Below are positions 1-64,000 of a stretch of 64,000 nt of DNA, piece by piece. The stretch comes from a virus (taxonomy: Duplodnaviria; Heunggongvirae; Uroviricota; Caudoviricetes). The stretch spans positions 9,962 through 73,961 of IMG/VR virus record IMGVR_UViG_3300021255_003500. One strand, given 5' to 3'. Within the stretch, counting starts at the first letter, position 1, and the number at the start of each line of letters is the position of its first letter. The position numbers were made by a program, and so were the translations under genes. A model generated the notes under the pieces. That model saw only the letters and a program-made list of their open reading frames with translations, was not told where the DNA came from and made no database searches.

Positions 1-2714
1 CATCAAGTTTCCGTGCAGCATATCGTGATTTATCTTTAGAAAATTGGGATCGCGGTTATGAAATCTGGCAAGGATTGGGAAAAGACGAGAATGGCTTGCC
101 AGCACTGGGAGATTTGCAAGCTGCTTTTGCCAATCCAGATCAACAGCTTTACCTGGAAGCATTTTTCGAAAATGTTGAAGGTGGATCTGAAATATTACAA
201 AAGTTAGCAAGCGGAGCTGAGATTTAGGCCGAAGACATGAGAAAGTTTAATGCTAATGCACAGGCACAATATATAAATAATTGGAAAAAGTTTGGCTCTG
301 CTACAGATGGCGTAACAAACAAAATAAAGCAACTAGGCGGTTCAGCGTAGGAAGTTGCAAGCGCTGTTGGTCAAATGAACCAAGAGATGACACAAGCTTC
401 TCACAATCAATTTTACAGAAATGCTTGGCGCGCAGGAAAAAGAGATAGCCGGACACTTGCTGGCGTTAAGCAATTAACAAAGCTTGATCTGTCTGACGCT
501 GACATGAAATCTGGTTTATTTGATTCGCTGATTGAAAGTTCTTTACAAAGCACAGAGAATGCAGATTTGGCTATGTATCAAAACTGGGCAAATGTAGTTG
601 CTGAAAACCTTGCGCAATCTTTAACAAAAGCGTGGGATCAGGAAGCAGGCACGATTGACTTAGGTAACGGACTTAGTATTTCTTTGGATTCTCTTACGAA
701 TGGGTCTTTGGATATTGGTGAAATCGACGGTGCTTTAGCATCGATGTTAGATCCAGCTTATCAAGGTATCCTTGCTGCATTGCAATCATTCCTTGTTTCT
801 GGCGCACTGGTTATTACTGCAGATGGTGAAAATATCAAGGCGGAAATTAAGGTGGATGACATTGGACAAACTGCACGCAAGCCAGGTGGCGGTGGCGGAG
901 GCGGCGGAGGTAAATCCGCAGCCCAGAAGCTGATCGAAGAGCTGAAGCATCAGAAGGAGCTCAGTGATCACCGGCTGAAGATGCTGCAGTTCCAAGAAAC
1001 AAAGTATGAGAATGCTGGACAATGGCTGAACCTCAACGCTATGCTTGGCGAAGAGAATAACCTGCGTCGGACGATAATTACCGAGTCCGAACAAGCTATC
1101 GAACGGTTGAAGCAGCAGATGGCTTCAACTGCCCAAGGCTCTGACGACTGGTACAGCCTGCGCGATTCTATCCTTTCCTACGAAGAATCTATTGAAGAAT
1201 GCAACAACGCTATAGCAGAGAACACTAAGAAGATGCGGGAGAACTGGCAGACTGCCAGGAAGACCCGGATCGATCTGGAAGGTACGGTGGAACAGGAGAT
1301 CCAGGCTCGCATCGAAAGATACCGCAGCATGGTGGAAGGTACTGTTTCCATGCAAGATATCATTCTGGACGCTATCCGGCAGAGATATCAGGATGAATGG
1401 GAGCTGCTTTCCAAGGATATCGAGAAAAAGAAGGAAGCCCTAGAAGAAGAGAAGAACCTGATTGAGGAACGGCTAAACAAGCGTAAGGAAGCTGAAGATG
1501 AAGCGGAGAAGTATGAAGAACTGGCGGAGCTTCGCAGGCAGTATGCACTGATCTCAATGGACAGCACCCGTACAAAGGATGCCGCTACGCTGCGTGAAAA
1601 GATCGAGGAGCTGGAAAAGGATCTTGCCTGGAAGATCGCAGAGAACGAAAGCCAGGCACAGCAGGATGCGATTCAGGATCAGATCGACGCTTATGGCGAA
1701 TACCAGAGCAGTACAGAAGAAGACCTGAACGTTCTGCTGGAGGATGCCAATAACTTTGCTGATGAAGCCAACACCGTGCTGAAGATGAAGCAGGAGGATC
1801 TGTTTGCTTGGCTGAAGGCGAACGTCAAGGACTATGCCAATAGTCTGGACGCTGCGCAGACTTCCCTGCTGCTCAGCTGGGAAGATACCTACAAGCAAAT
1901 GTATGGCATCACCGATACCTGGTGGACAGAGATCAACGCGATCCTCAGCAGCGAGACAAGCTTTATCGAGTACATGAAGCAAAGCGAAGACTATAAGAAT
2001 GCTTCCGAAATGGACAAGCAGTATATGGTTGTCGAATGGGAAGATATGTACCGTGCTTATTTGGAAGCTTTCAAGGAAGGCGCAACTTATTTCCATGATG
2101 ACAATTGGCTGCTTACCTCTGGTACTGGAGCCGGTGGCAGTGGCAGTGGTGGAGGTAATCATAACGCAGATGAAGGAACGTCAGAAGAAAGCGAATTCCT
2201 TAACAAAGACTATAAGGATTTTAAAGATAAAACTTTCTCGGATATGTTTAAGGATATGTTTGTTGTATATGCAGAAAATTCTCGATACAGTAATGACAGC
2301 CTTCAAACTATGGAAGCTCTGCCTACAAAAAACAACAACAACGATACTACAGGTATTATTGATCAGAAGCGATTAAAGAAAAATGCCTCCGGTGGTCTTG
2401 TTGACTACACGGGTCTCACCTGGGTCGACGGAACTTTCAGCAAGCCAGAAGCTTTCCTGAGCGCAGACGACACTGCTCTGATGCGGGATATGCTGGACGC
2501 TGCTAAGTATATCAAGCTGAACCCATTCATCAGTAATATCGACAGTGCCAGCTTCAGCGGTAAGGGTTTCTCAGTCGGTGACGTGAACATTACCATTACG
2601 GAAGCGCAGTTCAAGGATGATGCGGATTATGAGCAAGTAGCGGAGCGGGTTGGCCAGGCGTTCCTGAAGGAGCTGAACAAGCAAGGAATGAACATGGCGA
2701 ACTACTCGTTCTGA
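1..2714 (+). CDS. Tail tape measure protein. 5' end lies outside the window. Frame 0 is open from nt 3 and contains in-frame TAG codons at 225-227 and 348-350.
   Basis: Long coiled-coil, Ala/Gln/Glu-rich protein with a Gly9 linker, positioned immediately upstream of Dit. Ends with TGA. The upstream in-frame translation ...KQLGGSA(TAG)EVASAVGQMNQEM... is continuous protein-like sequence. Confidence 0.8.
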
Positions 2715-2767
2715 TGTCCACAGTCAATGTGAGTTATAATGGAATAGAGCAAAAAAATAGAGGTATC

Positions 2768-2792
2768 AGGCCTGCCTTGGTGGCAGGCCTGA
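2768..2792 (+). other. Perfect 10-bp stem-loop (CAGGCCTGCC-TTGGT-GGCAGGCCTG) between the TMP and Dit genes. It has no T-run. It may be an RNA processing or stability element, or an attenuator.
   Basis: Inverted repeat read directly from the sequence. Confidence 0.35.
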
Positions 2793-2816
2793 CCTCCTTG
2801 GGAAAGAGGTGAAACA

Positions 2817-4436
2817 ATGCGAGGAGGATTTTCTTTTGATGGCGTTGACATTGCCGATCTCGGACTTGAATATGTGCCGGACAACGCCAACACCTATGTC
2901 TGGGGACCGGCTGCATGGCAGGGACATGAGCAGAGTTTCGAAGGACATGACGGCGCATATTTCTATGGCACGACCGTGAAGCCAAAAGACTTTGTGCTAC
3001 GGTGTATCTATGAGGACACCCTGGTAACCAGCGGCAGCTTGTCCAAAGTTTTCGCGTTCTTCAAACGTGGACGTTCTGGCAAGCTGGTCTTCCAGCGCAG
3101 ACCGTGGATCTGGTATCTGGCAAGAATTACCAGTATCGACGCCAGGCAGATGACCAACAAATACAACGGTGTACTGACCATCAACATGCGTGCTTATTAT
3201 CCCTTTGGCAGAACGGACTATACGACCGTTCCTCCGGACTACGAGTATGCGGAAGACATGATAGCAAACTCCGGTATGATACCTGGAACTGTCTGGGATA
3301 CTAGCCGGGACTTCGCTGCGGATGGACCGATCACAGAACAGAAGGAGTTCATTCTGTATAACCCTGGCAGCGAAGATGCGCCGGTAGCAATTGAGATTGC
3401 TGGTGACACAGGTGACGGCGTTCGGATCGCCAATGTGGAAACCGGGCAGAAGGCAACCTTCGTAGCGCTGACAAAGACGCTGACCACCAACGCGAACAAG
3501 TATCTGACCCTGGACAGCATGAATGGCAAGGCACTGCTGACCAACGGACTTGAAAGCCATTATGCTTTTCTCTACCATGACAACGGCGTAATTAACTTGA
3601 AGAGCGCGTTTCCTGTTGTCCGGGATGTGGAGATCACTGCCGAAGCAAACAGCCATACGATCTACAGTGACGGCAAGTTTACGGAAGACATGAAGGGCAA
3701 GTACATCGGGTATCTGAACAGTGATACGGTGACCTATGTCTATACGTACAGTCCGCTTGGATATCTGCAGACCTCGGAAGACGAGAATGGCATTAGCCGG
3801 TACAACTACACGAACGGTGTGTTGACCAGCATTGAAAAGCCAGACCACAGCATGGTCACATTCACATACGATGCCAATGGCAAGCTGACAGAAAAGAATG
3901 ATGCCGGTATTGTTTCGACATATACCTATGATGAATCCGGCAGGCTGCTGGAGATCAACGAGAACGGCGCCGTCCGGCAGTATACCTATAACAGTCTTGG
4001 TCTCCCAGCAACGCTGACGCAGAATGGCAGCATTCTGGAAACATATACTTATGACGCGCATAACCGGCTGACCACCGTTACTTACGGAGATGGCAGGATT
4101 ACAAAGCTGACCTACAACGACAATGATGACATCATGTACTCCGTGACCGGGACAGCGCAGGAGATCTATACCTACCGGAATAATAAGCTGGTGGCCGTGA
4201 CGCACGCAACCATTTCTGAAGACGACGCGATGTTCAATAATGAAACCTCCGGCGTTACTTACGCGGAGATCCTGGATGTCGTCAGTCCGTATGAAATAAC
4301 GGTCAGCAAAGCTGCTGCGGAGAACATTGCGACAACAGCAAACATCATGACCATGAACAAGATCGTGGTAACACCGCTTGGAGAAAGCATGGAGCTGACT
4401 AGGCTGGTGTTCAGATATAAGCCAACATTCTCTTAA
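2817..4436 (+). CDS. Distal tail protein (Dit) with a C-terminal YD/RHS-repeat extension.
   Basis: N-terminus MRGGFSFDGVDIADLGLEYV is typical of siphovirus Dit. The C-terminal half carries repeated YTYDxxGRL / FTYDANGKL YD motifs. Strong RBS. TAA stop. Confidence 0.75.
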   Translation: MRGGFSFDGVDIADLGLEYVPDNANTYVWGPAAWQGHEQSFEGHDGAYFYGTTVKPKDFVLRCIYEDTLVTSGSLSKVFAFFKRGRSGKLVFQRRPWIWYLARITSIDARQMTNKYNGVLTINMRAYYPFGRTDYTTVPPDYEYAEDMIANSGMIPGTVWDTSRDFAADGPITEQKEFILYNPGSEDAPVAIEIAGDTGDGVRIANVETGQKATFVALTKTLTTNANKYLTLDSMNGKALLTNGLESHYAFLYHDNGVINLKSAFPVVRDVEITAEANSHTIYSDGKFTEDMKGKYIGYLNSDTVTYVYTYSPLGYLQTSEDENGISRYNYTNGVLTSIEKPDHSMVTFTYDANGKLTEKNDAGIVSTYTYDESGRLLEINENGAVRQYTYNSLGLPATLTQNGSILETYTYDAHNRLTTVTYGDGRITKLTYNDNDDIMYSVTGTAQEIYTYRNNKLVAVTHATISEDDAMFNNETSGVTYAEILDVVSPYEITVSKAAAENIATTANIMTMNKIVVTPLGESMELTRLVFRYKPTFS

Positions 4437-4448
4437 GGAGGTGAAGGG

Positions 4449-7400
4449 GTGCTTCGATACAAACGAAACCTGGCGTTGGATATCTTTGACTATGCTGGAC
4501 ATAAGATCTGCAATCTGTATGACAACAGCGGAGATATCAATGGACAGGCTACCAACGTGGTGGTAACCACAGAGCGCAACGGATGGAAGGAGCTTTCCTT
4601 CACTATTCCATCCGTTTGCGAAAACGCTGACGGCAGTCAGGAGGACAACTTCCGGGTCGATCTGCTGAAAGCGGACTATCGGATCCGGTTGATAGACGAC
4701 GATGGAACGGACTGGTATATCATTTCTGAACCTAAGATCGTTCACAATAAGGCGATGAAGAGTGTCAGCGTGACAGCCGGACATATCGCCCAGCTGCTGA
4801 AGACGAAGAACCTTGGACTGGAATTCTAGGACGAGGAAGGGAACAACGTTGGAACAGCGGAGGAGCTGCTGACAACCATTCTGGATGGTACAGGCTGGGA
4901 GCCAGGAGAAGTTGCTACCTTTAAGGAAAAGATGAGCGGCGCCGTGAAGTACAGAAGTCTGAAAGCTTCCGCAAAGACAGGCGCGTTCAAGCTGATCTCC
5001 AACATGTGTGATCTGTTTGAGGCTAAGCCGATTTATCACGGTGATACAAAGAAGATCGACATCGTTCCCATGAACCCGTTCTCCGAACCAGAAGACGGTT
5101 CTCTGCCGGATATTGCAGACGAAAAAAAGTCCAAGGTGATTGAGCTTCGTTATGGCAACAATGTCAAGAACGTTACACGAACGCTGAACACAGAGAACCT
5201 GGTGACGAAGTTGTATGCCTACGGTGCTTTCGGTGATAAAACCAGCGGTTACTGCGGCATCGACGAATGGGTGCACAATGAGTACATCCTGCAGCTGAAC
5301 AATGACGTTCCGGCGGGCAAGGAGTGCGTGCTGGAGATCACCAACGAAGCAACAGGGATCACTTGGAAGCGTTACTTCACGCCGTATGAAGACTTAACAG
5401 TCGGTACGCAAGTGATCTGGTCCGTACTGGATCCTGCGTCCATGAGCTATGTCTGGAACGAAGACGCCGAGCACGCCTATCCGGTTTATCAGAAGCGTAC
5501 ACAGGATGAGCCAGCAGCAACAACATTGGTGGAGACGCAGTCTGTTACCAACTATTTCTCTTTCCTGATGGACTTCGACTATTATCGGGAAGTAGATCTG
5601 CTGACAGACGAGATGATCCAGACGATCGCAGAATACCAGCGTAAGATGCCGGAGCTGCAGCGGATCGTATCAGAGAAAGCAACCCTGTTTGCAGAGAAAC
5701 TGACAGAGCTCAGCGAGATCGTTGGCAGCGGCAACTTCTGCAAGCTGGCGATCAGTGACTATGCCAACAATACAGGCTATCTTCGTCTGACCCTGGATCG
5801 ATCAGAAGACCCGAAGGGTGCGATCTACCGAACGGACTACACGGTCCGGGAGAACAAGCAGTTCAAGTGGCGTGAAGCTGAGAAGCTGAAGGAGAACGGA
5901 GACCCGCTGAATGACGCGGCGTCGATCGTCTATATCATTCATGATCGGAATCCTCTGTCTTACGATACTGCTTATATCAAGGAGATCGAATGGGAGGAAG
6001 GCGATGAGAAGCGCGAGAAGCCGGTTGCTTTTACCCTTTGGCTGCCCTTCACGGAAGAATACCTGGAAAACTTCTCAGATAACCATGTATTCCTGTTTGC
6101 CAGTCACACGGTGAACGGACGGCTTGGCGCTTATCAGACAGCGGACGAGGCTGCGAAAGCCGCGCTGGAATCCACGACCAAAGTGGTTACGGAAAGACAT
6201 CCGGTGTACTTCTCCCCTACCACACCAGACATTGCCATCGAGAATATCCAGGGTTATGCCTGGTGGTGGAAGTACAACAACACGGGTGCGCCATCGGAAA
6301 TGTATTTTTGCTATCGCTACAGCGACTCTTCCGAGTATGCCAGCAGAATCACAGAAGGCGACACCCGGTGGTACCGCATGCATTTCGACAGTACTTTTCC
6401 TATTGCCGCAGCCAAGGACTATTTCTACAACTGGAAAGAGGCGGTCCTTTATCGACTGAACACCGACAACGAGTGGGTCAAGTATAATGAGCGTTCTTCC
6501 GCAGAAGACCGTATGGTTGCCAAGCTTGGATCGATCTTCCGAAGCTGTCAGACGAGAGACGCGCTGTATAACGGCGAGTATCAGTACTATACCGTGGAGC
6601 TGGACACAGATCTGCCAGTTGGCAACTATGCCTTTGCTGACAACTATGGGAATTATTACGCCTTCACCACCAAGACGCCGCTGACTGCCAATGACAAGCT
6701 GGTTTACGATACGACAGAGCGCTGGGTGATCGCAACAGCAAAGTCAAACGATGTCGAGGATATGACCAAGGAAGAGATCATCGACATGACGCTGGAAGCA
6801 AAGGACTATCGTTTTGACAATGTCTATATGCATGCAGCCAATGTGGTTGGCAGAACAGTCTGGGAACCGGGCGCACTGGAGATCATCGAAGGCGCTACCG
6901 TAGAGACAGAGGACTCTGAAAAATACCGTTCTGGTTTCTGCCCCGTATATTCGAACATCGAATATCAGATCAGCGGACTGGCCGGAAACATTGATGTTTA
7001 TACGTACACGATCAACCGCACTTTCCAGGATCATCGGGTGATCAACGCTGTGAATGGCACGATGACAACACCGAACAACTGCCGGTTCATGCGGTTTGTT
7101 TATAACCCGACAGCCAACAATTATACGCCCAGCGATATCCAGAAGTATCTGAACGTAGCAGCGCTGAGCAAGGATAATGCTTTCGTGGTGGACGAGAAGG
7201 AATACCTGCTTTTGCCGCAGCCAAGTGAAGGCAGTGGAGAACTGAAAGGCATCATCCCTTTGACAGGGAAATTCCTGGCAACCGCAGACGAAGCGTTCCT
7301 ATCCGCCAAAGTCATCATGGAACAGGCACAGGCGGATGTGAAAGAGCTGGAAAGCAGACTGGTAAACGATCTCGGAGAGATGTATCGGGAAGGCTACTGG

Positions 7401-8615
7401 CAGAAGAGCGACTATGTGGACGGCGACGAAGAGAAGCTGTACAACGACGCGCTGGAGAACCTGGAAGAGATCGCATTCCCGGAAGCCAAATATCAGGTAG
7501 GCTATCTGGATCTGTATGGCACAGAGCAGCCAGACTTTGGCGTTACAGAGCTGACCAGTGATGTTTTGTGGCCGGATATCAGCATTGACTACGCGGTGCA
7601 TCTGATCGACGACGAGATCGGGATCAGCAAATGGGCGTTCATCGATAAGCTGTCCAAGTGTTATGACCAGCCGTGGAAGACCACGCTGACGCTGAATACA
7701 AAGCTCAGTACCATCGGGCAGCACAGCTTTACGGATGTCATGACCCATATCGCAGAGGTAGCCAATCAGGTGAAAGGCAAGATCGAGGTCTACAACCGGG
7801 CAGAAGTGGTCAATTCTACCGGTCAGGTAGCAGCGGAGATCCTGGAAGGAACCATCGACGCCAACCGGCTGATGATCACCGGAGGCTCCTCTACCTGGTA
7901 TACGGACGACCGGGGCAATCTGATGTTCCAGAGCGCGGATGGCAAGTCTGCCATGGCGATCACAGGCAACGGCTTTGCCATAGCTAACAGCAAGGATGAA
8001 TGGGGCGACTGGGTATGGCGCACCTTCGGTACAGGAGACGGCTTCTCGGCAGACATGATCGTAACAGGTTTCATGTAGGCAGAGCGGATCCTTGCCGGAA
8101 CGATCACTGCCAGCAAGCTGGCTTCCGATGTTGGCGCCAGTCTGGACGTAAGCTCCAATGAGTCTCTGAACCTGGTGGTTGGCGATGCAGTATCCAGGAT
8201 CCGGATGACCGATGAAGAGATCGTCAGCACGATCATGGAAAGTTCACGGTATCAGGCAGACAAGGAAGCTCTGATCGGCAGTGCTGTGCAGCAGACAACC
8301 TCTAACCTGGCGGTTCGTTTCAACACGATCGAGGCGCAGCAGGCGGTTGTCGATGGCAAGATGGAAACAATCAACAATGTGGAGTCCTGGTTCAAGTTCA
8401 ATAACGATGGGACTTTTGACATCGGAAAGTCCGACAGTCCGTTCAGCGTCAAGCTTGGCACCGAAAAGCTTCAGTTCATGAAAGACGACAAAGAGATGGC
8501 GTACTTCCAGAACAATACGCTGTATAACACAGCAGCGGAAATTTCCAATAGGCTGAAGCTTGGCAACTTTACCATAACGGTAACAGACGACGGCGATACG
8601 TTGGTTTGGAATTAA
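4449..8615 (+). CDS. Tail-associated/tail-tip protein (Tal-like), 1388 aa. It reads through in-frame TAG codons at 4827-4829 and 8076-8078.
   Basis: Track ORFs 4449..4829, 4932..8078 and 8175..8615 are all in frame 0. The gaps 4830-4931 and 8079-8174 have no other stops, and the sequence across the TAGs is protein-like (...GFM(TAG)AERILAGTITASKLASDVGASLDV...). The N-terminus resembles the prophage tail endopeptidase N-domain. True stop is TAA at 8613. Confidence 0.75.
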
Positions 8616-8627
8616 GGAGGTGACAGC

Positions 8628-10661
8628 ATGGCGCAGACAGGAACAGTTATTTACCGCAGTGATGAGATCATACAAAACCAAAAAATTATTGCGAATGCGG
8701 CCTATACAAAATTTTCGCTGATAAGATATTCCGGCGCATGGCCAACAGTAAGTTACAAAATCAATACTGTCAGCATTCGTTATACGAAGAGGACTGTTGG
8801 TTATTCTGATATTTCTTATTGGAAACTCGACAGTCTGACTAGTTCAAATGGTATTTATCTTGGAACAAGCGGTAGTTATTGGACTGGTGAAGGCAACAAT
8901 ATTATGTCAACTCGTGATACTACTGTTTATACAGGAGATACTTTTTACCTGGGTATTTACGCAGATAATTCAGGTGTATCTTATTCTGAATACAATCCTG
9001 GGACTGGTTCAACAACCGTTATCGTAGCACCTGGTGGGGATGGCGGACAGATTTTAGGTGGTACAAGAATATATCTTGAAATTGTTTGGGAGTTAACAGA
9101 GACACCATCTACATTTACAGTAACACCAAGCGCTGTGGATTTTGGCGGGACGGTAACCGTTGATATCACGCCTGGTCTTGGTGTCACCAATCATACGATA
9201 CGCTTTGTGTTTGGGACGATTGGCTCCAGTGATAATGACTGGGAAGTTGTTACAGGAACAACATTCAGCAAGGAGATACCAATTGAATGGGCAGCACAGA
9301 TCCCAGACACAACGACTGGCAGAATCAAGGTGCAGCTTGGCAGTCTGAATGGCAGCCGCATCATCGGCATAACAGAAAAGTATTTTGATGTTTTTGTTCC
9401 ATCCGGTGTGACACCGAGTGCAGATGATATATCAGTATCTGTTGCTCCAGAACCTGGAACGTTTATCAACCTGCAGAATGAATACATTCAACGTATTACG
9501 AAAGCCAGGTTTACTGTTAGTGCACAAGGCATCTATGGCAGCAATATCACAAGTCTGACCGTCAGTGGCAATAATGTTCTGGATAATGTTCCGGTAACGC
9601 CGGCTTCTTCTGTGAGTAAGGTAGTTGTATCTGATGCTCTCAGCACCTACGGGAATAACACATATACCATTACAGCCACAGACAGCCGTGGACGCAGTAT
9701 CTCCAAAACAGCAACCATCAACGTGAAGGAATACGCTTTCCCTGCAATTGGTGTAACCACCGTGGAACGCTGTGACAGCAATGGCACGCCTGTTCCTGCC
9801 GGTGAAAGCCTGCTGCTGACCACTACTTTTACATGGACCAGCACCGGTATCTCCGGCAATCAGCTGGTTACTAAAGCGTATTGGAGATTACGTGGCGCCA
9901 GCAACTGGCAGCCATCAGAAGGAAGCGCTGACATCAGCATAACAGGAAACCAAAAGAGCAGCATCCTGCTGAATTGGGGCGACACTTCCATGTCGTTCAG
10001 CAAGAACAATGCTTACGACATCCTGTTTGAAGTTTCTGATACGGCCAGCGAACTGGTAAACAAAAAGGCCAGTATTCTGATTGAGGTTTCCACAGGCGAA
10101 GCTTATCTGGTGATGCAGCGCAAGGAAGGGTTAAAAATTCCTAAGCTTGGCGTAGGCACGTATCCTTCCGAACAAACACCGGATGTATCCGCCGTGTACA
10201 TCAATGAAGAATGGGAATTATATACGCACGGCATGGAGATCCGGAAGCTGATCCTGGATACCGTATATCCGATAGGCAGCATCTATATCAGCATGAATAA
10301 TACAAACCCGTCAACGATCATTGGTGGAACCTGGGAACAGATCGAAGGACGGTTTCTGCTGGCAGCCAACAATACTTATTCAGCAGGAGACGAAGGCGGC
10401 AGTGCTTCGCATACGCTGACAGAAGCCGAGCTGCCAACAAGTGGTAATTGGGCATTCCCGATGATTAAGAATATTCAAGGTCAAGCCGGCACTCAGCAAA
10501 CAGATACAAACATCAGCGCCACAGGATCGTTTTATACATTCGGTTCCAGCAGTGGATTCAGTGATCTGAAAATAGCTGGTGGAGGCAATGCGTTCAGCAT
10601 CATGCCGCCGTATCTGGCTGTTTATATGTGGAAAAGAGTGTCAGATCCGGAAACAACGTAA
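8628..10661 (+). CDS. Tail fibre/structural protein, 677 aa.
   Basis: ORF with RBS GGAGGTGA. Ser/Thr/Gly-rich, beta-rich composition. Position is in the tail-tip module. Confidence 0.55.
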   Translation: MAQTGTVIYRSDEIIQNQKIIANAAYTKFSLIRYSGAWPTVSYKINTVSIRYTKRTVGYSDISYWKLDSLTSSNGIYLGTSGSYWTGEGNNIMSTRDTTVYTGDTFYLGIYADNSGVSYSEYNPGTGSTTVIVAPGGDGGQILGGTRIYLEIVWELTETPSTFTVTPSAVDFGGTVTVDITPGLGVTNHTIRFVFGTIGSSDNDWEVVTGTTFSKEIPIEWAAQIPDTTTGRIKVQLGSLNGSRIIGITEKYFDVFVPSGVTPSADDISVSVAPEPGTFINLQNEYIQRITKARFTVSAQGIYGSNITSLTVSGNNVLDNVPVTPASSVSKVVVSDALSTYGNNTYTITATDSRGRSISKTATINVKEYAFPAIGVTTVERCDSNGTPVPAGESLLLTTTFTWTSTGISGNQLVTKAYWRLRGASNWQPSEGSADISITGNQKSSILLNWGDTSMSFSKNNAYDILFEVSDTASELVNKKASILIEVSTGEAYLVMQRKEGLKIPKLGVGTYPSEQTPDVSAVYINEEWELYTHGMEIRKLILDTVYPIGSIYISMNNTNPSTIIGGTWEQIEGRFLLAANNTYSAGDEGGSASHTLTEAELPTSGNWAFPMIKNIQGQAGTQQTDTNISATGSFYTFGSSSGFSDLKIAGGGNAFSIMPPYLAVYMWKRVSDPETT

Positions 10662-10679
10662 CGAAAGAAGGTTGATTTT

Positions 10680-10865
10680 ATGTCATTTCAAATTATCCGT
10701 CAGGGCGGTCATGTAACTGCCCCTGGGCACATCGAAGTTCTGATCCAGGCTGAAGAAGATGTTCAGAACCTGCCGATGGACTGTGCTCCAGGTTCGATCG
10801 CTTATAACGAAAACCTGAGTATCGTCTGGCAGTTCGGCCTGGATAACGAATGGCATCGCTGCTAA
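10680..10865 (+). CDS. Hypothetical small protein.
   Basis: ORF in the late operon. TAA stop. Confidence 0.4.
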   Translation: MSFQIIRQGGHVTAPGHIEVLIQAEEDVQNLPMDCAPGSIAYNENLSIVWQFGLDNEWHRC

Positions 10866-10869
10866 AGGG

Positions 10870-11253
10870 GTGAGAAAATTGAACAAGATTTCTCAGATCC
10901 GGGTTCACGGTGTCGACTATGAGATCGCGGATGCGAACGCCCAGGAATTCATCGGTTCCCTGGACAACTCCGTGGTCCGCTATGTCGAGGTTACCGGGAC
11001 GAACCCGACGATCAACGGCGAGGCCAACACCATTTATCTGTGCGGGGAGGTTTCTACGATCTCTGTGACGCCTCCGGCGACAGGCATGATCGGGGTTCGT
11101 TTCCGCAGCGGTTCCAGTGTGGCGCTGCTGAACATCCCTTCCTCAGTCCGGTGGCCTGCATCGTTTGATCCTTACGCGCTGCAGACCAATACCGTATATG
11201 AACTGAACATTCTGGACGGCATCTACGGGGCGGTGATCGCGTGGACATCTTGA
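10870..11253 (+). CDS. Putative fibre-associated protein carrying the shared N-terminal motif (LNKISQIRVHGVDYEIADA). Start may be TTG at 10879.
   Basis: N-terminal motif is shared with the genes at 16260 and 17405. Lies in the late operon. Confidence 0.45.
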   Translation: MRKLNKISQIRVHGVDYEIADANAQEFIGSLDNSVVRYVEVTGTNPTINGEANTIYLCGEVSTISVTPPATGMIGVRFRSGSSVALLNIPSSVRWPASFDPYALQTNTVYELNILDGIYGAVIAWTS

Positions 11254-11903
11254 ATCCACTGGCGATCCGCAGGAAGTTTATGCTGCAGGCCTCTACGGAA
11301 GATGAAGGCGATGTGCCCGTTGACTATCAGCGGGTGGACTATCTGGAAAACAGCGGCACGCAGTGGATCGCCACAGACTATCGGATGACTGCGGCCGACG
11401 ACGTGCAGATCACCGTGGACTTCGCCTTCACAGCGCCGCAGACCGTCAATGGCGTGCTGTTTGGTTGTATGCCTGGCAAGCTGCGTGAGCAGCAAGTATT
11501 CCTGGAATACTATGGCGGGGACTGGTACGCAGCCAATGGCAAATGGAAGGGCAATAACACTTCTGACATCGGCAGCGTGCTGAACGTGCGGCATCACGCC
11601 GTGATCTCCAGCCACATGCTGACCATTGATGGTATTGGTATTTCCACTATTGCGACAAATCTGTCGATCCGGGATCTGTCAACCATGTATCTGTTCGCCT
11701 GGCATCAGCAAAGCGGGGCGAAGGATATCAACCAGGGTGTTCGGATCTATAACCTGAAGTTTGTGGTGAACGGTATTACGGAAGCGAACTTTGTTCCCGT
11801 TGTTCAGCAGCCAGGCAACCGCGCCGGTATGTTTGATACCATTTCCCAGAAGTTCTACACCAACAGCGGCACCGGTCATTTTATCACCGGCTCCGCTGTT
11901 TAA
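11241..11903 (+). CDS. Receptor-binding/tail-fibre-like protein, paralog of 14601..15896.
   Basis: Shares the N-terminal motif YQRVDYLENSGTQWI and the C-terminal motif GMFDTISQKFYTNSGTGHF with the 14601 gene. Confidence 0.5.
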   Translation: MDILNPLAIRRKFMLQASTEDEGDVPVDYQRVDYLENSGTQWIATDYRMTAADDVQITVDFAFTAPQTVNGVLFGCMPGKLREQQVFLEYYGGDWYAANGKWKGNNTSDIGSVLNVRHHAVISSHMLTIDGIGISTIATNLSIRDLSTMYLFAWHQQSGAKDINQGVRIYNLKFVVNGITEANFVPVVQQPGNRAGMFDTISQKFYTNSGTGHFITGSAV

Positions 11904-11924
11904 TATTGAAAGGAGTTGCTGCAT

Positions 11925-12152
11925 ATGACTTACATTGTGATCGAGATGCAGACCAATGGCAATACCACGGCGATCGTGCCGCCTGCCAGTTTCAGTGACC
12001 GTCAGCAGGCTGAAGCCGCGTTCCATACGGTGCTGGCCTCTGCCGCCGTTTCCCCTGTGGAGAAGCATGCTGCCATCATGGTTGCCGAGGATGGCACCCT
12101 GGTTCGCCGCGAGTGCTATTACCATACCGCTGAAGAAAATCAGGATGCGTAA
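11925..12152 (+). CDS. Hypothetical small protein.
   Basis: ATG at 11925 with AAAGGAG 9 nt upstream. TAA stop. Confidence 0.4.
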   Translation: MTYIVIEMQTNGNTTAIVPPASFSDRQQAEAAFHTVLASAAVSPVEKHAAIMVAEDGTLVRRECYYHTAEENQDA

Positions 12153-12185
12153 TCGCCTTCATCTAAGAAGTAAGGAGGGATTCGC

Positions 12186-13502
12186 TTGGACATCGTAACG
12201 TATATTCTCGCCAAGAAGAAAGGCGGGGGTGGAGGCGGTGGTAGCGGAAGCACAGTCGTTGTGGTCCCGAAGCTTTCGACTGGCACAAAGATTGCCGAAA
12301 TCGAAGTGGATGGATCCAACAACAGTCTGTTTGCGCCATCACCTGGCCTCACCAAAGTCGAGGGCGAACGGCTTGACATCGGCGATATCGGCGGACTGGA
12401 TGTGCCGATTGACGATACTGCCGGCTATGACGCCACAGACAAAGCCTGGAGCGCTGATAAGCTGACACGCGAGCTTGCGAACAAGCAGGACAAGCCTGCC
12501 ACTGCCGGTGTTGCCGGGCAGGTGCTGGGGCTGAATGAACAGCTCCAGCCCGTATGGACAGACGGAGGCAGCGGCGGAGCGGACATTGACGATACCGCAG
12601 GCGCCGGTACAACAGACAAGACGTGGAGCGCGAACAAGCTGACCACAGAGTTCGGCGGCGTGCACAGCGTGCCCACAGGCGGCGCTTCCGGTCAGATTCT
12701 GTCCAAAGCCAGCGGCACGAACTACGACACCCAGTGGGTGGACAGTGTTGCGCTGCTGCAGAACGACGAGGGTTTCTTCTCTCTGATCAGCAACATGCCG
12801 GTTGCTTCCGATAATATTGATGACACTGCCGGGGACGGCGATGTCGACAAGACCTGGAGCGCGGATAAGCTGGCGTCAGAGCTTTCCGGCAAGCAGGAAG
12901 CCGCTGCCAATACAGGAACTTCCGGACAGATCCTGAGTCTGAACTCACAGCTGAAACCGGTATGGATCAACAACACCGGCAGCAGTGCAAGCATCGACGA
13001 CAATGCCGGTGCCGGCATCACCAACAAAGCCTGGAGCGCGAACAAGCTGACCAATAAGTTTGGCGAAGTACACAGCGTTCCTACCGGTGGCACTACCGGG
13101 CAGGTGCTGGCTAAGAACAGCAGCACAAATTATGACGCCACATGGACTGACGCTGTCGAGGTAGTCTCCAACGAAAGCGGCAAGTATACCATTGTTGGCA
13201 ATGCGCCAATCACCGGCAGTCTGATCGACGACAATGCTGGGGATGAAGATACCGGTGTCACATGGAGTGCCGACAAGCTGGTAGACGAGTTTGCTTCCAA
13301 GCAGGATCAGCTGCCGAGCGGTGGCACAACCAATCAGGTGCTGGCCAGAGATGCCAATGGTAATCTCACATGGATTGACAAGGTGAGTGTCACATCTAAT
13401 CTGACTACCGGAGTGCAGATTGCCGCCATCCGTGTTGATGGAACGCTGACACGGATTTATGCACCCGCTGGCGGGTCAATTGAGGTGGTGAGGCTGGCAT
13501 GA
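12186..13502 (+). CDS. Tail-fibre protein with six repeats of about 45 aa (IDDTAGxGxTDKTWSADKL...GQVLxLNxQLxPVW).
   Basis: TTG start with AAGGAGGG RBS. Internal repeats read from the sequence. Gly-run linker after the N-terminus. Confidence 0.6.
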   Translation: MDIVTYILAKKKGGGGGGGSGSTVVVVPKLSTGTKIAEIEVDGSNNSLFAPSPGLTKVEGERLDIGDIGGLDVPIDDTAGYDATDKAWSADKLTRELANKQDKPATAGVAGQVLGLNEQLQPVWTDGGSGGADIDDTAGAGTTDKTWSANKLTTEFGGVHSVPTGGASGQILSKASGTNYDTQWVDSVALLQNDEGFFSLISNMPVASDNIDDTAGDGDVDKTWSADKLASELSGKQEAAANTGTSGQILSLNSQLKPVWINNTGSSASIDDNAGAGITNKAWSANKLTNKFGEVHSVPTGGTTGQVLAKNSSTNYDATWTDAVEVVSNESGKYTIVGNAPITGSLIDDNAGDEDTGVTWSADKLVDEFASKQDQLPSGGTTNQVLARDANGNLTWIDKVSVTSNLTTGVQIAAIRVDGTLTRIYAPAGGSIEVVRLA

Positions 13503-14185
13503 TCTACCTTGGGAATAAGCCGGTTGGGGTGGCGCTTGGATCGGCGATGTATGAGAAGGCGTCGAATTTGGCTTTTAATGGTGTTGATTTTGTTAGCCTT
13601 GGAATACCAGAAGTAACAATCAATAACTCCAACGAAAACGGGTTAGTGTTGAGCAGTGGATTTAATACCGCGATCGTTGAGAAAGTCACGATTAGGGCAA
13701 AATCCATAAAGGGGATAGAATACGGATTTATGAACACCCGAGAGCCTGCCGACCATAAACTCAAAGAAATCGTGTTCGATTTGGAAGTCGATTATGTAGG
13801 ACCTACGTGGCTACGAAGCGCGTTCTACGGGCGTTCCGGGCTTGTTTCTATCTCCGGCGCAGAACTGGACGGCAGCTCGTCAGCTAATTATGCGAGTACG
13901 TTTTCCGGCTGCGCGGCATTGCAGGAGGTAAGATTCCGAAAAAGCACATTCTTTGGGAGCCTTAACATGGCGTCTAGCTCTGCTTTATCCGACGCATCGC
14001 TTGTATCTATTGCCAACGGTCTCAACGAAAACTATGCTATGACGCTTACCCTCCACGCTACACCAAAAGCCCGCTGCTCTACGCTGATGGGAACAAACGA
14101 TAATGGCACATTTGTGGCTGACGAAAGCGGAACCCTGTCGTTGGCGGACTTCATTACAACTGTAAAGGGGTGGACGCTGGCATGA
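13499..14185 (+). CDS. BspA-like leucine-rich-repeat (LRR_5) protein.
   Basis: Motifs FSGCAALQEVRF and LVSISGAELDGSS resemble BspA-type LRRs. Confidence 0.45.
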   Translation: MIYLGNKPVGVALGSAMYEKASNLAFNGVDFVSLGIPEVTINNSNENGLVLSSGFNTAIVEKVTIRAKSIKGIEYGFMNTREPADHKLKEIVFDLEVDYVGPTWLRSAFYGRSGLVSISGAELDGSSSANYASTFSGCAALQEVRFRKSTFFGSLNMASSSALSDASLVSIANGLNENYAMTLTLHATPKARCSTLMGTNDNGTFVADESGTLSLADFITTVKGWTLA

Positions 14186-14604
14186 GCCTACAGAAAATTG
14201 TTTACCTGACCGAATCGCAGGCGCAGACGCTGTTCGCCAATGGCGCAATCACCGTTGACGGCGTGACTGTTACCTACAGCGCGGATGACCTGTATGTCAC
14301 ACCTGCCAGCCCTGCGGCAGAGGTATCCGTTGTTACGCCGCCTAGTGGCAACACGTTCGCTCTTGACCCGTGCCCTGTTACCTACAACTTCGGTGAAAAG
14401 GCCGAGCTGACTGTAACCGTAGCCGCAACGTCGCAGTATCATTTCATGTTCAGTTGCCCTTCCAGCGCTGCTACCGTCCTGACGATCACAGGCATCACCG
14501 GCAAGACTGGCGATACCACGCTGGAAGCAGGCGGCACGTATGAAGTGGACGTGTGGGCCGGGATCGCTTTCATTAAGAAGCTTGAAGTGGAGGCGGTTAC
14601 ATGA
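14170..14604 (+). CDS. Hypothetical tail-module protein.
   Basis: ORF that overlaps its neighbours by a few nucleotides (ATGA-style coupling). Confidence 0.45.
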   Translation: MDAGMSLQKIVYLTESQAQTLFANGAITVDGVTVTYSADDLYVTPASPAAEVSVVTPPSGNTFALDPCPVTYNFGEKAELTVTVAATSQYHFMFSCPSSAATVLTITGITGKTGDTTLEAGGTYEVDVWAGIAFIKKLEVEAVT

Positions 14605-15896
14605 GCATGATGCTGCGACGGGGGATGATGCGAAGAACGGCTGGCGTACTGCCCGCAGCGTATCAAAGGGTTGAATACTTGCAATCCAGCTCAGGTCAAT
14701 ACATCGATAATATCCCTATAACGTTTGACGGGCAAGGCATTGATATGCTCGCGAAGTTTCAAGTATTAGAACGAAAACTGTATGGGCCATATATCTTTTC
14801 TACGCTCAGCACAATGCTATATTTCGTCATACGCAACCACAGTTCGGAAAAAACACGATTCAAAATCAACAATGTTAATTACAATTCAAGCGCGTCCCCG
14901 CCATCTAATGTGCCCCTGGAAGTGTCGATTAGCGACGGCGTTGCAAGGATGTCATATTCCGACGAAACAATGGTCGTTCCATCTCCGGCTGGAAGCAGTA
15001 CACTCACCGTATTCGCTTACTCAGGAGAACCAGCGGGAACAACTTACAACGCGCCAATCAGAATAAGCTACCTGCGGCTCAAAAACCTTGACGGTACAGG
15101 TATTGAACTGATCCCATGCGTCCGCATCTCGGACAGCAAGCCTGGTATGTATGATACCGTAAGCAGTACTTTCTACACCAACTCTGGAACAGGCGAGTTC
15201 GAGGTGGGGCCGGAAGTCACGCCAGAAGGATACATCAAGAGCGGGTTGGTGCTCTGGCTTGACGGAATCGACAAGGGCAGTAATCCGGCGCTTTGGCCTG
15301 ACAAGCTGGGAGAATATAATTTCGATCTGACAGGCTGTACCTTCACGGCAGACGGCGTGGTCTTCGACGGGAATGGGCGCGGCAGCCGGACCGGAAACAT
15401 CCCAGCGACCATCGCTGCGGGAACCGTAGAATTCTGCGTGGAGATGGACGCCACCAACGAGACAAACGTCTGGGGTGGCATCATCATCCCCGGCACAGCG
15501 GACAGCCGCAGCCATATCGGCGCGGATCTGCGCTATGATTACAACGCCACGGAGGAAAGCCCTGCTTTCAGCATCGCCAACGATTTCCGGACCCAGTCCA
15601 GCAAGTACCGTTTCTTCCCAGGCGTACGGATTCTGACCGCCAGCGCCACGGAAGAAGCCTGCTACGCCAACGGCATGGCTGTTGAATCCGCATATAGTTC
15701 CAGTTACGGAAGCTTTGCCCCGAACAGCAGTGCCAACCTGGTGACTATTGGATACCGGAACTACAGCGGCGTGGGCCACGTCTTCAAGGGGACCATTCAC
15801 GCCATCCGCATGTATAATCGCCAGCTGACAGCAGCAGAAATGCTGACCAACCAGCGGCTTGACAACGCCCGGTTCAATCTGGGCCTGAACATCTGA
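14601..15896 (+). CDS. Receptor-binding/tail-fibre protein with a C-terminal LamG/concanavalin-like domain. Paralog of 11241..11903.
   Basis: Shares the YQRVEYL and GMYDTVSSTFYTNSGTGEF motifs with the 11241 gene. The C-terminus (...TIHAIRMYNRQLTAAEML) is LamG-like. Confidence 0.55.
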   Translation: MSMMLRRGMMRRTAGVLPAAYQRVEYLQSSSGQYIDNIPITFDGQGIDMLAKFQVLERKLYGPYIFSTLSTMLYFVIRNHSSEKTRFKINNVNYNSSASPPSNVPLEVSISDGVARMSYSDETMVVPSPAGSSTLTVFAYSGEPAGTTYNAPIRISYLRLKNLDGTGIELIPCVRISDSKPGMYDTVSSTFYTNSGTGEFEVGPEVTPEGYIKSGLVLWLDGIDKGSNPALWPDKLGEYNFDLTGCTFTADGVVFDGNGRGSRTGNIPATIAAGTVEFCVEMDATNETNVWGGIIIPGTADSRSHIGADLRYDYNATEESPAFSIANDFRTQSSKYRFFPGVRILTASATEEACYANGMAVESAYSSSYGSFAPNSSANLVTIGYRNYSGVGHVFKGTIHAIRMYNRQLTAAEMLTNQRLDNARFNLGLNI

Positions 15897-15911
15897 ACGG
15901 AGGTATGATCT

Positions 15912-16238
15912 ATGGCACGTACTATTTATATCGTCAATGCTACACAGGTTGTGACCAGCGAGGCCCATCCGGAAGGTATGTATTCCGTGAAGCCTGACTA
16001 TCCGAAGACTTTCGACAGTCTGAACTATGACGGCAATACACAACGCGCTTTTGAAGTGGCCGAAGCGGAGTATCGCGCCTGCGAGAGTGCGATGCTGCTG
16101 GATACCAACCCCACTCGAGTGATGCAGACCATCACTATGGAGCGTTCGGATGGCACTCCCTATTATCATCGCAGCAAGGGTGCGTTCCCGGTTGTTTCCA
16201 AACCAGAACCGGAGGCAGAGGAGCAGCCTGCTGAGTAA
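15912..16238 (+). CDS. Hypothetical protein.
   Basis: ORF with an RBS. TAA stop. Confidence 0.45.
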   Translation: MARTIYIVNATQVVTSEAHPEGMYSVKPDYPKTFDSLNYDGNTQRAFEVAEAEYRACESAMLLDTNPTRVMQTITMERSDGTPYYHRSKGAFPVVSKPEPEAEEQPAE

Positions 16239-16259
16239 GTTCAAACAGAGGTGAGTTAA

Positions 16260-16448
16260 ATGCCTGAAATCAATAAAATCCAGATCGGTCAGACGGTGTA
16301 CACACTCGCCGATGAAGTGGCCAGGTCTGGAAGCAATACGATCAGCCTGAACAATGTCAGGCGATACGTAAGCGATTTTACCACCGATGTGCTGACCGTT
16401 ACGGTGGGTGTGCTGGATCAAGCCACCCACCGGCTTTACGCAACATAA
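16260..16448 (+). CDS. Small protein with the N-terminal anchor motif (MPEINKIQIGQTVYTLADE).
   Basis: Motif is shared with the gene at 17405 (MPEINQLTSGGQVYRFQDSE). Confidence 0.4.
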   Translation: MPEINKIQIGQTVYTLADEVARSGSNTISLNNVRRYVSDFTTDVLTVTVGVLDQATHRLYAT

Positions 16449-16460
16449 GGAGGTGGAAAC

Positions 16461-17405
16461 ATGTCTTTAACAATCAGTCAACTCGTAATCGGTTCCAAGA
16501 TCCGCGTTCAAGAAGGTGAGGACTGGGTAGATTATTGGGTGATGGAAAACGACGACGCAGGCGCAGTGATCATGCGGGACAAGCTGCTGGCCGACAGCCA
16601 GAAGCGGAATACCGGCAATGCAGCCAAATGGCCAGACAGTCCGCTGGATGTCTGGCTGAACGATAGCTCGGAAGGGTTTATTTCTACCCTGAGTACAGCC
16701 GCACAGAATGCGCTGGCTCTGCGTAATATCGAGACTTATGTCTTTGAAAATTCCGCGATACAGCAGATCCCGCGAAAGGTGTGGATTCCAAGTTACATGA
16801 ACCTGATGGGCACCGGCGACGGAACGATCCCCGCAGAAGGGAAGGACTGGTCCGCGCAGCTGTATCTGATCACAGGCGCCTGGGGCAATGATGCCCGAAA
16901 GGCTATGGTGACGGACACCGCAGGATACTGGTGGACCAGAACGATCAAAACCCAGTGGCTGGGCTATCTGGTGAACACGAGCGGTGCGCTGGTGGACGAC
17001 AACCCGAAGAGCGGCTACAAGATCCGGCCGGTGCTGAACATTGCTCCGACGACCGTTGTCGTTGACGCAGGCGACGGCGCTTATGCGCTGACAGGGGACG
17101 GCAATGTTCCCACGTATCACATCGAAGCGACGGAAATTGTCAGCAAGTGCGTTGAACGTCCAGTAAAGGCGCGGGTTATCTACAATGCCGTCGATCTGAC
17201 CAATGTCAGCGTCTGGGTCAGCAATAACGCCGGGGATGTTGAACCTGTGTGGGTGAATGCCACCTCGGGCAACGAAGTAACGCTGGCGAATGATGCTAAG
17301 ACAACAGATAATTGGATGCTTGGTGTCAAGTATTATGGAGAATGCACCGCACCAAACCATGGCTATTTCACGGAGCCTGAGCTGTTCACGGTGGAGGTGA
17401 TCTGA
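16461..17405 (+). CDS. Hypothetical tail-module protein.
   Basis: ORF with RBS AAGGAGGTG. TGA stop overlaps the next start. Confidence 0.5.
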   Translation: MSLTISQLVIGSKIRVQEGEDWVDYWVMENDDAGAVIMRDKLLADSQKRNTGNAAKWPDSPLDVWLNDSSEGFISTLSTAAQNALALRNIETYVFENSAIQQIPRKVWIPSYMNLMGTGDGTIPAEGKDWSAQLYLITGAWGNDARKAMVTDTAGYWWTRTIKTQWLGYLVNTSGALVDDNPKSGYKIRPVLNIAPTTVVVDAGDGAYALTGDGNVPTYHIEATEIVSKCVERPVKARVIYNAVDLTNVSVWVSNNAGDVEPVWVNATSGNEVTLANDAKTTDNWMLGVKYYGECTAPNHGYFTEPELFTVEVI

Positions 17406-19222
17406 TGCCAGAAATTAATCAGCTGACATCAGGCGGCCAGGTATACAGATTCCAGGACAGCGAGATGCGAAAACCGGAAAAGGTAGCCGAGCTTGGACTG
17501 CTGCGTGATCGGATGCTGTATCCGATTTATGTGGGCGACTATTTCTCGGACGGCTATCATCTGCCGAGCTGTTGTCTGCGGATGGGGAACTATATCTATA
17601 CGTTCGATGCGGCGGAGTCGTCTTACTCTGCCGAGCAGGGAACAGAGGATGGCATCATCCGGAAGTTTGACCTGGCAAACAATGTAGAAGTCACGGATGC
17701 CAGGATGGAGACCCCGCTTGGACATGCCAACTCTGTGGCTTATGACCCCATCGATCAGATCGTGTACGTCTGTCCGCTGCGCTTCTACGCGCAGACACCG
17801 AGCGTAACAGCTTATGCCTTCTATCGGTTCGACAGCAATATGCAGCCTCTGGAGATGGAATACATTCCGGACCAGATGTTCAATCCACACATGGTCAGCT
17901 ACGACCCAGTAACGCAGAACCTGTATGCTTTTGGATATTCAAGCCACGATAACGTCTATGTTCGCAACCGGGCAACAGGTACCTGGGAATTCTACACAAC
18001 CGTAGACGTTCCAAAGGAGAATACTGCGCATAATATTAGCTATGACCAGGACTTCGCGGTGTACAATAACTACTGGTTCCGGTCTTCCGTTAAGGGAAAC
18101 ATCATTTGGGGCAAGCTTGAGCCTGGTACATCGAATTATATTGGCGGCTTCACGTTCGGCGGCATGGACAGCAACGGCAAGTGGGCTCTGGGTGAGCTGG
18201 AGGGCATGGAGTTCGACAGCAACGGCCATCTCTACGCGACATGCTTCACGCAGCTGAGCTCGGATGCGAAGAACGCCTTCGTCACCGAGCTGCCGGTAGG
18301 TATTGTCCGCGCAGAAGGTACTGCGATCCCTGACAGCGACAGAACCTTCGCTTCGTCCATGACGCTTTCCGAAGAGACACAAAAGAAGTTTGCGCTGACG
18401 CTGACACAGGTGCGCAGCGTGCAGCAGCTGGAAGCCAAGATCCTGCGCAACAACATCTCCGAAGTGCAGATACCGCTGGATAACAACGTAATAGACACCG
18501 GCATCATCCGGATCAACGACCGCATCAAGCTGACGCTGTATGGCAAATACACCTGTTCGCAGATCGATATCTACGGCGGCGCGTTGAACATCAGCTGCAT
18601 GACCTCCATGCCCGAAGCGATCCTGACCTTCCTGACTATGGGTACACCGATCAGGTTGTATCGCACCGGCGAGCTGATGATTACCGGCACGTCGACCATG
18701 CGCGTTGCGCATCCAAATAACAGTGGTCTGCGCAGGCTGGTAGACGTTGGGTATGACTACAACAGAACCACGATCCGTATTCGTCCGCAGGATTTCGAAG
18801 CTACCGGTGGCGAGAACAGGATGCTGATCGGCAATAACTGGCTGAACAACGACTGCGTGTATCGTGGGCAGCAGGAGATCGTTATGCCTGGCTATGCTGA
18901 TGGCAGATCCTATCTGACCAACGATTACATCACAAGAGAGACCATGCTTGCTGGGTACAACTATTACATGTTTGCCGGCAGTCTGTCTACTGCTTCACTG
19001 GATGTTACCGTTTCTGCTTCTATCCCTCAGGGGACTAAGGTTTCATTTGTGCGCTGTTCCGCCAAGCCGCCTCGGCATCTGATCGCGCAGTATCTGGTTG
19101 GATCAGATGGAACGCTCACACTGTTTGAAATTGATACCGATGGCAGCTGTTCTCTGACGCCAATTAACCAGGATAGTGGAGCAACAGAACGTTTCGCCTG
19201 TTCTCTTGTTGTGCCTTGCTAA
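17405..19222 (+). CDS. Large tail spike/fibre-like protein carrying the MPEIN N-terminal motif.
   Basis: 605-aa ORF. N-terminal motif shared with the gene at 16260. Last large gene before the lysis cassette. Confidence 0.5.
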   Translation: MPEINQLTSGGQVYRFQDSEMRKPEKVAELGLLRDRMLYPIYVGDYFSDGYHLPSCCLRMGNYIYTFDAAESSYSAEQGTEDGIIRKFDLANNVEVTDARMETPLGHANSVAYDPIDQIVYVCPLRFYAQTPSVTAYAFYRFDSNMQPLEMEYIPDQMFNPHMVSYDPVTQNLYAFGYSSHDNVYVRNRATGTWEFYTTVDVPKENTAHNISYDQDFAVYNNYWFRSSVKGNIIWGKLEPGTSNYIGGFTFGGMDSNGKWALGELEGMEFDSNGHLYATCFTQLSSDAKNAFVTELPVGIVRAEGTAIPDSDRTFASSMTLSEETQKKFALTLTQVRSVQQLEAKILRNNISEVQIPLDNNVIDTGIIRINDRIKLTLYGKYTCSQIDIYGGALNISCMTSMPEAILTFLTMGTPIRLYRTGELMITGTSTMRVAHPNNSGLRRLVDVGYDYNRTTIRIRPQDFEATGGENRMLIGNNWLNNDCVYRGQQEIVMPGYADGRSYLTNDYITRETMLAGYNYYMFAGSLSTASLDVTVSASIPQGTKVSFVRCSAKPPRHLIAQYLVGSDGTLTLFEIDTDGSCSLTPINQDSGATERFACSLVVPC

Positions 19223-19240
19223 TAAGGAGTGTGAATCAGT

Positions 19241-19336
19241 ATGATCACGAAGACAAAACGAATCATTGCTTTTATTCTGGCTGTCGCTTATTCCGCAATG
19301 CTGATCGGAACTGCAGTTCTTGGGATGCTTCGTTGA
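19241..19336 (+). CDS. 31-aa hydrophobic membrane peptide (MITKTKRIIAFILAVAYSAMLIGTAVLGMLR).
   Basis: AAGGAG RBS 8 nt upstream. One predicted TM helix. Sits directly before the endolysin. Confidence 0.35.
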   Translation: MITKTKRIIAFILAVAYSAMLIGTAVLGMLR

Positions 19337-19343
19337 GCCGGTG

Positions 19344-20138
19344 ATGACAATGGCTGTATCAGCAAAAGAATTCTCCATGCAGGGAGATAAGTATCTTGGT
19401 CGGCCTTACAGTGAGATGGATTGCCAAGCTTTCGTGGAACAAATGATGTCGGATGTCGGCATCAAAACGGATCTGAAAGGATCCAACGCCTGGTTCAGAA
19501 AGGTAACGTGGGTTGGAACACCCGAGGAATGCAAAGCCAAGTTTGGATAGATCCCGGTGGGGGCTCTCCTCTTTATCTGGAAAGATGACGGAGGAGAGAT
19601 CCCCCGGGGGTATAAGGACGGACTTGGCAATGCTTCGCATATCGGTGTCTACATTGCTCGCGAAGAAGGTGCGATCCATTCCAGCAGCAGCAAGCACAAG
19701 GTATGCTACAGTAAGTTCTCTGGCAAGAGTATTAAAGGTGGCTGGAACAGAGTTGGCTTATGGGATCGCTTCGATTACGGGCAGCACATCAACCAAATAC
19801 TGAACCAGGACTCAAATCAAAATGAAAGGGATGAGAGTCCTATGTTATATACTGGTATTATCACATCTTCCAACGGAAAGGGAGCCAACCTGCGATCAAA
19901 GAAATCCACTAGCTCCGATCTGATTGTCAGGATGGGAGAAGGCGACAGCGTTGAAGTGCTCGAAGACAACGGCAGCTGGCTGAAGGTTACATATGGAACC
20001 TATACCGGCTACGTGCTGAAGAGCCTGGTTGCTCAGGCGGACTACGAGAAGGAGACCACGCCTGTTACCGTAACTCTGCCGTACAATATTGCCCTTGAAC
20101 TGAGAGACGCCCTCATCAATGCGATGGGGGTGGGTTAA
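19344..20138 (+). CDS. Endolysin with an NlpC/P60 (CHAP-like) cysteine peptidase domain and a C-terminal SH3b domain. In-frame TAG at 19548-19550.
   Basis: Track ORFs 19320..19550 and 19557..20138 share frame 0 and are separated only by TAG. The catalytic Cys (SEMDCQAF) lies upstream of the TAG and the His (NASHIGVY) downstream. The SH3b-like C-terminus reads GANLRS...WLKVTYGTYTGYVL. Confidence 0.7.
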
Positions 20139-20139
20139 A

Positions 20140-20496
20140 GTGGAGAACTTAACGCTTGACAACCTCAAAGTAGCTGTCCTGGTGATCCTTGGGGTCATGG
20201 CGCTGCTGGTGTCGGTGGAGAAAGGTATCGAAGCTTTTCATAAGCTTTTCAGAAAGCGCTCTGAGGATCTGCAGCAGTAGCAGAACCAACGGATCAGCAC
20301 ACTGGAAACCAGAGTGGCTTCCTGTGAAAGCAGGCTGACCCGTGGCGACGAGAAGTTTGCTTCCATTGAGGAAGACAACAAGCAGATGCTTGTAGCGCTA
20401 AACGCAATGCTGATGCATATGATCAGCGGAAACGATCACGCAAAGCTGACCAGCGTCAAGCAGCAGCTCGATCAGTATCTGGCATCCAGAAGGTGA
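20140..20496 (+). CDS. Lysis-cassette membrane protein with an N-terminal TM helix and a coiled-coil tail. In-frame TAG at 20278-20280.
   Basis: Frame 1 is open from GTG 20140 through the TAG to TGA 20494. Contains LKVAVLVILGVMALLVSV then EDLQQ(TAG)QNQRISTLETRV.... Confidence 0.5.
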
Positions 20497-20500
20497 TCTG

Positions 20501-20788
20501 ATGGCAATTATCAAGGCGACACGTCCAGCAAGACTGGCAGCTACTTATGTGCAGTTTTCCAAACGGATCGCCACAGCAATTGCTGTCTTCTGGTGCGTAT
20601 ATCGGATCCTGAACATCGTTATCATCTTCTTCAGGCCAGAGCTTAGCACGGCCTTATATCAGATGCTGTCCGGCGTGGACGATGTGATGATGGTATCCAT
20701 TGGTTTCTACACCGGCAACAGCGTTGTTGAGAAGGGTATCACTGGTTACTTCGGAGCGAAGAGCGCCGCAGCAGACAGTGATGGCTAA
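20501..20788 (+). CDS. Holin-like protein with two TM segments.
   Basis: TM1 IATAIAVFWCVYRILNIVIIFF and TM2 VMMVSIGFYTG. Last late gene before the terminator. Confidence 0.6.
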   Translation: MAIIKATRPARLAATYVQFSKRIATAIAVFWCVYRILNIVIIFFRPELSTALYQMLSGVDDVMMVSIGFYTGNSVVEKGITGYFGAKSAAADSDG

Positions 20789-20842
20789 AAAAAAGAGAGT
20801 ACTCAAGTGTCCACTGTGGACATTCGGGTACTCTTTTTTTAT
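20789..20842. terminator. Bidirectional rho-independent terminator (A-run, nested GAGTAC/GTACTC and TGTCCA/TGGACA stems, T-run).
   Basis: AAAAAAAGAGAGTAC-TCAAG-TGTCCAC-TG-TGGACA-TTCGG-GTACTCTTTTTTTAT read directly from the sequence. Confidence 0.6.
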
Positions 20843-20904
20843 CCGATTGCTTATGTTAATATACCTGACAGATAGACTAAAACAAACAATCGAAGCATAG
20901 GATT

Positions 20905-20962
20905 CGAGCATATTGTGGGTCTGCAAAACCTTCATTCTCCGGTTCAAATCCGGATGGCACCT
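20905..20962 (+). other. Probable attachment-site core: the 3' fragment of a tRNA gene (T-arm TCCGG-TTCAAAT-CCGGA plus acceptor 3' strand TGGCACC) with no matching 5' half.
   Basis: GGTTCAAATCC T-loop and acceptor 3' strand are present. The complementary GGTGCCA is absent upstream. Lies immediately adjacent to the integrase. Confidence 0.45.
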
Positions 20963-21061
20963 CGGAATCCTTTAGAAATCAGGCTTTGGATGGTCGACCG
21001 GGGCCTGATTTTCTTTTGTTTTTCTGAGGAGACCTTTGCGCTTTTTTGAAAAAACCTTTAT

Positions 21062-22039
21062 TCAAGCATTGATAGCTTTATACATATCTTCGAAGGCATC
21101 ACCATAAAGATTGATGTAAGTATTGTAGGTAACTGTCGTGCTGGAATGACCGAGGATCTTGGACAGGATCTTGACATCCATGCCCTTATAGTAGCAGTTG
21201 GTGGCGAAGGTGTGGCGCAGAGCGTGCTCACCGTAGTAAGGAACCATAGCCAGAGAGCAGAGCTTCTTGGTTTGGTAGACCAGCGCTGCGTAGGACAGGC
21301 GTTCTCCCCTGCTTTGGAAGACCCATTCGGTGTCAGAGAGGGTTCTGGCCTTCATCAGCAGCTCAATGGCATGCTTGGTCAATGGTACGATACGCACACT
21401 GGATAAGGATTTTGGAGATTCCTGGATGTAGGCGTTGGTTTTGTGCATCAGGTTGACAACGGTAGCGCCAATCCGGATGCGGCAGCGGCTGACATCTACG
21501 TCCTTCCAGCGAAGAGCCAGTGCTTCTCCTACCCGAAGTCCTGTTTCGATAATGAATCCGATGCAGATAGCTCCGATACCGCCATCAGCATCCAGGACGG
21601 AAGCCAGACGGGCCTGTTCCTCTTTGGTATAAGCCTGGATATCCTTCTTCTGCTTCTTGATGTTGGTAGGCGCAGGGAGATTTACGCCTACGGTAGGATC
21701 ACTTTGGATGATCCGCATGGCAGCTGCCTGCTTGAGCGGCGCTGTCAGCAGACGATACTGCTTCTGGATGGTGGTCAGGCTGTATCCGTCGTCTGCGAGA
21801 CGATTGAGGTACAGCTGCACATCGAAGAATGTAATCTCTCCCACGGGTTTCTGGGAAATCGGGTACTTTTCCAGGGCCTTGAAGGATGTAACCAGCCTCT
21901 GGTAGGAAGAGGGCTTGATGGCTGTGCGTTTGAATGTCGTCAGCCAGACATCGATATACTGCGAGAGAGACATTGATGCTTGCAACATGGTATATTTTCC
22001 TTTCTCTCGCTCGAATCCTATGCTGTTGTCAAGGTTCAC
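21062..22039 (-). CDS. int: Tyrosine site-specific integrase.
   Basis: C-terminal R..HxxR..Y catalytic motifs (HALRHTFATNCYYKGMDVKILSKILGHSSTTVTYNTY). Convergent with the late operon. Confidence 0.9.
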   Translation of the reverse strand: MNLDNSIGFEREKGKYTMLQASMSLSQYIDVWLTTFKRTAIKPSSYQRLVTSFKALEKYPISQKPVGEITFFDVQLYLNRLADDGYSLTTIQKQYRLLTAPLKQAAAMRIIQSDPTVGVNLPAPTNIKKQKKDIQAYTKEEQARLASVLDADGGIGAICIGFIIETGLRVGEALALRWKDVDVSRCRIRIGATVVNLMHKTNAYIQESPKSLSSVRIVPLTKHAIELLMKARTLSDTEWVFQSRGERLSYAALVYQTKKLCSLAMVPYYGEHALRHTFATNCYYKGMDVKILSKILGHSSTTVTYNTYINLYGDAFEDMYKAINA

Positions 22040-22091
22040 AGACTTACCTCCTGTATTTTAACCTTTATTCAAGAAAAAAACAAGGGCTGTC

Positions 22092-22120
22092 TTGATTAAC
22101 AGCCAAGTAAACGATATACT
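22092..22120 (+). promoter_or_regulatory. Candidate sigma70-like promoter (TTGATT-N17-TATACT) for small peptide gene copy 1.
   Basis: Hexamers and spacing read from the sequence. Not experimentally supported. Confidence 0.3.
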
Positions 22121-22318
22121 GCTTGAGTGGACGAAGGCAGCACGGAGGGAGGTGATACGCATGAAGAAAATGAAACTCAACCATGCGATCCAGGTGGCCA
22201 AGACTTAGCTCTCGGTTGCCGCCGATCTTATTACCATTTATTTATTCATCAGAATATTAATTGGTTAATTAGATGACAAGATTCCAATGAAATGTTTTGC
22301 CTTCGTCCACTCAAGCAG
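22119..22318. repeat. Perfect 21-bp inverted repeat pair (22119-22139 and 22298-22318) bracketing the 35-aa TAG-containing peptide gene.
   Basis: ctgcttgagtggacgaaggca versus its exact reverse complement tgccttcgtccactcaagcag. Confidence 0.7.
22161..22268 (+). CDS. Small peptide, 35 codons (MKKMKLNHAIQVAKT-TAG-LSVAADLITIYLFIRILIG), with an internal TAG at 22206-22208. Paralog of 23740..23847.
   Basis: Strong RBS GGAGGGAGGTGA. Protein-level conservation with copy 2 on both sides of the TAG. Opposite strand to the flanking genes. Confidence 0.55.
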
Positions 22319-22323
22319 CAACC

Positions 22324-22359
22324 ATCAAGGGCGATCACAGAAAATTCCATGATCGCCCT
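22324..22359. terminator. 11-bp stem hairpin (CAAGGGCGATC...GATCGCCCTTG) between the small plus-strand gene and the minus-strand gene 22377..22856.
   Basis: Inverted repeat read from the sequence. Flanking T/A runs are weak. Confidence 0.35.
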
Positions 22360-22376
22360 TGATTGAAAAGCTGGTT

Positions 22377-22856
22377 TTATTCAGATAATTCTGCTCCTGG
22401 CAGATCTTCCAGTGTCCAAGCCCAGGTTATTCCATAGTCCCAAAACGAATAGATGTTGTCATCATGGCCATGTTTGCCACGAAGATAATAAATACAATCA
22501 TGGTTGATTCCGAGATCGTTATTCCCGTCTTTCTTTTCGATGTATATCACTTTCTCCTCATCTGTTGATCCACCATGTATTGTACCATAAAACCCTTTCG
22601 TTGCTGGGTTGAGAAACCTGGACGCAATACTGACTTGAATCTTTTGCCGCATGGAAGTCAGCTGATTTAATTGGATTTGCAGCTCTTCCAACTTTTCGCT
22701 TTTTGCTGCAAGCTCATCTCGAAGATCATTCTTCTCTGCGGTTATGACATCAATCAATTGCAATGCGTGTTTTGCCGTAGTAGCAGCGCTTTCATTGCCA
22801 TGCGTAGCTTGCCAATGCAATTCGCGAAGAACATGGTTGTCTTCGATATAAGCCAC
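22377..22856 (-). CDS. Hypothetical protein with coiled-coil content.
   Basis: ORF with TAA stop. Start codon is uncertain (GTG). Confidence 0.45.
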   Translation of the reverse strand: MAYIEDNHVLRELHWQATHGNESAATTAKHALQLIDVITAEKNDLRDELAAKSEKLEELQIQLNQLTSMRQKIQVSIASRFLNPATKGFYGTIHGGSTDEEKVIYIEKKDGNNDLGINHDCIYYLRGKHGHDDNIYSFWDYGITWAWTLEDLPGAELSE

Positions 22857-22879
22857 TCCTTTCTGTCTCTCGACTTTTA

Positions 22880-23041
22880 TCAGTGTTTCTTCATAAAGTA
22901 ATAATACTCATCTTTTTGAGCAGAGTCTTGGTCGATCGCATAGTTTCTCTGGATTCGACGTACAGCTTCTTTGGCAGTTTCAAACACACCGCAGAATTCT
23001 TCGCGTCCTGAACTTAAATGCCTGCTGTAAACGTAATACAT
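22880..23041 (-). CDS. Hypothetical small protein (53 aa).
   Basis: ATG preceded by GGAGGA. Not in the ORF track because it is under 60 aa. Confidence 0.3.
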   Translation of the reverse strand: MYYVYSRHLSSGREEFCGVFETAKEAVRRIQRNYAIDQDSAQKDEYYYFMKKH

Positions 23042-23042
23042 G

Positions 23043-23249
23043 TTAATCCTCCGTCTCGTTTAGACAATTGTTAATATACTGACGCAGATACATGATCGTA
23101 TCCAGGGAATCTTGCAGCAGTGGAGCAAGAGATTGGCATGTGCCATACTGGTCGTCGCTGTAAGGGCAGTGATCACACGCATTGCTTGTTGGATCTTTCT
23201 GCAGCTGAATGCATTTCTTTAGCCCTGAAGTAAGCCAGAGTAATTCCAT
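23043..23249 (-). CDS. Hypothetical Cys-containing small protein.
   Basis: ORF with TAA stop. Confidence 0.4.
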   Translation of the reverse strand: MELLWLTSGLKKCIQLQKDPTSNACDHCPYSDDQYGTCQSLAPLLQDSLDTIMYLRQYINNCLNETED

Positions 23250-23255
23250 GATGCG

Positions 23256-23627
23256 TTACTCCTTTTCTTCTTCGGTTTCTTCAGCAAGCTCTTGGATAGG
23301 TTCTTCGGTTTCCTTGAAGGGGTCGTTCTCCTTCTCACCGGCGGAGCGCATTTCCAGATCCAGTTCTTTCCACGCGGCATGAATGGCGTTTATCACGTCG
23401 TCCGTATTCACATTGAAGCCTTTGTTGCGCATGACTTCGATCGCGTAAGCCAGCTTATCGTCACCATGATAGCGACCATAAACAGCCTCTGCAGCAGAGA
23501 CGGCGATCAGGGCGGCTTCGTACAGGTTGTTGGTCTTCAGCCACGGTATCACATGCTTCAGACCAATGATGCCAAGCACAGAGAAAAGCAGACTGACAAC
23601 CAGGATCACAATTTGAGTATAGTCCAT
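23256..23627 (-). CDS. LL-H-type holin-like membrane protein.
   Basis: ATG at 23627 with RBS GGAGGTG. N-terminal TM helix (IVILVVSLLFSVLGIIG) and a charged C-terminus. Confidence 0.45.
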   Translation of the reverse strand: MDYTQIVILVVSLLFSVLGIIGLKHVIPWLKTNNLYEAALIAVSAAEAVYGRYHGDDKLAYAIEVMRNKGFNVNTDDVINAIHAAWKELDLEMRSAGEKENDPFKETEEPIQELAEETEEEKE

Positions 23628-23650
23628 AGCGGACACCTCCAGTAATAGTT

Positions 23651-23670
23651 TATCACACAGATGTGTGTGA
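23651..23670. promoter_or_regulatory. 20-bp perfect palindrome ATCACACAGATGTGTGTGAT. Operator-like site overlapping a candidate TTGCAA-N17-TATGCT promoter for peptide gene copy 2.
   Basis: Palindrome and hexamers read from the sequence. Confidence 0.35.
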
Positions 23671-23704
23671 TTGCAAAGGAATACGTTCTGTGATATGCTG
23701 CAAA

Positions 23705-23889
23705 AGCGGACGCAGGCGTTACGAAAGGAAGTGATACGCATGAAGAAAACAAAATTCAGTCATGCGATCAGGGTGGCGAAGACTTAGCTCTCTGTCACCG
23801 CCGATCTGATAACCATCTACATGTTCCTTCGTATGTTGTTTGGTTAACTTATCAGACTAAATTCCCTTGAGTTCTTGTCTGCGTCCGCT
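23705..23889. repeat. 11-bp inverted repeat pair (23705-23715 and 23879-23889) bracketing peptide gene copy 2.
   Basis: agcggacgcag versus ctgcgtccgct. Confidence 0.5.
23740..23847 (+). CDS. Small peptide, 35 codons (MKKTKFSHAIRVAKT-TAG-LSVTADLITIYMFLRMLFG), with an internal TAG at 23785-23787.
   Basis: RBS AAAGGAAGTGA. Paralog of 22161..22268. Followed by a strong terminator. Confidence 0.55.
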
Positions 23890-23906
23890 CAAGCATTTGT
23901 TTTAAG

Positions 23907-23948
23907 ATGGAGGCCGGGCCCTTTGGTGGGCCCGTCCTCTTTTTTCAT
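23907..23948 (+). terminator. Rho-independent terminator (GGAGGCCGGGCCC-TTTGGT-GGGCCCGTCCTC followed by TTTTTT).
   Basis: GC-rich stem followed by a T-run. Confidence 0.55.
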
Positions 23949-23952
23949 CGTG

Positions 23953-24333
23953 TTACATCAGGTTGGATCTCTGAGGAGGAATAGCAGCAGAATCTTCTGC
24001 CACAACGTTACGATCATCCGGGAAATCCTTGATGCAGGTTGCGACAGCCAGCTGGTTGGTATGGGTGATCGTCGCGCATGCCCACCCATCATTCAGCATG
24101 GCTGCCAGCTCCGTGTCAAACACTTTGAAATCGGCAGGTGTCTTTGTCTGCCGGCAGATCGTATGTACTTTGAACATAAAATCTCCTTTGCGCTGGCTTA
24201 ATTGTAGGTTTGCCTGAACGCGCCTTCGGCGTCCAGGAAATTCTGGCGCAGAATATAAGCCGTGCCAGCGTCTGACACAGCTTTTACCGTGGTGAAGCAG
24301 CGCCAATGCGAACCGGTGACAGGCGCTGACCAA
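23953..24333 (-). CDS. Hypothetical protein. Start is uncertain and may be the internal Met near 24178.
   Basis: ORF with TAA stop. Confidence 0.35.
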   Translation of the reverse strand: MVSACHRFALALLHHGKSCVRRWHGLYSAPEFPGRRRRVQANLQLSQRKGDFMFKVHTICRQTKTPADFKVFDTELAAMLNDGWACATITHTNQLAVATCIKDFPDDRNVVAEDSAAIPPQRSNLM

Positions 24334-24488
24334 TAGGGATCAAACTCGGCATGAAACCACACCTTTTCAACGGTAAAGTAGCCGATCGTCGGTGAGAAAT
24401 ACCGGTTGCCCAGGAAGGAATGCTTCCAGACCCTGCATTTGTAATGCATGATCTGTGGATTCGTTTCGTTCAATCTTCTGGGGATCAT
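24198..24488 (-). CDS. Hypothetical protein.
   Basis: ORF with TAA stop. Confidence 0.4.
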   Translation of the reverse strand: MIPRRLNETNPQIMHYKCRVWKHSFLGNRYFSPTIGYFTVEKVWFHAEFDPYWSAPVTGSHWRCFTTVKAVSDAGTAYILRQNFLDAEGAFRQTYN

Positions 24489-24715
24489 AGTTTCTCCTTG
24501 TAGACAGGCTCCACATCATCATAGAAGACGATATCCCAGCCGTTCTGTCCGGATAGGGCATCGTTGATGCAGCGCTCGATGAATTGCTTGTTCACGGTCT
24601 TCAGCAGCGTGTTTCCGTTTCGCAATTCGATGAGCATCTTTCCTGTTCTGGGATTGAGCACTGCCTTTTCCTTGTCTGTTTTCCGTGTCAGCATCATGTA
24701 GCGCAATGGTATCAC
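24485..24715 (-). CDS. Hypothetical protein.
   Basis: ORF with TGA stop overlapping the next start. Confidence 0.4.
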   Translation of the reverse strand: MIPLRYMMLTRKTDKEKAVLNPRTGKMLIELRNGNTLLKTVNKQFIERCINDALSGQNGWDIVFYDDVEPVYKEKL

Positions 24716-24827
24716 CTGTTTCCTGTTTATTTAACTGGTTTTCAACATGAAAAACCTGGGTTAGGGATGAAAGATGAATAAGTCTTCGTCCTGAAAACGG
24801 TAACGAAAAATGCATCGTGTTTTCTGT

Positions 24828-25163
24828 TTATTTATCAGTGGCCAGATAACCCGAATGATTGATCAAGTTTGCCCAGTATTTCGCCTGCGCCTCGGTGAAG
24901 TCCATCAGGTCATCGTCGCTCAGGTTCACCATCAGGAAAGTGCCAACCAGTACGTCATAGGGGGAACCATCTGCACACAGCATGACCTTGTTAGCCGGAA
25001 GACCCATCAGCTTGCCTTCCTCGTTACAAACAATGCCTACCGTATCCTTGAAGGGATAGATCATCTGAATATAACCGCCTACTTCTTTCTGCAGTGCGTC
25101 CAGAGAATTCTCAATATCAATTACTTCAGCCATCTGACCGGGCTGTACACGAACAACTCTCAT
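24828..25163 (-). CDS. Hypothetical protein.
   Basis: ORF with TAA stop. Confidence 0.45.
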   Translation of the reverse strand: MRVVRVQPGQMAEVIDIENSLDALQKEVGGYIQMIYPFKDTVGIVCNEEGKLMGLPANKVMLCADGSPYDVLVGTFLMVNLSDDDLMDFTEAQAKYWANLINHSGYLATDK

Positions 25164-25255
25164 ACGTTTCTCCTTTATTTATCGTTGCTGATTTTTGAAA
25201 CTGCTTGTTCTGCTATCGTATCTACGTCATAAGCATCAGTCCTTTCTGAAAATAG

Positions 25256-25328
25256 AGCCGGATATCGGATTTGAACCGATGACCTGCGCATTACAAGTGC
25301 GCCGCTCTGCCAGCTGAGCTAATCCGGC
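25256..25328 (-). tRNA. tRNA-Thr (anticodon UGU).
   Basis: Hand-folded cloverleaf GCCGGAT / D-arm TAGCTCAGCTGGCAGAGC / anticodon loop CTTGTAA / T-arm GGTTCAAATCC. Confidence 0.8.
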
Positions 25329-25333
25329 AATTG

Positions 25334-26085
25334 TCACGACACTGCTTGTACATCGATACTATCAATGTAAAGCAAGAGTTCTTTTTTACGATAAGGCAGT
25401 CCGTATTTTTTTAACCATTTGGTGACAGCATGTCCAGTAACATCATACCGTCTTGCGATTTCAGATAAGTTGCATGACGTATCTTCTAACAGTTTAATCA
25501 ACGCATCCTTTGAAGGCATAAGCACACGTTTGGGTATTTGTGCCATCATGTCATTCGCGTATTGCCAACGGTATCCACCAGCAGTTTTGGTAATACCTCT
25601 AACGCAACTGTTGATGCAACTTACATGAACGTTGGATTGCTTAGACGCTTCTGCCAGAGAATTATATGTGGCCATCAATTCTCCAGACAAACTATATTGC
25701 TGCACTGCTCTTCCTTTTCTGGGCTTACGTAAATTATTTTCATAAGCGTGTATTAAATTGTCCTAATACGTTGCCCACTCTAAATTATCAACACAATTAT
25801 TCGTCTTGTTTCCATCTTTATGATTGATCTCGTCTTTCTGATCTTCTTGATTTAAGAAAGCTTCTGCTACACACCTGTGAACGTAGACTTTCTTAAATGA
25901 ACCGTCTTTTCTTGCAGAAAAGCATAAGTATCCGCTGTTATCTACTTGCGGATGCATTATACTCTCACGAACGGTCATCGTTTGTTTGCCGCATTTGACA
26001 ACACGCTTTACGCTGCGTATGTTTCCTTGGTTGCTTACATCATAGTAACCTTCATATCCAACTACAGGTCTCCATTCTTCGATAG
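25334..26085 (-). CDS. HNH homing endonuclease with NUMOD4 and HNH domains and a C-terminal HTH DNA-binding domain. In-frame TAG at 25763-25765.
   Basis: Track ORFs 25763..26263 and 25334..25705 share a frame. The former ends in TAG. Readthrough gives ...NLEWATY(TAG)DNLIHAYEN..., which matches the conserved HNH_3 NLEW.T..EN..HA motif. The N-terminal 50 aa of the track ORF overlap tRNA genes, so the start is probably TTG near 26085. Confidence 0.6.
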
Positions 26086-26110
26086 TAACCAACTCCTTTG
26101 CAAAGATAAG

Positions 26111-26194
26111 CGCGGTGTGAAGGATTTGAACCTTCGGAGCCAACGGCTCAACGGTTTTCAAGACCGCCGCAATCAACCGCTCTGCCAACACCGC
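26111..26194 (-). tRNA. tRNA-Ser (anticodon UGA). Class II tRNA with a long variable arm and G73.
   Basis: GCGGTGT / TTGGCAGAGCGGTTGATTGC / GCGGT-CTTGAAA-ACCGT / variable arm GAGCCGTTGGCTC / GGTTCAAATCC. Confidence 0.8.
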
Positions 26195-26200
26195 AAAGGG

Positions 26201-26285
26201 CGTGGAGTAGAGGATTTGAACCTCTGGAGGCTTCCACCTCGACGGTTTTAGAGACCGCTGCAATAAACCGCTCTGCCAACTCCAC
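26201..26285 (-). tRNA. Amber suppressor tRNA (anticodon CUA). It is a tandem paralog of tRNA-Ser(UGA), with a long variable arm and discriminator G73.
   Basis: GTGGAGT / TTGGCAGAGCGGTTTATTGC / GCGGT-CTCTAAA-ACCGT / variable arm GAGGTGGAAGCCTC / AGAGGTTCAAATCCTCT / ACTCCAC-G. The loop CT-CTA-AA gives anticodon CUA. Confidence 0.8.
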
Positions 26286-26539
26286 GTAAAAAACAGCCCG
26301 AATGCTTTCGCTTCACCACAAAACTACTCGCATATTTACGTAGGGGTTCGGGCTTGTCGACCCCTGCCGGTTTGTCAGTTCCGGCAACTGGTACCTTTGT
26401 CGCATGGTGGTGCATCATGCGGTAGGCGTACAGTTCCTGCGGGGAACATCCCCGCTTCAGATGGACCCGGACCTTTCGGTCAGCCCAGACATATGCCCCG
26501 AGCGCTACTTTCCTGATCAACGGATAGTTTTACAGGGCA

Positions 26540-26626
26540 TCAGTCGTCCTTTCCAATTCGAAAGACGCAGCACAGACAGAAGCCTGCGCATACGCCCAGC
26601 AGAAAAGTAAAAAGAATAGCCATCAT
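26540..26626 (-). CDS. 28-aa hydrophobic Cys-rich peptide (MMAILFTFLLGVCAGFCLCCVFRIGKDD), translationally coupled to the NifS stop (ATGATG overlapping TGA).
   Basis: Start codons overlap the NifS stop, with RBS GGAGAAA. Confidence 0.3.
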   Translation of the reverse strand: MMAILFTFLLGVCAGFCLCCVFRIGKDD

Positions 26627-27750
26627 CGTTTCTCCTGTAAGGTTTCCCGAATTTCGTTGGCTGCCTCCACCAGAATGTCGGCAGCTTTCATAATGTCTGA
26701 CAAAGAAGTGTCTTCTGTCAGTGTCAGACGGATGGAAGACAGAGCTTCCTCATCTGTCAGACCGATCGCTTTCAGTACGCGGCTGGGCTGCAGATCGCCA
26801 GAAGTACAGGCAGAGCCGGTAGAGATATACAGCTGCTTCATTTCCGCCCGGATGATCAGTACTTCAGCCGGGACATCCGGAATGCAAATGTTGCAGTTGT
26901 TCGGCAGCCGTTTGTTGCTCGCAATGGTTCCGTTTACAAAGGCTCCGGGTATTCTCTGCAGCAACTGTTTGATCAGAATGTCTCTGTTCTGCTCCATCCG
27001 ATGGATCAGCTCCGGATATGCTGTCACTTCTTTCGCTGCGTCCGCCATTTCCACAAAGCCTTCGACATTCTCTGTTCCGGCACGCAGTCCAAGCTCCTGA
27101 GAGCCGCCATGAATCAGCGGATCCAGCTTTGTTCCTTCGCGAACATATAAGGCGCCGGTCCCCTTGGGTCCATGGAACTTATGCCCAGAGATGGACAGCA
27201 GATCGACGCCCAGATCATTGACATCGATGGGGATCTGGGTGAATGCCTGCACCGCGTCGGTGTGCAGCAGGATATTCCGATCGCCGATTACCTGTTTAAT
27301 CTGTTTGATGGGCTGAATGCTGCCGATCTCGTTGTTCGCCAGCATGATGCTGATCAGGATCGTCTGATCCGTGATCGCAGACGCTACCTGTTCCGGGAGC
27401 ACAAAACCCTCATCCGTAACGGGCAGGTAAGTCACACGAAAGCCATGCTTTTCCAGCCACTTGCAGCTGTTGTAGACAGCAGAGTGCTCGATCTGCGTGG
27501 TGATGATGTGGTTGCCGCGATCCTGGTTGGCAAAAGCAGCGCCTTTAATCGCCAGGTTGTCGCTCTCGGAGCCTCCGGAGGTCAGAATGATCTCCTTCGG
27601 CTGAGCATGCAGCAGGTTCGCAATGGTTTCCCTGGCATCGTTCAGTGCGTACGCTGCCCTCCGTCCGAGTAAATAAGGAGCTGACGGGTTTCCGACCAGC
27701 TCGCTTTGGGCATACCGTCTTGTGGTAGCCGCGTTGTCCAGATAGATCAT
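26623..27750 (-). CDS. NifS/IscS-like cysteine desulfurase (class V aminotransferase).
   Basis: Motifs SGGSESDNLAIKGAA and ISGHKFHGPKGTGALYV. Likely start is MIYLDNAATT with ATGA overlap to the upstream gene. Confidence 0.8.
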   Translation of the reverse strand: MIYLDNAATTRRYAQSELVGNPSAPYLLGRRAAYALNDARETIANLLHAQPKEIILTSGGSESDNLAIKGAAFANQDRGNHIITTQIEHSAVYNSCKWLEKHGFRVTYLPVTDEGFVLPEQVASAITDQTILISIMLANNEIGSIQPIKQIKQVIGDRNILLHTDAVQAFTQIPIDVNDLGVDLLSISGHKFHGPKGTGALYVREGTKLDPLIHGGSQELGLRAGTENVEGFVEMADAAKEVTAYPELIHRMEQNRDILIKQLLQRIPGAFVNGTIASNKRLPNNCNICIPDVPAEVLIIRAEMKQLYISTGSACTSGDLQPSRVLKAIGLTDEEALSSIRLTLTEDTSLSDIMKAADILVEAANEIRETLQEKR

Positions 27751-27986
27751 CACTTGCCTCCCTGACATTCCCGGATATGAAGCCACTCATCCAGGTACTG
27801 GTTGAACTCTTCGATCGTCTTGTTGTACTTTGCAGCAAGGCATTTTTCACAGGTTGGGCGTTCCTTCAGCGCATTGCAGCAGCGCTCATCCCACTTGTTC
27901 AGTCGCTTTTTGCAGATGTGGCAGTGCCATTCGGTCCACTGCTGCATCTTCGTCTCTCGCATGTTTGCCATCAGATCACCGCTCAC
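27750..27986 (-). CDS. Small Cys-rich (Zn-finger-like) protein.
   Basis: CHIC...CC...CEKC pattern. Confidence 0.45.
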   Translation of the reverse strand: MSGDLMANMRETKMQQWTEWHCHICKKRLNKWDERCCNALKERPTCEKCLAAKYNKTIEEFNQYLDEWLHIRECQGGK

Positions 27987-28726
27987 TTAGGTTCCGTGCA
28001 GAACAAGATGCCGTCACGGTTTTCAAAGATATCGTTGGCGATATTCTGGCACAGCGTCGTCTGATTGCCATAGGGATCGCCCAGATTGTCGTTGTAGAAC
28101 TGCACGGTGCGGTCCTTGAAGATCACGAAGTCACGGGGCATCTGACCGCCTTCGGCATAAACGCAGGAGAACACAGGGTTGTTTTCGAAAGCCGCAGCGT
28201 AGGTCTCCAGCAGCGTCTCGTCGTCTTCGTCAATGGGGTTCACAACGATCTTCAGCAGCGTATTGCCGTAAACTTTCTGGGAAGGAAGGATCTTCTGCAG
28301 CGCAGCAGCCTTCTTCCGGTTGCGCACATGCAGACGGACTTCATTGGAGGCCTCGTTGTACTCCACGCTGATCTCAGGATCTTCGCTGAACAGGGCATTG
28401 ATCATGCGATACATGGTAACCCAGGGTGCGCTGAGCTTGATTTGCTGTGTCATGGAAACACTCTCCTCGTATTGAATTTCAGCTTTCTGCTGGCTCATCC
28501 GGTCCAGCTGTTTCAGATCAGCCACAGGCCAATTCATTGCAGGACCGGCAAGACTTTTATCGTTGGTTTTTGAACGGCAGATCGGACAGGAACAATGGAT
28601 TTTATTCTTGCTGTACTGATGCAAATTGTTGTACCACGGATGCTTATCGCAGTAAACATCACTGATCCGCTTCTTGCGGACTGCTTTCTGCCAGTCTCTG
28701 TGACGGCGTTCAGCGGCTGTTCTCAT
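27983..28726 (-). CDS. Hypothetical protein.
   Basis: ORF with TGA stop. Confidence 0.45.
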   Translation of the reverse strand: MRTAAERRHRDWQKAVRKKRISDVYCDKHPWYNNLHQYSKNKIHCSCPICRSKTNDKSLAGPAMNWPVADLKQLDRMSQQKAEIQYEESVSMTQQIKLSAPWVTMYRMINALFSEDPEISVEYNEASNEVRLHVRNRKKAAALQKILPSQKVYGNTLLKIVVNPIDEDDETLLETYAAAFENNPVFSCVYAEGGQMPRDFVIFKDRTVQFYNDNLGDPYGNQTTLCQNIANDIFENRDGILFCTEPK

Positions 28727-28755
28727 AAGATCTCCTCCGTCTATTTATGGGGATA

Positions 28756-28842
28756 TGGTGCTGGCGGCGGGATTTGAACCCGCAAACTCGATTGAGTGAC
28801 AGATTTTAAGTCTGTTGCGTATGCCGATTCCGCCACGCCAGC
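28756..28842 (-). tRNA. tRNA-Leu (anticodon UAA). CCA is encoded.
   Basis: GCTGGCG...anticodon loop CTTAAAA...long variable arm...GGTTCAAATCC...CGCCAGC-A-CCA. Confidence 0.75.
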
Positions 28843-28845
28843 ATG

Positions 28846-28920
28846 TTGTCCAGCTGGGACTTGAACCCAGAACCACCGCTTTATAAGAACGGCACTCTAA
28901 CCGATTGAGTTACTGGACAG
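28846..28920 (-). tRNA. tRNA-Ile (anticodon UAU), an AUA decoder.
   Basis: TGTCCAG / ACTC...GAGT / CCGTT-CTTATAA-AGCGG / CTGGGTTCAAGTCCCAG / CTGGACA-A. Confidence 0.65.
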
Positions 28921-28993
28921 TCGAGGTATTCGGACTCGAACCGAAAGCCTGATGCTCCCAAAGCACCCGCTCTGCCAATTGCGCTATACCTCG
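28921..28993 (-). tRNA. tRNA-Pro (anticodon UGG).
   Basis: CGAGGTA / GCGC...GAGCG / GGTGC-TTTGGGA-GCATC / GGTTCGAGTCC / TACCTCG-A. Confidence 0.75.
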
Positions 28994-29032
28994 TTGTGTC
29001 ACGTATCTTATATAAGATACGTGACAAGATAA

Positions 29033-29356
29033 TTAGTAGCCGTAGTCATCCGGCTGCTGCTGCAGCCATTCGTCCAAGCAGATCTGCCCTGCGCAGAGCT
29101 GCGGCCAGATCTTCCCGATGTCCAGTTGCTGCAATTCCAGCATCCGCTCTCCGACGAAGCGGAGATCCCAGCCTTCATCATTGTAAGTCCAGTAAGCAAT
29201 CGTATAACAATACTGCCTGCCGTTTCTGTCCTGCTTCCAATGCACCAACTCTACATAAGGTTTGTTATCGAGACTTGTTGTGGAACGCACTTCAAATTCG
29301 CCATGCTTCCAATGGAATTCAAATGGTGTTTCAATCTGTTTATTCATCTGCATCAT
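29033..29356 (-). CDS. Hypothetical protein.
   Basis: ORF with TAA stop. Confidence 0.4.
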   Translation of the reverse strand: MMQMNKQIETPFEFHWKHGEFEVRSTTSLDNKPYVELVHWKQDRNGRQYCYTIAYWTYNDEGWDLRFVGERMLELQQLDIGKIWPQLCAGQICLDEWLQQQPDDYGY

Positions 29357-29520
29357 CCTCTTTTATCTGATGAATCAGGGCGTAAGCCAAGTTGGTAACG
29401 CCACTGATATACTCAACATAAGATTTCATCTGACTCACGTCGTCTGTATCCATAGGTACATCGGCGTTTATAATCAGATCAAATGCATTGGTTTTAATCC
29501 AGTCGGATATTTTCTTCATA
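29341..29520 (-). CDS. Hypothetical small acidic protein (about 58 aa).
   Basis: ORF under 60 aa found by eye (MKKISDWIKTNAFDLI...). Confidence 0.25.
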
Positions 29521-29523
29521 GCT

Positions 29524-29793
29524 TCATTCTCCTTCGTATGAAAGTGGTTTATCCAGCTTAGTCCAGTTGATGTTCGTCATATGCATGACCGTATGCGGAG
29601 CATAACGTTTCATTGCTTTATGCAGCAGCTTCAGGAACCGGCTGCTGACATAGCGGATGTGCTGGAAATCGAAATCCACGGCGCCGTAGGCTTCGCATTT
29701 CATCGAAATGATTCGCGCGTCACGCCAGCGTCTGGCACCCTCCGGCAGCAGCTCTGCCATGCTCAGATACAGCGTTACGTTAGGAAACTTCAT
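29524..29793 (-). CDS. Hypothetical protein.
   Basis: ORF with TGA stop. Confidence 0.4.
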   Translation of the reverse strand: MKFPNVTLYLSMAELLPEGARRWRDARIISMKCEAYGAVDFDFQHIRYVSSRFLKLLHKAMKRYAPHTVMHMTNINWTKLDKPLSYEGE

Positions 29794-30347
29794 GCGTCAT
29801 TCCCCTTCCATTCGTGTGAAGCAAACAGAGCAGCGTCCTCCCAGAGGATGATCTTGTCGTTGTACATCGTACGGCGGAGGTCGATGATACGCTGATTGGA
29901 TGAACCTTTGAACCGGAGGCTGACATCGTGCAGAGACTCGACATACTCTCCGTCCACCAGCACGTCCGAAGCCAGCAGAATGCTGTTGGAGTAGCTGGTT
30001 TTCAAGGGTTCCTGCATCAGTTCTTCGTAGGTGTAGCCAGTCCAGACCCAGACAGTCTTGGAGGGAAGCTTCATGATAAACTTGCACAGGAAACGTGCGA
30101 CGGCTTCTTGGTTCAGCGGATCCAGTGGCTCGCCGCCCAGCACCGACAGCCCATGGATATGGCTTGGACGGCAGGCTTCGATGATCCGGTCCTGCACTTC
30201 CTCGGTAAACGGTTCGCCTGCGTTGAAGTCCCAAGCTTCTGCGTTGAAACAGTTCCTGCAGTGATGCCGGCACCCGGAAACAAAAAGACTGACTCTTGTT
30301 CCGGGACCATTGGCGATGTCGTTGTATTTGATGTTTGCGTAGTTCAT
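29790..30347 (-). CDS. nrdG: Anaerobic ribonucleotide reductase activating protein (radical SAM).
   Basis: CxxxCxxC motif in GCRHHCRNC. Near nrdD. Confidence 0.8.
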   Translation of the reverse strand: MNYANIKYNDIANGPGTRVSLFVSGCRHHCRNCFNAEAWDFNAGEPFTEEVQDRIIEACRPSHIHGLSVLGGEPLDPLNQEAVARFLCKFIMKLPSKTVWVWTGYTYEELMQEPLKTSYSNSILLASDVLVDGEYVESLHDVSLRFKGSSNQRIIDLRRTMYNDKIILWEDAALFASHEWKGNDA

Positions 30348-31123
30348 ACGTCAGCCTCCACAGGTTCCAGTTCCAGGATGTCATGGAACATGAATCGCAT
30401 GATGCCGTCTGTTTTATCGGTGTGCCAGTGGCCACAGTACCAGGTTTTCGGAAGACGGTTGTCGTTCATCAGTTCCTGATACAGGTGATCCATCCAGTTC
30501 TCCATGGTTTTGTCTACCGTGTCCTGATCGACCATGGCCAGGAACATTTCGCTGGGTTCAAAACGCAAAGGACAGGTATGTGACAGGATAATGCTTTCCG
30601 GATTGCACTTTAAAAGCAGCTGCAGGCCGGCGATGTTCCGTTCGCCTTCGCTCAGCTGCTCGTTCGGGAACCAGCGCCAGTTTTTATTTCCCAGGCTCTG
30701 CTGTTCCAGCCGATAGTATTTATCCGCGCTGTAAGCACCGCCGATAACAAAGCAACTTCTGCCTGCGAACTTATACCAGCCGTATTCTGTAGTATACAGA
30801 ATGTTGTTGAACTCCGGATCTTCGATGAAGGTGCCGACAACGGCGCCATCTCCTGCGTTGATGCCAATATGCTTCCACCCATCATTAGGCCGCATGTCGT
30901 GATTGCCACGGACCATGATGAAGTTGATTGGATATTTGCTGAGTTTCTTTTTCGCGTGATAGTCGCTCCATCCGTCATCATAATGAATGCCATGATCTCC
31001 CAGCACGATCATGTAATCGTTCAGCGTTGTCTGAAACTGTTCGCAAAAGGCTTTGATTTTCTGATAGTCATCAGGAGACTGGAAGTTGCAGTGCTTATCT
31101 CCCGTCAGAAACACTCTGGTCAT
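30344..31123 (-). CDS. Calcineurin-like metallophosphoesterase.
   Basis: Motifs LGDHG, GNHD and HTCP are phosphoesterase signatures. Confidence 0.65.
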   Translation of the reverse strand: MTRVFLTGDKHCNFQSPDDYQKIKAFCEQFQTTLNDYMIVLGDHGIHYDDGWSDYHAKKKLSKYPINFIMVRGNHDMRPNDGWKHIGINAGDGAVVGTFIEDPEFNNILYTTEYGWYKFAGRSCFVIGGAYSADKYYRLEQQSLGNKNWRWFPNEQLSEGERNIAGLQLLLKCNPESIILSHTCPLRFEPSEMFLAMVDQDTVDKTMENWMDHLYQELMNDNRLPKTWYCGHWHTDKTDGIMRFMFHDILELEPVEADV

Positions 31124-31249
31124 TGGTATCCCTCCGTAAAAAGAAGCTGTCGGAGAAGGACTCGAACCTTCAATAGCGGAGTCAAAGTCCGCTGTGTTGC
31201 CGTTACACCATCCGACAATGAGGACCGGCTTATCGCCGATCCCGTTTAT

Positions 31250-31519
31250 TTAACTGGTTTTCCGAAGCGCCAGGAGCCTCTGTCTCTGGGCCTCCCGTTG
31301 TTCATCTGTGAGCGTTCGGCGCGTTGGCGGAGAAATTTTGAGATAACTCTTCGGACATTGGACATAAAGACAGCCGTCGTTTTCCTCCGGACGCGCAAGG
31401 ATCTTAACTTCGTCCGGATGCGCCTCAGCGATCTTCAGCAGACGGTTGATCATTCTCCGCTCGTCCGTGGAAACTTCCATATAAGACATGGCGTCTGTGT
31501 AGTCGCAGCAGGTTTCCAT
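31250..31519 (-). CDS. Hypothetical protein.
   Basis: ORF with TAA stop. Confidence 0.4.
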   Translation of the reverse strand: METCCDYTDAMSYMEVSTDERRMINRLLKIAEAHPDEVKILARPEENDGCLYVQCPKSYLKISPPTRRTLTDEQREAQRQRLLALRKTS

Positions 31520-31523
31520 ATGA

Positions 31524-32450
31524 TCACTCCATGTTCAGCTGGATCTCCGGGATGCCGATGCCGTCACCCGTATAGAAGCTTGGCAGCTTGCCATCCCAGC
31601 GGTTGACCAGCATATACTGCAGAATATCCATGGTCAGACTTTCTTCGATGGCTTTGTTGGCCTCGGCTTCTGCCTTCGCCTTCGCCGCGATGGCGTAGGC
31701 TTCGGCGTCTGCCTTGGTTCTGGCAACAGCAGCTTCCGCTTCTGCGGCGATCTTCGTCCGCTCGGCAGCATTCTGGGCTTCCATGGTCATCTGGTTCTGC
31801 AGGGTGGTAGCTCGGAGCAGTTCCTGTGCAGCTACCTGTTTTGCCTCAACGGCGTCTGTATAGCTATCGGTGAAATCGATGTCTTCAATGGCGACGCTGG
31901 TCACCGTGATACCGTAAGAAGTCAGCGCCGCTTCCAGATCCAGCTTGACGCTGGTGGAAAGCGCGTCCCTGTCGGCGATCAACTCTTCCGCAGAGCGCTT
32001 GCTGACAGAACTCTTCAAAGACTCCATGATCTGCGGCATCACCAGCGTATCCGTGTACCGTGTGCCAACATTGCTGTACAGATCCGGCGCAGCTGCCTTG
32101 GCAAGCATGATGTTGACGGAGCCGCTCAGCCGGACCTCCTGGATATCCTTGGAGAAGGCAGCCGTTGAGAACTGTATGCGCTGTTCCCGGTTGTCCATCT
32201 TCACCACGGAAACCCAGGGCGGCGTCAGATGCAGACCTGCATCCATGCTTTCGTTCTGGACGCGCCCAAACATCACAGGAATGCCGACAAAGCCGGTTGG
32301 AATCGTGACGATGAGAGAAGCGATCAGCAGGATGACAGTCAGCGGAATCAGAATGGTCCGGAGGATCCTGCGGTCTCTCTGCCGCTCGATCAGCAGCGGC
32401 AGAGAGAAGAGGAAGATCATCGAAAGCATGGCGATAAGAAACAAAATCAT
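31524..32450 (-). CDS. SPFH/band-7 (HflK/C-like) membrane protein.
   Basis: N-terminal TM helix plus an SPFH domain-like sequence and an Ala/Glu-rich coiled-coil tail. Confidence 0.6.
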   Translation of the reverse strand: MILFLIAMLSMIFLFSLPLLIERQRDRRILRTILIPLTVILLIASLIVTIPTGFVGIPVMFGRVQNESMDAGLHLTPPWVSVVKMDNREQRIQFSTAAFSKDIQEVRLSGSVNIMLAKAAAPDLYSNVGTRYTDTLVMPQIMESLKSSVSKRSAEELIADRDALSTSVKLDLEAALTSYGITVTSVAIEDIDFTDSYTDAVEAKQVAAQELLRATTLQNQMTMEAQNAAERTKIAAEAEAAVARTKADAEAYAIAAKAKAEAEANKAIEESLTMDILQYMLVNRWDGKLPSFYTGDGIGIPEIQLNME

Positions 32451-32461
32451 AGCATTCTCCT

Positions 32462-33175
32462 TTAAATATGACAGTCAACAAAGTTCACATACGGGTTTTC
32501 GCTGGACTGGATCCAGTTGATCCATTCCTGCAGGTACTTCTGTCTGCTCTCCGGCGAGTCGTCTGAGAAAGCAAACCAGCCGACCGTTCCGGGAGAATGC
32601 CAGACCCCGTCAGGCGTAATAAAAGCGTACGGATAGTCCCATACGCAGTCGATCAGATAGTCTCCCAGCACTGGATGATAGTCAATGAAACGCTTGGCAT
32701 CCTCGTATTCTGCGATCTGTTCCAGGCTTTTATCGTCTCCCGGTTCAAAGGAATCGACCAGCGCTTTCTTTTCCTTCCATTCCTTCTCTTTTGTCCGAAG
32801 GTTGACAGCCTGCCGGTATTCGAAATCGTTCTTTTTGGCATGGCCTTCCTCGTCATAATGATGGCCATTCCGAAATTCAAACTGGAAGTCTCCGCCGTTC
32901 AGGGTATAGTAGTCCCATTTGGCGTTTGGATTGTGCATATATCCAAGCTCGCCGGAATCGGGATCGTTGATGTATCCTTCATGGGTCATATATTCTTCGA
33001 AGGTTGGATAGGGCTTGTGCTCATCGTAAAACTTCCGGTTCCAGTCCAGGCTTTCTTCTTCGATCGGTTCAAACTCAAAGTAGTTTTCGTCCGTCTCGCT
33101 GTAAGGCGCCAGCAGTTCTTCAAATGCACTGCTTCTCGGATCGTTGGAAAACACGGCTACACGAAAATGACTCAT
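32462..33175 (-). CDS. Hypothetical protein.
   Basis: ORF with TAA stop. Confidence 0.45.
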   Translation of the reverse strand: MSHFRVAVFSNDPRSSAFEELLAPYSETDENYFEFEPIEEESLDWNRKFYDEHKPYPTFEEYMTHEGYINDPDSGELGYMHNPNAKWDYYTLNGGDFQFEFRNGHHYDEEGHAKKNDFEYRQAVNLRTKEKEWKEKKALVDSFEPGDDKSLEQIAEYEDAKRFIDYHPVLGDYLIDCVWDYPYAFITPDGVWHSPGTVGWFAFSDDSPESRQKYLQEWINWIQSSENPYVNFVDCHI

Positions 33176-33441
33176 GATTTTGCCTCCAGATTTCTGATCT
33201 CTCGATTGATATAGAAAACAGCTTTCTTCAGGTCTTCCACGGCGTCCTTCTTATGCCCGGCACGGGTGATATACTTCACCGCGTTGCCCAGGTTGAAACC
33301 AAAGCCCTTGTCCTCGATATAGTCCAGGCACTCGATCTTCCCATAGGTGTAATGGGAAGGATGGTTCACCGGATCGTCCTGCTGTTCACTCTGGATTTCA
33401 GCGATCCTTTTCAGAATTTCCTGATCATTCATCGTATCCAT
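33172..33441 (-). CDS. DUF3310-like small protein (HPSHYTYGKIECLDY motif).
   Basis: Motif resemblance only. Confidence 0.35.
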   Translation of the reverse strand: MDTMNDQEILKRIAEIQSEQQDDPVNHPSHYTYGKIECLDYIEDKGFGFNLGNAVKYITRAGHKKDAVEDLKKAVFYINREIRNLEAKS

Positions 33442-33443
33442 AC

Positions 33444-33944
33444 TTACACCCCCGTAGAACCGAAGCCGCCAGTGCGTTCGCCGCCAGCGGACAGATCGGC
33501 GATGGCCAGACCGGTACGTACAAAGACGCCCTGCATGAATCGGTCTCCCGCTTCCAGATGAATGGGCTTCATGGTGGTCAGACGCGCGGCGATATGCCCC
33601 TCGTTATCCGCTTTCGCATAGTCAGGATCGATGACGCCTACCGTGTTCGCCAGACCCAACCCATGGCTGAAGCCTTTGCCGGAACGCGGGAACAGGAACA
33701 GTGCCCATTCGGGGTCCATATACACCTTGATCCCGGTATAGATCCAGCGGCTGATTTCCCCGGGCGTTACGTCCACGCTGCGGGGCAGATAGAAGTCATA
33801 GCCTGCCGCGATATTGGTCATGCGGCGTGGCAGGATGATCCGGTCATACTCTTCGCGCAGCGCTTCTTCTGTCATGTTGGCATCAGCGTTAGCGCGGAGA
33901 TATTCTTCAACGCTTACCTTCTGAAAGTTGCCTACGATGTTCAT
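33444..33944 (-). CDS. dut: dUTP diphosphatase (dUTPase/dCTP deaminase family).
   Basis: GVIDPDY motif. ATG 33944 with RBS AAGGAGGAG. Confidence 0.7.
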   Translation of the reverse strand: MNIVGNFQKVSVEEYLRANADANMTEEALREEYDRIILPRRMTNIAAGYDFYLPRSVDVTPGEISRWIYTGIKVYMDPEWALFLFPRSGKGFSHGLGLANTVGVIDPDYAKADNEGHIAARLTTMKPIHLEAGDRFMQGVFVRTGLAIADLSAGGERTGGFGSTGV

Positions 33945-33955
33945 AAGCTCCTCCT

Positions 33956-34156
33956 TTAAATGCGTATCCACATGCCGCACAAGCAATCACCGGTTTCCCG
34001 GTGATACTTGCACGGACACTTGGTGTCGGGGGTTTTCTCCTGCTGCGTCAGGCAGTAGCCGTTGTTGGACTTCAGACGCTTCTTGAGGTTCTTTATGAAG
34101 TCCGGATCAGGGTTCTTGATCACCTGGTATTCCAGCTGCTCACAGCAGTTCTCCAT
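33956..34156 (-). CDS. Small Cys-rich protein.
   Basis: Pattern CC...CPCKYH...CLC. Confidence 0.4.
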   Translation of the reverse strand: MENCCEQLEYQVIKNPDPDFIKNLKKRLKSNNGYCLTQQEKTPDTKCPCKYHRETGDCLCGMWIRI

Positions 34157-34703
34157 ACGTCTCCTTCAGCTCCTTACGAACTTCTTCCATGAACTTCTTG
34201 TCGCGCATGATCCGAGCAGCTTCACGCTGTACCCGCTTCTGATGCGCTTCGGCTTCGAGCGCCCGCTGCGCTCTCGCCGCCTCTTCTTCCCGGAGGATCT
34301 TCAGATCCTTCTGCAGCTGGGCATCGTTGTCGTCCATGATCTTCTTGGCGGCAGAAGTAGAGCCGAAGAGCTTCTTGGCAACCGCCATGACAAAGCCTTC
34401 ATAGCGTTCAAACTTTTCGCCTTCTCCGCAATGAACCACCGTGGAGGTGTCATCATTCCAGAGGATAGTGGTAAAGCCCTTCTCCTCGTTGAAGATCACG
34501 CTCTTAATTCCAGGCAGCAGGTAGGCGGGAAAACGCTTCGTCACATTCTCGCCCAGAAGACTGGACAGGGATGTGAAAGGCTCTTTGGGCTTGACAGCAT
34601 TAGATATAAGATCCTTGTCGGTATGCCAGACCATGTTCTTGATCCAGCTGTCGTCAGTGGATGTCGTAGTCAACCAGTAACTCAAACCAGGGGCTTCAGG
34701 CAT
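34140..34703 (-). CDS. Hypothetical protein.
   Basis: ORF with TGA stop. Confidence 0.45.
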   Translation of the reverse strand: MPEAPGLSYWLTTTSTDDSWIKNMVWHTDKDLISNAVKPKEPFTSLSSLLGENVTKRFPAYLLPGIKSVIFNEEKGFTTILWNDDTSTVVHCGEGEKFERYEGFVMAVAKKLFGSTSAAKKIMDDNDAQLQKDLKILREEEAARAQRALEAEAHQKRVQREAARIMRDKKFMEEVRKELKETYGELL

Positions 34704-34715
34704 AATGGTTCCTCC

Positions 34716-35336
34716 TTACAGAATTTCGCTAAGCGTGTGCACGATCTTGTGCGTAACCTTGTTCTCCAGGCAGTAGTCAGCGTCGATGGTCCAGTCGTTG
34801 TTGCGCTTCTTGTTCATCATGGTCTTCGGGATCTCCGTGCGGTCCATGATGAACTCCTTCATCCGCTTCAGCTCCTTACGGTAGCTTTCGGTGGCGTCCA
34901 TGACCTTGACCGCATCGCCGGCCATCTGCGCGCTGCCCTCGTGAATGATCACTTTGGCCCGGGGAAGCATCCAGCGTTCGTGTCCTGCCAGGAAGATCAG
35001 CGCCGCAGCCGATGCCGCAACACCCATGTTGATGGTGATCACAGGCGTTTCGGAAAGCTGGATGGTATCAACGATGGACCACATGTAATCCAGGTCTCCG
35101 CCATAGGACATGATGTAGACCTTGATCGGCTTCCGTTCGTTCACGGGCTTGCCTTTGTCTTCCATGTTCCAGCGAAGGATCATGCGCTCTAGGACCATGC
35201 TGTCCTGACCGATATCACTTTCCAGATAGATCTTACGATCCTTTTCCAGGATGTAGTAGGAAAGCTCATCCGGAGAGGGCAGCGGAGAGGCAGGGATTTC
35301 GATGGCTTCACAGAGTTCGGTCAGCATTTCGCTCAT
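34716..35336 (-). CDS. clpP: ClpP-family serine protease.
   Basis: Motif GVAASAAALIF...HEGSAQ matches the ClpP active-site region. Confidence 0.65.
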   Translation of the reverse strand: MSEMLTELCEAIEIPASPLPSPDELSYYILEKDRKIYLESDIGQDSMVLERMILRWNMEDKGKPVNERKPIKVYIMSYGGDLDYMWSIVDTIQLSETPVITINMGVAASAAALIFLAGHERWMLPRAKVIIHEGSAQMAGDAVKVMDATESYRKELKRMKEFIMDRTEIPKTMMNKKRNNDWTIDADYCLENKVTHKIVHTLSEIL

Positions 35337-35348
35337 ACAGTTCTCCTT

Positions 35349-36194
35349 TTAGTTTTTATTCAGCAGGTCTGCCAGCTTGGCGGTCTCGCTGCGGACAGAT
35401 TCCTGCAGGTGAACATAGGAAAAGAGGCGATTTCCCTTCAAGCGGTTAATCGCCGCCTCCAGACCGTTATCTTGTCTGAAGGCTTTGGCATCGATCTGAC
35501 GGGTATCTCCTTCCAGGATCAGGATGGAACCGTCTGCCACGCGTCCAAGCAATAGCTGGACGTGTTCCCGGGTCAGATGCTCTGCCTCTGTGCAGATGAT
35601 GATGGAGTTCTTGATATCGCGGCCTCGCAGGAAGCCCAGATGTTCGACCTCCACCATGCCTCGCTGTACGTACATGTCCAGGTACTCCCTGCCGCCGATA
35701 TGATCCGCCAACGGCATGGCCCACACGCTCATCTTGTCGTAGAAGGTACCCTTCAGATAGCCGATGGGGTTGGAGTCCTTCACTTCAATGTTGTTCCGGA
35801 CCCACATAATCTTATCGAAGCGCCCGTTCTGCAGCAGATTGAAGGCGCAGGCACAGGTGAGGAAGGTTTTCCCGGAGCCGAAGGAGCCTGACATGCATTT
35901 GACGGTGGTGGTTTCATCCATCAACAGGTCGATGGCGAACGACTGCGCGGCGTTCTTTGGCTTGACCTTGCCGACGATGGCACTCTCGATAGGTTTGCGC
36001 CAGATCGGCCGGTGTTTTCCGTCCTGCCACTTGTATTTGTCCACCGTGTTGCCGGAGGAATCCACAATAGCCAGGTACTGGTTTTCCAGAAGGTCAAAAT
36101 GATTGGTCCCCAAGTCTGCATAAAAGGCAGGCAAGACCGGATCGTCGTCCTTAACGACCCGGAAACCTGTGTATGCAGAGGTTAAATCAATCAA
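35349..36194 (-). CDS. phoH: PhoH-like ATPase.
   Basis: Walker A GSFGSGKT plus PhoH family resemblance. Confidence 0.75.
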   Translation of the reverse strand: MIDLTSAYTGFRVVKDDDPVLPAFYADLGTNHFDLLENQYLAIVDSSGNTVDKYKWQDGKHRPIWRKPIESAIVGKVKPKNAAQSFAIDLLMDETTTVKCMSGSFGSGKTFLTCACAFNLLQNGRFDKIMWVRNNIEVKDSNPIGYLKGTFYDKMSVWAMPLADHIGGREYLDMYVQRGMVEVEHLGFLRGRDIKNSIIICTEAEHLTREHVQLLLGRVADGSILILEGDTRQIDAKAFRQDNGLEAAINRLKGNRLFSYVHLQESVRSETAKLADLLNKN

Positions 36195-36254
36195 TACGCA
36201 TCCCTCTTTTCGGTTCTCTATTCCATTATAAATCGTGCGGATTGTGGACAGAAA

Positions 36255-36704
36255 TTAGGCAAAAAGCTGCGGATTCCGCCTGGCATACTCGGCGATCAGC
36301 AGCGCCTCCGCCATGCCATCGGAGGGCTTTTTGCAGCGGGGTGTCGGAAGCAGATTCACATCCGGAAACAGCCGTTTGCATACGTCGATGGACTGCTGTT
36401 TGTCCGAATGCAGATCAAACTCCTTCTTCCAGCGCTGCGGCGGTACCAGGATATATGAAATATGGTAAGCGCTCAGCACGCCTTCGATGAAGCCGGCAGA
36501 CTTTCCGAAGTTAAACATGGAAACAACGCCTTGTCCTGGCATCGCGCCAACCTTTTCCACACAGGCGCAGACCTCCTGCCCCTGTATCTAAAGCAGTCTC
36601 TCCACAAACGCACCATTGTCCCACGGAAACACCGCAGGCGGAGCACCACAGAAGAGCGCGGCGAAGCCGCCCTTCGCACCGGGATCAACACCAAGATAGA
36701 TCAT
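36255..36704 (-). CDS. RuvC-like Holliday junction resolvase (phage type). In-frame TAG at 36588-36590.
   Basis: Upstream extension of track ORF 36255..36560 through the TAG gives N-terminus MIYLGVDPGAKGGFAAL, which is the canonical RuvC start with catalytic Asp. The C-terminus has DGMAEALLIA. Confidence 0.65.
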
Positions 36705-36711
36705 CGGCACC

Positions 36712-39300
36712 TCACAGATGCAGAACCCGGTCGCGAATCTCTTCCGTCCGGCCGGCGTTCCAGAAATTGGTTCCTATGTAGCCGCAGGTACGCCGCGCCA
36801 CGTTCAGCTTATGCTGGTCTGCATTGCCGCAGTTCGGGCATTCCCATATCAGCTTGCCGCTGTCATCCGGCACGGTCCTGATCTCCCCATCGTAGCCGCA
36901 GACCTGGCAGTAGTCTGACTTCGTGTTGATCTCCGCATACATGATGTTGTCATAGATGTAGCGGATTACATCCAGCACAGCCTCCAGATTGTCCTGCATG
37001 TTCGGCACTTCCACATAGGAGACGGCTCCGCCCGGGGAAAGCTTCTGGAACTTAGCTTCGATGCGCAGCTTGCTGTAAGCGTCGATGGGCTCACGAACAT
37101 TGATATGGTAAGAATTGGTAATATAATTGTGGTCGGTGACTTCCGGGATGATCCCGAAGCGCTGCTGCAGACACTTGGCAAACTTGTAGGTCACAGACTC
37201 AATGGGTGTACCGTAGACGCTGTAGTCGATATGCTCCGCAGCCTTCCACTTGGCGCAGGCATCGTTCAGCTTCTGCATCACCGACAGACCAAAGGGCATG
37301 CCTTCCTCTTCATCCGTATGGGACTTGCCTGTCATGTACTTGACGCACTCATACAGGCCGGCATAACCCAGGGAGATGGTGCTGTAACCGTTGTACAGCA
37401 ATTCGTCAATGGTATCGCCCTTCTTCAGCCTGGCCAGAGCACCGTACTGCCAGAGGATCGGCGCCACATCGGAGACGGTTCCCTTCAGGTGGTCATGCCG
37501 CAGACGCAGCGCACGATGGCACAGCTCCAGACGATCCTCCAGGATCTCCCAGAACTTCTCCATATCCCCGCCGCTGGACAGAGCCACGTCCACCAGGTTC
37601 AGAGTGACGACACCCTGGTTGAAGCGCCCATAATACCGGTGCTTGCCGGGGACATAGTTCTTGGCGTTGGAGATATTGCCGATGCCGCGATCTGTGAAGG
37701 TATCCGGCGTCAGGAAGGAACGGCAGCCCATGCAGGGATAGGTATCGCCCTGCTTGTATTCCCGCATCTTCTTCCGGGAGATATAGTCCGGTACCATCCG
37801 CCTGGCGCTGCACTTCGCGGCCAGCTTGGTCAGATACCAGAACTCGGTATTGGGCGCCGTGTTGTTCTCATCCAAGGCATAGATTAGCTTCGGGAAAGCC
37901 GGTGTGATCCAGACACCCTGTTCATTCTTCACGCCTTCGAAGCGTTGACGCAGCACCTCTTCGATGATTTTTGCCAGATCCTGACGGGTCTGACCGGGCT
38001 CCACCTCGTTGATGTCCATATAGACCGTGATAAAAGGCGCCTGACCATTGGTGGTCATCAGGGTTACCACCTGATACTGGATGGTCTGCACACCACGGCG
38101 GATATCCTCTTCCACCAGCTTCTCGATGAAGGCGCGGTAGGCAGCTTCGCCCAGATGCTCCACCAGATGCGCATGCTCTGCCAGCAGCTTGACCCGGGTC
38201 TCCTGCACAAAGGGAGCCAGGTGCGCCAGAGTAATGGTCTGTCCGCCATACTGGCAGGAGGCAACCTGAGCGATGATCTGCGTGGCGATGTTACAGGCTG
38301 TGGAGAAGCTGTGTGGCTTCTCGATCAGGGTGCCGCTGATGACGGTGCCGTTCTGCAGCATGTCCTCCAGGTTCACCAGATCACAGTTGCCGGTGACCAT
38401 GTCATCCGCCAGGGTGAAGGAGTGTGTCACGGGTTCCACCACGCACCAGGCCTTGCGTGTCTTCTTATGATCGGGCTCGATCTTCACCACGCGCCAGGGC
38501 GCGCACCAGCCCAGGACATTGCCCACCCGCAGATCCGTGGTTTCGCTGCCGTCCTCCAGCAGCCAGCGGTGATCTGGGGTACAGATGACAACCTTCTCCG
38601 TATCGATCAGGCGGAAGGTCACCTTCTGCATCCGCTGCATGCCGAAGCAGCGAACCACCGCAACCTTGCGTTCCCCATTCTTGTCGAAGACATCTACCAG
38701 ATCCAGGTCTTTGAACTCGTCAAAGCGCTTGTCTCCCTCGGCAGTCTTGAACAGGGTGTCGCCGGAGAAACAGTTGTGGGACGGCTGGATGAAGTAATCC
38801 GCGTCATGGAAATGGATCACGCCTTCGTCATGCGCCTTCAGCACATCGTCCGGCAGCAGCTTGCGGCGGGTCAGATCCTTGGAAACCTCGCCGGCAATAT
38901 AGTCACGCTGCGTGGGAATGATCTCCGGGTTCTTATTGGAGTTCTCCTGCTTCACGTTCTCGTTCTGATAGCTGACCAGGGCCATCACCGCATCATCGAT
39001 GGTATTGCTCTGGCGCTTCAGCGCGTGCTGGTAGCGGTACTTGATGTAACGCCGGGCCAGATCCGCCTTGCCAAGCTCGATCAGCGCGTCCTCCACCATG
39101 TCCTGGATCTCTTCCACGGGGATCGCACGATTCATTTGCTCGCATTTACCCACGATCAGGTTGACGACGAATTCCAGAGAGTTCGGCTGCAGTTTGCCTG
39201 AAACCTCCGGCACCTCATCGTTGGCACGCTTGATCGCATTGCGGATCCGTGAAGCGTCGAACACCACCTCACGGCCATCCCGTTTGATGACTCGTTGCAT
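36712..39300 (-). CDS. nrdD: Anaerobic ribonucleoside-triphosphate reductase (class III) containing a mini-intein.
   Basis: ATP-cone N-terminus VIKRDGREVVFDASRIRNAI. C-terminal Zn ribbon plus glycyl-radical motif RRTCGYIGT. Internal Hint-like insert. Confidence 0.85.
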   Translation of the reverse strand: MQRVIKRDGREVVFDASRIRNAIKRANDEVPEVSGKLQPNSLEFVVNLIVGKCEQMNRAIPVEEIQDMVEDALIELGKADLARRYIKYRYQHALKRQSNTIDDAVMALVSYQNENVKQENSNKNPEIIPTQRDYIAGEVSKDLTRRKLLPDDVLKAHDEGVIHFHDADYFIQPSHNCFSGDTLFKTAEGDKRFDEFKDLDLVDVFDKNGERKVAVVRCFGMQRMQKVTFRLIDTEKVVICTPDHRWLLEDGSETTDLRVGNVLGWCAPWRVVKIEPDHKKTRKAWCVVEPVTHSFTLADDMVTGNCDLVNLEDMLQNGTVISGTLIEKPHSFSTACNIATQIIAQVASCQYGGQTITLAHLAPFVQETRVKLLAEHAHLVEHLGEAAYRAFIEKLVEEDIRRGVQTIQYQVVTLMTTNGQAPFITVYMDINEVEPGQTRQDLAKIIEEVLRQRFEGVKNEQGVWITPAFPKLIYALDENNTAPNTEFWYLTKLAAKCSARRMVPDYISRKKMREYKQGDTYPCMGCRSFLTPDTFTDRGIGNISNAKNYVPGKHRYYGRFNQGVVTLNLVDVALSSGGDMEKFWEILEDRLELCHRALRLRHDHLKGTVSDVAPILWQYGALARLKKGDTIDELLYNGYSTISLGYAGLYECVKYMTGKSHTDEEEGMPFGLSVMQKLNDACAKWKAAEHIDYSVYGTPIESVTYKFAKCLQQRFGIIPEVTDHNYITNSYHINVREPIDAYSKLRIEAKFQKLSPGGAVSYVEVPNMQDNLEAVLDVIRYIYDNIMYAEINTKSDYCQVCGYDGEIRTVPDDSGKLIWECPNCGNADQHKLNVARRTCGYIGTNFWNAGRTEEIRDRVLHL
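38386..38772 (-). mobile_element. Putative mini-intein (about 129 aa) in NrdD. It begins CFSGDTLF and ends ...MVTGN, followed by +1 Cys.
   Basis: Hint block A (CFSGDTLF) and block B-like TPDHRWL. The flanking extein reads ...FIQPSHN | CDLVNLEDM. The terminal residue is Asn but the penultimate is Gly rather than His. Confidence 0.45.
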
Positions 39301-39323
39301 TTGGGATCATCCTTTCTTAGAAG

Positions 39324-39483
39324 ATATATATCGGAAAAACCCCCTCGGAACAACGGCCCAGATACGTCAGGTCCAGGTTCTCCATATCCGTCACGGTTAC
39401 AGAGAGCTTACCCCGCGCATCAATCTCGTCATCGGCGATGACAACACCGTGTTCCCAGCTGGTTTCCCATGCATAAATATACA
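39324..39483 (-). CDS. Hypothetical small protein (about 53 aa).
   Basis: ATG with GGAGGT upstream. Under 60 aa. Confidence 0.25.
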
Positions 39484-39523
39484 TAATATGCATTTACCTC
39501 CGTATAATATACAGTCTTTCTTT

Positions 39524-40198
39524 TCATTCCGGCGTGCGCTCTTGCGGCGCCGCCGTGGCTTCTGCCTCCTCGGGACAGATAAAGCGCTGGTATAAATCGT
39601 CGAAGATAACGGGAATCCGTTCATGCGCCCTTTCCAGCAGATCCTTCATCAGCAGACGCATGGGAGGATAAGCGGCGATATCGCAGCGCAGAGCAAAGAT
39701 ATGCCGCCACTCCCGGAGGTTGGCCTTCATGATGATTTTGCAGGCGGTGGAATTCGGCAGGACTTCCCGCGCCTGTTCAGGCTTGGCGCCGTTCTCGATC
39801 ATCTGCTTGTAGGCATTCTCCGCCATGCGCATGGCACTGTGCCAGATGGCGCTGCGTTCGTCCCGGTCATTCCCGTCGTACCAGTCCGGGGCGATGAAGG
39901 TGATGTCGCCGGTCTTGGCTTCCTGGATATAGCGCTGGGATTCCACGCAGAAGGAAGCCAGACGGTGGCGCGTCAGCTCTGCCAGGACCGCCCGGGAGGT
40001 TTCAATCTCCACGGTCATGTCCGCAAACTCCAGCGGGGCGCCATGACCGCGCTTCAGCAGACCGTTCACAAAAGACTCCGCAGAACCCTGAGTGATGCGG
40101 TCCTGGCTGGCGTAGCAGTTGCGGCCTGCGTATTCAATATCCTGCAGCGGCCAGCGGTTGGCGCTGCGGATCATAACTGATTGTTCCTTGATGATCAT
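39524..40198 (-). CDS. thyX: Flavin-dependent thymidylate synthase.
   Basis: RHRxxS motif (TRHRLASF). Confidence 0.8.
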   Translation of the reverse strand: MIIKEQSVMIRSANRWPLQDIEYAGRNCYASQDRITQGSAESFVNGLLKRGHGAPLEFADMTVEIETSRAVLAELTRHRLASFCVESQRYIQEAKTGDITFIAPDWYDGNDRDERSAIWHSAMRMAENAYKQMIENGAKPEQAREVLPNSTACKIIMKANLREWRHIFALRCDIAAYPPMRLLMKDLLERAHERIPVIFDDLYQRFICPEEAEATAAPQERTPE

Positions 40199-40554
40199 TA
40201 CGTCGCCTCATTTCTCGAAATCGGCGCAACAGAAAAGACAGGCTCTTCGCCCGTCATCAGCTGCGGCACCGTCGTACCGGTATGAATGTGCATTTTGCGG
40301 TCGTGGTTCAGACGCTGCAGCTCCTGTGTGATTTCCTTCACGGAGAGCCTGGTCGCTATCACCTGACCGTTATCCAGGATCACCAACTACCTGGTCAGAT
40401 CTTTTCCGGAGCCGATGATCAGACGCTTTTCTCTTTTCTCCTGCTGGTAAAGCTCTTTTGCCTGACGCATAGACATGCCAAAAACAGTCATGATCCGATC
40501 TGCGTTCACCGCCAGCTCATTCTAAAGGTATATAAAACGAATCGGATATTCCAT
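40198..40554 (-). CDS. Hypothetical protein (about 118 aa) with two in-frame TAG codons (40387-40389 and 40522-40524).
   Basis: Upstream extension of track ORF 40198..40386 gives continuous protein-like sequence ...IIGSGKDLTR(TAG)LVILDNGQVIA.... The track ORF would otherwise start at TTG directly after the TAG. Confidence 0.5.
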
Positions 40555-40572
40555 CCGCAATCACTTCTTTCG

Positions 40573-40887
40573 TTAAAAGTCAAAGTCCAGATCCGAATAA
40601 ACAGATACGACGCCTTCCACCGATTCACCAACGGAGCCTTCATCCCAGGCATGATGATGCACACCGTACATCATACCCGGCATGGTGGTTCCCAGATGGT
40701 TGTTGTCGGCATCGTAATGTTCCAGTTCAGAAAAGATGCCGGGGGTGGAGCGTCCTGTATAGGCGCCATGCTCATCGGAATGAACATAGCCGCCCAGCAG
40801 GCCTGGCCAGCTTTCGCCAACCAGGTCGCCGTGCTCGTCATAGTGCTTGATGTTGCCAAACAATCCAGGCACAGAGGTAATCTTCAT
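40573..40887 (-). CDS. Small protein with four repeats of a roughly 20-aa unit (PG.FG...HYDEHGxxxGxSxPG).
   Basis: Internal repeats visible in the translation. Confidence 0.45.
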   Translation of the reverse strand: MKITSVPGLFGNIKHYDEHGDLVGESWPGLLGGYVHSDEHGAYTGRSTPGIFSELEHYDADNNHLGTTMPGMMYGVHHHAWDEGSVGESVEGVVSVYSDLDFDF

Positions 40888-42395
40888 GCAGCATTCTCCT
40901 TTTCTGTTAACTCGTGCAATGTAAACTCGTCCAGATAACAGTCTTCCTTGTCAGAGATCAGAGTTCTGTGTCCTCCATGGAAGGCATAGCGCTTGGCCTT
41001 ATGCCACTTCTTCAGAAGGATGAACTGACCCTGTTTGAGCCCGCTGTCCGCGTAAGCTCGCTTGGTCATCTTCATTGTGCCGCTGACACCACGGCGCACG
41101 TTGTACAGCTTCAGCCGCACGCCATAGAGATCGTCCAGCTCCTCCACAAAGTACAGGTTGGAATCCGCATAAGGATCAAAGCTGGAGCAGCGCATGACAT
41201 ACATATTCTCTGCGGACAGGATCTCTTCGATTGGCAGCGGAAAGTCGTCCATCTTCGCTTCCATATCCGTCAGCGCAGAAAGGCGCTTGGTCTTCGTCTT
41301 CTCGGACAGAGTCTTGGTCAGCTTGGATGCGCCGTTGTAGTATTCATCGAACAGCTTCATCAGCTTTCCGCTTTCTCCATAGTCGGAGAAGTACCCGAGC
41401 TTGATCAGCACAGCGATCTGCCGGGTATTGACAGACGTATTGTTCTGCAGATAGTAAAGCACCTGAATAAAGCTGTCAAAGTATTCCCTGCCAGCCTGAT
41501 ACAGCGCTTCCGCAGCTGTCGCAGAGATGAACTTGATGGAATGCAGGCTCTGGGAGATGGTCTTGGCAGACTTGTTGACCAGCCAGTCGCGGTTGTCCTC
41601 GCCGAAATGTCCCGGTGTGACCCGGATTCCCAGATACCTTTTCATTTCCCGGATGATCAGGGCGATCTTTTCCTTGTTGCCCTTCTCTGTGTACAGCTTG
41701 AGCATGGTCACGTAGAATTCGTAGGGATAATAGGCTTTCAGCCAGGCCGCGTACAGAGAATCACAGGCCATGCTGAAAGCATGAGCGGCACAGAACATAT
41801 AGCTGGCTGCGTCGTTGATGATCGTCCAGATCTTATCGACGATGTCCGCAGCTTCCTGATCAGTCGCTCCTTCCTCTTCCTTCAAGCGCTTCGTAAAGCC
41901 TTCCTCGAAACGCTGGCGGAAGGAAGCGACCTTGTCCGCCTTCTTCTTCTTAATGGCCTTCACACAAACATACGCATCGGCAGGAGGGATATTAGCAGCT
42001 TGCAAAACGTGTAAAATCTGTTCATCGTAGAGTAAAAACGAATCTGGTATCTCTTTTGTCTGCAACAGTTTATCCAGAGAAGGAATACCATAGTCAAATC
42101 TGTTTCTGGAAATAAAGGTTTCCAGCATGGACTTGAAGCCAGGTCGTACAGCAGCTACGAAAGCAGCCAGTTCCACCACGTTCTTCGGTTTATACCGCAT
42201 GACCCGTTCGGTGGTCTTCTCCTTTTCACACTGATTCAGACCCAGGGTGAAGCCGTATTCGTACAGCTGCCAGACCTTCGGGTCATCCTTCACCTTCTCC
42301 AGCAATTCGTCCACCGGCATCACCGGCTGACCGATCGCTTCAAATGCTGCGGCAATGGTCTTGACGACATCGACGCGCAAGTAATCCAATGATAC
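40884..42395 (-). CDS. dnaE: DNA polymerase III alpha (DnaE-type), exon 2 (C-terminal part).
   Basis: Motif MFCAAHAFSMACDSLYAAWLKAYYPYEFY corresponds to the DnaE FNKSHSAAYA...WLKAHYP region. The exon boundary at 42395/42396 is inferred from the omega-G and reading frame. Confidence 0.7.
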   Translation of the reverse strand, partial: VSLDYLRVDVVKTIAAAFEAIGQPVMPVDELLEKVKDDPKVWQLYEYGFTLGLNQCEKEKTTERVMRYKPKNVVELAAFVAAVRPGFKSMLETFISRNRFDYGIPSLDKLLQTKEIPDSFLLYDEQILHVLQAANIPPADAYVCVKAIKKKKADKVASFRQRFEEGFTKRLKEEEGATDQEAADIVDKIWTIINDAASYMFCAAHAFSMACDSLYAAWLKAYYPYEFYVTMLKLYTEKGNKEKIALIIREMKRYLGIRVTPGHFGEDNRDWLVNKSAKTISQSLHSIKFISATAAEALYQAGREYFDSFIQVLYYLQNNTSVNTRQIAVLIKLGYFSDYGESGKLMKLFDEYYNGASKLTKTLSEKTKTKRLSALTDMEAKMDDFPLPIEEILSAENMYVMRCSSFDPYADSNLYFVEELDDLYGVRLKLYNVRRGVSGTMKMTKRAYADSGLKQGQFILLKKWHKAKRYAFHGGHRTLISDKEDCYLDEFTLHELTEKENAA

Positions 42396-43420
42396 CCTCG
42401 GTTTCCCGATATTTATGAGGGGTTTAGACTATCTCTTCATCCACTAGGGATGTGTGGCACTTCGACAACAAGAGTTTCACTTGCTGTCTACTTCCTTCCG
42501 GAATAGTCGTTACACCTTACTCCTACTGGAGTCTTGGCACGGTATTAACATGCAGCATAGCAACAATTTCATTTGTTCTTTGTGCAATATCTTCATCAAA
42601 TCTGATTTCAAACAGAGGGATGTGATGCTCAGCACAAAACGTTCGTTTCAAAGGATCTGTTATCTCTCTTTCATATGTTCCAAATTCTGGATAATACGGA
42701 TCGACACGGTAATGTTGAATGCCTTGCATTTCAATCGCCGCAATTATGTGATTGTCAGTATCCAATATTTGGAAATCAAACAATGGGTATGTCCCATTAG
42801 GAGTTTGTAGTTCTTCATGTCTCTTATTTTGTTTGAAACGAATGTTGTTTTGCTAGAGTATCTCTCCGATAATCTGTTCTCCTCTGCTTTTCACACAACC
42901 GCAGCTTTGTGTTTTACCGGAACGCAGTTGCCAACCTTCTACGACAGCCTGATTACCACAATCACAAACACAATCCCACAAGATTTTATGCTGTCCTGCG
43001 CTGGTTATATTTGTTCCATGATATCCTGTAACTGTCAGTTTTCCAAAACGCAAACCAGCCATATCCCGGATAGGTTTATGAAAGTTTTCTTTTTGCTGGC
43101 AACCACAAGAAACTGTAGTCTATTGACGAAGACTCTGCCCAGAAACAACAGTCGTATTACCACAAACACATTGGCACATCCACATTGTTCTGGGTTTCCC
43201 GCTTGGTAAAATGTGATCTGGAGCACGGTATAAAACCGTAAGCCTCCCAAATTGTTTACCGGTTAAGTCTTGAAACTTAGGCATCATACCACCTCCTAAC
43301 ATCAATATGATATTGTTATGCTGTTTAGTCTTTACCGTTAGCGCACATAAGTGCACACCCTACATGTGTAGGTTCACCACATTATCCTATCCATATTGCT
43401 ATGGCAGGGGCCAATTATTT
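42396..43420 (-). mobile_element. Group I intron (IA2, T4 td-like) interrupting dnaE, with an ORF inserted in the P6-loop position.
   Basis: R-like AACGACUAU and S-like AAGAGAUAGUCU elements form P7. A P8 helix and the 5' GGCC/P2/P3-like AACGUGGUAAACC region are present. Homologous to the second copy at 52137..52404, with compensatory helix changes. Confidence 0.65.
42517..43293 (-). CDS. Intron-encoded putative homing endonuclease. It has tandem Zn-ribbon modules (FGRLTV...W.C.C.CGN...SCGC, twice) and a C-terminal Vsr/DUF559-like PD-(D/E)xK region. It contains three in-frame TAGs (43120, 42853, 42523).
   Basis: Track ORFs 43120..43356, 42853..43062 and 42523..42783 all end in TAG and share one frame. 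Readthrough joins them. ATG at 43293 with RBS AGGAGGTG. Confidence 0.5.
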
Positions 43421-45124
43421 AGCCTTCAAATAACCCTGCGCGTCTGCTGTCTGGCCATCGATATAAGCAGCATATACCGCGTCCTTATTCCCGCTCTTTG
43501 CTTTTACCCGCACTACGCCGATCTCCCTACGGAGATCCTTGTCCAGCAGCAGGTGCGCACAGGGATGCGGAGACAAGGAAGTGATAATACCACGGTAAGG
43601 TTTGCTGTCCTCCACCAGGCTCAGGTATTTCTCTTCAACGTAGTCCTCCAGACGCACATCCATCTCCGGATCGTAGTCGGGATCATCCACGTTGTTCTCC
43701 TTCGCATGCTTCAGGTCGGTTTCATAAGCCTGAATCTGCTTGGAGATCTCGTTAGATGTATCAAAATCCAGATCTCTGGCACGCGCCAGGAGCTTGAAAG
43801 CGGACAGGACTTTACAAGTACCGAAGGCGATCATGGGCAGACAACCCCATTCGCCCAGGATCTCCTTACCAGCCTTCTCAAACGCCGGAACGTTGGACAT
43901 ATTCAGATCCAGATCTGGAAGCGCTCCGGAAGCCAGCCGTTCCTTGGAGATAAAACGCTCTGGATACAGCTTCACCGGACATTTGAGTCGGTTGATGGAG
44001 GTGAAACCCAGGGCATAGTTCGTGGCGAAGGATACGCCAGAACCTCTGCCTGTGGTGGTCAGCACACCGCCATATTTGATCCCCTTGTCCACAATATCCT
44101 TCATGCTCAGGAAGTAGTCTGCGGTTCCTGTGTCGGCAACAGCATTCATTTCTTCGTAGAGCTCGGCCCGGTCTGCCTGTGTCGGCAGCCCGGCCTTCGC
44201 GCTGTAGCCCTTCTGCACTTCTTTCTTGTACAGTGCATTCCGCTGTTCCATGGTCAGTTCCGGATGACTGGTGGGGATCTTCTTCTCCGTGGTGAAGTGG
44301 ACCCCCTCAAATTCCCGGAGCTGCAGGGTATTCTCCATGGCTTCCCGGATCTGCGAAGGGCTCAGGATATGCTGGTTCATCAGCAGCTGATACGCTTCGT
44401 CAGCTGTGGGCAGATAGAGATCGAAGTCATCCTCATAGTCATTCTTGATGCCGGAGGAGAGCAGCAGCTCCTCGCGCAGGGCTGCGTCCTCATGCCGGAT
44501 ATAATGACTGTCGGTACCGTAGATCAGCGGGATATGCGTCTTCCGGTACATGGAGAGGATATGCGCGTTGTGCTCCAGCTGGATCTTCTGGGGATGATGC
44601 TGCACTTCCATATACAGGCTGTCCCCGAAGATGCTGTGCAGCTGCATCAAGTATTCCTCTGCGTTCTCATCTCGCAGTGGACCTGCCACGCAGGCGGTGG
44701 TGCACAGAAAGCGCTTGGGATCCAGCCTGGACAGCAGCTCGAAGTCTACCCGTGGCTTATAGTAATAGCCGGAGAGGTTCGCTTCGGACAGGATGGCATT
44801 CAGCTGACGGAAGCCTTCCATGTCCCTGGCAACCAGCACCAGATGGAAGTTGCGTTTATCTTTCAGCTCCGGGTTCCGATCCGGGACGAAGTAGCATTCG
44901 GCTGCGGCCAGTGCTTTCATCTGGAAGCCGTCTGTCGAGTACTTCTTCGCCATCTCTTCCTGCTGCCAGACGTTGGACCGGTTGCCATGCTCACTGAGAC
45001 ACAGCACCCGCTGTCCCCGGTCCCGGTAGACCTTCGCATAGTCTTCGATGGACATGGTGGAGTCCGGCTGCGTCAGACAATTGGAGTACATGGAATGACA
45101 GTGATAGTTTTCGTACTCGATCAA
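43421..45124 (-). CDS. dnaE: DNA polymerase III alpha (DnaE-type), exon 1 (PHP and palm domains).
   Basis: PHP motif YENYHCHSMYS and palm motif GRGSGVSFATNYALGFTSIN. The track ORF continues to TAA at 43415 inside the intron. The 5' splice site is inferred after GCU (43421). Confidence 0.7.
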
Positions 45125-45136
45125 ACGATCACTTCC

Positions 45137-45490
45137 TTAATTCGGTGGTTTAATCCGTTGCGGTTTCGGGTATTCAATAGACGCAGGACAGTATTCCATT
45201 TCGCCGTTCTGGAAATACGCTTTCCACAGATCATAATTGTCTTCGCCTTCGCCACTCAGTTCAAAGATCATCTCCGGAAACTGCTTGCTGACAGCCTCCA
45301 TATCTTCTTCATAATGATACCACTTCTGGGATTCGCAGCAGTAGAAATCGTAGCGATCACGAACGAAAGCATAATCCTCACAAAATACATAATTCAGCAG
45401 ACCAAGATTTCGGAGACTACTTTTCACCTGGTCAATATTTCCTTCGTTCGCGTTGTACACGGTCAGATTATACGAAGTATAATAACCCAT
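45137..45490 (-). CDS. Hypothetical protein.
   Basis: ORF with TAA stop. Confidence 0.45.
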   Translation of the reverse strand: MGYYTSYNLTVYNANEGNIDQVKSSLRNLGLLNYVFCEDYAFVRDRYDFYCCESQKWYHYEEDMEAVSKQFPEMIFELSGEGEDNYDLWKAYFQNGEMEYCPASIEYPKPQRIKPPN

Positions 45491-45500
45491 AGCATCCTCC

Positions 45501-45791
45501 TCAGCTTTGATAGTAGATGATGAATTCTTCTCTGGCGTTTTCGTTCATAGGTCCTGGACCATACTTCAGCACGTACTCCCGTTTGTCATCCAGATACACC
45601 AGCTGATAAGGATCGTGCGCAGGATCCCAGGTGTTCAAATAGGTGATATGCTCCGCGCTATACCGGATCAGACCCTGAAAGAATTTGACAGCGTCTTCCT
45701 TCTTCCGGAATTTGCGCTCGGAGATCACGCATTGACCGGTCTTGTTTTCATACACATGCCAGCAGTAGTCGCTCGGTTTGACCATATGCAT
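45501..45791 (-). CDS. Hypothetical protein.
   Basis: ATG with AGGAGA RBS. TGA stop. Confidence 0.45.
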   Translation of the reverse strand: MHMVKPSDYCWHVYENKTGQCVISERKFRKKEDAVKFFQGLIRYSAEHITYLNTWDPAHDPYQLVYLDDKREYVLKYGPGPMNENAREEFIIYYQS

Positions 45792-45797
45792 TCTCCT

Positions 45798-46112
45798 TTA
45801 TAAAAAATCCCAAGCACTTCTTTCGCTTCTTTTAGTTCCTGGATGGTCGGTGTATATGATCTTGTCGCCGTCCGTATCGCCGGTGTCCTTGCAGATCACC
45901 GTCGCCTTTGAACTGATGGTCGGCGCCAGGGCTTTCACGGCGTCCTCTCCTCTGGCGTCCCGGATCCTGTCATAAGCCCGGGAGATCGCATCGGAGGGAT
46001 CAGATACAGGTACATCCACCACATAGGTTCTCTCTTCACGAATCACTACCGTATAGCTCATTGCCTTGCTCCTTCTTTCTCTTGGGCACCAGAATGCCAT
46101 TGGCACATTCAC
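45798..46112 (-). CDS. Hypothetical protein.
   Basis: ORF with TAA stop. Confidence 0.4.
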   Translation of the reverse strand: MNVPMAFWCPRERRSKAMSYTVVIREERTYVVDVPVSDPSDAISRAYDRIRDARGEDAVKALAPTISSKATVICKDTGDTDGDKIIYTDHPGTKRSERSAWDFL

Positions 46113-46860
46113 CGCGCATGGAGCACAGTTCCTGACAGAAGAAGTCCGAGTTCTCCTTGGACTGCAGCCAGTCCAGCATCTCGAAGCGTTCGATCTTCTC
46201 GATCTGCGCCAGCGCCCAGGTCATGGTCTCTTCGTATTCCCGCTCGTCAAAATTCCGTTCCGCCAGAACGCCGCCTTCCTTAAAGAGGTTGAACATCAGA
46301 CGGTCCGGGAACTTGCCGTACTTTTCCATGATGTATTTCGAATACACATACTGCTGCCGGTACATTTCGTTCTCTGACTTCTTGAAGGAGGACAGAGACT
46401 TGGACTTGTGGTCCAGCACGATCAGCTCATTGGTGAACTGATCCCGCAGGACCATATCGATCACGCCCACCAGCGGCCGGCCTTCGATCTCCGTACGGAA
46501 ACGCAGCTCGGATTCCAGCACGTCATAACCGGGAAAACCGTCAAAGCTTTCCAGATAGATCAGGCCCTGCTGATATGTCTTTTCACTGTAGCCTTTGGCT
46601 GCCAGCATGCGGGGGAATTGATCCACCACTTCCAGCGGATATCTGCGCTGGTATTCCTTGGGCAGCTGCTCCTTGTCCAGCTTGCCCTTGGCCCAGAGGT
46701 CGATCAGATCATGGATCAGTGTACCCTGCTCTGCAAAGGCGTTGTTCTTCTGCGGCAGCTTCTCGATGCGCTGCAGATAGAAAGCATAGGGACATTCATC
46801 CACGTTCTGCAGCTGGGAATAACTGTAGGTATGGGATTCAGGAAGCATACTCATAGGCAC
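46036..46860 (-). CDS. PD-(D/E)xK (RecB/Cas4-like) nuclease with a C-terminal Cys cluster.
   Basis: D...ELIVLDHKSKS nuclease motif. C-terminal CQELCSMRGEC Cys cluster. Confidence 0.6.
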   Translation of the reverse strand: MPMSMLPESHTYSYSQLQNVDECPYAFYLQRIEKLPQKNNAFAEQGTLIHDLIDLWAKGKLDKEQLPKEYQRRYPLEVVDQFPRMLAAKGYSEKTYQQGLIYLESFDGFPGYDVLESELRFRTEIEGRPLVGVIDMVLRDQFTNELIVLDHKSKSLSSFKKSENEMYRQQYVYSKYIMEKYGKFPDRLMFNLFKEGGVLAERNFDEREYEETMTWALAQIEKIERFEMLDWLQSKENSDFFCQELCSMRGECANGILVPKRKKEQGNELYGSDS

Positions 46861-46866
46861 ACCTCC

Positions 46867-48207
46867 TTAAATCGCCATGGGATAAATGGACTCCACACCA
46901 TCTGCGCCGACGATCATAGCGACCTGACAGGGCGGACCGAAGAGCCGCTTCTTCATAGTAAATTCATCACCGGAACCGCAGACGGACCCGTTGCGGATAA
47001 AGCCCGTGTTCTTCATGGTCACGGAGGGCACATGCAGATGCCCGGCCACCACATAGTCCACGTCCACGCCGGTGTTTCGCTCCACCTGCAGAGCAGTCTT
47101 GTCCAGATCCTTATCGAAGTCTCCGTGCACGGCGATGTAATTCTTCCCGAAGATACCAAAGTCAGCAATGGTTTCGTCAATGGTGTTCTTATAGAACCAC
47201 ACATTGGACTGACTCTCCAGCTTCGTCTTGCAGTACCAGGGGATCAGGGCGTCCAGCTTCTCCGCGCGCAGAGCGTCTTCGGCGCAGAGATCCAGACGGG
47301 AATGATTGCCGCTGACGGAGTTCACATGGACCTCGCTGAAGTGCTGAGCCAGCACATACAGGAAGTCCGCCACCAGCTCGGAAACACCGATGACCTGGGC
47401 CACTACGTTCTCCCGGTTCTCTGCCCGTACCGTCTGGTGGATATTGCCGGAGATCAGATCCCCCAGCAGGGAGACATAACAGGTATGGATACTGTTCGCC
47501 TGACCCAGCTTCACGATCTCCTCCGCATAGTTCATGATCCGCTTCTCCGCGATCTCGGGACTGAAACTGCCTCCACGATTGCTGAACACGGACCCGTAAT
47601 GGATGTCCCCAAGCAGGGCATAGATCGCACGCTGGTTCTCATTGTCCCACTGGATATCCAGGGGCTTTGGCGGATTGCCGGGATAGCGGGAGATCTCCTC
47701 CTTGAACAGGTCCAGGATGGCGTCGGCTCTCGCAGATTGACGCATAAGCCGATTGTAGGAAGTGCGCTCATCCCTCAGGCGCAGACGCTGCTTCTCCGCT
47801 TCCTGGAAGAAGTTCAGCATCCTGCCCTCTGCCGGTTCGCTTTCCTCCGTGGGTTCCTCCAGCAGCTGCTGAACGGGGGCAGGCTTGGCGGGTTCCAGTT
47901 TTTGCCTGGCCTCCGCCAGATCGATGACGTTGTCGTTCATCATCTTGTCCTGGATCCTGCGGAAACGCTTGCGCCAGCAGGAACCGTTCTTGGGAGCATC
48001 CGGACAGAAGGCTTCATTCATGGCTTCCGCCAGCTCATCCCAGGTGCAGCTGATCACACCGGTTTCTTTTAAGTTGCCAAGCCTCCAGAGATATTGTTCC
48101 ATGGTTTCTCCGTAGGCTTTTTGATATATCGATTCCATAGGTCTCCTTTCCGGCAGGAGATCAGAAAGGTTGATCCTCCTGGCCATAAGAGATTTGAAAG
48201 TCTTCAT
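46867..48207 (-). CDS. Metallophosphoesterase (SbcD/Mre11-like).
   Basis: Motifs VHGDFD and VVAGHLHV. Confidence 0.55.
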   Translation of the reverse strand: MKTFKSLMARRINLSDLLPERRPMESIYQKAYGETMEQYLWRLGNLKETGVISCTWDELAEAMNEAFCPDAPKNGSCWRKRFRRIQDKMMNDNVIDLAEARQKLEPAKPAPVQQLLEEPTEESEPAEGRMLNFFQEAEKQRLRLRDERTSYNRLMRQSARADAILDLFKEEISRYPGNPPKPLDIQWDNENQRAIYALLGDIHYGSVFSNRGGSFSPEIAEKRIMNYAEEIVKLGQANSIHTCYVSLLGDLISGNIHQTVRAENRENVVAQVIGVSELVADFLYVLAQHFSEVHVNSVSGNHSRLDLCAEDALRAEKLDALIPWYCKTKLESQSNVWFYKNTIDETIADFGIFGKNYIAVHGDFDKDLDKTALQVERNTGVDVDYVVAGHLHVPSVTMKNTGFIRNGSVCGSGDEFTMKKRLFGPPCQVAMIVGADGVESIYPMAI

Positions 48208-50065
48208 CGTTCAGCACGCTGATCTGCGGCACCTGCACGCCGGTGTGATCCCACCTGTAGGGCTTGCCGAAGAACGGCTGATCGCCAGGCATCAGTTCGC
48301 CGATGCGGCGAGTGGCGGGATCAAAGCAGCACTTGATGAACGGGGTTTCTCCGAACTCACGGTTCTTGGTCACCCGGATGTTCGGCTTTTCGATGGACAT
48401 AACAATGTCCGCCAGGTTGGTGATAGCGGCAGAGCCTGCCACATCGTCGGAGCTGAAGGCCTGACCCGCAGGCGTCTTCCGGGGATGCGCCACCAGGATC
48501 ACATGCACCTTGTACCGCACAGCAAACTGCTTCAGCGCGGCAGTGATCTTCGCCTGCATCTTCAGCTCTTCCTCGATGCCCGAAGTAAGCATCATGAGGT
48601 TGTCAACCAGAAACAGTTTGCAGCCATAGCGACGGGCGCACAGAGCAAACCGCTTCAGTACAGAGTCAATCAGAGACTCGCCCTCTTTGACACAGCTATT
48701 GTCGTACAGATAGAACTTGTCGTCCATCCAGGTACGGATCCGCTGCTGGACATCATAGGGCACCTGGGAATACTTCTTTCCGATGCGGTCGTCCTTGTAA
48801 TACGACATGAGCTCCCGGTCGCAGGCCTGGCACATGATCCAGTTCAGGAAATTGCTGGAGGACAGCTCACCGGAGTAAGCGGCAACGCTCTTCTCATCGT
48901 CAATTGCATTCAGCAGAAAGATCCCGCTGATGGTGGACTTGCCTTCGCCGCGCTTGCCGGAGATGACGGTCAGACCGCCTTCGGCAAAGCCGGCAATCGC
49001 CTTGTCCAGCGTCGGAATACGGGTAGCGATTCTCGGAATGCTCTGAGGATTCACCAGACGCACATCGCTCAGGTTCAGCACGCCTTCCACGGGCGCAGGC
49101 TCGCACTGATTGAAGATGTCCTTCAGCACTTCGGGACCGCAGTAATACAGGATCTCGTTGGCATCCTTCAGCTGCGTGGGGCCTTCCTCCTTGTTGATGA
49201 TCGGATATTTCGGAGGCAGCATGCAGCGGTCTTCGCCCAGGCGCTTGACGACGGTGTTGATCATATCCCGGCCGGGAGCATCGTTATCCCCAAAGAGGAT
49301 GAACATACTGAACTTATCCAGCCAGTCCCAGCAAAGCTTGATCCACTCCAGGTTGTTGCAGCCCATGGGAACAGAGACCACATTGGTGATCCCCGCTTCG
49401 TACAGGGACATGGCATCCACCTGACCCTCGGTGATAACCAGAGGCTGGTTGAAGGAGACCTTGTCCATGCCGAACAGGATGGGCTTGCCGTCTTTGCTGG
49501 ACCATTCCTTGCCCTGATTCTTGCTTTCGTCGTCTTTCTTGTTGTACTCCTTCGGCTTGCGGTACTTGATCAGCACCAGCTCTCCGTCCTCATAGAACGG
49601 AAAGGCGATGTTTCCGTAACGGTCGGAGGAAATGTTGAAGGCGTCCAGGGTTTCTTCCGACAGACCACGACCGCAGAGATAGGTGGTGCACTCCTCCGTG
49701 CGGGGGCACAGATCCTTTTCGGGATCCAGCTTGGCGTATTCTTTGATGGGTTCGGGGATCTCGTGGCTGGAATACTTGGGCATGATCACGTCCGCGTGCG
49801 TGACGTTGGCGTTCAGCCGGTACTGCAACTGCTGGAAGTTGCCGGAGGCATTGCACTTGCCCCGATGGCAGTTGTACATGCCGGTGATCCGGTTCAGAAA
49901 GAAGGTATACCGGTCGTCATTGTCCCCGCCACGGCAGAAGGGGCAGTACTCTGGGTTGATTTCGTTGTTGACAATGCGATACTGACCCAGATACGCATTG
50001 GCGAAAGACTTGATTTCGTAAGGCGTCGGCGAGCTCATCACGCCAGCGCTGGCATTCCATTCCAT
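48161..50065 (-). CDS. Bifunctional DNA primase/helicase (Zn-ribbon, TOPRIM and DnaB-like domains).
   Basis: N-terminal CPFC...CHRGKC Zn ribbon. Walker A ISGKRGEGKST. Confidence 0.75.
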   Translation of the reverse strand: MEWNASAGVMSSPTPYEIKSFANAYLGQYRIVNNEINPEYCPFCRGGDNDDRYTFFLNRITGMYNCHRGKCNASGNFQQLQYRLNANVTHADVIMPKYSSHEIPEPIKEYAKLDPEKDLCPRTEECTTYLCGRGLSEETLDAFNISSDRYGNIAFPFYEDGELVLIKYRKPKEYNKKDDESKNQGKEWSSKDGKPILFGMDKVSFNQPLVITEGQVDAMSLYEAGITNVVSVPMGCNNLEWIKLCWDWLDKFSMFILFGDNDAPGRDMINTVVKRLGEDRCMLPPKYPIINKEEGPTQLKDANEILYYCGPEVLKDIFNQCEPAPVEGVLNLSDVRLVNPQSIPRIATRIPTLDKAIAGFAEGGLTVISGKRGEGKSTISGIFLLNAIDDEKSVAAYSGELSSSNFLNWIMCQACDRELMSYYKDDRIGKKYSQVPYDVQQRIRTWMDDKFYLYDNSCVKEGESLIDSVLKRFALCARRYGCKLFLVDNLMMLTSGIEEELKMQAKITAALKQFAVRYKVHVILVAHPRKTPAGQAFSSDDVAGSAAITNLADIVMSIEKPNIRVTKNREFGETPFIKCCFDPATRRIGELMPGDQPFFGKPYRWDHTGVQVPQISVLNDEDFQISYGQEDQPF

Positions 50066-50141
50066 ACTGTTTCACTCCGTTTCTCTCTTATCTGAAGAAT
50101 GTCTGCCGTGGGTTTGGCTCCCACGGCAGACGAATGAAGGA

Positions 50142-50573
50142 TCAAATAGTATCGTCCGTAACCTGGACGGCCTCGCCGGTGGCGGGGATCACCGCAGGAG
50201 TAACATCTACCTTCAGCCCCTGAGTGGCAGAAGGAACAGGAGGCCAGTCCCGCATCTTATCAATCAGCTCATAGGAGCTTACTTTAATCCGCAGACGCTG
50301 CTTGGAGGAACCGTCCTCCCGCACAGACTCCACGGCCTTAAACGCACCCATAATCAGCACCCGCGTGGTCTTCTGCGAATGCTTGAAGAAGAACTCGCTG
50401 CCCATGCCATAGAGGCGGCAGTCATAGAAATTGGTATCGGTGGTGCCGTCCGGCTTCTTGCCGTTGTCCACAGCCACCGTGAAGCGGCACTGAATGTTGC
50501 CGTTGCTGTCATGCACCATTTCGGGATCACGCACGAGGTTACCGGTAATCATAATAAAGCTGCTCATTCGCAT
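50142..50573 (-). CDS. ssb: Single-stranded DNA-binding protein.
   Basis: OB-fold N-terminus MRMSSFIMITGNLVRDPEMV.... Confidence 0.65.
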   Translation of the reverse strand: MRMSSFIMITGNLVRDPEMVHDSNGNIQCRFTVAVDNGKKPDGTTDTNFYDCRLYGMGSEFFFKHSQKTTRVLIMGAFKAVESVREDGSSKQRLRIKVSSYELIDKMRDWPPVPSATQGLKVDVTPAVIPATGEAVQVTDDTI

Positions 50574-50593
50574 AACTTCCTTTCATCTTGGCC

Positions 50594-51361
50594 TTACGCC
50601 AGTGTTTCCATAGCCTTGAGGCTGTTGTAAAGCGCGGTCAGTTTCTCCCGATCCGCACAGGTCTTATAGTTGTAGTCCCCGAGGACGGACTTGATATGCT
50701 GATCTCCGAAGCTCTTCTTCTGCTCCGGGGTTGCCGAAGCGATCAGACGCCGGACCTGCACATCCACATTGCGCTGCAGCGCAGCAAGCTCCTGGGCAGC
50801 ACGAACGGCTTCCCGTTCCTTCTCCATCCGGGCAGCGCGGTCTTCCTCGGACTCCTCCGGAAGATCCTCACCGGCATAGATGTACAGACCCAGACCGTGA
50901 CGGGCTGCCGCCTTGGTGAGACTCCGCTGGATTGCCTTATTGACATCCATGGAAGTCACATTGTCATAGGGAATGGAACGGTTCTTGAAATCCATCACGG
51001 GCAGCATCTCGATATATTCCAGATCGCCCATGGTGACACCGGTCTTTACCCAACAGGTTCGTCCATCGGTGAAATAGTTGCAGGGACCATACTCTGTCTG
51101 CCGTTCATAAACGGTATAGGTCACATCGGGACAAGCTTTCTTCAGCTCTGCCCATGCCCAGGCCCAGGACAGGTAAGTCAGACCATTCTTCTGCTCCGTA
51201 TGGTCATTCACGTTGGTTTGGTTGAGCTTGTCAAAGTAGTTTTCAACGTCCTTCACGGACGCCTTCGCCTGGAAGAGCTGGTTTGCCATCTCTGCAACGG
51301 AGTTCAGTTTCTCCTCCAGACCGTTCAGGCGTTCCATGACTTCGTTGTTGGTTACAGCCAT
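50594..51361 (-). CDS. Putative single-strand annealing (Sak/RAD52-like) protein.
   Basis: LTYLSWAWAWAELKK motif plus a coiled-coil N-terminus. Assignment is weak. Confidence 0.35.
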   Translation of the reverse strand: MAVTNNEVMERLNGLEEKLNSVAEMANQLFQAKASVKDVENYFDKLNQTNVNDHTEQKNGLTYLSWAWAWAELKKACPDVTYTVYERQTEYGPCNYFTDGRTCWVKTGVTMGDLEYIEMLPVMDFKNRSIPYDNVTSMDVNKAIQRSLTKAAARHGLGLYIYAGEDLPEESEEDRAARMEKEREAVRAAQELAALQRNVDVQVRRLIASATPEQKKSFGDQHIKSVLGDYNYKTCADREKLTALYNSLKAMETLA

Positions 51362-51377
51362 TCAATCTCTCCTTTAT

Positions 51378-51408
51378 GCATCAAAAAACAGGAGGGATGG
51401 CCTCCTGT
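51378..51408 (-). terminator. Rho-independent terminator on the minus strand (CAGGAGG-GATGG-CCTCCTG followed by a T-run).
   Basis: Hairpin plus TTTTTTG on the minus strand, after the stop of gene 51408. Confidence 0.5.
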
Positions 51409-52136
51409 TATCCGGCCTTCTTCCGAAGGCGCTGCTTGTATTCCCGCCAGGTCTTCTGCCGGTAAAGCTTCTGGCATTCCGGACACCGGAGCTGACGATT
51501 GTTCTTTCGATCCAGGATCTTGCCGCAGTCCACGCAGTTGAACAGCAACTGACCGCCGCTCTTGAAGTTCTTGCAGGCATGATCCGCACACCAGATGGGT
51601 GTCGCCGCACCGCAGTCCGGACAGATCCGGCAGGCGATCAGGTTCTGTTCCAGCGTCCGCAGGGCAATGTTCCCGAAAACCCGCCAGAACATCTGTTTAT
51701 GGGCGTTCTTGGCAATGCCTTCCTCATTAAACAGATGGGTGACAATGGAAGGATAGACCGCTTCTAAGGAACCATACCGATGAATCAGCTGCTCCGAGAT
51801 CTGATCCCGGATAAAGTCATAGCCGATGGAGGTATTGCGTTCCGCCGCGTCCATCTCCTCCGAGACGATGATCTGGTTCGCCCGGTTGGTGTTGTCCATG
51901 CCCTCGAACAGCAGCACCGCATCTCCATTGAACGCGAAAGGCTTCGGCGGCAGCATCATACTGATGTTGAATGGCGCTACCCCTGCCAGGTTCATGTTGA
52001 TATTCGGAATGTCGTCGAACTTGGCGCAGATCCGGTTCATGGTGGAGTTGTTCGGCTGCTTTACCTTGCGCAGCACCTGTCCACCGGGTGCCAAATGTCG
52101 CCCATTTCTTGAGTATTTGAAGAAAAACCTTTCTAC
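51408..52136 (-). CDS. Exon 2 of an intron-split gene of unknown function with C-terminal multi-Cys Zn ribbons.
   Basis: Long ORF in frame with the codon immediately after the intron omega-G (GUA at 52134-52136). The track start at TTG 52094 is probably an artefact. Confidence 0.5.
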   Translation of the reverse strand, partial: VERFFFKYSRNGRHLAPGGQVLRKVKQPNNSTMNRICAKFDDIPNINMNLAGVAPFNISMMLPPKPFAFNGDAVLLFEGMDNTNRANQIIVSEEMDAAERNTSIGYDFIRDQISEQLIHRYGSLEAVYPSIVTHLFNEEGIAKNAHKQMFWRVFGNIALRTLEQNLIACRICPDCGAATPIWCADHACKNFKSGGQLLFNCVDCGKILDRKNNRQLRCPECQKLYRQKTWREYKQRLRKKAG

Positions 52137-52404
52137 CCTCGGTTTCCCGATATTTATAAGGGGAGTAGACTATATCTTCATCTGTATAACAGATGCGTGG
52201 CACTTCGAAGTACCGAATTTCACAGTACTTCTACTCCATAAAGGATAGTCGTTACACCTTACTCATTGCTGAGTCTTGGCACGGTATTGACTTGCGCTAT
52301 GAGAGCGTTTAGTGTTTTACCGTTAGCACAGCATTGCTGTACACCCCATATGTATGGGTTCACCACGTTATCTTATATCCTCACGGATATAAGGCCCTAT
52401 TCTT
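52137..52404 (-). mobile_element. Compact group I intron (td-like, about 268 nt, no internal ORF).
   Basis: About 170 nt of the 3' core and about 90 nt of the 5' part are shared with the dnaE intron. UAACGACUAUCCUUUAUGGAGUAG and GAAGAUAUAGUCU closely match the T4 td P7/P3/P8 region. P1 covaries (exon GCCU/intron GGGC here, versus GGCU/GGCC in dnaE). Confidence 0.6.
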
Positions 52405-52548
52405 AAGGCATTTGTCCATTCTTTCCACCAACCAGCTTCGAAATGAACTTATTGATCGCAGGATATTGTTCGTAAGAGTTGATCACGCCAGACTTTGCAC
52501 CATCAATCCCTTGCTACTGTATGTTTCCATACAGAGTAGACTGTATCA
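52405..52548 (-). CDS. Exon 1 (48 codons, one in-frame TAG at 52513-52515) of the intron-split gene. It is preceded by a 3-codon mini-ORF (MSL) whose UGA stop overlaps this exon's AUG (AUGA).
   Basis: ORF MIQSTLYGNIQ(TAG)QGIDGAKSGVINSYEQYPAINKFISKLVGGKNGQMP ends exactly at the inferred 5' splice site. Upstream RBS AAGGAGAGA. Confidence 0.4.
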
Positions 52549-52591
52549 TAGACTCATGGAGTCTCTCCTTGTCAGTCGTTCGGGCGCACTA

Positions 52592-53278
52592 TCAGTTGGC
52601 GCCACGGGATTGCCTTGCTCGTGTATTGTGGTGATTAGCTGCACAATACTCATCCCATCCTTCTACTTCAACGAAGCGCCAGGAACGATTGCTTCTTATT
52701 GCGTTGATGTTTGCACGAGAGATGTTGTATTTTTCAGCTAAATCATCCCATGATATATTAGCCATAAGATCCTTTTTGATTTCTGCTACTTGGGTTGCTG
52801 TAAGTTTTGTTGTTTTCATTGGTTCTTCGTTGAGAATTTTATGAATTCTGGTCGCAATCATTTTATCGCTCATCCCTTCCGGGCGTTTTTTGCCAAGACG
52901 AGTACGCGACATTTTGGCTTTCGTTTCTTCGGAAGCTTTCTTTCCAGTATTTAATCGACGATTCAGTTCACCGAGTTCTTTGCGTCTGTATTCCGGCAGC
53001 GGGACGCCGTGTGCTCCAGCTCCTCCGTCGGCGATGTTACAACAATGCCCAACTTCGCGAGCTTTAGCAATGTATTCAATTTCTAAATCGTCTAATAAGC
53101 TTTCGTCTTCAACTGATTTTAATACTGAAAATTGAAAAGCTTCTTCTCCATACTTATTATACGAAGATTGCAACCATTTGTTATCATGCTGGTTAGTTCT
53201 TAACTTCCAACGATGAAAACAATAGCGTTTTTCAAAAGACTCTCTTGTCTGACCAACATAAACCAAACCAGAAATCAA
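52592..53278 (-). CDS. GIY-YIG homing endonuclease with a C-terminal NUMOD/HTH DNA-binding domain.
   Basis: ISGLVYVGQTRESFEKRYCFH matches the GIY-YIG motif. C-terminus has TKLTATQVAEIKKDL...SRANINAIRSNRSW. Confidence 0.7.
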   Translation of the reverse strand: MISGLVYVGQTRESFEKRYCFHRWKLRTNQHDNKWLQSSYNKYGEEAFQFSVLKSVEDESLLDDLEIEYIAKAREVGHCCNIADGGAGAHGVPLPEYRRKELGELNRRLNTGKKASEETKAKMSRTRLGKKRPEGMSDKMIATRIHKILNEEPMKTTKLTATQVAEIKKDLMANISWDDLAEKYNISRANINAIRSNRSWRFVEVEGWDEYCAANHHNTRARQSRGAN

Positions 53279-53418
53279 GTTTCGGATCTCATAAATGCCT
53301 ATCTAATTACGATAGATATCTTCGTTGACGAAATGCATCATATGATCACCACCTTTCATTTGTAATACACGAGTTTAGGGTTTCCCCGTTATTCGGAGTT
53401 CAATAACATGTCGCCATG

Positions 53419-55440
53419 TTAAGGGGCAATTATGTTTACCTGATTATTATAGTAGCAAAGTAATCCACTGGCACGGATCTCATCTTCGCCGATGGTATTA
53501 CGGTTCCAGAGCTTGCACAGATTGTTGGAGATCTGCCCGATACCGGAACAGTCATGGGCACGCTGCACCGCCTTGTACATCATGAGGCTGTCGATTTTCT
53601 CCGGCTTCGCTGCGTTCGCGTCGTAGAACAGCGGGATGATATTAAACTTCTCGACGTTGCGCTTCGCTGCCTGCACGATGACATTCTCGACAACCACATG
53701 CAGCTGGTCCCCATCGCAATCGAATTGCAAAATTCTGCTGATGAGATCATGCACGCTAGTATAGACGCCATTGGACCGCAGCCAGGAGTATACATCGGAC
53801 CGGTGCGTAATGCGCCGGACCGCGTGTTCCATGGACAGATGAGGAGACCGGAGGCAGTCGGCCTCGTCGAAGGCCTGGTAAACCCGGCAGGCGATCTCTC
53901 CGTTCTGCAATAAGCCAGGCGGATGCTCCATGTGCAGGAACCAGAACTGACAGGCTGCATACATATCCGGGATGACGAACATACGCTTATTCCGACAGAC
54001 AATGCGGCCAGATTGGGCGTCGTAGGTCCAGCGGCGCTTGATATCCCGCAGAGTCTGACGGCAGTATCCATCCCGCAGCAACGGCGGATACAGGCTCAAA
54101 GCCCTGCGAAAGGGCTGATCGCTGTAGACATCCGCTCGCAGCACCCGCAGCATGGTCTCCGGATCCTTGGCGATATCATGAATCTTGTTCCAGGTCTTCT
54201 GTGTGAAGCGGTCGATCTCCTCATCCGTGAAGTCCACCAGAGTTTCCAGGAACTGGTAATTCATGTAAGCGTCCGGGATATAGGTTTCCTCATAGTTGGT
54301 ACGGGCGAAGGTCCAGCCGCATTCCCGGAAGCAGCGCTTGTAGTGCTCCCAGTTGTCATAATATTTCCAGAGTTTCAGCTGGGACTTGGTGAAGATCACC
54401 CGGATATCCTCTGCGATCAGATCATGATAATCTCCCCAGACATCCTTGATCAGCGGACGCTCGATGCCATGCTCCCGGCAGAAACGCAGGAAGTCAAAGG
54501 GCGTCAGCAGACCTTTCAGGTAGAGACCACGGACCATGAAGTTAAAATCGCAGACAGAGGGCAGCATCATTCCGACACCGTCACAATGGTTGATCATGAC
54601 GGTGCGCTCGCCGATCTCCTCCGTATAGTCCGGGTTGATGAACTTCATCATGCCGGTGACAGGGGCTTCAAAGTCCGGGATCACGATGCAGCGGTCGATA
54701 TCCAGCTCCGGCCAGGGATCCGTAGCGCCGGTGCACAGAGCGGTATAAGCCAGCAGCTTCGCCGCGTTGATGCCGCCGTGAGCGTTGATCACATCCCAGG
54801 ACATACCGCCTTCGAAATGGGTATGGATCTTCTCCCAGGCGTCCACGGAGATGAACTGCACCTTGTCCGTCCGCAGCTGGCCGGCAGACGCCGTGAGGAA
54901 ACGGTAACGCTTCATCTGGATGGTGCCATCCGGGTGCTCGATGGGGATGACGAAGCCGTCCACGCACATCTGGCGCAGGATATCCGTGGACTTCCAGCGG
55001 ATGATCACCTTATCGAAGGTGACCTCATCCTTGCCGATGCCCAGAGTGCGGCTGAAATCAGAGAAGAACTCTGCGATCCTTCTGGACTGGCGGAGGGTAT
55101 TCCACGCAATGCCTTTGGGCATTACAGGCTTTTCGTCTTCCCAATTGAGGAAACGGGTATCTACCACGTTCGCCACCCGCAGGACCCTGGCCTTGCCATC
55201 GTGCTTCTGGATCTCCGTTTCCAGTTCCAGCTGCTTGGACTTCTTCCGGGTGAACAGCTGCTCCCGAAGCTCCGATTCCATGTCTTTTTTGCCGGCAGCC
55301 TTCGCTTCTTCCTCCGCGTTCTTCAGATCTTCAATGGCTGCCATGATCTCCGTATAGAGATCATATTCCTTCTTGGTGAAGAAATCCGTGGTAGAGAAGG
55401 TACAAAGACGGTACTGCTGGCTCAAGTAGGATTTTAACAT
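53419..55440 (-). CDS. YonO-like non-canonical single-subunit RNA polymerase (two-barrel, DxDGD type).
   Basis: ILQFDCDGDQLHVVVENV resembles the beta-prime NADFDGDQ catalytic motif. 673 aa. Confidence 0.55.
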   Translation of the reverse strand: MLKSYLSQQYRLCTFSTTDFFTKKEYDLYTEIMAAIEDLKNAEEEAKAAGKKDMESELREQLFTRKKSKQLELETEIQKHDGKARVLRVANVVDTRFLNWEDEKPVMPKGIAWNTLRQSRRIAEFFSDFSRTLGIGKDEVTFDKVIIRWKSTDILRQMCVDGFVIPIEHPDGTIQMKRYRFLTASAGQLRTDKVQFISVDAWEKIHTHFEGGMSWDVINAHGGINAAKLLAYTALCTGATDPWPELDIDRCIVIPDFEAPVTGMMKFINPDYTEEIGERTVMINHCDGVGMMLPSVCDFNFMVRGLYLKGLLTPFDFLRFCREHGIERPLIKDVWGDYHDLIAEDIRVIFTKSQLKLWKYYDNWEHYKRCFRECGWTFARTNYEETYIPDAYMNYQFLETLVDFTDEEIDRFTQKTWNKIHDIAKDPETMLRVLRADVYSDQPFRRALSLYPPLLRDGYCRQTLRDIKRRWTYDAQSGRIVCRNKRMFVIPDMYAACQFWFLHMEHPPGLLQNGEIACRVYQAFDEADCLRSPHLSMEHAVRRITHRSDVYSWLRSNGVYTSVHDLISRILQFDCDGDQLHVVVENVIVQAAKRNVEKFNIIPLFYDANAAKPEKIDSLMMYKAVQRAHDCSGIGQISNNLCKLWNRNTIGEDEIRASGLLCYYNNQVNIIAP

Positions 55441-55576
55441 CTACATCTCTCCCCTCTTGGTGATCGCAAGAGACGAGGCGGAGAACGATTTGTCAAATCA
55501 TCCTGCTCCTTTCGTATCTTACGTAAAACGCAAGATACAGTTTTTGTCCTTGAATTTCAAGTGAACAGACAGAACA

Positions 55577-55979
55577 TTATTTTTGACCCTGCTGCCTGGC
55601 CCAGAACGGAATGTTCATCTCCGGGCGATAGCCGTTGTACCGCACGGTTTCAAAGTCCGCAAGGTTGTTCATGATTCCGTTCAGACGGTCTTTCAGGTCA
55701 CTGATCTTGACCCAGCCTGGCTTTTTGTCCATGATAGCGTCGATATCGTAGTACCAGAGACCTACATCCGGAGGGCAGGTATAGTCATACTCGCCGCAGA
55801 AATCCTGAAGCTTCTTCAGCCCCTTCTCGGAAGTGATCTCCAGGATGTCCGCGTTGCAGATCAGGGCTTCGCAGTCTATGGTAATTTCATCCCAGCCATT
55901 GTACAGTTTGACCCATCCGCGCACGTCTTCCGGGATCGACGGGGTCATATCGAAGGGCGTCCATTCGGCTACTGCCATT
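55577..55979 (-). CDS. Hypothetical protein.
   Basis: ATG 55979 with RBS GGAGTGAAAA. Confidence 0.45.
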
Positions 55980-56062
55980 GTTTTCACTCCTCTGTTTGAT
56001 GAATGATTGTTTGATGCGGTCGGTATAGGAGAAGCTCTTGTCCAGTTCATTTGTCAGCCTCC

Positions 56063-57142
56063 TCAGGTAGCCGGGAAGGGATCTCCGTCGCTGTATGGGA
56101 TCAGCGGATAATCCTGATCAGTGTCGTAGTCATTGGCGTACATATTCGTAATCATATCGAGGGGATTCTCCTCATCTACCCGGAAGAACTCCGCTTCTCC
56201 GGGCTCAAACTCGATCGCCTTACCCTGATAGTCGTAAACGAAGACATCGTTGTAGAAGGGATAAGCAACATCCTCTTTCTGGTCATAGAGATACAGCGCT
56301 CCGTAACGATCGAGCATGTAAATCTCTTCTCTGGTGCCCGTATCCAGCAGATCCTGGTTTTCCAGATCTTCGATCAGCGCCTTTTCCGGCAGACGCATCA
56401 GCCGAATATTGGTATAGTGATATTTATCCAGGGAAGGCTTCTTCTTGACAGGAATACCCCAGTCATCGGGATCCAGCTCGTCGCCATAGTCGCCCCAGTA
56501 CTCGCTGATATAGCCGTTGCCGCTGGTATAGTGATAGGACCGCGTGTACCAGTTGTAGCTGTAGCTGCTGTTGGAATAGAGCAGGCCATGATCCTCGATG
56601 AAGTCGCCCACGGTGTAGACTTCACCGTCCGGGGTCATGAAGGCCAGCTTGCTGCCGGTCATGGACTTGATCAGAGCCATGCAGTCATCATTCAGATACC
56701 AATAAGGCTTGATCTTCGCCAGCAGATACAGCTGGGAGGCGATCCATTCCATGGTATCGGAGATGTCCTTGCTGCGGGTGGTGATATCGATGATGCCATT
56801 GTGAGCAATGCCGAGACTGGTCGCGCAGTTCAGTTTCTGCATGACGCAGATCTTGTCCGTCAGCGGGAAAGGATGGGTATTGGCGGGAACGTTGCCGCCA
56901 GCGGTACCGATCCGGAAATGGAAGACGATGGAGGTATTCGTCAGATCACCGCCGCGCTTCTCCTGCAGATCCTTGACAGCAGCCTGGAAATCGCTGAGCT
57001 TCATGAAGCCCTTGCTGATGTGGACGACGTTGCCGTCTGCCCACATGAAGCCTGCGCCGTCCCGGTTGTTGGTCCACATATTCTCAAAGTTCTCTTCGGT
57101 GGGCATGGGAATGCCGGCTTTCTTCACACAGATCACGCACAT
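56063..57142 (-). CDS. Class-II glutamine amidotransferase-like Ntn hydrolase (N-terminal nucleophile Cys, MCVIC...).
   Basis: ATG 57142 with RBS AAGGAGAG. Cys immediately after the initiator Met. Confidence 0.55.
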   Translation of the reverse strand: MCVICVKKAGIPMPTEENFENMWTNNRDGAGFMWADGNVVHISKGFMKLSDFQAAVKDLQEKRGGDLTNTSIVFHFRIGTAGGNVPANTHPFPLTDKICVMQKLNCATSLGIAHNGIIDITTRSKDISDTMEWIASQLYLLAKIKPYWYLNDDCMALIKSMTGSKLAFMTPDGEVYTVGDFIEDHGLLYSNSSYSYNWYTRSYHYTSGNGYISEYWGDYGDELDPDDWGIPVKKKPSLDKYHYTNIRLMRLPEKALIEDLENQDLLDTGTREEIYMLDRYGALYLYDQKEDVAYPFYNDVFVYDYQGKAIEFEPGEAEFFRVDEENPLDMITNMYANDYDTDQDYPLIPYSDGDPFPAT

Positions 57143-57158
57143 AGTATTCTCTCCTTTA

Positions 57159-58591
57159 TTACGGCAGGGTGAAGATGGCTTCTTCTTCTGCTTCTTCATC
57201 CATATCTTCGTCTTCGTACACTTCTTCGGTGGTCTCGTCTTCCTCGCCGGTAGAATCCGTGGTGGTCAGCTCTTCCGCAGGCACTTCCAGGAGATGACGC
57301 TCCGACAGATACTGCTGCAGCTCCGGATATTTCACGTAGTCGCAGATATCGGAGAACTCACACATCTGGATGGTCTTCAGATCATGGTTATTGCTGAATT
57401 TGATCAGGTTATCCAGGAATTCCAGGGTCGCCTTGATGGTGTTCACCTTCAGCGTGCCCTTAAACAGCCGAAATTCCACGGTTTTGTCGTTCTGCAGATT
57501 GACCGCGCGATACCGGTCATAAGAGCCGTTGTACTTGTCGAACTTCTCCCGGATCTGGTCGTCGCTGTCGTTGGAGGTAGCTTCCATGCAGGGCTTCTTG
57601 GCCCAGCGGTTCAGGTTGTACATGTTGCGCCGGCTGAAGCGCACCATCTTGTCCCAGAAACGGTCCACCAGAATGATCACCTTGGCCAGGGTGCGTTCCT
57701 GATCGTTCCGATTGCGGCCGAAGGCCTGGCGATCCACATGCACGTGCAGACCGCAGGAGCTGGAGGCATCATGGCTGCGGTAACCATAGCGCAGCGCCGT
57801 GCTGGAGACCTTGTTCCAGGGGAACTCCGTCAGATGATAGCGCAGGGTGCAGGGCATGGTGATGAACTCGATGCCCTCCTCATTCAGGGAGCCGTCGTGG
57901 TTCATGTACGCCAAAGTCTCGTTCTCGGTGAGCTCGTACAGAGCCTCCGACCCGTCATCCGGGTTGCCGTCGTCCATCTCCAGCTCCACGCCGTAATAGG
58001 GCGTCTGCTGCGTAGCATCCCAGCCGCTGTAGGCAGGATCCTGTGCCACATCCTCGGAGATATGATGGAAGACAGTGCTCGGACGGCTGTGATAACCGCG
58101 AATCAGCTCCGGACGGTTGACTTCCTCGTAGCAGCTTTCGCAGTAATACTCGCCGTCATATTCGTAGCTGTCCTCATTGCGGATAATGTTGCCGCACTGA
58201 TAGCAGGTGCAGTAGTTCTCCTCATAGCAGTCTTCGCAGACGCAGGTGCCCGCATCATCTTCGCGGATAGCGGAACCCAGGAAGCGCTCGCCGCAGCATT
58301 CGCATTCCGTGGTCTGCTGATCGGCGCACTCCGGGCAGAGATAGACAGGCTCGTGGCGCCAATCGAAAGCGGTCACCATCTCGTCATCGTCGTTGTTGAA
58401 TACGTTTTCGCAGTAGTCGCAGCGATAATAGTCATCGCCATCGACGCAGTCGTTGCAAACAACGTGTTCCGTAGGCTGCCCACAGTGATAGACCACCTGG
58501 GCATCCTGACGGCGGGGAATCACCTGGTTGCAGTATTCACAGGTAAGGCTTTCAGTCTCGGTCGTTTCGGCATTCGTCAGAATTTCACTCA
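57159..58591 (-). CDS. Amidoligase (Amidoligase_2, GS-like) with an N-terminal Cys-rich multi-CxxC region.
   Basis: Motifs YYGVELEMDDG, SSSCGLHVHVD and TVEFRLFKG. ATG 58591 with RBS AAGGAGAGAAAAAC. Confidence 0.55.
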
Positions 58592-58615
58592 TGTTTTTCT
58601 CTCCTTGCGTTTCGC

Positions 58616-58747
58616 TTAGCACAGATCAGGAATCAGGTCTCCGGATCCGAAATCTTCATCGAGATCATCTTCTTCATCGATGTAGTACTCCGGTTCCGTT
58701 TCCTCGTGGAGGAAGGTGTCCCAATCGATATCCAAAATGTCGTTCAT
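58616..58747 (-). CDS. 43-aa highly acidic peptide ending in Cys (MNDILDIDWDTFLHEETEPEYYIDEEDDLDEDFGSGDLIPDLC).
   Basis: ATG with AAGGAG RBS. Directly upstream of the amidoligase. Confidence 0.4.
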   Translation of the reverse strand: MNDILDIDWDTFLHEETEPEYYIDEEDDLDEDFGSGDLIPDLC

Positions 58748-58869
58748 AACTGCTCCTTTTTTGTTTGCAGAAGAAAAGACTGCCGCACTGGTTTGGGTGC
58801 GGCAGTCAGGTTGTTTATTCAGTTGTAGAAAGAAGACCGATCAGATCAGGTCTCCCAGGGGAGCTCTTC

Positions 58870-59274
58870 TTAGGTCTCCCAAGGGAGCTCTTCGGTTTCG
58901 TAGGTGGGGATGGCAGTGGCGCGGCTGCCACGACCGGACTTGGGCGCAGGAGCAGCAGTGTTCCCGCCTTCAGCATTGCCGTTGCCGGAAAGGAACTCCA
59001 CGTTGCTGGCGCTCACCTGCAGGGATGCCGCAGGCTTGCCGGCCTTGTCCACGTAAGCGCGCACGCCTACACGGCCGGTGACCGCCACCTTGCGACCCTT
59101 GGCCAGGTACTTGGCGCAGGTATCGCCCAGGACGTTCCACGCGGCGACGTTGAAGTACGTGACGTTGTCCTTGCCTTCGTTGACGGCGACAGAGAAGTTG
59201 GTCACGTTGGCGTTGTTCACATTGCGGACTTCGGGATCGCGGGTCAGATTGCCGATGATAGTAATGTTGTTCAT
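58870..59274 (-). CDS. Second SSB-like OB-fold protein.
   Basis: MNNITIIGNLTRDPEVR... pattern. Confidence 0.55.
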   Translation of the reverse strand: MNNITIIGNLTRDPEVRNVNNANVTNFSVAVNEGKDNVTYFNVAAWNVLGDTCAKYLAKGRKVAVTGRVGVRAYVDKAGKPAASLQVSASNVEFLSGNGNAEGGNTAAPAPKSGRGSRATAIPTYETEELPWET

Positions 59275-59407
59275 GTTTCAAGTCTCCTTCTTGACTTATA
59301 TTCATAACGGGTTTTGCCCGTTATGTACGAAAGAAAAGTACCGAAAAGTGACGCCTCCGCAGAGACGCCACAGGCGACGCCGAGCGCAGAGAGGCGCGGC
59401 TTGGTTA

Positions 59408-59752
59408 TTATTCTCGGAAGAATAATGGATGCTCACAATGCCACCTTGCCGGAGGATCATAAAAACGCGAGTCGATCGCCCAAAACTCTACGCCTTGATA
59501 TCCGTACCAAAACGACGAATTCACGGGACGCCAGGAAGCTAAGAGATAAGATTGGTTTCCATAAATATTTTGTACGTCGTAGATCGGTTTGGATTCTTTA
59601 ATCCCGGTTGCGCATTGCATAAACGGCTGCTTTTCGCAGATTTCTCTGACGAACCAGAACGGTGGTCTCAGTATCCACTTGTATGCTATGACACGTGTAT
59701 TGTATTTTTCGACTTTGTATAAGACGTAGGTTATGTGTTTCATAGATCGCAT
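59408..59752 (-). CDS. Member 1 of a tandem five-gene paralog family (C-terminal ...EFWA...PLFFRE).
   Basis: Shared motifs with the neighbours. Confidence 0.5.
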   Translation of the reverse strand: MRSMKHITYVLYKVEKYNTRVIAYKWILRPPFWFVREICEKQPFMQCATGIKESKPIYDVQNIYGNQSYLLASWRPVNSSFWYGYQGVEFWAIDSRFYDPPARWHCEHPLFFRE

Positions 59753-59755
59753 CAG

Positions 59756-60088
59756 TTACTCCCGGAAAAGCAGCGGATAATCGCAGTAAAACTGCAGCTT
59801 CATGTCCCAGAAGTTTCCGCTGAAAGCCCAAAGCTCTATGCCTTGCACGTTGATCAACGGACAGTCCTTTATGAACCACGATGTCAGAAGACAGTAGTCT
59901 GAAGGGACCGCAGACGGCGTTTTGTAAATCGGCTGAGACTGCACCAATGGAAGGTTATTGGTATAACAGCCTGCTACATACGCTGCATTGATAATTGACC
60001 GAAGCTTCGGTCTGTAAGACCATCTGCTCATCAGTTCACGCTTGCCGGATGTATTTACGAGATACAGACCATACTTCAAATTCTTCAT
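59756..60088 (-). CDS. Member 2 of the tandem paralog family (...IELWAF...PLLFRE).
   Basis: Paralog of 59408..59752. Confidence 0.5.
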   Translation of the reverse strand: MKNLKYGLYLVNTSGKRELMSRWSYRPKLRSIINAAYVAGCYTNNLPLVQSQPIYKTPSAVPSDYCLLTSWFIKDCPLINVQGIELWAFSGNFWDMKLQFYCDYPLLFRE

Positions 60089-60097
60089 AGTTCACCT

Positions 60098-60472
60098 TCA
60101 AATAATTGGGAATTTGGGAAAGCATGTGTAGATCTGACTGGTCATACGGTTCCAGCTCCGATACTCATTGGATGTCCAGAATTCAAAACCGATAATGGTT
60201 CTCTGACCACAGTAACCAGCATAATGTACAGGTGTCGGAGGAACCGTCCAGTCCATCAGCAGCCAGGCGGAAGTGAGCTGGTTCGCGCAATTCTGTTCCT
60301 GCGGTGTCAGATAATGTCTGGACAATCCCAAACAATTTCCTAGATATGAATTTCCCAGATATGAAGCCATGACATGCTCCATGTGATCGACCGTCCATCG
60401 ATGGGTGCTGTAGTTCAGACAGATCCGCTTGTTTGTATCATCCACCGCCATCAAAAAGTACATTTTTGTCAT
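60098..60472 (-). CDS. Member 3 of the tandem paralog family (...GFEFWT...).
   Basis: Shared SAW/SW...EFW motifs. Confidence 0.45.
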   Translation of the reverse strand: MTKMYFLMAVDDTNKRICLNYSTHRWTVDHMEHVMASYLGNSYLGNCLGLSRHYLTPQEQNCANQLTSAWLLMDWTVPPTPVHYAGYCGQRTIIGFEFWTSNEYRSWNRMTSQIYTCFPKFPII

Positions 60473-60894
60473 TTGGTTCGTCCTCTTGTGATCAAAGGTT
60501 TCTTGAACGTCAATGTTTCCAGCTCATCCCAGGCTAGATCAGTGACATACAGCTCTGCGCCAACCATGGGTTGATATGACGGAGACTGATGATAGGCAAA
60601 CATCTCCATCGTTGGTCCTGGCACAAAAGGAAGGACTTTTATCAGATAAGTGCCGTTCTGGACACGCTGCCGATGCAGTGGTACATCAAGCCATTTCCCG
60701 TACGGATTATGCTTGTATGCTTCCGCATACTGAGACAAACTGTGGTAACTCCTCCACAACTCGATGTCGAAACCAGCACGGCGTGTGAGCAATTCAAACA
60801 AGCTGTCGTCCGTGATCCCTCTCCAGGCGTGAGTGAAACAGCAGCGCTTGCCTTCTTTGGTGACTGCACAGATCACGTATCGGGGATTTACCAT
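60469..60894 (-). CDS. Member 4 of the tandem paralog family (...FDIELW...). Start taken at Met 60894.
   Basis: The track ORF extends to 61116 and overlaps member 5. The internal ATG forms an ATGGTAA overlap with the stop of member 5. Confidence 0.4.
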   Translation of the reverse strand: MVNPRYVICAVTKEGKRCCFTHAWRGITDDSLFELLTRRAGFDIELWRSYHSLSQYAEAYKHNPYGKWLDVPLHRQRVQNGTYLIKVLPFVPGPTMEMFAYHQSPSYQPMVGAELYVTDLAWDELETLTFKKPLITRGRTK

Positions 60895-61232
60895 GGGTCC
60901 TCGCCTCCTATCACAGGCTTCTGCAGACCAAGCTGCCATTTGGGATAGGCCATAAACCAGAGCTCCATGCCCAGCTCCACATTCCCGGAATCGTCGCCAA
61001 TCCTTTTCGGAATCAGGTAAGAAAAGCTTTCCAGGCAGTAGCCTTGCGTGTGCTTCTGCTGACGCAGCGGTACCGTATGGCGAACGCCTGGCAACGCTTT
61101 TGTCAGCGCCTCCCAATAAGCTTTCGCGCTTGCAGGATCGCTTTCGATATGGTAATAGTCCCGAAGATATGTGTCTGTTTTCTGCTGATAATACACAAAA
61201 TAAACCATGTATTTATTCATCGTTCTCCACAT
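60888..61232 (-). CDS. Member 5 of the tandem paralog family (...LGMELWF...).
   Basis: Shared motif. Confidence 0.45.
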   Translation of the reverse strand: MWRTMNKYMVYFVYYQQKTDTYLRDYYHIESDPASAKAYWEALTKALPGVRHTVPLRQQKHTQGYCLESFSYLIPKRIGDDSGNVELGMELWFMAYPKWQLGLQKPVIGGEDPW

Positions 61233-61389
61233 CCTTTTCGGAACGTTCCTGAATCACATCAGTCAGTACGTTTTCGATATCCACAGCCAGACGAATGGGG
61301 ATCTTCACCAACAGATCCTGCATCGCAAAAGATTTGTCAATAGCATAACCAAGCTGCGCTTTCAGCAGCTGAATATCAGCAGTCGCCAT
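61213..61389 (-). CDS. Hypothetical small protein (start taken at MATADIQLL).
   Basis: Shortened from track ORF 61213..61536 to avoid overlap with 61376..61696. Confidence 0.3.
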   Translation of the reverse strand: MATADIQLLKAQLGYAIDKSFAMQDLLVKIPIRLAVDIENVLTDVIQERSEKDVENDE

Positions 61390-61696
61390 TGTCACCCACT
61401 CTTTCTGCCATGCGGCGGACAGCTTCTTCGAATGTAATATACTCATTGCTGTAACGATCATAAATCGACCCGTCTTTGTTCTGGAAGAATATCTGCTTCC
61501 CACCATAGGCACTGCTGATGATCTCCAGAACATCAAAAGGAGTCAGCTCTGTCGAATGTGTGATATCCCAGGAGGAATAACCGCCATCGCTGGCGCAATA
61601 GTCTAGAGTTGTGCCATCAGTACAGACAATCTTCACGCCAAAGCCGTCTATGTCTGTGCTCAGGATGGTTTTCCCGATCAGATCGTATTCATTCAT
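61376..61696 (-). CDS. Hypothetical protein.
   Basis: ORF with TGA stop. Confidence 0.45.
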   Translation of the reverse strand: MNEYDLIGKTILSTDIDGFGVKIVCTDGTTLDYCASDGGYSSWDITHSTELTPFDVLEIISSAYGGKQIFFQNKDGSIYDRYSNEYITFEEAVRRMAERVGDNGDC

Positions 61697-61715
61697 GAAT
61701 TTTCTCCCTTTTTCG

Positions 61716-61973
61716 TCAGTCTCCCGTGTTGCACGTAATGATTGGCGATGCGTAATAAGGCTGTGACGGATAAATAGGCGTTGTCACCACGATAGCTCTA
61801 TACCCGTCTTCATATCCTTGCTTATACGCATCGTCGATCAGCACCTGCAACTGTTCCGGCGTGAGCGTTGTTTTGCCGTTCTCGTCAACCGTAATAACGA
61901 TTGGCTTCATTTTGTTTCCTCCTTTGGCAGAGCAGGTAAATGCATCCAGTATGTCACATCGTCTTGTATCCAA
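61716..61973 (-). CDS. Hypothetical protein.
   Basis: ORF. Confidence 0.4.
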   Translation of the reverse strand: MDTRRCDILDAFTCSAKGGNKMKPIVITVDENGKTTLTPEQLQVLIDDAYKQGYEDGYRAIVVTTPIYPSQPYYASPIITCNTGD

Positions 61974-62320
61974 TCATCTTCTGAATCCCAGTCATAGAAT
62001 CCAGAGCGGTCGGGTTCACCGTCTTTGAACGTATAACTGAATTGCCGTTTTAAACTCAGAGTGAACATTGCGATCTTTATTTTAAAGATGCCACTGGTAA
62101 ACACGAGATATTTGCCTTCTTTTTCCGGCAGTCTGTCCTTTACGCTGATCCAGCCGTTGGCGGTCGGAAAAATCACGGGTTCCTGTGACTGCAAACGTTC
62201 GAGTTTGTCGTATACTTTATTAAGCACCTTGATAACATCGGGTGCGCCGTCAAACTCATCATATAATTCGGCGTAAATATCCAACACTTCCGCCTTGGAT
62301 ATCATGTCTATGTCAGCCAT
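61907..62320 (-). CDS. Hypothetical protein.
   Basis: ORF. Confidence 0.45.
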   Translation of the reverse strand: MADIDMISKAEVLDIYAELYDEFDGAPDVIKVLNKVYDKLERLQSQEPVIFPTANGWISVKDRLPEKEGKYLVFTSGIFKIKIAMFTLSLKRQFSYTFKDGEPDRSGFYDWDSEDDWIQDDVTYWMHLPALPKEETK

Positions 62321-62340
62321 TCCACTTCACCTTCTTTAGT

Positions 62341-63117
62341 TCAGTAGTCTACCGCTTCCTGACGGTTGATGAAAAAGTGTATACCGCTCGAACATTCATT
62401 AAAACGATCTTCATCAAACGGTAGATTTGGTGTTACCATTTCGCCTACTTTGTATACAAAATCTATGGCGAACTTCGAATATGCGGGGACTGTTTCCGCC
62501 AAAGGTTCTCCATTAAGCGTCTGTATTTCCAATACCATTGCTTTGGATGCCCTGCATTTACGTGTTGTAGCACTGCTCCGTTTCGCGTCTTCTGGAATGA
62601 GCAGTTTTACGATTACATCAAGACCGTTTTCATTTTTTGCCTTTTTCCATCCGATAAACGGACCTGTGTCCGGGCATACCATCGGTATGAACGGGACATT
62701 TTTAGCTCCTTGTAGGAAAGCATTTTGTAGATCAGCCCGTTTCAGATCAGCATTTTGCATGTCGGTCCATCGCAAATCGGTCCATTGCAAAATAGCCCTT
62801 TGCAGATTAGTCTCTCGCAGGTCAGCTTCTCGCAAGTCAGCTCCTCGAAGGTTAGCCTCTTCTAAGTCAGCTTCACGCAGGTCAGCTTCTCGCAGATCAG
62901 CATCTTGTAGGTCTGCCCCTTCCAGGTTAGCTCCTTGCATCTTAGCTCCTCGTAGGTCAGCCCCTCGCAGATCAACCCTTTTCAGATAAGCCTCTTGCAA
63001 GTCAGCCTCTTTCAGGTTAGCCCCTCGTAGGTCAGCCCTGCTGCCGCCTTTCATATGCGATACCCACAGCGTGTGAGCGCTCAGTACTTTCGCCAAGTTC
63101 GTTCCGTTAAACTTCAT
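62341..63117 (-). CDS. Pentapeptide-repeat protein with a C-terminal globular domain.
   Basis: About 25 tandem A(D/N)LxxA pentapeptides (ADLRGANLKEADLQEAYLKRVDLRGADLRGAKMQGANLEGADLQDADL...). Confidence 0.65.
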   Translation of the reverse strand: MKFNGTNLAKVLSAHTLWVSHMKGGSRADLRGANLKEADLQEAYLKRVDLRGADLRGAKMQGANLEGADLQDADLREADLREADLEEANLRGADLREADLRETNLQRAILQWTDLRWTDMQNADLKRADLQNAFLQGAKNVPFIPMVCPDTGPFIGWKKAKNENGLDVIVKLLIPEDAKRSSATTRKCRASKAMVLEIQTLNGEPLAETVPAYSKFAIDFVYKVGEMVTPNLPFDEDRFNECSSGIHFFINRQEAVDY

Positions 63118-63131
63118 TGTCTTCTCTCCTT

Positions 63132-63350
63132 TTAACTATCTGATGTTTGTTTATAGCTCACTGTCCTTCCGCAATGATGGCAGAACTTCGGGTTGCTGGC
63201 CAGCTGTTCACCGCAGCCTCCGCAGTAGCAGCGTCCAAGCTCGTCATATGTTGGCTTTGTTGGCGTTAAACGAGAGACGATTTCAGCCAGCTCGTCTCTG
63301 ATTTCCTGCTCAACAGCTTCGCGGATGTTAAAAACCGGTATTTTACTCAT
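63132..63350 (-). CDS. Small Zn-ribbon protein.
   Basis: CYCGGC...CHHCG. Confidence 0.45.
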   Translation of the reverse strand: MSKIPVFNIREAVEQEIRDELAEIVSRLTPTKPTYDELGRCYCGGCGEQLASNPKFCHHCGRTVSYKQTSDS

Positions 63351-63356
63351 CTCATT

Positions 63357-63542
63357 TCACCGTCTTTTCGCATTCTTGTGGAAGCCATGCCAATTATGAT
63401 ATCTACTCATTTTCTTTTTGAATCGTGCTTTTTTATACATTTTTCTTATTGGAACAACACAGCCATTATCGTTTACAATATATAGAACTATTCTGTTCAT
63501 TCCCACTTCACCACCCTTCCACAATATGGACAGAACACCCAT
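63357..63542 (-). CDS. Hypothetical small basic protein.
   Basis: ORF. Confidence 0.3.
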   Translation of the reverse strand: MGVLSILWKGGEVGMNRIVLYIVNDNGCVVPIRKMYKKARFKKKMSRYHNWHGFHKNAKRR

Positions 63543-63769
63543 TTAGAGATGAGATGCTTATGACAATGACCACATACTGTCCATTCGGTTTGTTCCATCT
63601 GTCTTATTGGTTCAACAGGTTCCTGCTCTTTCAATAGCTTGATAGCCTCTTCCACGTATGTTCCAATGCCGATAATCAGTTTGTCTCGCGTGTATTGGTG
63701 ATGTACCCAGCGAGAATAAGCCTCGTCGGAGATTTCTTGCAATCCGTTGCAGATTTGGTCTCTGGTCAC
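63497..63769 (-). CDS. Small Zn-ribbon protein.
   Basis: CGHC...CPYCG. Confidence 0.45.
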   Translation of the reverse strand: MTRDQICNGLQEISDEAYSRWVHHQYTRDKLIIGIGTYVEEAIKLLKEQEPVEPIRQMEQTEWTVCGHCHKHLISKWVFCPYCGRVVKWE

Positions 63770-63993
63770 TCTTGCTTCACCGCCTCATTCCACTTTCTGA
63801 TCGCGTCTGTGCTGTTCTTCCCGATAACCTTGAACCCGCAACGCTTGCAGACCAGAGCTTCGCAATCAATACCGTACCAGTGTTCACGGCGGACGCCTCC
63901 GCACTTGCACGGCAGCATGGCACGGGATTCACGTTTCTTCGGCTCCTGCGTTTTCAGTAAGGCGATAGCATCTTCGATGATATCCACTCTCAC
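63766..63993 (-). CDS. Small Zn-ribbon protein.
   Basis: CKCGG...CKRCG. Confidence 0.45.
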   Translation of the reverse strand: MRVDIIEDAIALLKTQEPKKRESRAMLPCKCGGVRREHWYGIDCEALVCKRCGFKVIGKNSTDAIRKWNEAVKQE

Positions 63994-64000
63994 AAATCGC

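What the first reader, a model, noticed from the sequence alone, without database searches (positions are those of the whole stretch)
1..64000. Amber codon (TAG) is read as sense throughout this phage: at least 18 in-frame TAGs, and no gene terminates with TAG
Every gene stop checked (about 110 ORFs) is TAA or TGA. In-frame TAGs sit inside otherwise continuous, protein-like reading frames at 225, 348 (TMP), 4827 and 8076 (Tal, joining three track ORFs into a 1388-aa protein), 19548 (endolysin), 20278 (lysis TM protein), 22206 and 23785 (small peptides), 25763 (HNH HEG), 36588 (RuvC), 40387 and 40522 (ThyX-upstream gene), 42523, 42853 and 43120 (intron HEG), and 52513 (exon 1 of the intron-split gene). 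Several of these join halves of well-known domains: the NlpC/P60 Cys and His, the RuvC catalytic N-terminus and its C-terminus, and HNH NLEWAT-x-EN. That argues against pseudogenes or chance.
Basis: seen in the sequence. Interest (0 to 1): 0.9.

Follow-up and report, generated by a model that had tools for sequence, protein, structure and literature searches.

The report
Phage reads TAG stop as serine
This roughly 107-kb gut-type phage never ends a gene with TAG, instead reading it as a rare serine codon through its own serine-type suppressor tRNA; this kind of recoding is known, but the serine version is rarely documented and standard annotation would mistranslate it as glutamine.

Summary
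Fourteen of the 16 listed TAGs are in-frame sense codons inside continuous genes. I found one more, at 53303-53305 in a GIY-YIG homing endonuclease. One listed site is ambiguous: 42523 lies two codons before a TAA. One is wrong: the TAG at 52514-52516 (listed as 52513) is the 3' end of a group I intron.

All 79 curated genes end in TAA (44) or TGA (35).

A phage tRNA with anticodon CUA lies at 26198-26286 (-). It has a long variable arm and G73, and is 78% identical to the adjacent tRNA-Ser(UGA).

Homologue columns at the four well-sampled TAG sites have serine as the commonest residue:
- Tal site 1: 111/118
- Tal site 2: 55/75
- Lysin: 56/120
- HNH: 96/262

This gives +12.4 bits for Ser against -1.9 for Gln, so TAG means Ser, not Gln (code 15).

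Identical sequence in three assemblies, and TAGs kept in relatives of 95-98% identity, exclude sequencing error and pseudogenes. Just upstream of the window the same tape-measure gene runs at least 3,298 codons with 15 TAGs.

UAG-to-Ser phages with a Ser-tRNA(CUA) were reported in 2014 according to a review, so this is a new member of a known but rarely documented kind.

The parts
26198..26286 (-). Amber suppressor tRNA, anticodon CUA. Class II with a long variable arm (5-bp stem), a 7/5 acceptor/T arm and discriminator G73: serine type.
   Evidence: ARAGORN; Rfam tRNA, 54.3 bits; sequence and fold. It is 78% identical to the adjacent tRNA-Ser(UGA). Sixteen of its 20 nearest non-suppressor tRNAs among 467 phage tRNAs are tRNA-Ser.
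26110..26194 (-). tRNA-Ser(UGA), 3 nt downstream of the suppressor. Probable parent of the suppressor by tandem duplication.
   Evidence: The same Ser(UGA)+Sup(CUA) pair occurs in the related contig L090.
3..2714 (+). C-terminal 904 codons of a giant tape-measure protein, with sense TAGs at 225-227 and 348-350.
   Evidence: One TAA/TGA-free frame of at least 3,298 codons with 15 TAGs (L211:2-9898), and no Shine-Dalgarno motif before any post-TAG start. Relative L215 has an uninterrupted 5,641-aa TMP whose alignment spans both sites.
4449..8615 (+). Tal / prophage-tail protein, 1,388 aa, with sense TAGs at 4827-4829 and 8076-8078.
   Evidence: Pfam YOMG_N lies upstream of the first TAG and Prophage_tail downstream of it. 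Homologues of 1,200-2,400 aa span both sites, with Ser in 111/118 and 55/75. Relative L214 has a TAG at the same first site.
19350..20138 (+). NlpC/P60 + SH3 endolysin, with a sense TAG at 19548-19550 between the catalytic Cys and His.
   Evidence: Pfam NLPC_P60 match 19-131 spans residue 69 but is sub-threshold (20 bits against a cutoff of 23). In 120 homologues that are nearly all full-length and span the site, the column is Ser in 56. The TAG is conserved in L208, L209 and L210.
20119..20496 (+). Lysis-module transmembrane protein, with a sense TAG at 20278-20280.
   Evidence: Compared with L208 there are 3 synonymous and 0 nonsynonymous changes upstream of the TAG, and 5 and 0 downstream. 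The TAG is conserved in three relatives.
22161..22268 (+). 35-aa hydrophobic peptide ORF (type I toxin-like), with a TAG at 22206-22208. Paralogue of 23740-23847.
   Evidence: Eight of the 13 codon differences after the TAG between the two copies are synonymous, including AGA/CGT. The ORF has an SD+ATG and flanking inverted repeats.
23740..23847 (+). Second copy of the 35-aa peptide ORF, with a TAG at 23785-23787.
25334..26101 (-). NUMOD4-HNH homing endonuclease, with a sense TAG at 25763-25765 (NLEWATY*DN). The start coordinate is approximate.
   Evidence: Pfam HNH_3 match 69-112 spans the TAG. Homologue column: Ser 96/262. The three closest homologues all read ...TYSEN.
36255..36704 (-). RuvC/MOC1-like Holliday-junction resolvase, with a sense TAG at 36588-36590 (codon 39).
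   Evidence: PDB MOC1 matches cover the region after the TAG (E=9e-10). The GVDPG motif before the TAG aligns only weakly. The GAGGTG-ATG start lies 7 nt after the nrdD stop. The L090 homologue (63% identity) spans the site.
40198..40554 (-). RemA-like protein, with sense TAGs at 40522-40524 (codon 11) and 40387-40389 (codon 56).
   Evidence: The Pfam RemA-like profile 5-72/73 and PDB 7BM2 both span the two TAGs. The aligned residues are Gly and Ala.
42517..43287 (-). Homing endonuclease inside the dnaE intron. Sense TAGs at 43120-43122 and 42853-42855. The TAG at 42523-42525 is ambiguous (followed by GAA TAA).
   Evidence: Homologues in L090, L083, L084 and others span both sites. There is a weak group I signal at 42404-42604.
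52592..53341 (-). GIY-YIG homing endonuclease inside RNAP intron 1, with a sense TAG at 53303-53305 (codon 13).
   Evidence: The Pfam GIY-YIG match starts at residue 15. The L081 homologue (70% identity) aligns across the site.
52514..52516 (-). It is the 3' end (terminal G) of group I intron 1, not a codon.
   Evidence: Relatives' uninterrupted RNAP aligns to 55440-53443, then 52513-52406, then 52127-51408. Sequence. Rfam Intron_gpI at 52517-52776 (E=0.007) and 52146-52415 (E=4e-9).

Best explanation
The phage uses a private genetic code in which UAG is a rare serine codon.

**Proposed mechanism.**
1. The phage encodes a class II tRNA with anticodon CUA. This tRNA is a diverged copy of the tRNA-Ser(UGA) gene next to it.
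2. Bacterial seryl-tRNA synthetase ignores the anticodon and recognises the long variable arm and G73 (established knowledge). The host enzyme should therefore charge the tRNA with serine.
3. The charged tRNA decodes UAG in competition with host RF1.
4. All phage genes end in TAA or TGA, so efficient suppression does the phage's own termination no harm.

**Shown here.**
- In-frame TAGs lie in conserved genes.
- Homologues have serine at the well-sampled sites.
- The suppressor tRNA is of the serine type.
- No gene in the window ends in TAG.
- The TAGs are conserved in relatives.

**Inferred.**
- Charging by host SerRS.
- High suppression efficiency. This is needed because a single tape-measure protein carries 15 TAGs.
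- Any regulatory role. One possibility is that lysin, TM protein, tail and toxin-like genes stay untranslatable until the phage tRNA is expressed, in what looks like a temperate phage because it carries an integrase.
For: **The suppressor tRNA.**
- It is 78% identical to the adjacent tRNA-Ser(UGA). It is 85% identical to an orthologous Sup(CUA) that also sits next to a tRNA-Ser(UGA) in a related 110-kb IMG/VR contig.
- Its nearest neighbours among phage tRNAs are tRNA-Ser, 16 of the top 20.

**Amino acid at the TAG sites.**
- Ser is the commonest residue in homologues at all four well-sampled sites: 94%, 73%, 47% and 37%. Gln is at most 8%.
- The summed log-odds are Ser +12.4 bits and Gln -1.9.

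**Continuity across the TAGs.**
- Domains and full-length homologues span the TAGs.
- L211, L212 and L213, from ENA, Logan and JGI samples, are 100% identical.
- The TAGs persist in relatives of 95-98% identity, with purifying selection on both sides.
- A relative with 51% Tal identity has a TAG at the same invariant-Ser site and many more TAGs besides.

**Termination.**
- The 79 genes end in TAA (44) or TGA (35).
Against: - There is no peptide evidence.
- In relative L208, three extra TAGs align with CAG, CAG and AAG in the window. CAG/TAG would be synonymous under code 15. However, the three cannot all be synonymous, and the gene has 33 nonsynonymous differences.
- At less conserved or poorly sampled sites the homologues show Gly, Ala, Lys or Glu rather than Ser (RemA, RuvC, HEGs).
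- No RF2, RF1 antagonist or SerRS gene appears among the called genes of the window and flanks. How RF1 is outcompeted at 15 sites in one protein is therefore unexplained.
- About 36 kb of the genome, including the head and terminase genes, was not examined.
- The host is only inferred to be Oscillospirales, and its code is assumed to be standard.
Confidence: 0.87

Rival explanations
1. Standard phage 'code 15': TAG is read as glutamine, as in crAss-like, Lak and other recoded phages.
For: This is the only TAG reassignment found in the large phage survey. Two of the three TAG/sense polymorphisms against relative L208 are CAG.
Against: Gln occupies only 0.8%, 1.3%, 5.9% and 7.8% of the homologue columns, where Ser has 94%, 73%, 47% and 37%. 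The suppressor has a long variable arm and G73 and resembles tRNA-Ser. It does not resemble the phage's own 72-nt tRNA-Gln(UUG) at 31146-31217.
Confidence: 0.05
2. TAG is still a stop. The split ORFs are pseudogenes, assembly errors, or separate adjacent genes.
For: Standard-code gene callers split these genes. Homing endonuclease genes often decay.
Against: Only TAG ever interrupts a gene, never TAA or TGA. The sequence is identical in three independent assemblies. The TAGs are conserved, with synonymous-only change on both sides. Essential single-copy genes are affected (TMP, Tal, lysin). No SD or start follows the TAGs in the TMP. A cognate suppressor tRNA is present.
Confidence: 0.02
3. 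Partial, programmed read-through. TAG is mostly a stop and is only leakily suppressed, so each gene gives a truncated and a full-length product.
For: Host RF1 is presumably present and no RF1 antagonist was found. One TAG lies 2 codons before a TAA. A relative's helicase has a TAG at the natural stop position with a backup TGA 4 codons later.
Against: Most TAGs lie inside catalytic or folded domains, where the truncated product would be useless. With 15 TAGs in one TMP, leaky suppression would yield almost no full-length protein: 50% efficiency per site gives about 3e-5.
Confidence: 0.06
4. Pyrrolysine or another non-canonical amino acid is inserted at UAG. ARAGORN labels the tRNA 'Pyl'.
For: The ARAGORN label is given to any CUA anticodon.
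Against: The tRNA has a 17-nt variable region and a normal D arm, whereas tRNA-Pyl has a 3-nt variable loop (background knowledge). No pyl genes appear among the Pfam-annotated genes of the window. The TAG sites are conserved Ser positions.
Confidence: 0.005

Closest known systems
Amber-reassigned phages carrying Ser-tRNA(CUA), from Ivanova et al. 2014 (Science 344:909), as summarised in PMC4695839.
   Same: UAG is read as serine in a phage that encodes its own Ser-type tRNA(CUA).
   Different: The primary paper could not be read, so lineage, host and codon density cannot be compared. The review says those phages also encode RF2. None was found in this window or its flanks.
Code-15 (TAG to Gln) recoded phages: crAss-like, Lak, Topaz, Garnet and phAss-1 (Borges et al. 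preprint 10.1101/2021.08.26.457843; PMC9523058; PMC10607447).
   Same: In-frame TAGs occur in structural and lysis genes. A phage suppressor tRNA(CUA) is present. The integrase and core replication genes are free of TAG. The inferred host probably uses the standard code.
   Different: The amino acid is Ser, not Gln. That survey states that only TAG-to-Q and TGA-to-W were seen. TAG is sparse here (1.3% of Ser codons). Within the window it is not enriched in late genes (1.1% against 1.2%).
Serine-inserting amber suppressors of the laboratory: E. coli supD and phage T4 psu1+ (from my own knowledge), and allo-tRNA(CUA) variants with G73 (PMC5389517).
   Same: A tRNA-Ser body with the anticodon changed to CUA is charged by SerRS, because SerRS does not read the anticodon. 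G73 matters for Ser insertion.
   Different: Those are mutants or engineered tRNAs that rescue nonsense mutations. Here the suppressor is a fixed natural gene, conserved between diverged phages (85% identity). Essential genes depend on it.

Membership tests
Stop-codon-recoded (alternatively coded) phage, TAG reassigned | In-frame TAGs inside conserved genes, with homologues and domains that span them. | tested here: met
Stop-codon-recoded (alternatively coded) phage, TAG reassigned | TAG is not used as a gene terminator, or only with a nearby backup stop. | tested here: met
   None of 79 genes in the window ends in TAG. One TAG lies 2 codons before a TAA. The unread 36 kb of the genome was not tested.
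Stop-codon-recoded (alternatively coded) phage, TAG reassigned | A phage-encoded suppressor tRNA with anticodon CUA. | tested here: met
   tRNA at 26198-26286 (-).
Stop-codon-recoded (alternatively coded) phage, TAG reassigned | Peptide-level proof of read-through. | not testable with these tools
   Needs LC-MS/MS of virions or infected cells.
Genetic code 15 (TAG = Gln) | TAG aligns with conserved Gln, and the suppressor tRNA is of Gln type. | tested here: not met
   Gln is at most 8% of the columns at all four well-sampled sites, and Ser is the commonest residue at all four. The tRNA is class II and Ser-like.
Amber-to-serine recoding via Ser-tRNA(CUA) | TAG aligns with conserved Ser in homologues. 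| tested here: met
   Ser in 111/118, 55/75, 56/120 and 96/262.
Amber-to-serine recoding via Ser-tRNA(CUA) | tRNA-Ser identity set: long variable arm, G73, and a canonical 7/5 acceptor/T helix. | tested here: met
   A 5-bp variable-arm stem, G73, and 7-bp acceptor plus 5-bp T stems. It is 78% identical to the neighbouring tRNA-Ser(UGA).
Amber-to-serine recoding via Ser-tRNA(CUA) | The tRNA is actually charged with serine by SerRS. | not testable with these tools
   Needs an aminoacylation assay or a Ser-dependent reporter such as CAT S146TAG, as used in PMC5389517.
Amber-to-serine recoding via Ser-tRNA(CUA) | An accompanying RF2 gene, said to occur in the 2014 phages. | tested here: not met
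   No RF-1/PCRF Pfam family appears among the called genes of the window plus 7 kb. The remaining 36 kb is unread. This is probably not a strictly defining feature.
Pyrrolysine decoding | tRNA-Pyl architecture (short variable loop) and pylS/pylBCD genes. | tested here: not met
   The variable region is 17 nt. No pyl genes occur in the window.

The most novel reading that the evidence does not exclude
UAG = Ser may be the fixed code of a whole clade of large siphophages of Oscillospirales that carry giant tape-measure proteins.

- It would have arisen by duplication of a phage tRNA-Ser(UGA).
- Reassignment would be essentially complete late in infection. That implies an unknown way of neutralising host RF1.
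- It would serve as a translational lock on lysin, holin-like, tail and type I toxin-like genes in a temperate phage.
- Pipelines based on code 15 would systematically mistranslate these phages.
Probability: 0.35. Interest if true: 0.7.

Novelty: new member of a known kind. Interest (0 to 1): 0.55.

Why it matters
- **Annotation.** Standard-code gene calling splits the TAG-containing genes found here into fragments (TMP, Tal, lysin, TM protein and HNH). Re-annotation with code 15 would put Gln at invariant Ser positions. No NCBI translation table has TAG = Ser (from my own knowledge).
- **Biology.** The case shows that SerRS, which does not read the anticodon, offers phages a second route to amber reassignment besides Gln. 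The large 2021 survey did not see this route.
- **Test system.** A single essential protein with 15 UAGs gives a stringent natural test of how a phage outcompetes RF1.
- **Applications.** Natural Ser-tRNA(CUA) genes that work against a standard-code host may interest researchers in genetic-code expansion and biocontainment.

Tried and rejected
- **Megablast of 50 kb against 50,697 GenBank phages.** No relative was found.
- **Related loci through the 862-aa NrdD.** This gave 80 loci, but they are unrelated phages that share only nrdD.
- **Tal in IMG/VR.** Nothing was found.
- **Third homologue search, with 2,689 aa of the TMP.** No hit passed the threshold and the search was wasted. TMP alignments to L214 and L215 cover only two variable TAG sites and say little about the amino acid.
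- **DUF6273 protein against GenBank phages.** No match, so the CAG/CAG/AAG-versus-TAG polymorphisms could not be placed against deeper homologues.
- **Late-gene enrichment of TAG.** Not supported inside the window (1.14% against 1.19% of Ser codons, p=1). With the full TMP the ratio is only 2.2-fold (p=0.08).
- **Simple total-ORF-length comparison of the three stop codons.** It does not discriminate, because removing TGA lengthens spurious ORFs most.
- **My first codon-model gene caller.** It truncated genes at TAG because of how it was trained, so the genes were curated by hand.
- **Rejected readings.** Pyl, pseudogene and code-15 readings were considered and rejected (see the rival explanations).
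Full report
**What the window is.** The 64-kb window (51% GC) matches a 107,054-bp metagenomic contig, ENA ERZ12302814 NODE_188. The contig is a siphovirus-like phage.
- Tail and lysis genes lie on the + strand from 1 to 20.8 kb.
- An integrase gene at 21062-22039 follows.
- From about 22 kb on, the - strand carries seven tRNA genes and the early and replication genes. These include nrdD, dnaE, a helicase-primase and a YonO-like RNA polymerase.
- Genes have strong AAGGAGG-type ribosome-binding sites.
- GenBank phages hold no close relative.
- The RNA polymerase finds relatives at 36-56% identity in IMG/VR contigs and in MAGs or genomes of Acutalibacteraceae, Oscillospiraceae, Ruminococcus and a Clostridiales isolate, plus one Gastranaerophilales MAG. 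The host is therefore probably in Oscillospirales. This is an inference.

**Checking the observation.**
- With ORFs delimited only by TAA and TGA, the listed TAGs are in frame at the stated places.
- I confirm 225, 348, 4827, 8076, 19548, 20278, 22206 and 23785 on the + strand.
- I confirm 25765, 36590, 40389, 40524, 42855 and 43122 on the - strand.
- The TAG at 42525 is followed by GAA TAA and cannot be classified.
- The TAG listed as 52513 actually occupies 52514-52516, and it is not a codon. Uninterrupted RNA polymerase genes of relatives align to three blocks: 55440-53443, 52513-52406 and 52127-51408. The sequence reads ...ACAGTAG|CAAGGG. Rfam detects group I intron signals at 52517-52776 and 52146-52415. 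This TAG is therefore the 3' end of intron 1.
- The total is 15 firm sites plus one ambiguous.
- Of 79 curated genes, 44 end in TAA, 35 in TGA and none in TAG.

**Is it more than chance?**
- Off-frame TAA+TGA density is 3.7% per codon, so a true stop should meet another stop after about 27 codons.
- The frame stays open after the TAGs for a median of 126 codons and up to 1,261. Thirteen of 16 run at least 60 codons. After real TAA/TGA stops the figure is 21 of 79, about the share expected from a next gene in the same frame (p=1e-4).
- Every interruption is TAG. Decay or sequencing error would mostly give TGA or TAA.
- L211, L212 and L213, from an ENA assembly, a Logan assembly of SRR873598 and JGI 3300002641, are 100% identical over 17-21 kb, TAGs included.
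- Contigs with 95-97% nucleotide identity (L208-L210) keep the TAGs in the lysin and the TM protein. Substitutions there are 2 synonymous and 1 nonsynonymous upstream of the lysin TAG and 11 and 4 downstream. For the TM protein they are 3 and 0 upstream and 5 and 0 downstream.
- The two 35-aa paralogues differ at 13 codons after their shared TAG, and 8 of those differences are synonymous, including AGA/CGT.

**Continuity of the proteins.**
- *Tal:* Pfam places YOMG_N before the first Tal TAG and Prophage_tail after it. 120 Tal homologues of 1,050-2,400 aa were found; most carry both domains in one chain.
- *Lysin, HNH and RemA-like:* the NlpC/P60 match (sub-threshold, 20 bits against a cutoff of 23) and the HNH_3 and RemA-like matches each span a TAG. 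PDB RemA aligns across both RemA-like TAGs.
- *Resolvase:* it matches MOC1 structures after the TAG. Its GVDPG motif lies before the TAG.
- *Tape-measure gene:* read from a locus reaching 7.2 kb upstream of the window, one frame runs at least 3,298 codons without TAA or TGA and holds 15 TAGs. None of the post-TAG 'starts' called under the standard code has a ribosome-binding site. A relative encodes an uninterrupted 5,641-aa tape-measure protein, so a giant single protein is normal for this group.

**The cause: a suppressor tRNA.**
- ARAGORN and Rfam find a tRNA with anticodon CUA at 26198-26286 (-).
- It has a 7-bp acceptor stem, a 5-bp T stem, a CU-CUA-AA anticodon loop, a 17-nt variable region with a 5-bp stem, and discriminator G73.
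- It is 78% identical to the tRNA-Ser(UGA) that follows it after 3 nt.
- A long variable arm plus G73 is the bacterial SerRS identity set, and SerRS does not read the anticodon. This rests on established knowledge.
- A related 110-kb IMG/VR contig (RNA polymerase 56% identical) carries an 85%-identical CUA tRNA, again next to a tRNA-Ser(UGA). The suppressor is therefore older than these two phages.

**Which amino acid?** Columns aligned to the TAG in homologues:

| Site | Ser | Others |
|---|---|---|
| Tal 4827 | 111/118 | Gln 1 |
| Tal 8076 | 55/75 | Gln 1 |
| Lysin 19548 | 56/120 | Gln 7 |
| HNH 25765 | 96/262 | Lys 62, Gln 20 |

- The three closest HNH homologues all read TYSEN.
- Treating each column as one observation, the log-odds are +12.4 bits for Ser and -1.9 for Gln, the next best.
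- A relative with 51% Tal identity (L214) has a TAG at the same invariant-Ser position. It also uses TAG heavily elsewhere, for example in the repeat AKGYTDT**ENTLN*.
- Less conserved sites give Gly and Ala (RemA), Gly (intron HEG) and Lys or Glu (resolvase, GIY-YIG). None is a conserved Gln.
- The one contrary hint is that three extra TAGs in L208 face CAG, CAG and AAG in the window. These cannot all be synonymous, and that gene has 33 nonsynonymous differences.
- I conclude that TAG = Ser, with about 0.9 confidence.

**How it probably works.**
- *Shown:* the tRNA gene, the TAG-free termination set, and the Ser-conserved sites.
- *Inferred:* the host SerRS charges the tRNA, which then competes with host RF1.
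- With 15 TAGs in one essential protein, suppression must be efficient, or the full-length yield would be negligible.
- No release-factor, SerRS or other obvious helper gene is present in the window and flanks.
- TAG makes up 16 of 1,207 Ser codons (1.3%).
- In the window it is no commoner in late genes than in early ones. With the whole tape-measure gene the excess is 2.2-fold (p=0.08).
- TAG is absent from the integrase, nrdD, dnaE, the helicase and the RNA polymerase exons. Five of the eight early-strand TAGs lie in homing endonucleases.
- A lock on lysis, tail and toxin-like genes until the phage tRNA is made is plausible but unproven.

**Comparison with what is known.**
- Recoded phages are well described, mostly as TAG to Gln (code 15) or TGA to Trp. 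The main survey states that only those two were seen, and later work applies code 15 by default.
- A 2015 review says that Ivanova et al. (2014) also found UAG-to-Ser phages encoding Ser-tRNA(CUA) and RF2. I could not read the primary paper, and a phrase search found no other description.
- This is therefore a new member of a known but rarely documented kind.

**Limits.** There is no proteomic evidence. About 36 kb of the genome is unread. The host and its code are inferred. Four columns carry most of the weight of the amino-acid call.

Noticed in passing
window 51408-55440 (-): A YonO-like two-barrel RNA polymerase gene (motif FDCDGDQ; weak Pfam RdRP hit) is split into three exons by two group I introns. 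Intron 1 (about 53442-52514) carries a GIY-YIG endonuclease. Intron 2 (52405-52128) has no ORF. The middle exon is only 36 codons (52513-52406).
   Followed up: partly
window 40884-45124 (-): DNA polymerase III alpha (PHP, DNA_pol3_alpha and finger domains) is split by an intron of about 1 kb carrying a Cys-rich endonuclease (43287-42517). The group I signal is weak (E=0.04 at 42404-42604).
   Followed up: partly
window 22161-22268 and 23740-23847 (+): Two paralogous 35-aa ORFs (MKK..AKT*LSV + hydrophobic tail) run antisense to the surrounding genes beside the integrase. Each has SD+ATG, one TAG, and inverted repeats of about 20 nt on either side of the ORF. They look like type I toxin mRNAs whose translation would need the suppressor tRNA.
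   Followed up: partly
L211:2-9898 (window 3-2714 is its 3' end): A giant tape-measure protein of at least 3,298 aa with internal repeats and a G9 run. A relative (L215) has a 5,641-aa TMP. This implies extremely long tails in this phage group.
   Followed up: partly
window 26441-26487 (-): An Rfam DUF3800-XI RNA motif (60.6 bits against a gathering score of 37.8) lies immediately upstream of the suppressor tRNA and tRNA-Ser pair.
   Followed up: no
L214 (ENA ERZ27256863 k141_1043279), 3851-9217 and 10953-16703: A relative with 51% Tal identity uses TAG far more densely: 17 TAGs in its Tal frame (3851-9217), including tandem repeats 'AKGYTDT**ENTLN*', and 10 in the next long TAA/TGA-free frame. 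The extent of recoding therefore varies widely within the group. Relative L215 has none.
   Followed up: partly
L082:15400-17274 versus window 48161-50065 (-): In a related phage that also has the Ser-type suppressor, the helicase ends ...MPF-TAG-EVID-TGA, where the window's helicase ends ...QPF-TGA. A TAG sits at the natural stop position with a backup stop 4 codons later.
   Followed up: no
L208 669-1610 versus window 16461-17405 (+): The DUF6273 protein of a 95%-identical relative has three in-frame TAGs where the window has AAG, CAG and CAG. TAG codons are therefore being gained or lost on a short timescale.
   Followed up: partly
IMG/VR loci L137, L149, L153, L155 (and L090): Other viral contigs carry class II tRNA(CUA) genes with typical tRNA-Ser D arms and G73. 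Many further CUA tRNAs of 84-95 nt have unusual long variable regions. Serine-type amber suppressors may be more widespread in phages than the literature suggests.
   Followed up: no
window 26623-27750 (-): A class V aminotransferase (cysteine desulfurase-like, Pfam Aminotran_5) lies directly upstream of the tRNA cluster. It may be linked to tRNA thiolation.
   Followed up: no

What the first reader, a model, noticed from the sequence alone, without database searches (positions are those of the whole stretch)
22092..23948. Two paralogous TAG-interrupted 35-aa hydrophobic peptide genes on the opposite strand, each bracketed by inverted repeats and followed by a terminator
Copy 1 (22161..22268) and copy 2 (23740..23847) encode MKKxKxxHAIxVAKT-TAG-LSVxADLITIYxFxRxLxG. 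They are conserved at the protein level on both sides of the TAG. Each has a strong RBS and its own terminator, and each is anti-oriented to the surrounding minus-strand genes. Each is flanked by an inverted repeat pair (21 bp perfect, and 11 bp) whose sequences differ between copies while the pairing is kept. This architecture recalls type I toxin or hok-like fold-back loci. In a standard-code cell only the 15-aa basic N-terminal peptide is made. The hydrophobic tail is made only when tRNA(CUA) is present. They could be suppressor-dependent membrane toxins, timers or superinfection-exclusion factors.
Basis: partly seen in the sequence, partly recalled or inferred. Interest (0 to 1): 0.7.

Follow-up and report, generated by a model that had tools for sequence, protein, structure and literature searches.

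The report
Amber-gated toxin-like phage peptide genes
A gut phage that reads the stop codon TAG as an amino acid carries two old copies of a tiny gene for a 35-residue membrane peptide, built like the toxin genes of RNA-controlled toxin-antitoxin systems, and the full peptide can be made only when the phage's own TAG-reading tRNA is present.

Summary
Two about 205-nt cassettes (22113-22318 and 23692-23895, + strand) each hold a -10 box, an SD, and an ORF of 15 codons, TAG and 19 codons. Each also has a 5'/3' inverted repeat. Synonymous sites after the TAG are saturated (pS 0.68) while pN is 0.15, so the hydrophobic tail is translated. The phage encodes a tRNA(CUA) that is a paralogue of its tRNA-Ser, and its endolysin and an HNH endonuclease also carry in-frame TAG. 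The inverted repeat starts at the predicted +1 and forms a 13-14 bp 5'-3' closing helix. That helix is kept by 2 compensatory and 2 G-U changes. The AUG sits in an invariant hairpin. This is the mRNA design of type I toxins (hok, aapA). However, no antisense RNA is conserved, toxicity is untested, and in-silico 3' trimming does not open the start site. No homologue exists outside this phage lineage, and a related phage lacks both cassettes exactly. Best reading: moron-like, toxin-like membrane peptide genes doubly gated by mRNA folding and amber suppression. This is a new variant of a known kind, supported by only two paralogues plus one near-identical variant.

The parts
22092..22120 (+). Copy 1 sigma-70-like promoter (TTGATT-17-TATACT). 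The predicted +1 is at 22126/22127.
   Evidence: The -10 box lies inside the duplicated unit. The -35 lies in resident sequence shared with L049.
22119..22139 (+). Copy 1 5' arm of the inverted repeat. The part predicted to be transcribed (22127-22139) forms the 5' strand of the closing helix.
   Evidence: (I1).
22148..22152 (+). Copy 1 Shine-Dalgarno GGAGG, 8 nt before the ATG. It is predicted to pair with AUUCC at 22281-22285.
   Evidence: SD 0.32 unpaired in the full transcript.
22154..22190 (+). Copy 1 start-codon hairpin GAUACGCAUG / CAUGCGAUC. Both strands are identical in copy 2.
   Evidence: The AUG is at most 0.01 unpaired in predicted transcripts of 104 nt or more.
22161..22268 (+). 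Copy 1 ORF of 35 codons with TAG at 22206-22208. It encodes MKKMKLNHAIQVAKT-(Ser?)-LSVAADLITIYLFIRILIG.
22193..22223 (+). Copy 1 hairpin that presents the TAG in a 6-nt loop (CUUAGC). It includes the invariant 14-nt block AAGACTTAGCTCTC.
22281..22285 (+). Copy 1 candidate anti-SD ATTCC, 3' of the stop codon and conserved in copy 2.
22298..22318 (+). Copy 1 3' arm of the inverted repeat (the 3' strand of the closing helix).
   Evidence: (I1).
22324..22363 (+). Copy 1 downstream hairpin (19-nt arms, 89% complementary) with no U tract. It could be a 3' end or stabiliser, or a weak two-way terminator.
   Evidence: I3. One search does not list it as a terminator.
22251..22279 (-). Promoter-like site on the minus strand inside copy 1 (TTGTCA-17-TATTCT). 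It is a candidate antisense RNA start, but there is no counterpart in copy 2.
22075..22104 (-). Minus-strand intrinsic terminator just beyond copy 1. It sits in the same position as the terminator that follows the holin-like gene in L049. Minus-strand transcripts must cross copy 1 in antisense to reach it.
   Evidence: The antisense read-through is inference.
23671..23699 (+). Copy 2 sigma-70-like promoter (TTGCAA-17-TATGCT with an upstream TG). The predicted +1 is at 23705/23706.
23705..23718 (+). Copy 2 5' arm (AGCGGACGCAGGCG).
   Evidence: (I16).
23726..23731 (+). Copy 2 Shine-Dalgarno AGGAAG (AGGAGG in variant L050).
23740..23847 (+). Copy 2 ORF of 35 codons with TAG at 23785-23787. It encodes MKKTKFSHAIRVAKT-(Ser?)-LSVTADLITIYMFLRMLFG.
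23861..23865 (+). Copy 2 candidate anti-SD ATTCC.
23876..23889 (+). Copy 2 3' arm (TGTCTGCGTCCGCT). It forms 14 bp with the 5' arm, two of them G-U.
23910..23945 (+). Copy 2 intrinsic terminator (GC-rich stem followed by TTTTTT).
26198..26286 (-). Phage amber-suppressor tRNA(CUA), a paralogue of the adjacent tRNA-Ser(UGA) at 26110-26194. It is needed to read the TAG in both peptides.

Best explanation
These are two ancient paralogous, self-contained 'moron'-type cassettes of about 205 nt, running from the -10 box to the 3' arm. Each encodes a 35-residue peptide with a Lys-rich N-terminus and a hydrophobic C-terminal helix, so it is probably tail-anchored in the membrane. The in-frame TAG is read as a sense codon, most likely Ser, by the phage's own tRNA(CUA). 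A cell without that tRNA would therefore make only a 15-residue basic fragment. The mRNA is built like a type I toxin mRNA. Its first nucleotides pair with a segment 3' of the ORF (a 13-14 bp closing helix), the AUG is locked in an invariant hairpin, and the SD is partly paired to a conserved AUUCC downstream of the stop codon. I infer a membrane-active, toxin- or holin-like peptide whose synthesis is held back at two levels: mRNA folding and dependence on amber suppression. It would then appear only once the phage has switched the cell to its own code, that is, during lytic growth or induction, alongside the TAG-interrupted endolysin. Shown here: the ORFs, translation past the TAG, the suppressor tRNA, selection on the helix and hairpins, and the presence/absence polymorphism. 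Inferred: the transcript ends, Ser identity of the TAG, membrane activity or toxicity, timing of expression, and any antisense control.
For: Coding past the TAG: differences in the C-terminal half fall 5/0/11 by codon position, with pS 0.68 against pN 0.15. An alternative frame gives the reverse, pS 0.09 against pN 0.35. Suppressor: tRNA(CUA) at 26198-26286 shares its D-arm, anticodon stem and long variable arm with the adjacent tRNA-Ser(UGA). TAG is sense elsewhere in the phage: the NlpC/P60-SH3 endolysin domain spans a TAG, so does an HNH endonuclease, and stop-codon use agrees. RNA design: promoters sit at homologous positions in both copies, placing +1 at the first base of the helix. Predicted transcripts fold with z = -6.0 and -6.6. 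In the closing helix 13 of 13 pairs are kept, 2 by compensatory and 2 by G-U changes. The 19-nt block GTGATACGCATGAAGAAAA, CATGCGATC, AAGACTTAGCTCTC and ATTCC are invariant although neutral sites are saturated. The AUG is at most 0.01 unpaired in predicted transcripts of 104 nt or more. Cassette nature: the related phage L049 lacks both copies, with homology breaking at window 22086 and 23687. The near-identical variant L050 keeps the TAG and the tail. Literature: an untranslatable primary transcript with a 5'-3' long-distance interaction is described as a hallmark of type I toxin loci (PMC6733600). Type I toxins of 34-59 aa are common and multi-copy in Clostridia prophages (PMC6563280, PMC7699646). 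Recoded TM proteins in lysis cassettes have been proposed to control lysis (bioRxiv 10.1101/2021.08.26.457843).
Against: There are no transcript data, so the promoters, +1 and 3' ends are consensus predictions only. Only two independent sequences exist, so covariation cannot reach significance; 71 of 500 shuffles do as well. The minus strand folds almost as well (z = -3.6 against -4.0 and -5.1). In a local context the start region is not extreme compared with 36 other phage genes: copy 1 AUG is 0.27-0.31 unpaired against a background median of 0.49. Removing the 3' arm in silico does not open the SD or AUG, so hok-style activation is not reproduced. No antisense promoter is conserved. The charge polarity (basic N-terminus, hydrophobic C-terminus) is the reverse of the Clostridia type I toxins (PMC7699646). 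There is no homologue anywhere else and no family match.
Confidence: 0.5

Rival explanations
1. A complete type I toxin-antitoxin module. The peptide would be a toxin neutralised by a cis-antisense RNA. That RNA could be a dedicated sRNA (copy 1: promoter 22279..22251, terminator 22104..22075, about 170 nt). Alternatively it could be the 3' read-through of the convergent minus-strand operon. The module would stabilise the prophage by post-segregational killing.
For: The toxin-mRNA hallmarks are present. Copy 1 has a minus-strand promoter-like site and a minus-strand terminator that bracket its 5' half. The terminator sits in the same position as the one that ends the operon in L049, so operon transcripts must cross copy 1 in antisense. 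Prophage-borne, multi-copy type I TA modules are the norm in Clostridia (PMC7699646).
Against: Copy 2 has no antisense promoter-like site even at a relaxed threshold and no minus-strand terminator. There is no Rfam antitoxin match. Post-segregational killing would also need the suppressor tRNA to remain in cured cells. Toxicity is untested.
Confidence: 0.2
2. A harmless small membrane protein moron, for example a superinfection-exclusion factor or a partner/regulator of the neighbouring holin-like protein. In this reading the 5'-3' helix simply protects the mRNA ends from RNases, and the TAG is just this phage's ordinary codon usage.
For: The cassettes are independent transcription units in the lysogeny-proximal region and are absent from a related phage, which is typical of morons. 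Copy 2 is divergent from a holin-like gene (phrog_6918, E = 6.9e-13). TAG is sense genome-wide. The local start-site occlusion is not extreme.
Against: The invariant AUG hairpin and the SD/anti-SD conservation at saturated neutral divergence point to translational repression rather than stability alone. TAG is rare (at most 32 of 19,595 codons in a greedy ORF set that includes spurious ORFs), yet it is kept at the same site in both old paralogues.
Confidence: 0.22
3. A miniature mobile element (MITE-like). The inverted repeats would be terminal repeats recognised by a transposase, and the ORF would be a passenger or incidental.
For: The duplicated unit ends within a few bases of the repeat arms, and the unit is a presence/absence indel relative to L049.
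Against: The arms differ between copies while staying complementary within each copy, including G-U pairs that work only in + strand RNA. In copy 2 the outer 8 nt, which lie upstream of the predicted +1, have lost complementarity. There are no solo arms or further copies in 64 kb plus about 10 kb of flank. No target-site duplication is visible. The copies are anciently diverged (pS 0.68), with purifying selection on the peptide.
Confidence: 0.05
4. A structured non-coding RNA, or a gene for the 15-residue peptide only. In this reading the region after the TAG is not translated.
For: The fold is highly stable. The N-terminal half shows no clear codon periodicity (2/3/3 differences).
Against: There is strong third-position bias and low pN/pS after the TAG in this frame only. 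There is no in-frame start codon after the TAG shared by both copies. A suppressor tRNA is present and other genes need it.
Confidence: 0.03

Closest known systems
hok/Sok (E. coli plasmid R1 and chromosomes) and aapA/IsoA (Helicobacter pylori) type I toxin-antitoxin loci
   Same: Each is a small membrane peptide ORF on a short, stable mRNA whose extreme 5' end pairs with a 3' segment (long-distance interaction, 'fold-back'). The SD is masked by a distant anti-SD and there are local hairpins at the start site. The loci are often present in several diverged copies (PMC6733600).
   Different: There is no sequence homology. No conserved antisense RNA gene was found. In-silico 3' truncation does not activate the start site. 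The host lineage is Clostridia and the element is a phage. The ORF contains an in-frame amber codon that needs a phage suppressor tRNA, which has no counterpart in the type I TA papers I searched or read here.
Prophage-borne type I TA modules of Clostridioides difficile (CD0904.1/RCd13, CD0956.3/RCd14, CD0977.1/RCd11) and of Bacillus subtilis prophages (bsrG/SR4, yonT/SR6, txpA/RatA)
   Same: They encode 34-59 aa hydrophobic peptides with a strong RBS. They lie in prophages of Firmicutes, are duplicated and diverged, and are unannotated because of their size. A role in prophage maintenance has been proposed (PMC7699646, PMC6563280).
   Different: Those toxins have a hydrophobic N-terminus and a Lys-rich C-terminal tail; here the polarity is reversed. 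Their antisense RNAs were mapped experimentally; none is evident here. They have no recoded stop codon.
Recoded (in-frame TAG/TGA) lysis-cassette transmembrane proteins of alternatively coded gut phages (Borges et al., bioRxiv 10.1101/2021.08.26.457843)
   Same: Each is a membrane protein whose translation needs the phage's suppressor tRNA, in a phage whose lysis genes are also recoded and whose integrase is free of in-frame stops. The proposed logic is to prevent premature expression of membrane-damaging products.
   Different: Those are ordinary-sized proteins inside the lysis operon and the TAG is read as Gln. Here the genes are 35-codon stand-alone cassettes on the opposite strand, next to the integrase. 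They have toxin-type mRNA folding and a single conserved TAG that is probably read as Ser.
Phage morons (independent promoter-gene-terminator units inserted between phage genes; described from my own knowledge, not checked in a paper here)
   Same: Each has its own promoter and terminator or hairpin, is oriented against the flanking operon, is absent from a close relative, and lies near the lysogeny module.
   Different: 'Moron' describes only the genomic architecture and implies no function. It does not account for the mRNA closing helix or the amber gate.

Membership tests
Type I toxin-antitoxin system (general) | Toxin is a small (<60 aa) hydrophobic peptide with a potential transmembrane segment. 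| tested here: met
   The peptide has 35 residues. My hand-computed Kyte-Doolittle means for the 19-residue tails are about 1.95 (copy 1) and about 1.46 (copy 2). However, the charged end is N-terminal, not C-terminal as is usual (PMC6563280).
Type I toxin-antitoxin system (general) | An antisense RNA antitoxin (cis or trans) base-pairs with the toxin mRNA. | tested here: inconclusive
   A minus-strand promoter-like site and terminator exist for copy 1 only. Copy 2 has none. There is no trans-complementary site in the window and no Rfam antitoxin family match. Operon read-through antisense remains possible but is inferred.
Type I toxin-antitoxin system (general) | Ectopic expression of the peptide arrests growth or kills, and is neutralised by the RNA. 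| not testable with these tools
   This needs expression of the TAG>TCG allele with and without the antisense region.
Type I toxin-antitoxin system (general) | The primary transcript is untranslatable because the SD or start codon is sequestered. | tested here: inconclusive
   The AUG is at most 0.01 unpaired in predicted transcripts of 104 nt or more, but the SD is only partly paired (0.15-0.41 unpaired in transcripts of 142 nt or more). Local occlusion is at about the 3rd percentile (copy 2) and 25th percentile (copy 1) of 36 phage genes. All of this is prediction only.
hok/Sok and aapA/IsoA subclass (long-distance-interaction mRNAs) | 5'-end to 3'-end helix closing the mRNA, supported by covariation. 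| tested here: met
   There is a 13-14 bp helix starting at the predicted +1. All 13 aligned pairs are kept, 2 by compensatory and 2 by G-U changes. Statistical power is limited to two sequences.
hok/Sok and aapA/IsoA subclass (long-distance-interaction mRNAs) | Activation by 3' truncation that frees the SD. | tested here: not met
   In-silico truncations leave the SD and AUG as occluded as in the full-length transcript. No experimental test was done.
hok/Sok and aapA/IsoA subclass (long-distance-interaction mRNAs) | Sequence membership (Hok/Gef Pfam, AapA family, Sok/IsoA RNAs). | tested here: not met
   There are no hits in Pfam, NCBIfam, PHROGs or PADLOC even at E <= 10. Rfam gives only low-score chance-level matches to unrelated families, none a toxin or antitoxin RNA.
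Stop-codon-recoded phage gene (TAG as sense) | The phage encodes a tRNA(CUA), essential late genes carry in-frame TAG, and TAG is avoided as a terminator. | tested here: met
   
Stop-codon-recoded phage gene (TAG as sense) | The region downstream of the TAG is under protein-level selection in the same frame. | tested here: met
   See: pS 0.68, pN 0.15, and codon-position differences of 5/0/11.
Holin | Membership of a known holin family, or a position in the lysis cassette next to the endolysin. | tested here: not met
   There is no PHROG or Pfam holin hit for the peptides. They are not in the endolysin cassette (19320-20788). The neighbour at 23256-23627(-) is the holin-like gene.
MITE / IS-derived element | Terminal inverted repeats with target-site duplication and multiple near-identical copies. 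| tested here: not met
   The arms covary within each copy. No target duplication is visible. There are only two copies and they are saturated at neutral sites. There are no solo arms.

The most novel reading that the evidence does not exclude
The cassettes are amber-suppressor sensors. The prophage would keep a stable, folded toxin mRNA in the lysogen, where the host release factor stops translation at TAG after 15 harmless residues. The lethal 35-residue membrane peptide would be completed only when a tRNA(CUA) appears. That could happen at the prophage's own induction, where it would act as a lysis timer or accelerator. It could also happen when a related TAG-recoded phage superinfects, giving abortive infection or superinfection exclusion keyed to the invader's genetic code. 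This would be a toxin gated by genetic-code state instead of, or in addition to, an antitoxin.
Probability: 0.15. Interest if true: 0.85.

Novelty: new variant of a known kind. Interest (0 to 1): 0.58.

Why it matters
Stop-codon recoding in phages has been proposed, from genome statistics only, to act as a timing switch that keeps lytic functions silent until the phage installs its own code. A 35-codon, self-contained, probably membrane-active gene with one conserved TAG would be a minimal and easily manipulated test of that idea. One codon change (TAG>TCG) and one tRNA gene should switch a phenotype on and off. For toxin-antitoxin biology it would add a control principle not described for type I toxins in the papers I read here: dependence on a suppressor tRNA on top of mRNA folding. 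It would also add a peptide family invisible to standard gene callers. Finally, it shows that small ORFs in recoded phages are systematically missed, because the standard-code product (15 aa) is below every calling threshold.

Tried and rejected
**Family and RNA libraries.** Pfam, NCBIfam, PHROGs and PADLOC gave no hit for either peptide at E <= 10. Rfam at E <= 10 over 21500-24500 gave only chance-level miRNA/snoRNA matches.

**Homologue hunt, all negative.**
- blastn of 21000-25000 against GenBank phages.
- tblastn of the peptides against phages and plasmids.
- Three exact or degenerate DNA patterns and one peptide-pattern scan of IMG/VR.
- A 14-residue degenerate pattern with the TAG position left free, against 185k species genomes and against JGI metagenomes.
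- A looser 9-residue pattern against metagenomes. It gave 38 hits, all chance by context.
- A padded peptide profile against 5.8 billion proteins.

**Context route.** The 159-aa neighbour is an ORFan. Integrase relatives (50-56% identity, Clostridia MAGs from sheep and deer) have no cassette by nhmmer, peptide HMM or inverted-repeat scan. Of the holin-like relatives examined, only L050 carries a cassette.

**Other checks.**
- Covariance model R1 found nothing new in 228 kb of related loci.
- No third copy was found in the window or in about 10 kb beyond its left end.
- I tried to read the TAG's amino acid from homologues of the endolysin, the 125-aa protein and the HNH endonuclease. No alignment spanned the site.
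- I rejected a minus-strand ORF as the product. The antisense ORFs are 39 aa in copy 1 and, by my reading, 14 aa in copy 2, and they agree only where the + strand is constrained (and my own reading of the sequence).
- I rejected an attenuator or leader-peptide role, because no + strand gene follows either cassette.
- A YUNR motif in the TAG loop was noted, but it is too common to count as evidence.


Full report
**What is there.** Copy 1 (22161..22268, +) reads MKKMKLNHAIQVAKT-TAG-LSVAADLITIYLFIRILIG-TAA. Copy 2 (23740..23847, +) reads MKKTKFSHAIRVAKT-TAG-LSVTADLITIYMFLRMLFG-TAA. The repeated unit runs from a -10 box to the end of a 3' repeat arm (22113-22318 and 23692-23895). It is 77% identical over the 156 nt that align without gaps. 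nhmmer finds only these two copies in the window, and none in about 10 kb beyond its left end. Each ORF is bracketed by an inverted repeat. Copy 1 has 21 perfect bp (22119-22139 / 22298-22318). Copy 2 has 11 perfect bp, which I extend to 14 bp (23705-23718 / 23876-23889) with two G-U pairs. The 21-mer never recurs, in the window or in shuffles. All flanking genes are on the minus strand:
- integrase, 21062-22039;
- an ORFan of 159 aa, 22377-22856;
- two small ORFs;
- a holin-like gene, 23256-23627 (phrog_6918, E = 6.9e-13).

- Only copy 2 has a canonical terminator (23915-23934 plus a T run). Copy 1 is followed by a strong hairpin without a U tract (22324-22363).
- The SD is GGAGG in copy 1 and AGGAAG in copy 2.
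- TAG interruption is a property of the whole phage, not of these two genes.

**The genetic code of the element.**
- ARAGORN finds a tRNA with anticodon CUA at 26198-26286(-), immediately next to tRNA-Ser(UGA).
- The two tRNAs share the D-arm, the anticodon stem and a long variable arm.
- From established knowledge, SerRS recognises the long variable arm and acceptor stem and not the anticodon. TAG is therefore most likely read as Ser. This is an inference, and an attempt to confirm it from homologues failed.
- Only 8 of 80 greedy standard-code ORFs end in TAG, and most of those continue in frame.
- The NlpC/P60-SH3 endolysin (19320-20138) has its catalytic domain split by a TAG. Relatives encode it as a single 274-281 aa ORF.
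- A NUMOD4/HNH endonuclease is split in the same way.
- The source is a 107-kb contig (ENA ERZ12302814). Its integrase relatives sit in Clostridia MAGs from sheep and deer gut.

**Is the hydrophobic tail translated?** Yes, as far as sequence can show.
- In the 19 codons after the TAG the two copies differ at 16 positions, distributed 5/0/11 over codon positions 1/2/3.
- The proportion of synonymous differences is 0.68, which is saturated. The non-synonymous proportion is 0.15, and all replacements are conservative.
- Read in another frame, the same DNA gives the opposite pattern (0.09 against 0.35).
- No in-frame start codon shared by both copies follows the TAG, so read-through of TAG is the only consistent route.
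- The N-terminal half is less protein-like (2/3/3), because much of it is locked into RNA structure.
- Since neutral sites are saturated, every invariant non-coding or wobble position in the unit is under selection.

**RNA design.**
- Sigma-70-like promoters lie at homologous positions: TTGATT-17-TATACT at 22092-22120 and TTGCAA-17-TATGCT with an upstream TG at 23671-23699.
- They put +1 at 22126/7 and 23705/6. This is exactly where the complementarity begins in copy 2.
- The outer 8 nt of the copy 2 5' arm would not be transcribed, and they have lost complementarity.
- Transcripts from +1 to the terminator fold with z = -6.0 and -6.6 into the same architecture. It has four elements:
  - a 13-14 bp helix joining the first nucleotides to a segment 30-50 nt past the stop codon;
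  - a hairpin GAUACGCAUG/CAUGCGAUC that buries the AUG and is identical in both copies;
  - a hairpin that presents the TAG in a 6-nt loop inside an invariant 14-nt block;
  - pairing of the SD core to a conserved AUUCC downstream of the ORF.
- In the closing helix all 13 aligned pairs are maintained. Four of them vary: two by double compensatory change (U-A to C-G, A-U to C-G) and two by G-C/A-U to G-U.
- G-U pairs here and in the TAG hairpin would be A-C mismatches in the antisense RNA, so they point to the + strand.

**Limits of the RNA evidence.**
- With two sequences the shuffle control cannot go below about 1 in 8; 71 of 500 shuffles do as well.
- The minus strand folds nearly as well (z about -3.6 against -4.0 and -5.1).
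- Local start-site occlusion is unusual for copy 2 but only moderate for copy 1, when compared with 36 other genes of the phage.
- The AUG is at most 1% unpaired in every predicted transcript of 104 nt or more.
- Deleting the 3' arm in silico does not open the SD or AUG. The hok/aapA activation step of 3' trimming is therefore not reproduced, and what opens the start hairpin is unexplained.

**Antisense control.**
- Copy 1 contains a minus-strand promoter-like site (22279..22251) and is followed on the minus strand by an intrinsic terminator (22104..22085 plus a T run). Together these would give an antisense RNA of about 170 nt over the SD, AUG and TAG hairpin.
- Copy 2 has neither, even at a relaxed threshold.
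- No trans-complementary site exists in the window.
- The minus-strand terminator sits in the same position as the two-way terminator that directly follows the holin-like gene in the related phage L049.
- I therefore infer that, in this phage, transcripts of the minus-strand operon cross copy 1 in antisense before terminating, and that transcripts entering the holin-like gene cross copy 2. This has not been shown.

**Distribution.**
- Every search outside the lineage was negative (see the tried-and-rejected section).
- Inside the lineage, L050 (Logan SRR28623932, 97.6% identical) carries copy 2 with K3R, an SD improved to AGGAGG, changes in the promoter spacer, and the TAG and tail intact.
- L049 (Logan SRR27107213; holin-like protein 75% identical, integrase region 73% nt identity) lacks both cassettes.
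- Homology with L049 stops at window 22086 and 23687, a few bases before each -10 box. In L049 the holin-like gene is followed directly by the terminator and the integrase.
- The cassettes are therefore discrete accessory insertions ('morons') that borrow a local -35. They are not transposon-like: there is no target duplication, no solo arms, and the arms covary within each copy.

**Interpretation.** The best-supported reading is a pair of toxin-like small membrane peptide genes. Their product can be completed only in a cell that contains the phage's amber suppressor. Their mRNA is additionally closed by a type I toxin-style 5'-3' helix and a start-codon hairpin (PMC6733600 gives the hallmark). 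Prophage-borne, duplicated, unannotated 34-59 aa type I toxins are well documented in Clostridia (PMC7699646, PMC6563280). However, those have the opposite charge polarity and mapped antisense RNAs. Borges et al. (bioRxiv 10.1101/2021.08.26.457843) proposed that recoding keeps lysis-related membrane proteins silent until late infection. Here the endolysin carries an in-frame TAG while the integrase contains none, which fits that scheme.

I put the sub-claims at these probabilities:

| Sub-claim | Probability |
|---|---|
| The 35-mer is translated through the TAG | about 0.85 |
| The closing helix is functional in the + strand RNA | about 0.7 |
| The peptide is membrane-damaging | about 0.45 |
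| It is a bona fide type I TA with an RNA antitoxin | about 0.2-0.25 |

The main rival is a harmless membrane moron with a stabilised mRNA. The MITE, non-coding-RNA and 15-mer-only readings are disfavoured by the codon-position pattern and the covariation.

**Novelty and score.** Small toxin-like peptides in prophages and recoded lysis genes are each known. What is new is the combination: a stand-alone 35-codon gene with type I toxin mRNA architecture, plus a conserved amber codon that makes the hydrophobic half conditional on a phage tRNA. I found no description of it in the papers I searched and read here. The evidence base is thin, with one phage lineage, two paralogues and no expression data, so I rate it a new variant of a known kind with interest 0.58. 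The most novel reading not excluded is a toxin that senses genetic-code state, either as a lysis timer or as exclusion of superinfecting recoded phages. It would be highly interesting, and I give it about 0.15.

Noticed in passing
window 26198-26286(-) and 26110-26194(-): The amber-suppressor tRNA(CUA) is a close paralogue of the adjacent tRNA-Ser(UGA), with the same long variable arm. TAG is therefore probably read as Ser here. The recoded phages in the papers I read use TAG as Gln (PMC9523058, PMC10607447).
   Followed up: partly
window 26441-26487(-): An Rfam DUF3800-XI RNA motif (RF02975, 60.6 bits against a gathering score of 37.8) lies about 150 nt 5' of the suppressor tRNA on the same strand. 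It could bear on how suppressor expression is controlled.
   Followed up: no
window 19320-20138(+), 20119-20496(+), 25334-26110(-): Other genes are interrupted by a single in-frame TAG. They are the NlpC/P60-SH3 endolysin (TAG at 19548), a TM plus coiled-coil protein just downstream (TAG at 20278) and a NUMOD4/HNH homing endonuclease (TAG at 25765). The integrase has none.
   Followed up: partly
window 20912-20963; L051 5506-5557: A 52-nt stretch is 90% identical between this phage and an otherwise distant prophage. In both it lies next to the 3' end of the integrase gene. It is a candidate attP core or host tRNA fragment.
   Followed up: no
window 23653-23672; L049 about 4958-4977: A perfect 8-bp palindrome (ATCACACA-N4-TGTGTGAT) lies upstream of the holin-like gene and overlaps the -35 of copy 2. 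It is conserved, with a different loop, in the relative that lacks the cassette. It is a candidate operator or RNA hairpin.
   Followed up: partly
window 26623-27786(-) and the adjacent minus-strand genes (L001 gene table): There is a cluster of auxiliary-metabolism-like genes next to seven tRNA genes: a cysteine desulfurase (Aminotran_5), a radical-SAM/Fer4_12 protein, a metallophosphatase and a Band_7 protein.
   Followed up: no
window 4449-8615(+): Three consecutive tail-region ORFs (YOMG_N 126 aa, Prophage_tail 1048 aa, and a 136-146 aa ORF) are joined in one frame through TAG codons at 4827 and 8076, with no other stop between them. It is unclear whether these are read-through fusions or true TAG stops.
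   Followed up: no
window 22377-22856(-): The 159-aa gene between the two cassettes is a strict ORFan. Its only match among 5.8 billion protein clusters is itself. Together with the 53- and 68-aa genes it is absent from the related phage L049.
   Followed up: yes

Follow-up and report, generated by a model that had tools for sequence, protein, structure and literature searches.

A tRNA gene with the anticodon CUA in a phage genome raises the question of which amino acid the phage inserts at TAG. According to Borges et al. (10.1101/2021.08.26.457843), only TAG-to-Gln and TGA-to-Trp are found in phages whose code differs from that of the host; among 180 phage tRNA-Sup surveyed, the predicted isotypes were Gln, Trp, Ile and Tyr, with no Ser (PMC10879173); and annotation pipelines assume that TAG is Gln (code 15 gene callers). 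For the phage described here, a sequence-only reading of the DNA had predicted that TAG is read as Ser and not as Gln. The homologue columns and the serine-family tRNA reported below support this prediction, which we consider likely to be correct. To our knowledge, no listed genetic code contains a TAG-to-Ser assignment, and we found no report of a natural TAG-to-Ser phage in the literature searched.

The window, i.e. the whole stretch of 64,000 nucleotides that was analysed, has a G+C content of 51% and belongs to a phage of the gut or rumen with a genome of ~107 kb. Parts of the window recur with 100% identity in a 107-kb ENA contig and in L054 and L055, two shorter contigs reaching further upstream, and locus L181 is the same 107-kb genome. 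The source samples bear the accessions ENA ERZ12302814, SRR873598 and JGI 3300002641. Because the window passes the start of the 107,054-bp ENA contig and resumes at its opposite end (window 63503-64000, L301), the genome is circular or circularly permuted. Plus-strand tail and lysis genes extend to ~20.8 kb, and beyond this point the integrase, tRNA and replication genes are on the minus strand. Megablast with 24 kb identified no relatives among GenBank phages, and look-ups for strain variants of the region with the tail and tape-measure genes retrieved nothing but the same three identical assemblies. The Pfam annotations of the window and the loci examined contain no aminoacyl-tRNA synthetase and no release factor. 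NrdG, NrdD and ThyX genes lie near the cysteine desulfurase gene adjoining the suppressor tRNA gene. DNA polymerase III alpha is encoded in two ORFs (window 40884-45136, minus strand), with PHP/pol3_alpha in 43415..45136 and the finger domain in 40884..42389; the ~1 kb between the two DnaE halves holds a zinc-ribbon/DUF2726-like ORF with TAG codons, and Rfam at the gathering threshold detected no intron family in this insert.

TAG is a sense codon in this phage. The 64 well-scoring ORFs stop at TAA (33), TGA (29) or TAG (2), and both TAG "stops" are internal to one tail gene of which all three pieces score as coding, leaving a genuine TAG terminator in 0 of the 64. In the tape-measure frame, which with its extension in L054/L055 spans at least 4112 codons, there are 22 in-frame TAG and no TAA or TGA. 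The Pfam NLPC_P60 match spans residues 19-131 of the endolysin, across the TAG, and this TAG is kept in strains that are 95-97% identical; similarly, the TAG of the holin-like gene is kept in strains L092-L094. In the GIY-YIG ORF, a start downstream of the TAG would drop the GIY motif. The TAG codons cluster in late genes: the tape measure contains 22, the tail protein two, and the endolysin and holin-like genes one each; none is in frame in the large replication genes or the integrase gene. The features discussed here are listed in the table.

Table. Coordinates of the suppressor tRNA, its neighbours and the TAG-containing genes in the window.
Feature	Position	Strand	In-frame TAG	Evidence or remark
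Giant tape-measure-like protein, C-terminal 904 codons	3..2714	+	225-227, 348-350	20 more TAGs upstream of the window
Tail protein (YOMG_N + Prophage_tail)	4449..8615	+	4827-4829, 8076-8078	Pfam domains flank the first TAG
NlpC/P60-SH3 endolysin	19344..20138	+	19548-19550	TAG between catalytic Cys and His regions
Small membrane/coiled-coil (holin-like) ORF	20119..20496	+	20278-20280	Context CAG CAG TAG CAG
NUMOD4/HNH_3 homing endonuclease	25334..26092	-	25763-25765	Pfam; TAG inside HNH_3; directly downstream of both tRNAs
tRNA-Ser(UGA)	26111..26194	-		ARAGORN (26110-26194), Rfam 57.1 bits; downstream of the suppressor
Class II tRNA, anticodon CUA, predicted serine-type amber suppressor	26201..26285	-		ARAGORN, Rfam, fold, covariation
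DUF3800-XI RNA motif	26441-26487	-		Rfam, 60.6 bits, E 6e-11
NifS/IscS-type cysteine desulfurase	26623-27786	-		E 2e-122; directly upstream of the suppressor
RuvC-like resolvase	36255..36704	-	36588-36590	L001/L034 homologues, 62-63% identical, read through
RemA-like small protein	40198..40554	-	40387-40389, possibly 40522-40524	Weak Pfam match
Zinc-ribbon/DUF2726-like ORF in the DnaE-splitting insert	42517..43287	-	43120-43122, 42853-42855	782 homologues
GIY-YIG homing endonuclease	52592..53341	-	53303-53305	Pfam; TAG just before GIY motif

The tape-measure ORF has some further peculiarities. Its upstream part (L055 2-12340) has a G+C content of 36-43% compared to 51% for the window, and the ORF contains three copies of a 27-nt tandem repeat, the unit of which starts with TAG (X-EFQTKPTS). 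Tape-measure frames of 3900-4100 or more codons are also present in the relatives L060, L062 and L063, with 0, 3 and 2 TAGs, respectively.

The gene with the anticodon CUA is one of seven tRNA genes that ARAGORN identified in the window, all on the minus strand. The hand-made fold of the sequence-only reading, i.e. a class II tRNA with the anticodon loop CU-CUA-AA, is borne out by three approaches: ARAGORN finds the same gene with the anticodon cta (26198-26286, minus strand), the Rfam tRNA model scores 26285..26201 on the minus strand with 54.3 bits (E 6.6e-9), which is the lowest score among the seven tRNAs, and the minimum-free-energy fold is a cloverleaf (z-score -2.3) that leaves the anticodon unchanged. 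The label "Pyl" given by ARAGORN derives from the anticodon alone. The tRNA has a 7-bp acceptor stem, a 5-bp T stem, a 9-nt D-loop and, as had been read, the discriminator G73. The 14-nt variable hairpin was also read correctly, but its stem has 5 bp in the fold, including one U.G pair, with a 4-nt loop, instead of the 4 bp originally counted; the variable region as a whole is 16 nt. The neighbouring tRNA-Ser(UGA) is 6 nt away as described (spacer 26195-26200) and 80% identical to the suppressor; the near-identity claimed for the D-arm, anticodon stem and T-arm holds, with one D-arm base differing and the anticodon stem and T-loop being identical. Pair 2:71 is U-A in the suppressor as reported, while the G-C with which it had been contrasted is not found: both the tRNA-Ser(UGA) of this phage and the suppressor orthologues have C-G here. 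In the ~83 kb that were read of the 107-kb genome, there is no second tRNA(CUA), and the other ~24 kb could hold one. The DUF3800-XI motif lies ~155 nt upstream of the suppressor, inside a 337-nt non-coding stretch in which neither a sigma-70-like promoter nor a terminator was found.

An exact search of IMG/VR with the anticodon arm identified orthologues of the suppressor on contigs L001 (110.6 kb) and L034. Both share 87-88% identity with it and also adjoin a tRNA-Ser(UGA), in reversed order. We aligned the three suppressors (window, L001 and L034) with their three neighbouring tRNA-Ser, i.e. six sequences. In this alignment, 98.7% of the cells are paired and nine pairs show compensatory change; the covarying pairs include 2:71 (U-A or C-G), two pairs of the T stem and four of the five pairs in the variable arm. 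The observed covariation was reached by 0 of 500 shuffles, and slid controls collapse. Thus, the cloverleaf and variable arm have been kept by compensatory change, arguing that the suppressor is under selection as a class II tRNA. G1-C72, C11-G24 and G73 are invariant, with G73 present in each of the six tRNAs. With respect to the pairs defined in E. coli, whose rules may not be those of the host, G1-C72 and C11-G24 are present and G2-C71 is absent; the tRNA-Ser of the phage itself also lacks G2-C71 because its pair 2:71 is C-G. When 426 tRNAs predicted from the window and from related loci were compared, the nearest non-CUA relatives of the suppressor were all tRNA-Ser (80, 78, 76 and 74% identity), and the best class II tRNA for Leu or Tyr reached at most 69% identity. 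Judged by its sequence, the suppressor is therefore a member of the serine family by ancestry. The earlier description of a "duplicated" tRNA-Ser stands as far as Ser ancestry is concerned and only partly for the duplication itself: the tandem pair is present in three phages, but its order is opposite in the other phages.

Other identities fit less well. tRNA-Pyl, a compact tRNA in which the variable loop has 3 nt and the D-loop is short, was rejected in view of the 16-nt variable region and 9-nt D-loop; tRNA-Sec in view of the 7/5 acceptor/T geometry and the anticodon CUA; and Tyr or Leu identity in view of G73, where class II tRNA-Leu and tRNA-Tyr have A73, and of the lower similarity. The Gln isotype, which is class I with U1-A72, does not match the class II structure with G1-C72.

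Ser-type phage suppressors appear to be rare. No suppressor tRNA is present in 106 related loci (26 around the Band_7 gene and 80 around NrdD), and a scan of a genome collection returned a single copy, on a contig of a MAG that was binned as Anaerovibrio; this Ser-like tRNA(CUA) has the acceptor GGAGCCG and is masked in its 3' half. A search of IMG/VR with a general class II CUA pattern gave, among the matches listed, mostly tRNAs of another family that is Gln-like and has a long variable region. These 85-92-nt tRNA(CUA) are widespread, have a Gln-like acceptor and D-arm and the conserved variable-region motif CYTCTGARG, are present in L003, L012, L201, L193, L216, L241 and ~30 other IMG/VR loci among the matches listed, are unrelated to the Ser-type suppressor, and in several cases are part of large tRNA arrays of 100-200-kb phages. 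Finally, two class II tRNA(CUA) with an apparent A73, i.e. Tyr-/Leu-like and not Ser-like, are present in 130-410-kb rumen phage contigs (L223 8838-8923, L250 1412-1497).

To determine which residue TAG replaces, we scored alignment columns of homologues at five of the ~32 TAG sites. For the first site in the tail protein, 4827, homologues were collected by exhaustively searching 1.84 billion cluster representatives with a profile, keeping one per 50%-identity cluster. Among the 143 representatives, 117 have Ser, while Asp (11), Asn (5), Thr (3) and Gln (2) are infrequent. This TAG lies within the conserved motif LGLEF-X-DEEGNNVGT (peptide context NLGLEF-x-DEEGNNVGTAEELL), and the closest homologue, which is 73% identical, has Ser. 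The codon at this site is TCT or TCA in the relatives L060, L061, L062, L064 and L065, and TAG in the closest one, L052. At the second tail site, 8076, 92 homologues have Ser (48), Asn (12), Arg (11), Lys (10) and in no case Gln, and the listed homologues with the context [FY][LM]-x-AERI have Ser. At the endolysin site, 19548, 56 of 119 homologues have Ser, followed by Cys (10), Glu (10), Thr (9), Arg (8) and Gln (7). Ser thus accounts for 82%, 52% and 47% of the residues at these three sites. The two columns of the DnaE-insert ORF appear neutral between residues and are uninformative: Gly prevails at 43122 (97 of 120, Gln 3) with the closest subfamily being variable (G, N, E, E, K, R), and the column at 42855 is mixed (Asn 22, Lys 18, Ser 17, Thr 14 and Gln 12 of 116). 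The log2 column probabilities, summed over all five columns with pseudocounts, are -11.0 for Ser, -24.1 for Arg, -24.4 for Asn and -27.7 for Gln. In other words, Ser leads the next residue by ~13 bits and Gln by 16.7 bits.

Comparisons with single homologues provide weaker evidence; they are mixed, yet compatible with a Ser reading. The TAG of RuvC aligns with Lys in the L001 and L034 homologues, that of HNH with Lys in an alignment to I-HmuI that runs through the TAG, and one TAG of the tape measure with Ala. L052 has a TAG at a position where the window has Ser, and TAGs of L034 align with Thr/Ser and with a variable site. Taken together, the comparison with homologues that the sequence-only reading had proposed favors Ser; among the proteins it named, the endolysin favors Ser, the DnaE insert is neutral, and the single comparisons for RuvC and HNH place Lys at the TAG. 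Twenty TAG sites of the tape measure fall outside the scoring because searches with this protein yielded no usable homologues: a 1121-aa piece with eight TAGs had no matches in a homologue search, tape-measure queries had none in viral contigs, and a metagenome scan gave five weak matches in short contigs, at least one of them marine.

Based on these data, we suggest that TAG is probably read as Ser, and not as Gln, in this phage, with the charging of the tRNA being predicted. Ser is favored because three strong, independent Ser columns and the identity of the tRNA outweigh four contrary sites. These four, i.e. three sites in a related strain and the site in the holin-like gene, are also the reason why our confidence is not higher. 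The strain in question, L092 (Logan SRR28623933), has 95% nucleotide identity over 6 kb aligned to window 15792-21769 and keeps both TAGs of the lysis region. In its DUF6273 gene (16449..17405), however, TAG stands in place of AAG, CAG and CAG of the window, and two of these three additional TAGs are in conserved contexts. Together with the TAG inside a CAG run in the holin-like gene, this pattern would be explained by cheap, synonymous C-to-T transitions if TAG were Gln, while it would require Gln/Lys-to-Ser replacements if TAG is Ser. The pattern can nevertheless arise under a Ser reading because a tolerated TAG arises most easily from CAG. Moreover, the DUF6273 gene of L092 is 86% identical to that of the window compared to 95-97% in the flanks, 34 of the 113 codon differences are non-synonymous, and two other Gln sites are changed to Arg and His in L092. 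This segment of L092 may be recombinant. For the DUF6273 gene (16461..17402), searches of viral contigs and of GenBank phages yielded no relatives.

The best surviving alternative is that TAG is Gln as in code 15, either because the anticodon CUA makes the suppressor a substrate of GlnRS or because another Gln-type suppressor of the phage or the host decodes TAG. CUA anticodons attract E. coli GlnRS, and phage TAG recoding is described as Gln in the literature. In addition to the L092 and holin-like sites, TAG is found at conserved Gln sites in the PhoH and homing-endonuclease homologues of L067, L081 and L012, e.g. in GEGS-Q-LW of PhoH. The other phages with TAG at Gln sites share PhoH and Band_7 genes with this phage; thus, code 15 exists nearby, and recombination between lineages with different meanings of TAG is conceivable. 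On the other hand, Gln is at or below background in all five columns (2/143, 0/92, 7/119, 3/120 and 12/116), the suppressor has G1-C72 and a long variable arm instead of the class I structure with U1-A72 of tRNA-Gln, the 83 kb read contain no other tRNA(CUA), and many Firmicutes lack GlnRS. We therefore regard a Gln reading as improbable.

Slightly less probable still is a reading in which TAG is ambiguous or specifies another residue, because several synthetases charge the tRNA (with Ser and Ala, Thr or Gln) or because Ser-tRNA(CUA) is converted. The atypical U2-A71 pair, the mixed residues aligning at some TAG sites, and the residue mixtures obtained with engineered Ser-like amber suppressors in E. 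coli (PMC5389517) speak for it, as does the gene for a PLP enzyme that adjoins the suppressor. The latter enzyme, however, is a NifS/IscS cysteine desulfurase with only a marginal match to SepCysS, and we therefore rejected a conversion of Ser-tRNA by it. Also, it is specifically Ser that is found in three independent columns, the 7/5 acceptor/T geometry is unlike that of tRNA-Sec, and the large variable arm is unlike that of tRNA-Pyl. Least probable, and effectively refuted, is that the suppressor is a decayed copy of tRNA-Ser and the TAGs are genuine stops in split genes, pseudogenes or leaky contexts: its Rfam score of 54 bits, the lowest of seven, and a z-score of only -2.3 are set against orthologues that keep all stems by compensatory change, 22 TAG but 0 other stops in 4112 codons, which is beyond chance, TAGs that split single enzyme domains and persist over 3-5% strain divergence, and the absence of genes that terminate with TAG.

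How could a phage come to read TAG as Ser? For bacterial SerRS, the determinants of recognition are the long variable arm and acceptor end of the tRNA, and the anticodon is ignored. As a consequence, a tRNA-Ser copy with CUA is a ready suppressor without the need for a new enzyme, and the SerRS of the host is expected to charge the tRNA(CUA) with Ser. We propose that the suppressor was derived from a tRNA-Ser by a change of the anticodon to CUA, which would take one step from CGA and two from UGA. Host SerRS would then charge this tRNA with serine, the resulting Ser-tRNA(CUA) would compete efficiently with release factor 1, and in-frame TAG would be translated as Ser. The suppressor is encoded in the minus-strand tRNA/replication block, and most TAGs are in plus-strand late genes. 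Because TAG is a sense codon in late genes, full-length late proteins depend on the phage's own tRNA. This arrangement may have a role in timing in which the translation of late genes would be tied to the expression of the phage tRNA, matching a proposal by Borges et al. (10.1101/2021.08.26.457843).

Phage stop-codon recoding by a suppressor tRNA is known; what would be new here is the amino acid, together with the class of the tRNA. The code 15 gut phages (crAss-like, Lak, Garnet, Topaz and phAss-1) also encode a tRNA-Sup(CUA) (10.1101/2021.08.26.457843, PMC10607447). As in the phage described here, TAG is concentrated in their structural and lysis genes and absent from the integrase gene, the host presumably uses the standard code, and there is no phage synthetase. 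Thus, this phage shares with code 15 phages the combination of a tRNA(CUA) and essential genes with in-frame TAG, while alignment of TAG with Gln and the Gln isotype are absent: code 15 phages have class I suppressors whose isotype is Gln (or Trp), and their TAG codons align with Gln, whereas here the suppressor is a class II tRNA of the Ser family and TAG tends to align with Ser.

For the decoding itself, the closest precedents include laboratory suppressors. The classical serine amber suppressors are E. coli supD (serU), in which the anticodon of a tRNA-Ser changed from CGA to CUA, and phage T4 psu1+. In both, SerRS still charges the tRNA because it ignores the anticodon, and Ser is inserted at UAG, as proposed here. 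However, supD and psu1+ are single-step laboratory mutants in genomes in which TAG is a stop, while the phage suppressor is natural, present in at least three phage lineages, has undergone compensatory evolution, and is accompanied by dozens of obligatory in-frame TAGs. A further precedent is provided by the allo-tRNAs: Mukai et al. proposed that those with Ser identity are natural missense/nonsense suppressors, and their CUA variants insert Ser in E. coli provided that they carry G73 (PMC5389517). Similar to the phage suppressor, allo-tRNAs have Ser identity, a long variable arm and a non-Ser anticodon; by contrast, they have 8/4 or 9/3 acceptor/T stems, are mostly bacterial and often lie near toxin-antitoxin or mobile elements (PMC5389517), while the phage suppressor, which lies in a phage tRNA cluster, shows the canonical 7/5 geometry.

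Other loci point to additional meanings of TAG. In L061, L062 and L065 (IMGVR_UViG_3300021400_001241, 3300021399_000008 and 3300021387_001417, respectively), a tail gene at ~13.2-17.5 kb of each locus has TAG where 118 of 135 diverse homologues have Leu and the remaining ones Ile, Val or Phe (context RNGWKE-L-SFT). This site is homologous to window 4593-4595 and to residue 128 of ORF 2793..4436. A second site with TAG is occupied by Leu or Ile in relatives. A suppressor tRNA was not found in these three loci. TAG may be read as Leu in this sister lineage. Separately, the tail protein of L052 contains 17 TAGs, 14 of which are in a 15-residue repeat (3570-3830, residues ~1190-1272) of the form AK-x-YTDT-x-X-xxTLx-X, where TAG recurs at two fixed repeat positions.

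We tentatively speculate, as a possibility that is rather doubtful at present, that the meaning of TAG is labile within these ~100-kb rumen/gut phages with giant tape-measure genes, being Ser in this phage and in L001/L034/L052 through a captured tRNA-Ser, Gln in L067 and L081, and maybe Leu in L061, L062 and L065. The Ser and Leu tRNAs, whose synthetases are blind to the anticodon, would then have been recruited for reassignments that are absent from current code tables.

If TAG is indeed read as Ser, this would add a natural TAG-to-Ser assignment, and pipelines with code 15 as the default would mistranslate such phages. The route to recoding would be simple, since any tRNA with an anticodon-blind synthetase can become a suppressor without a new enzyme, and it would work also in hosts without GlnRS. 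The phage tRNA would, moreover, be a naturally evolved Ser amber suppressor available for study. Finally, the apparent Ser, Gln and possibly Leu readings of TAG in related phages would make the evolution of code changes directly testable.
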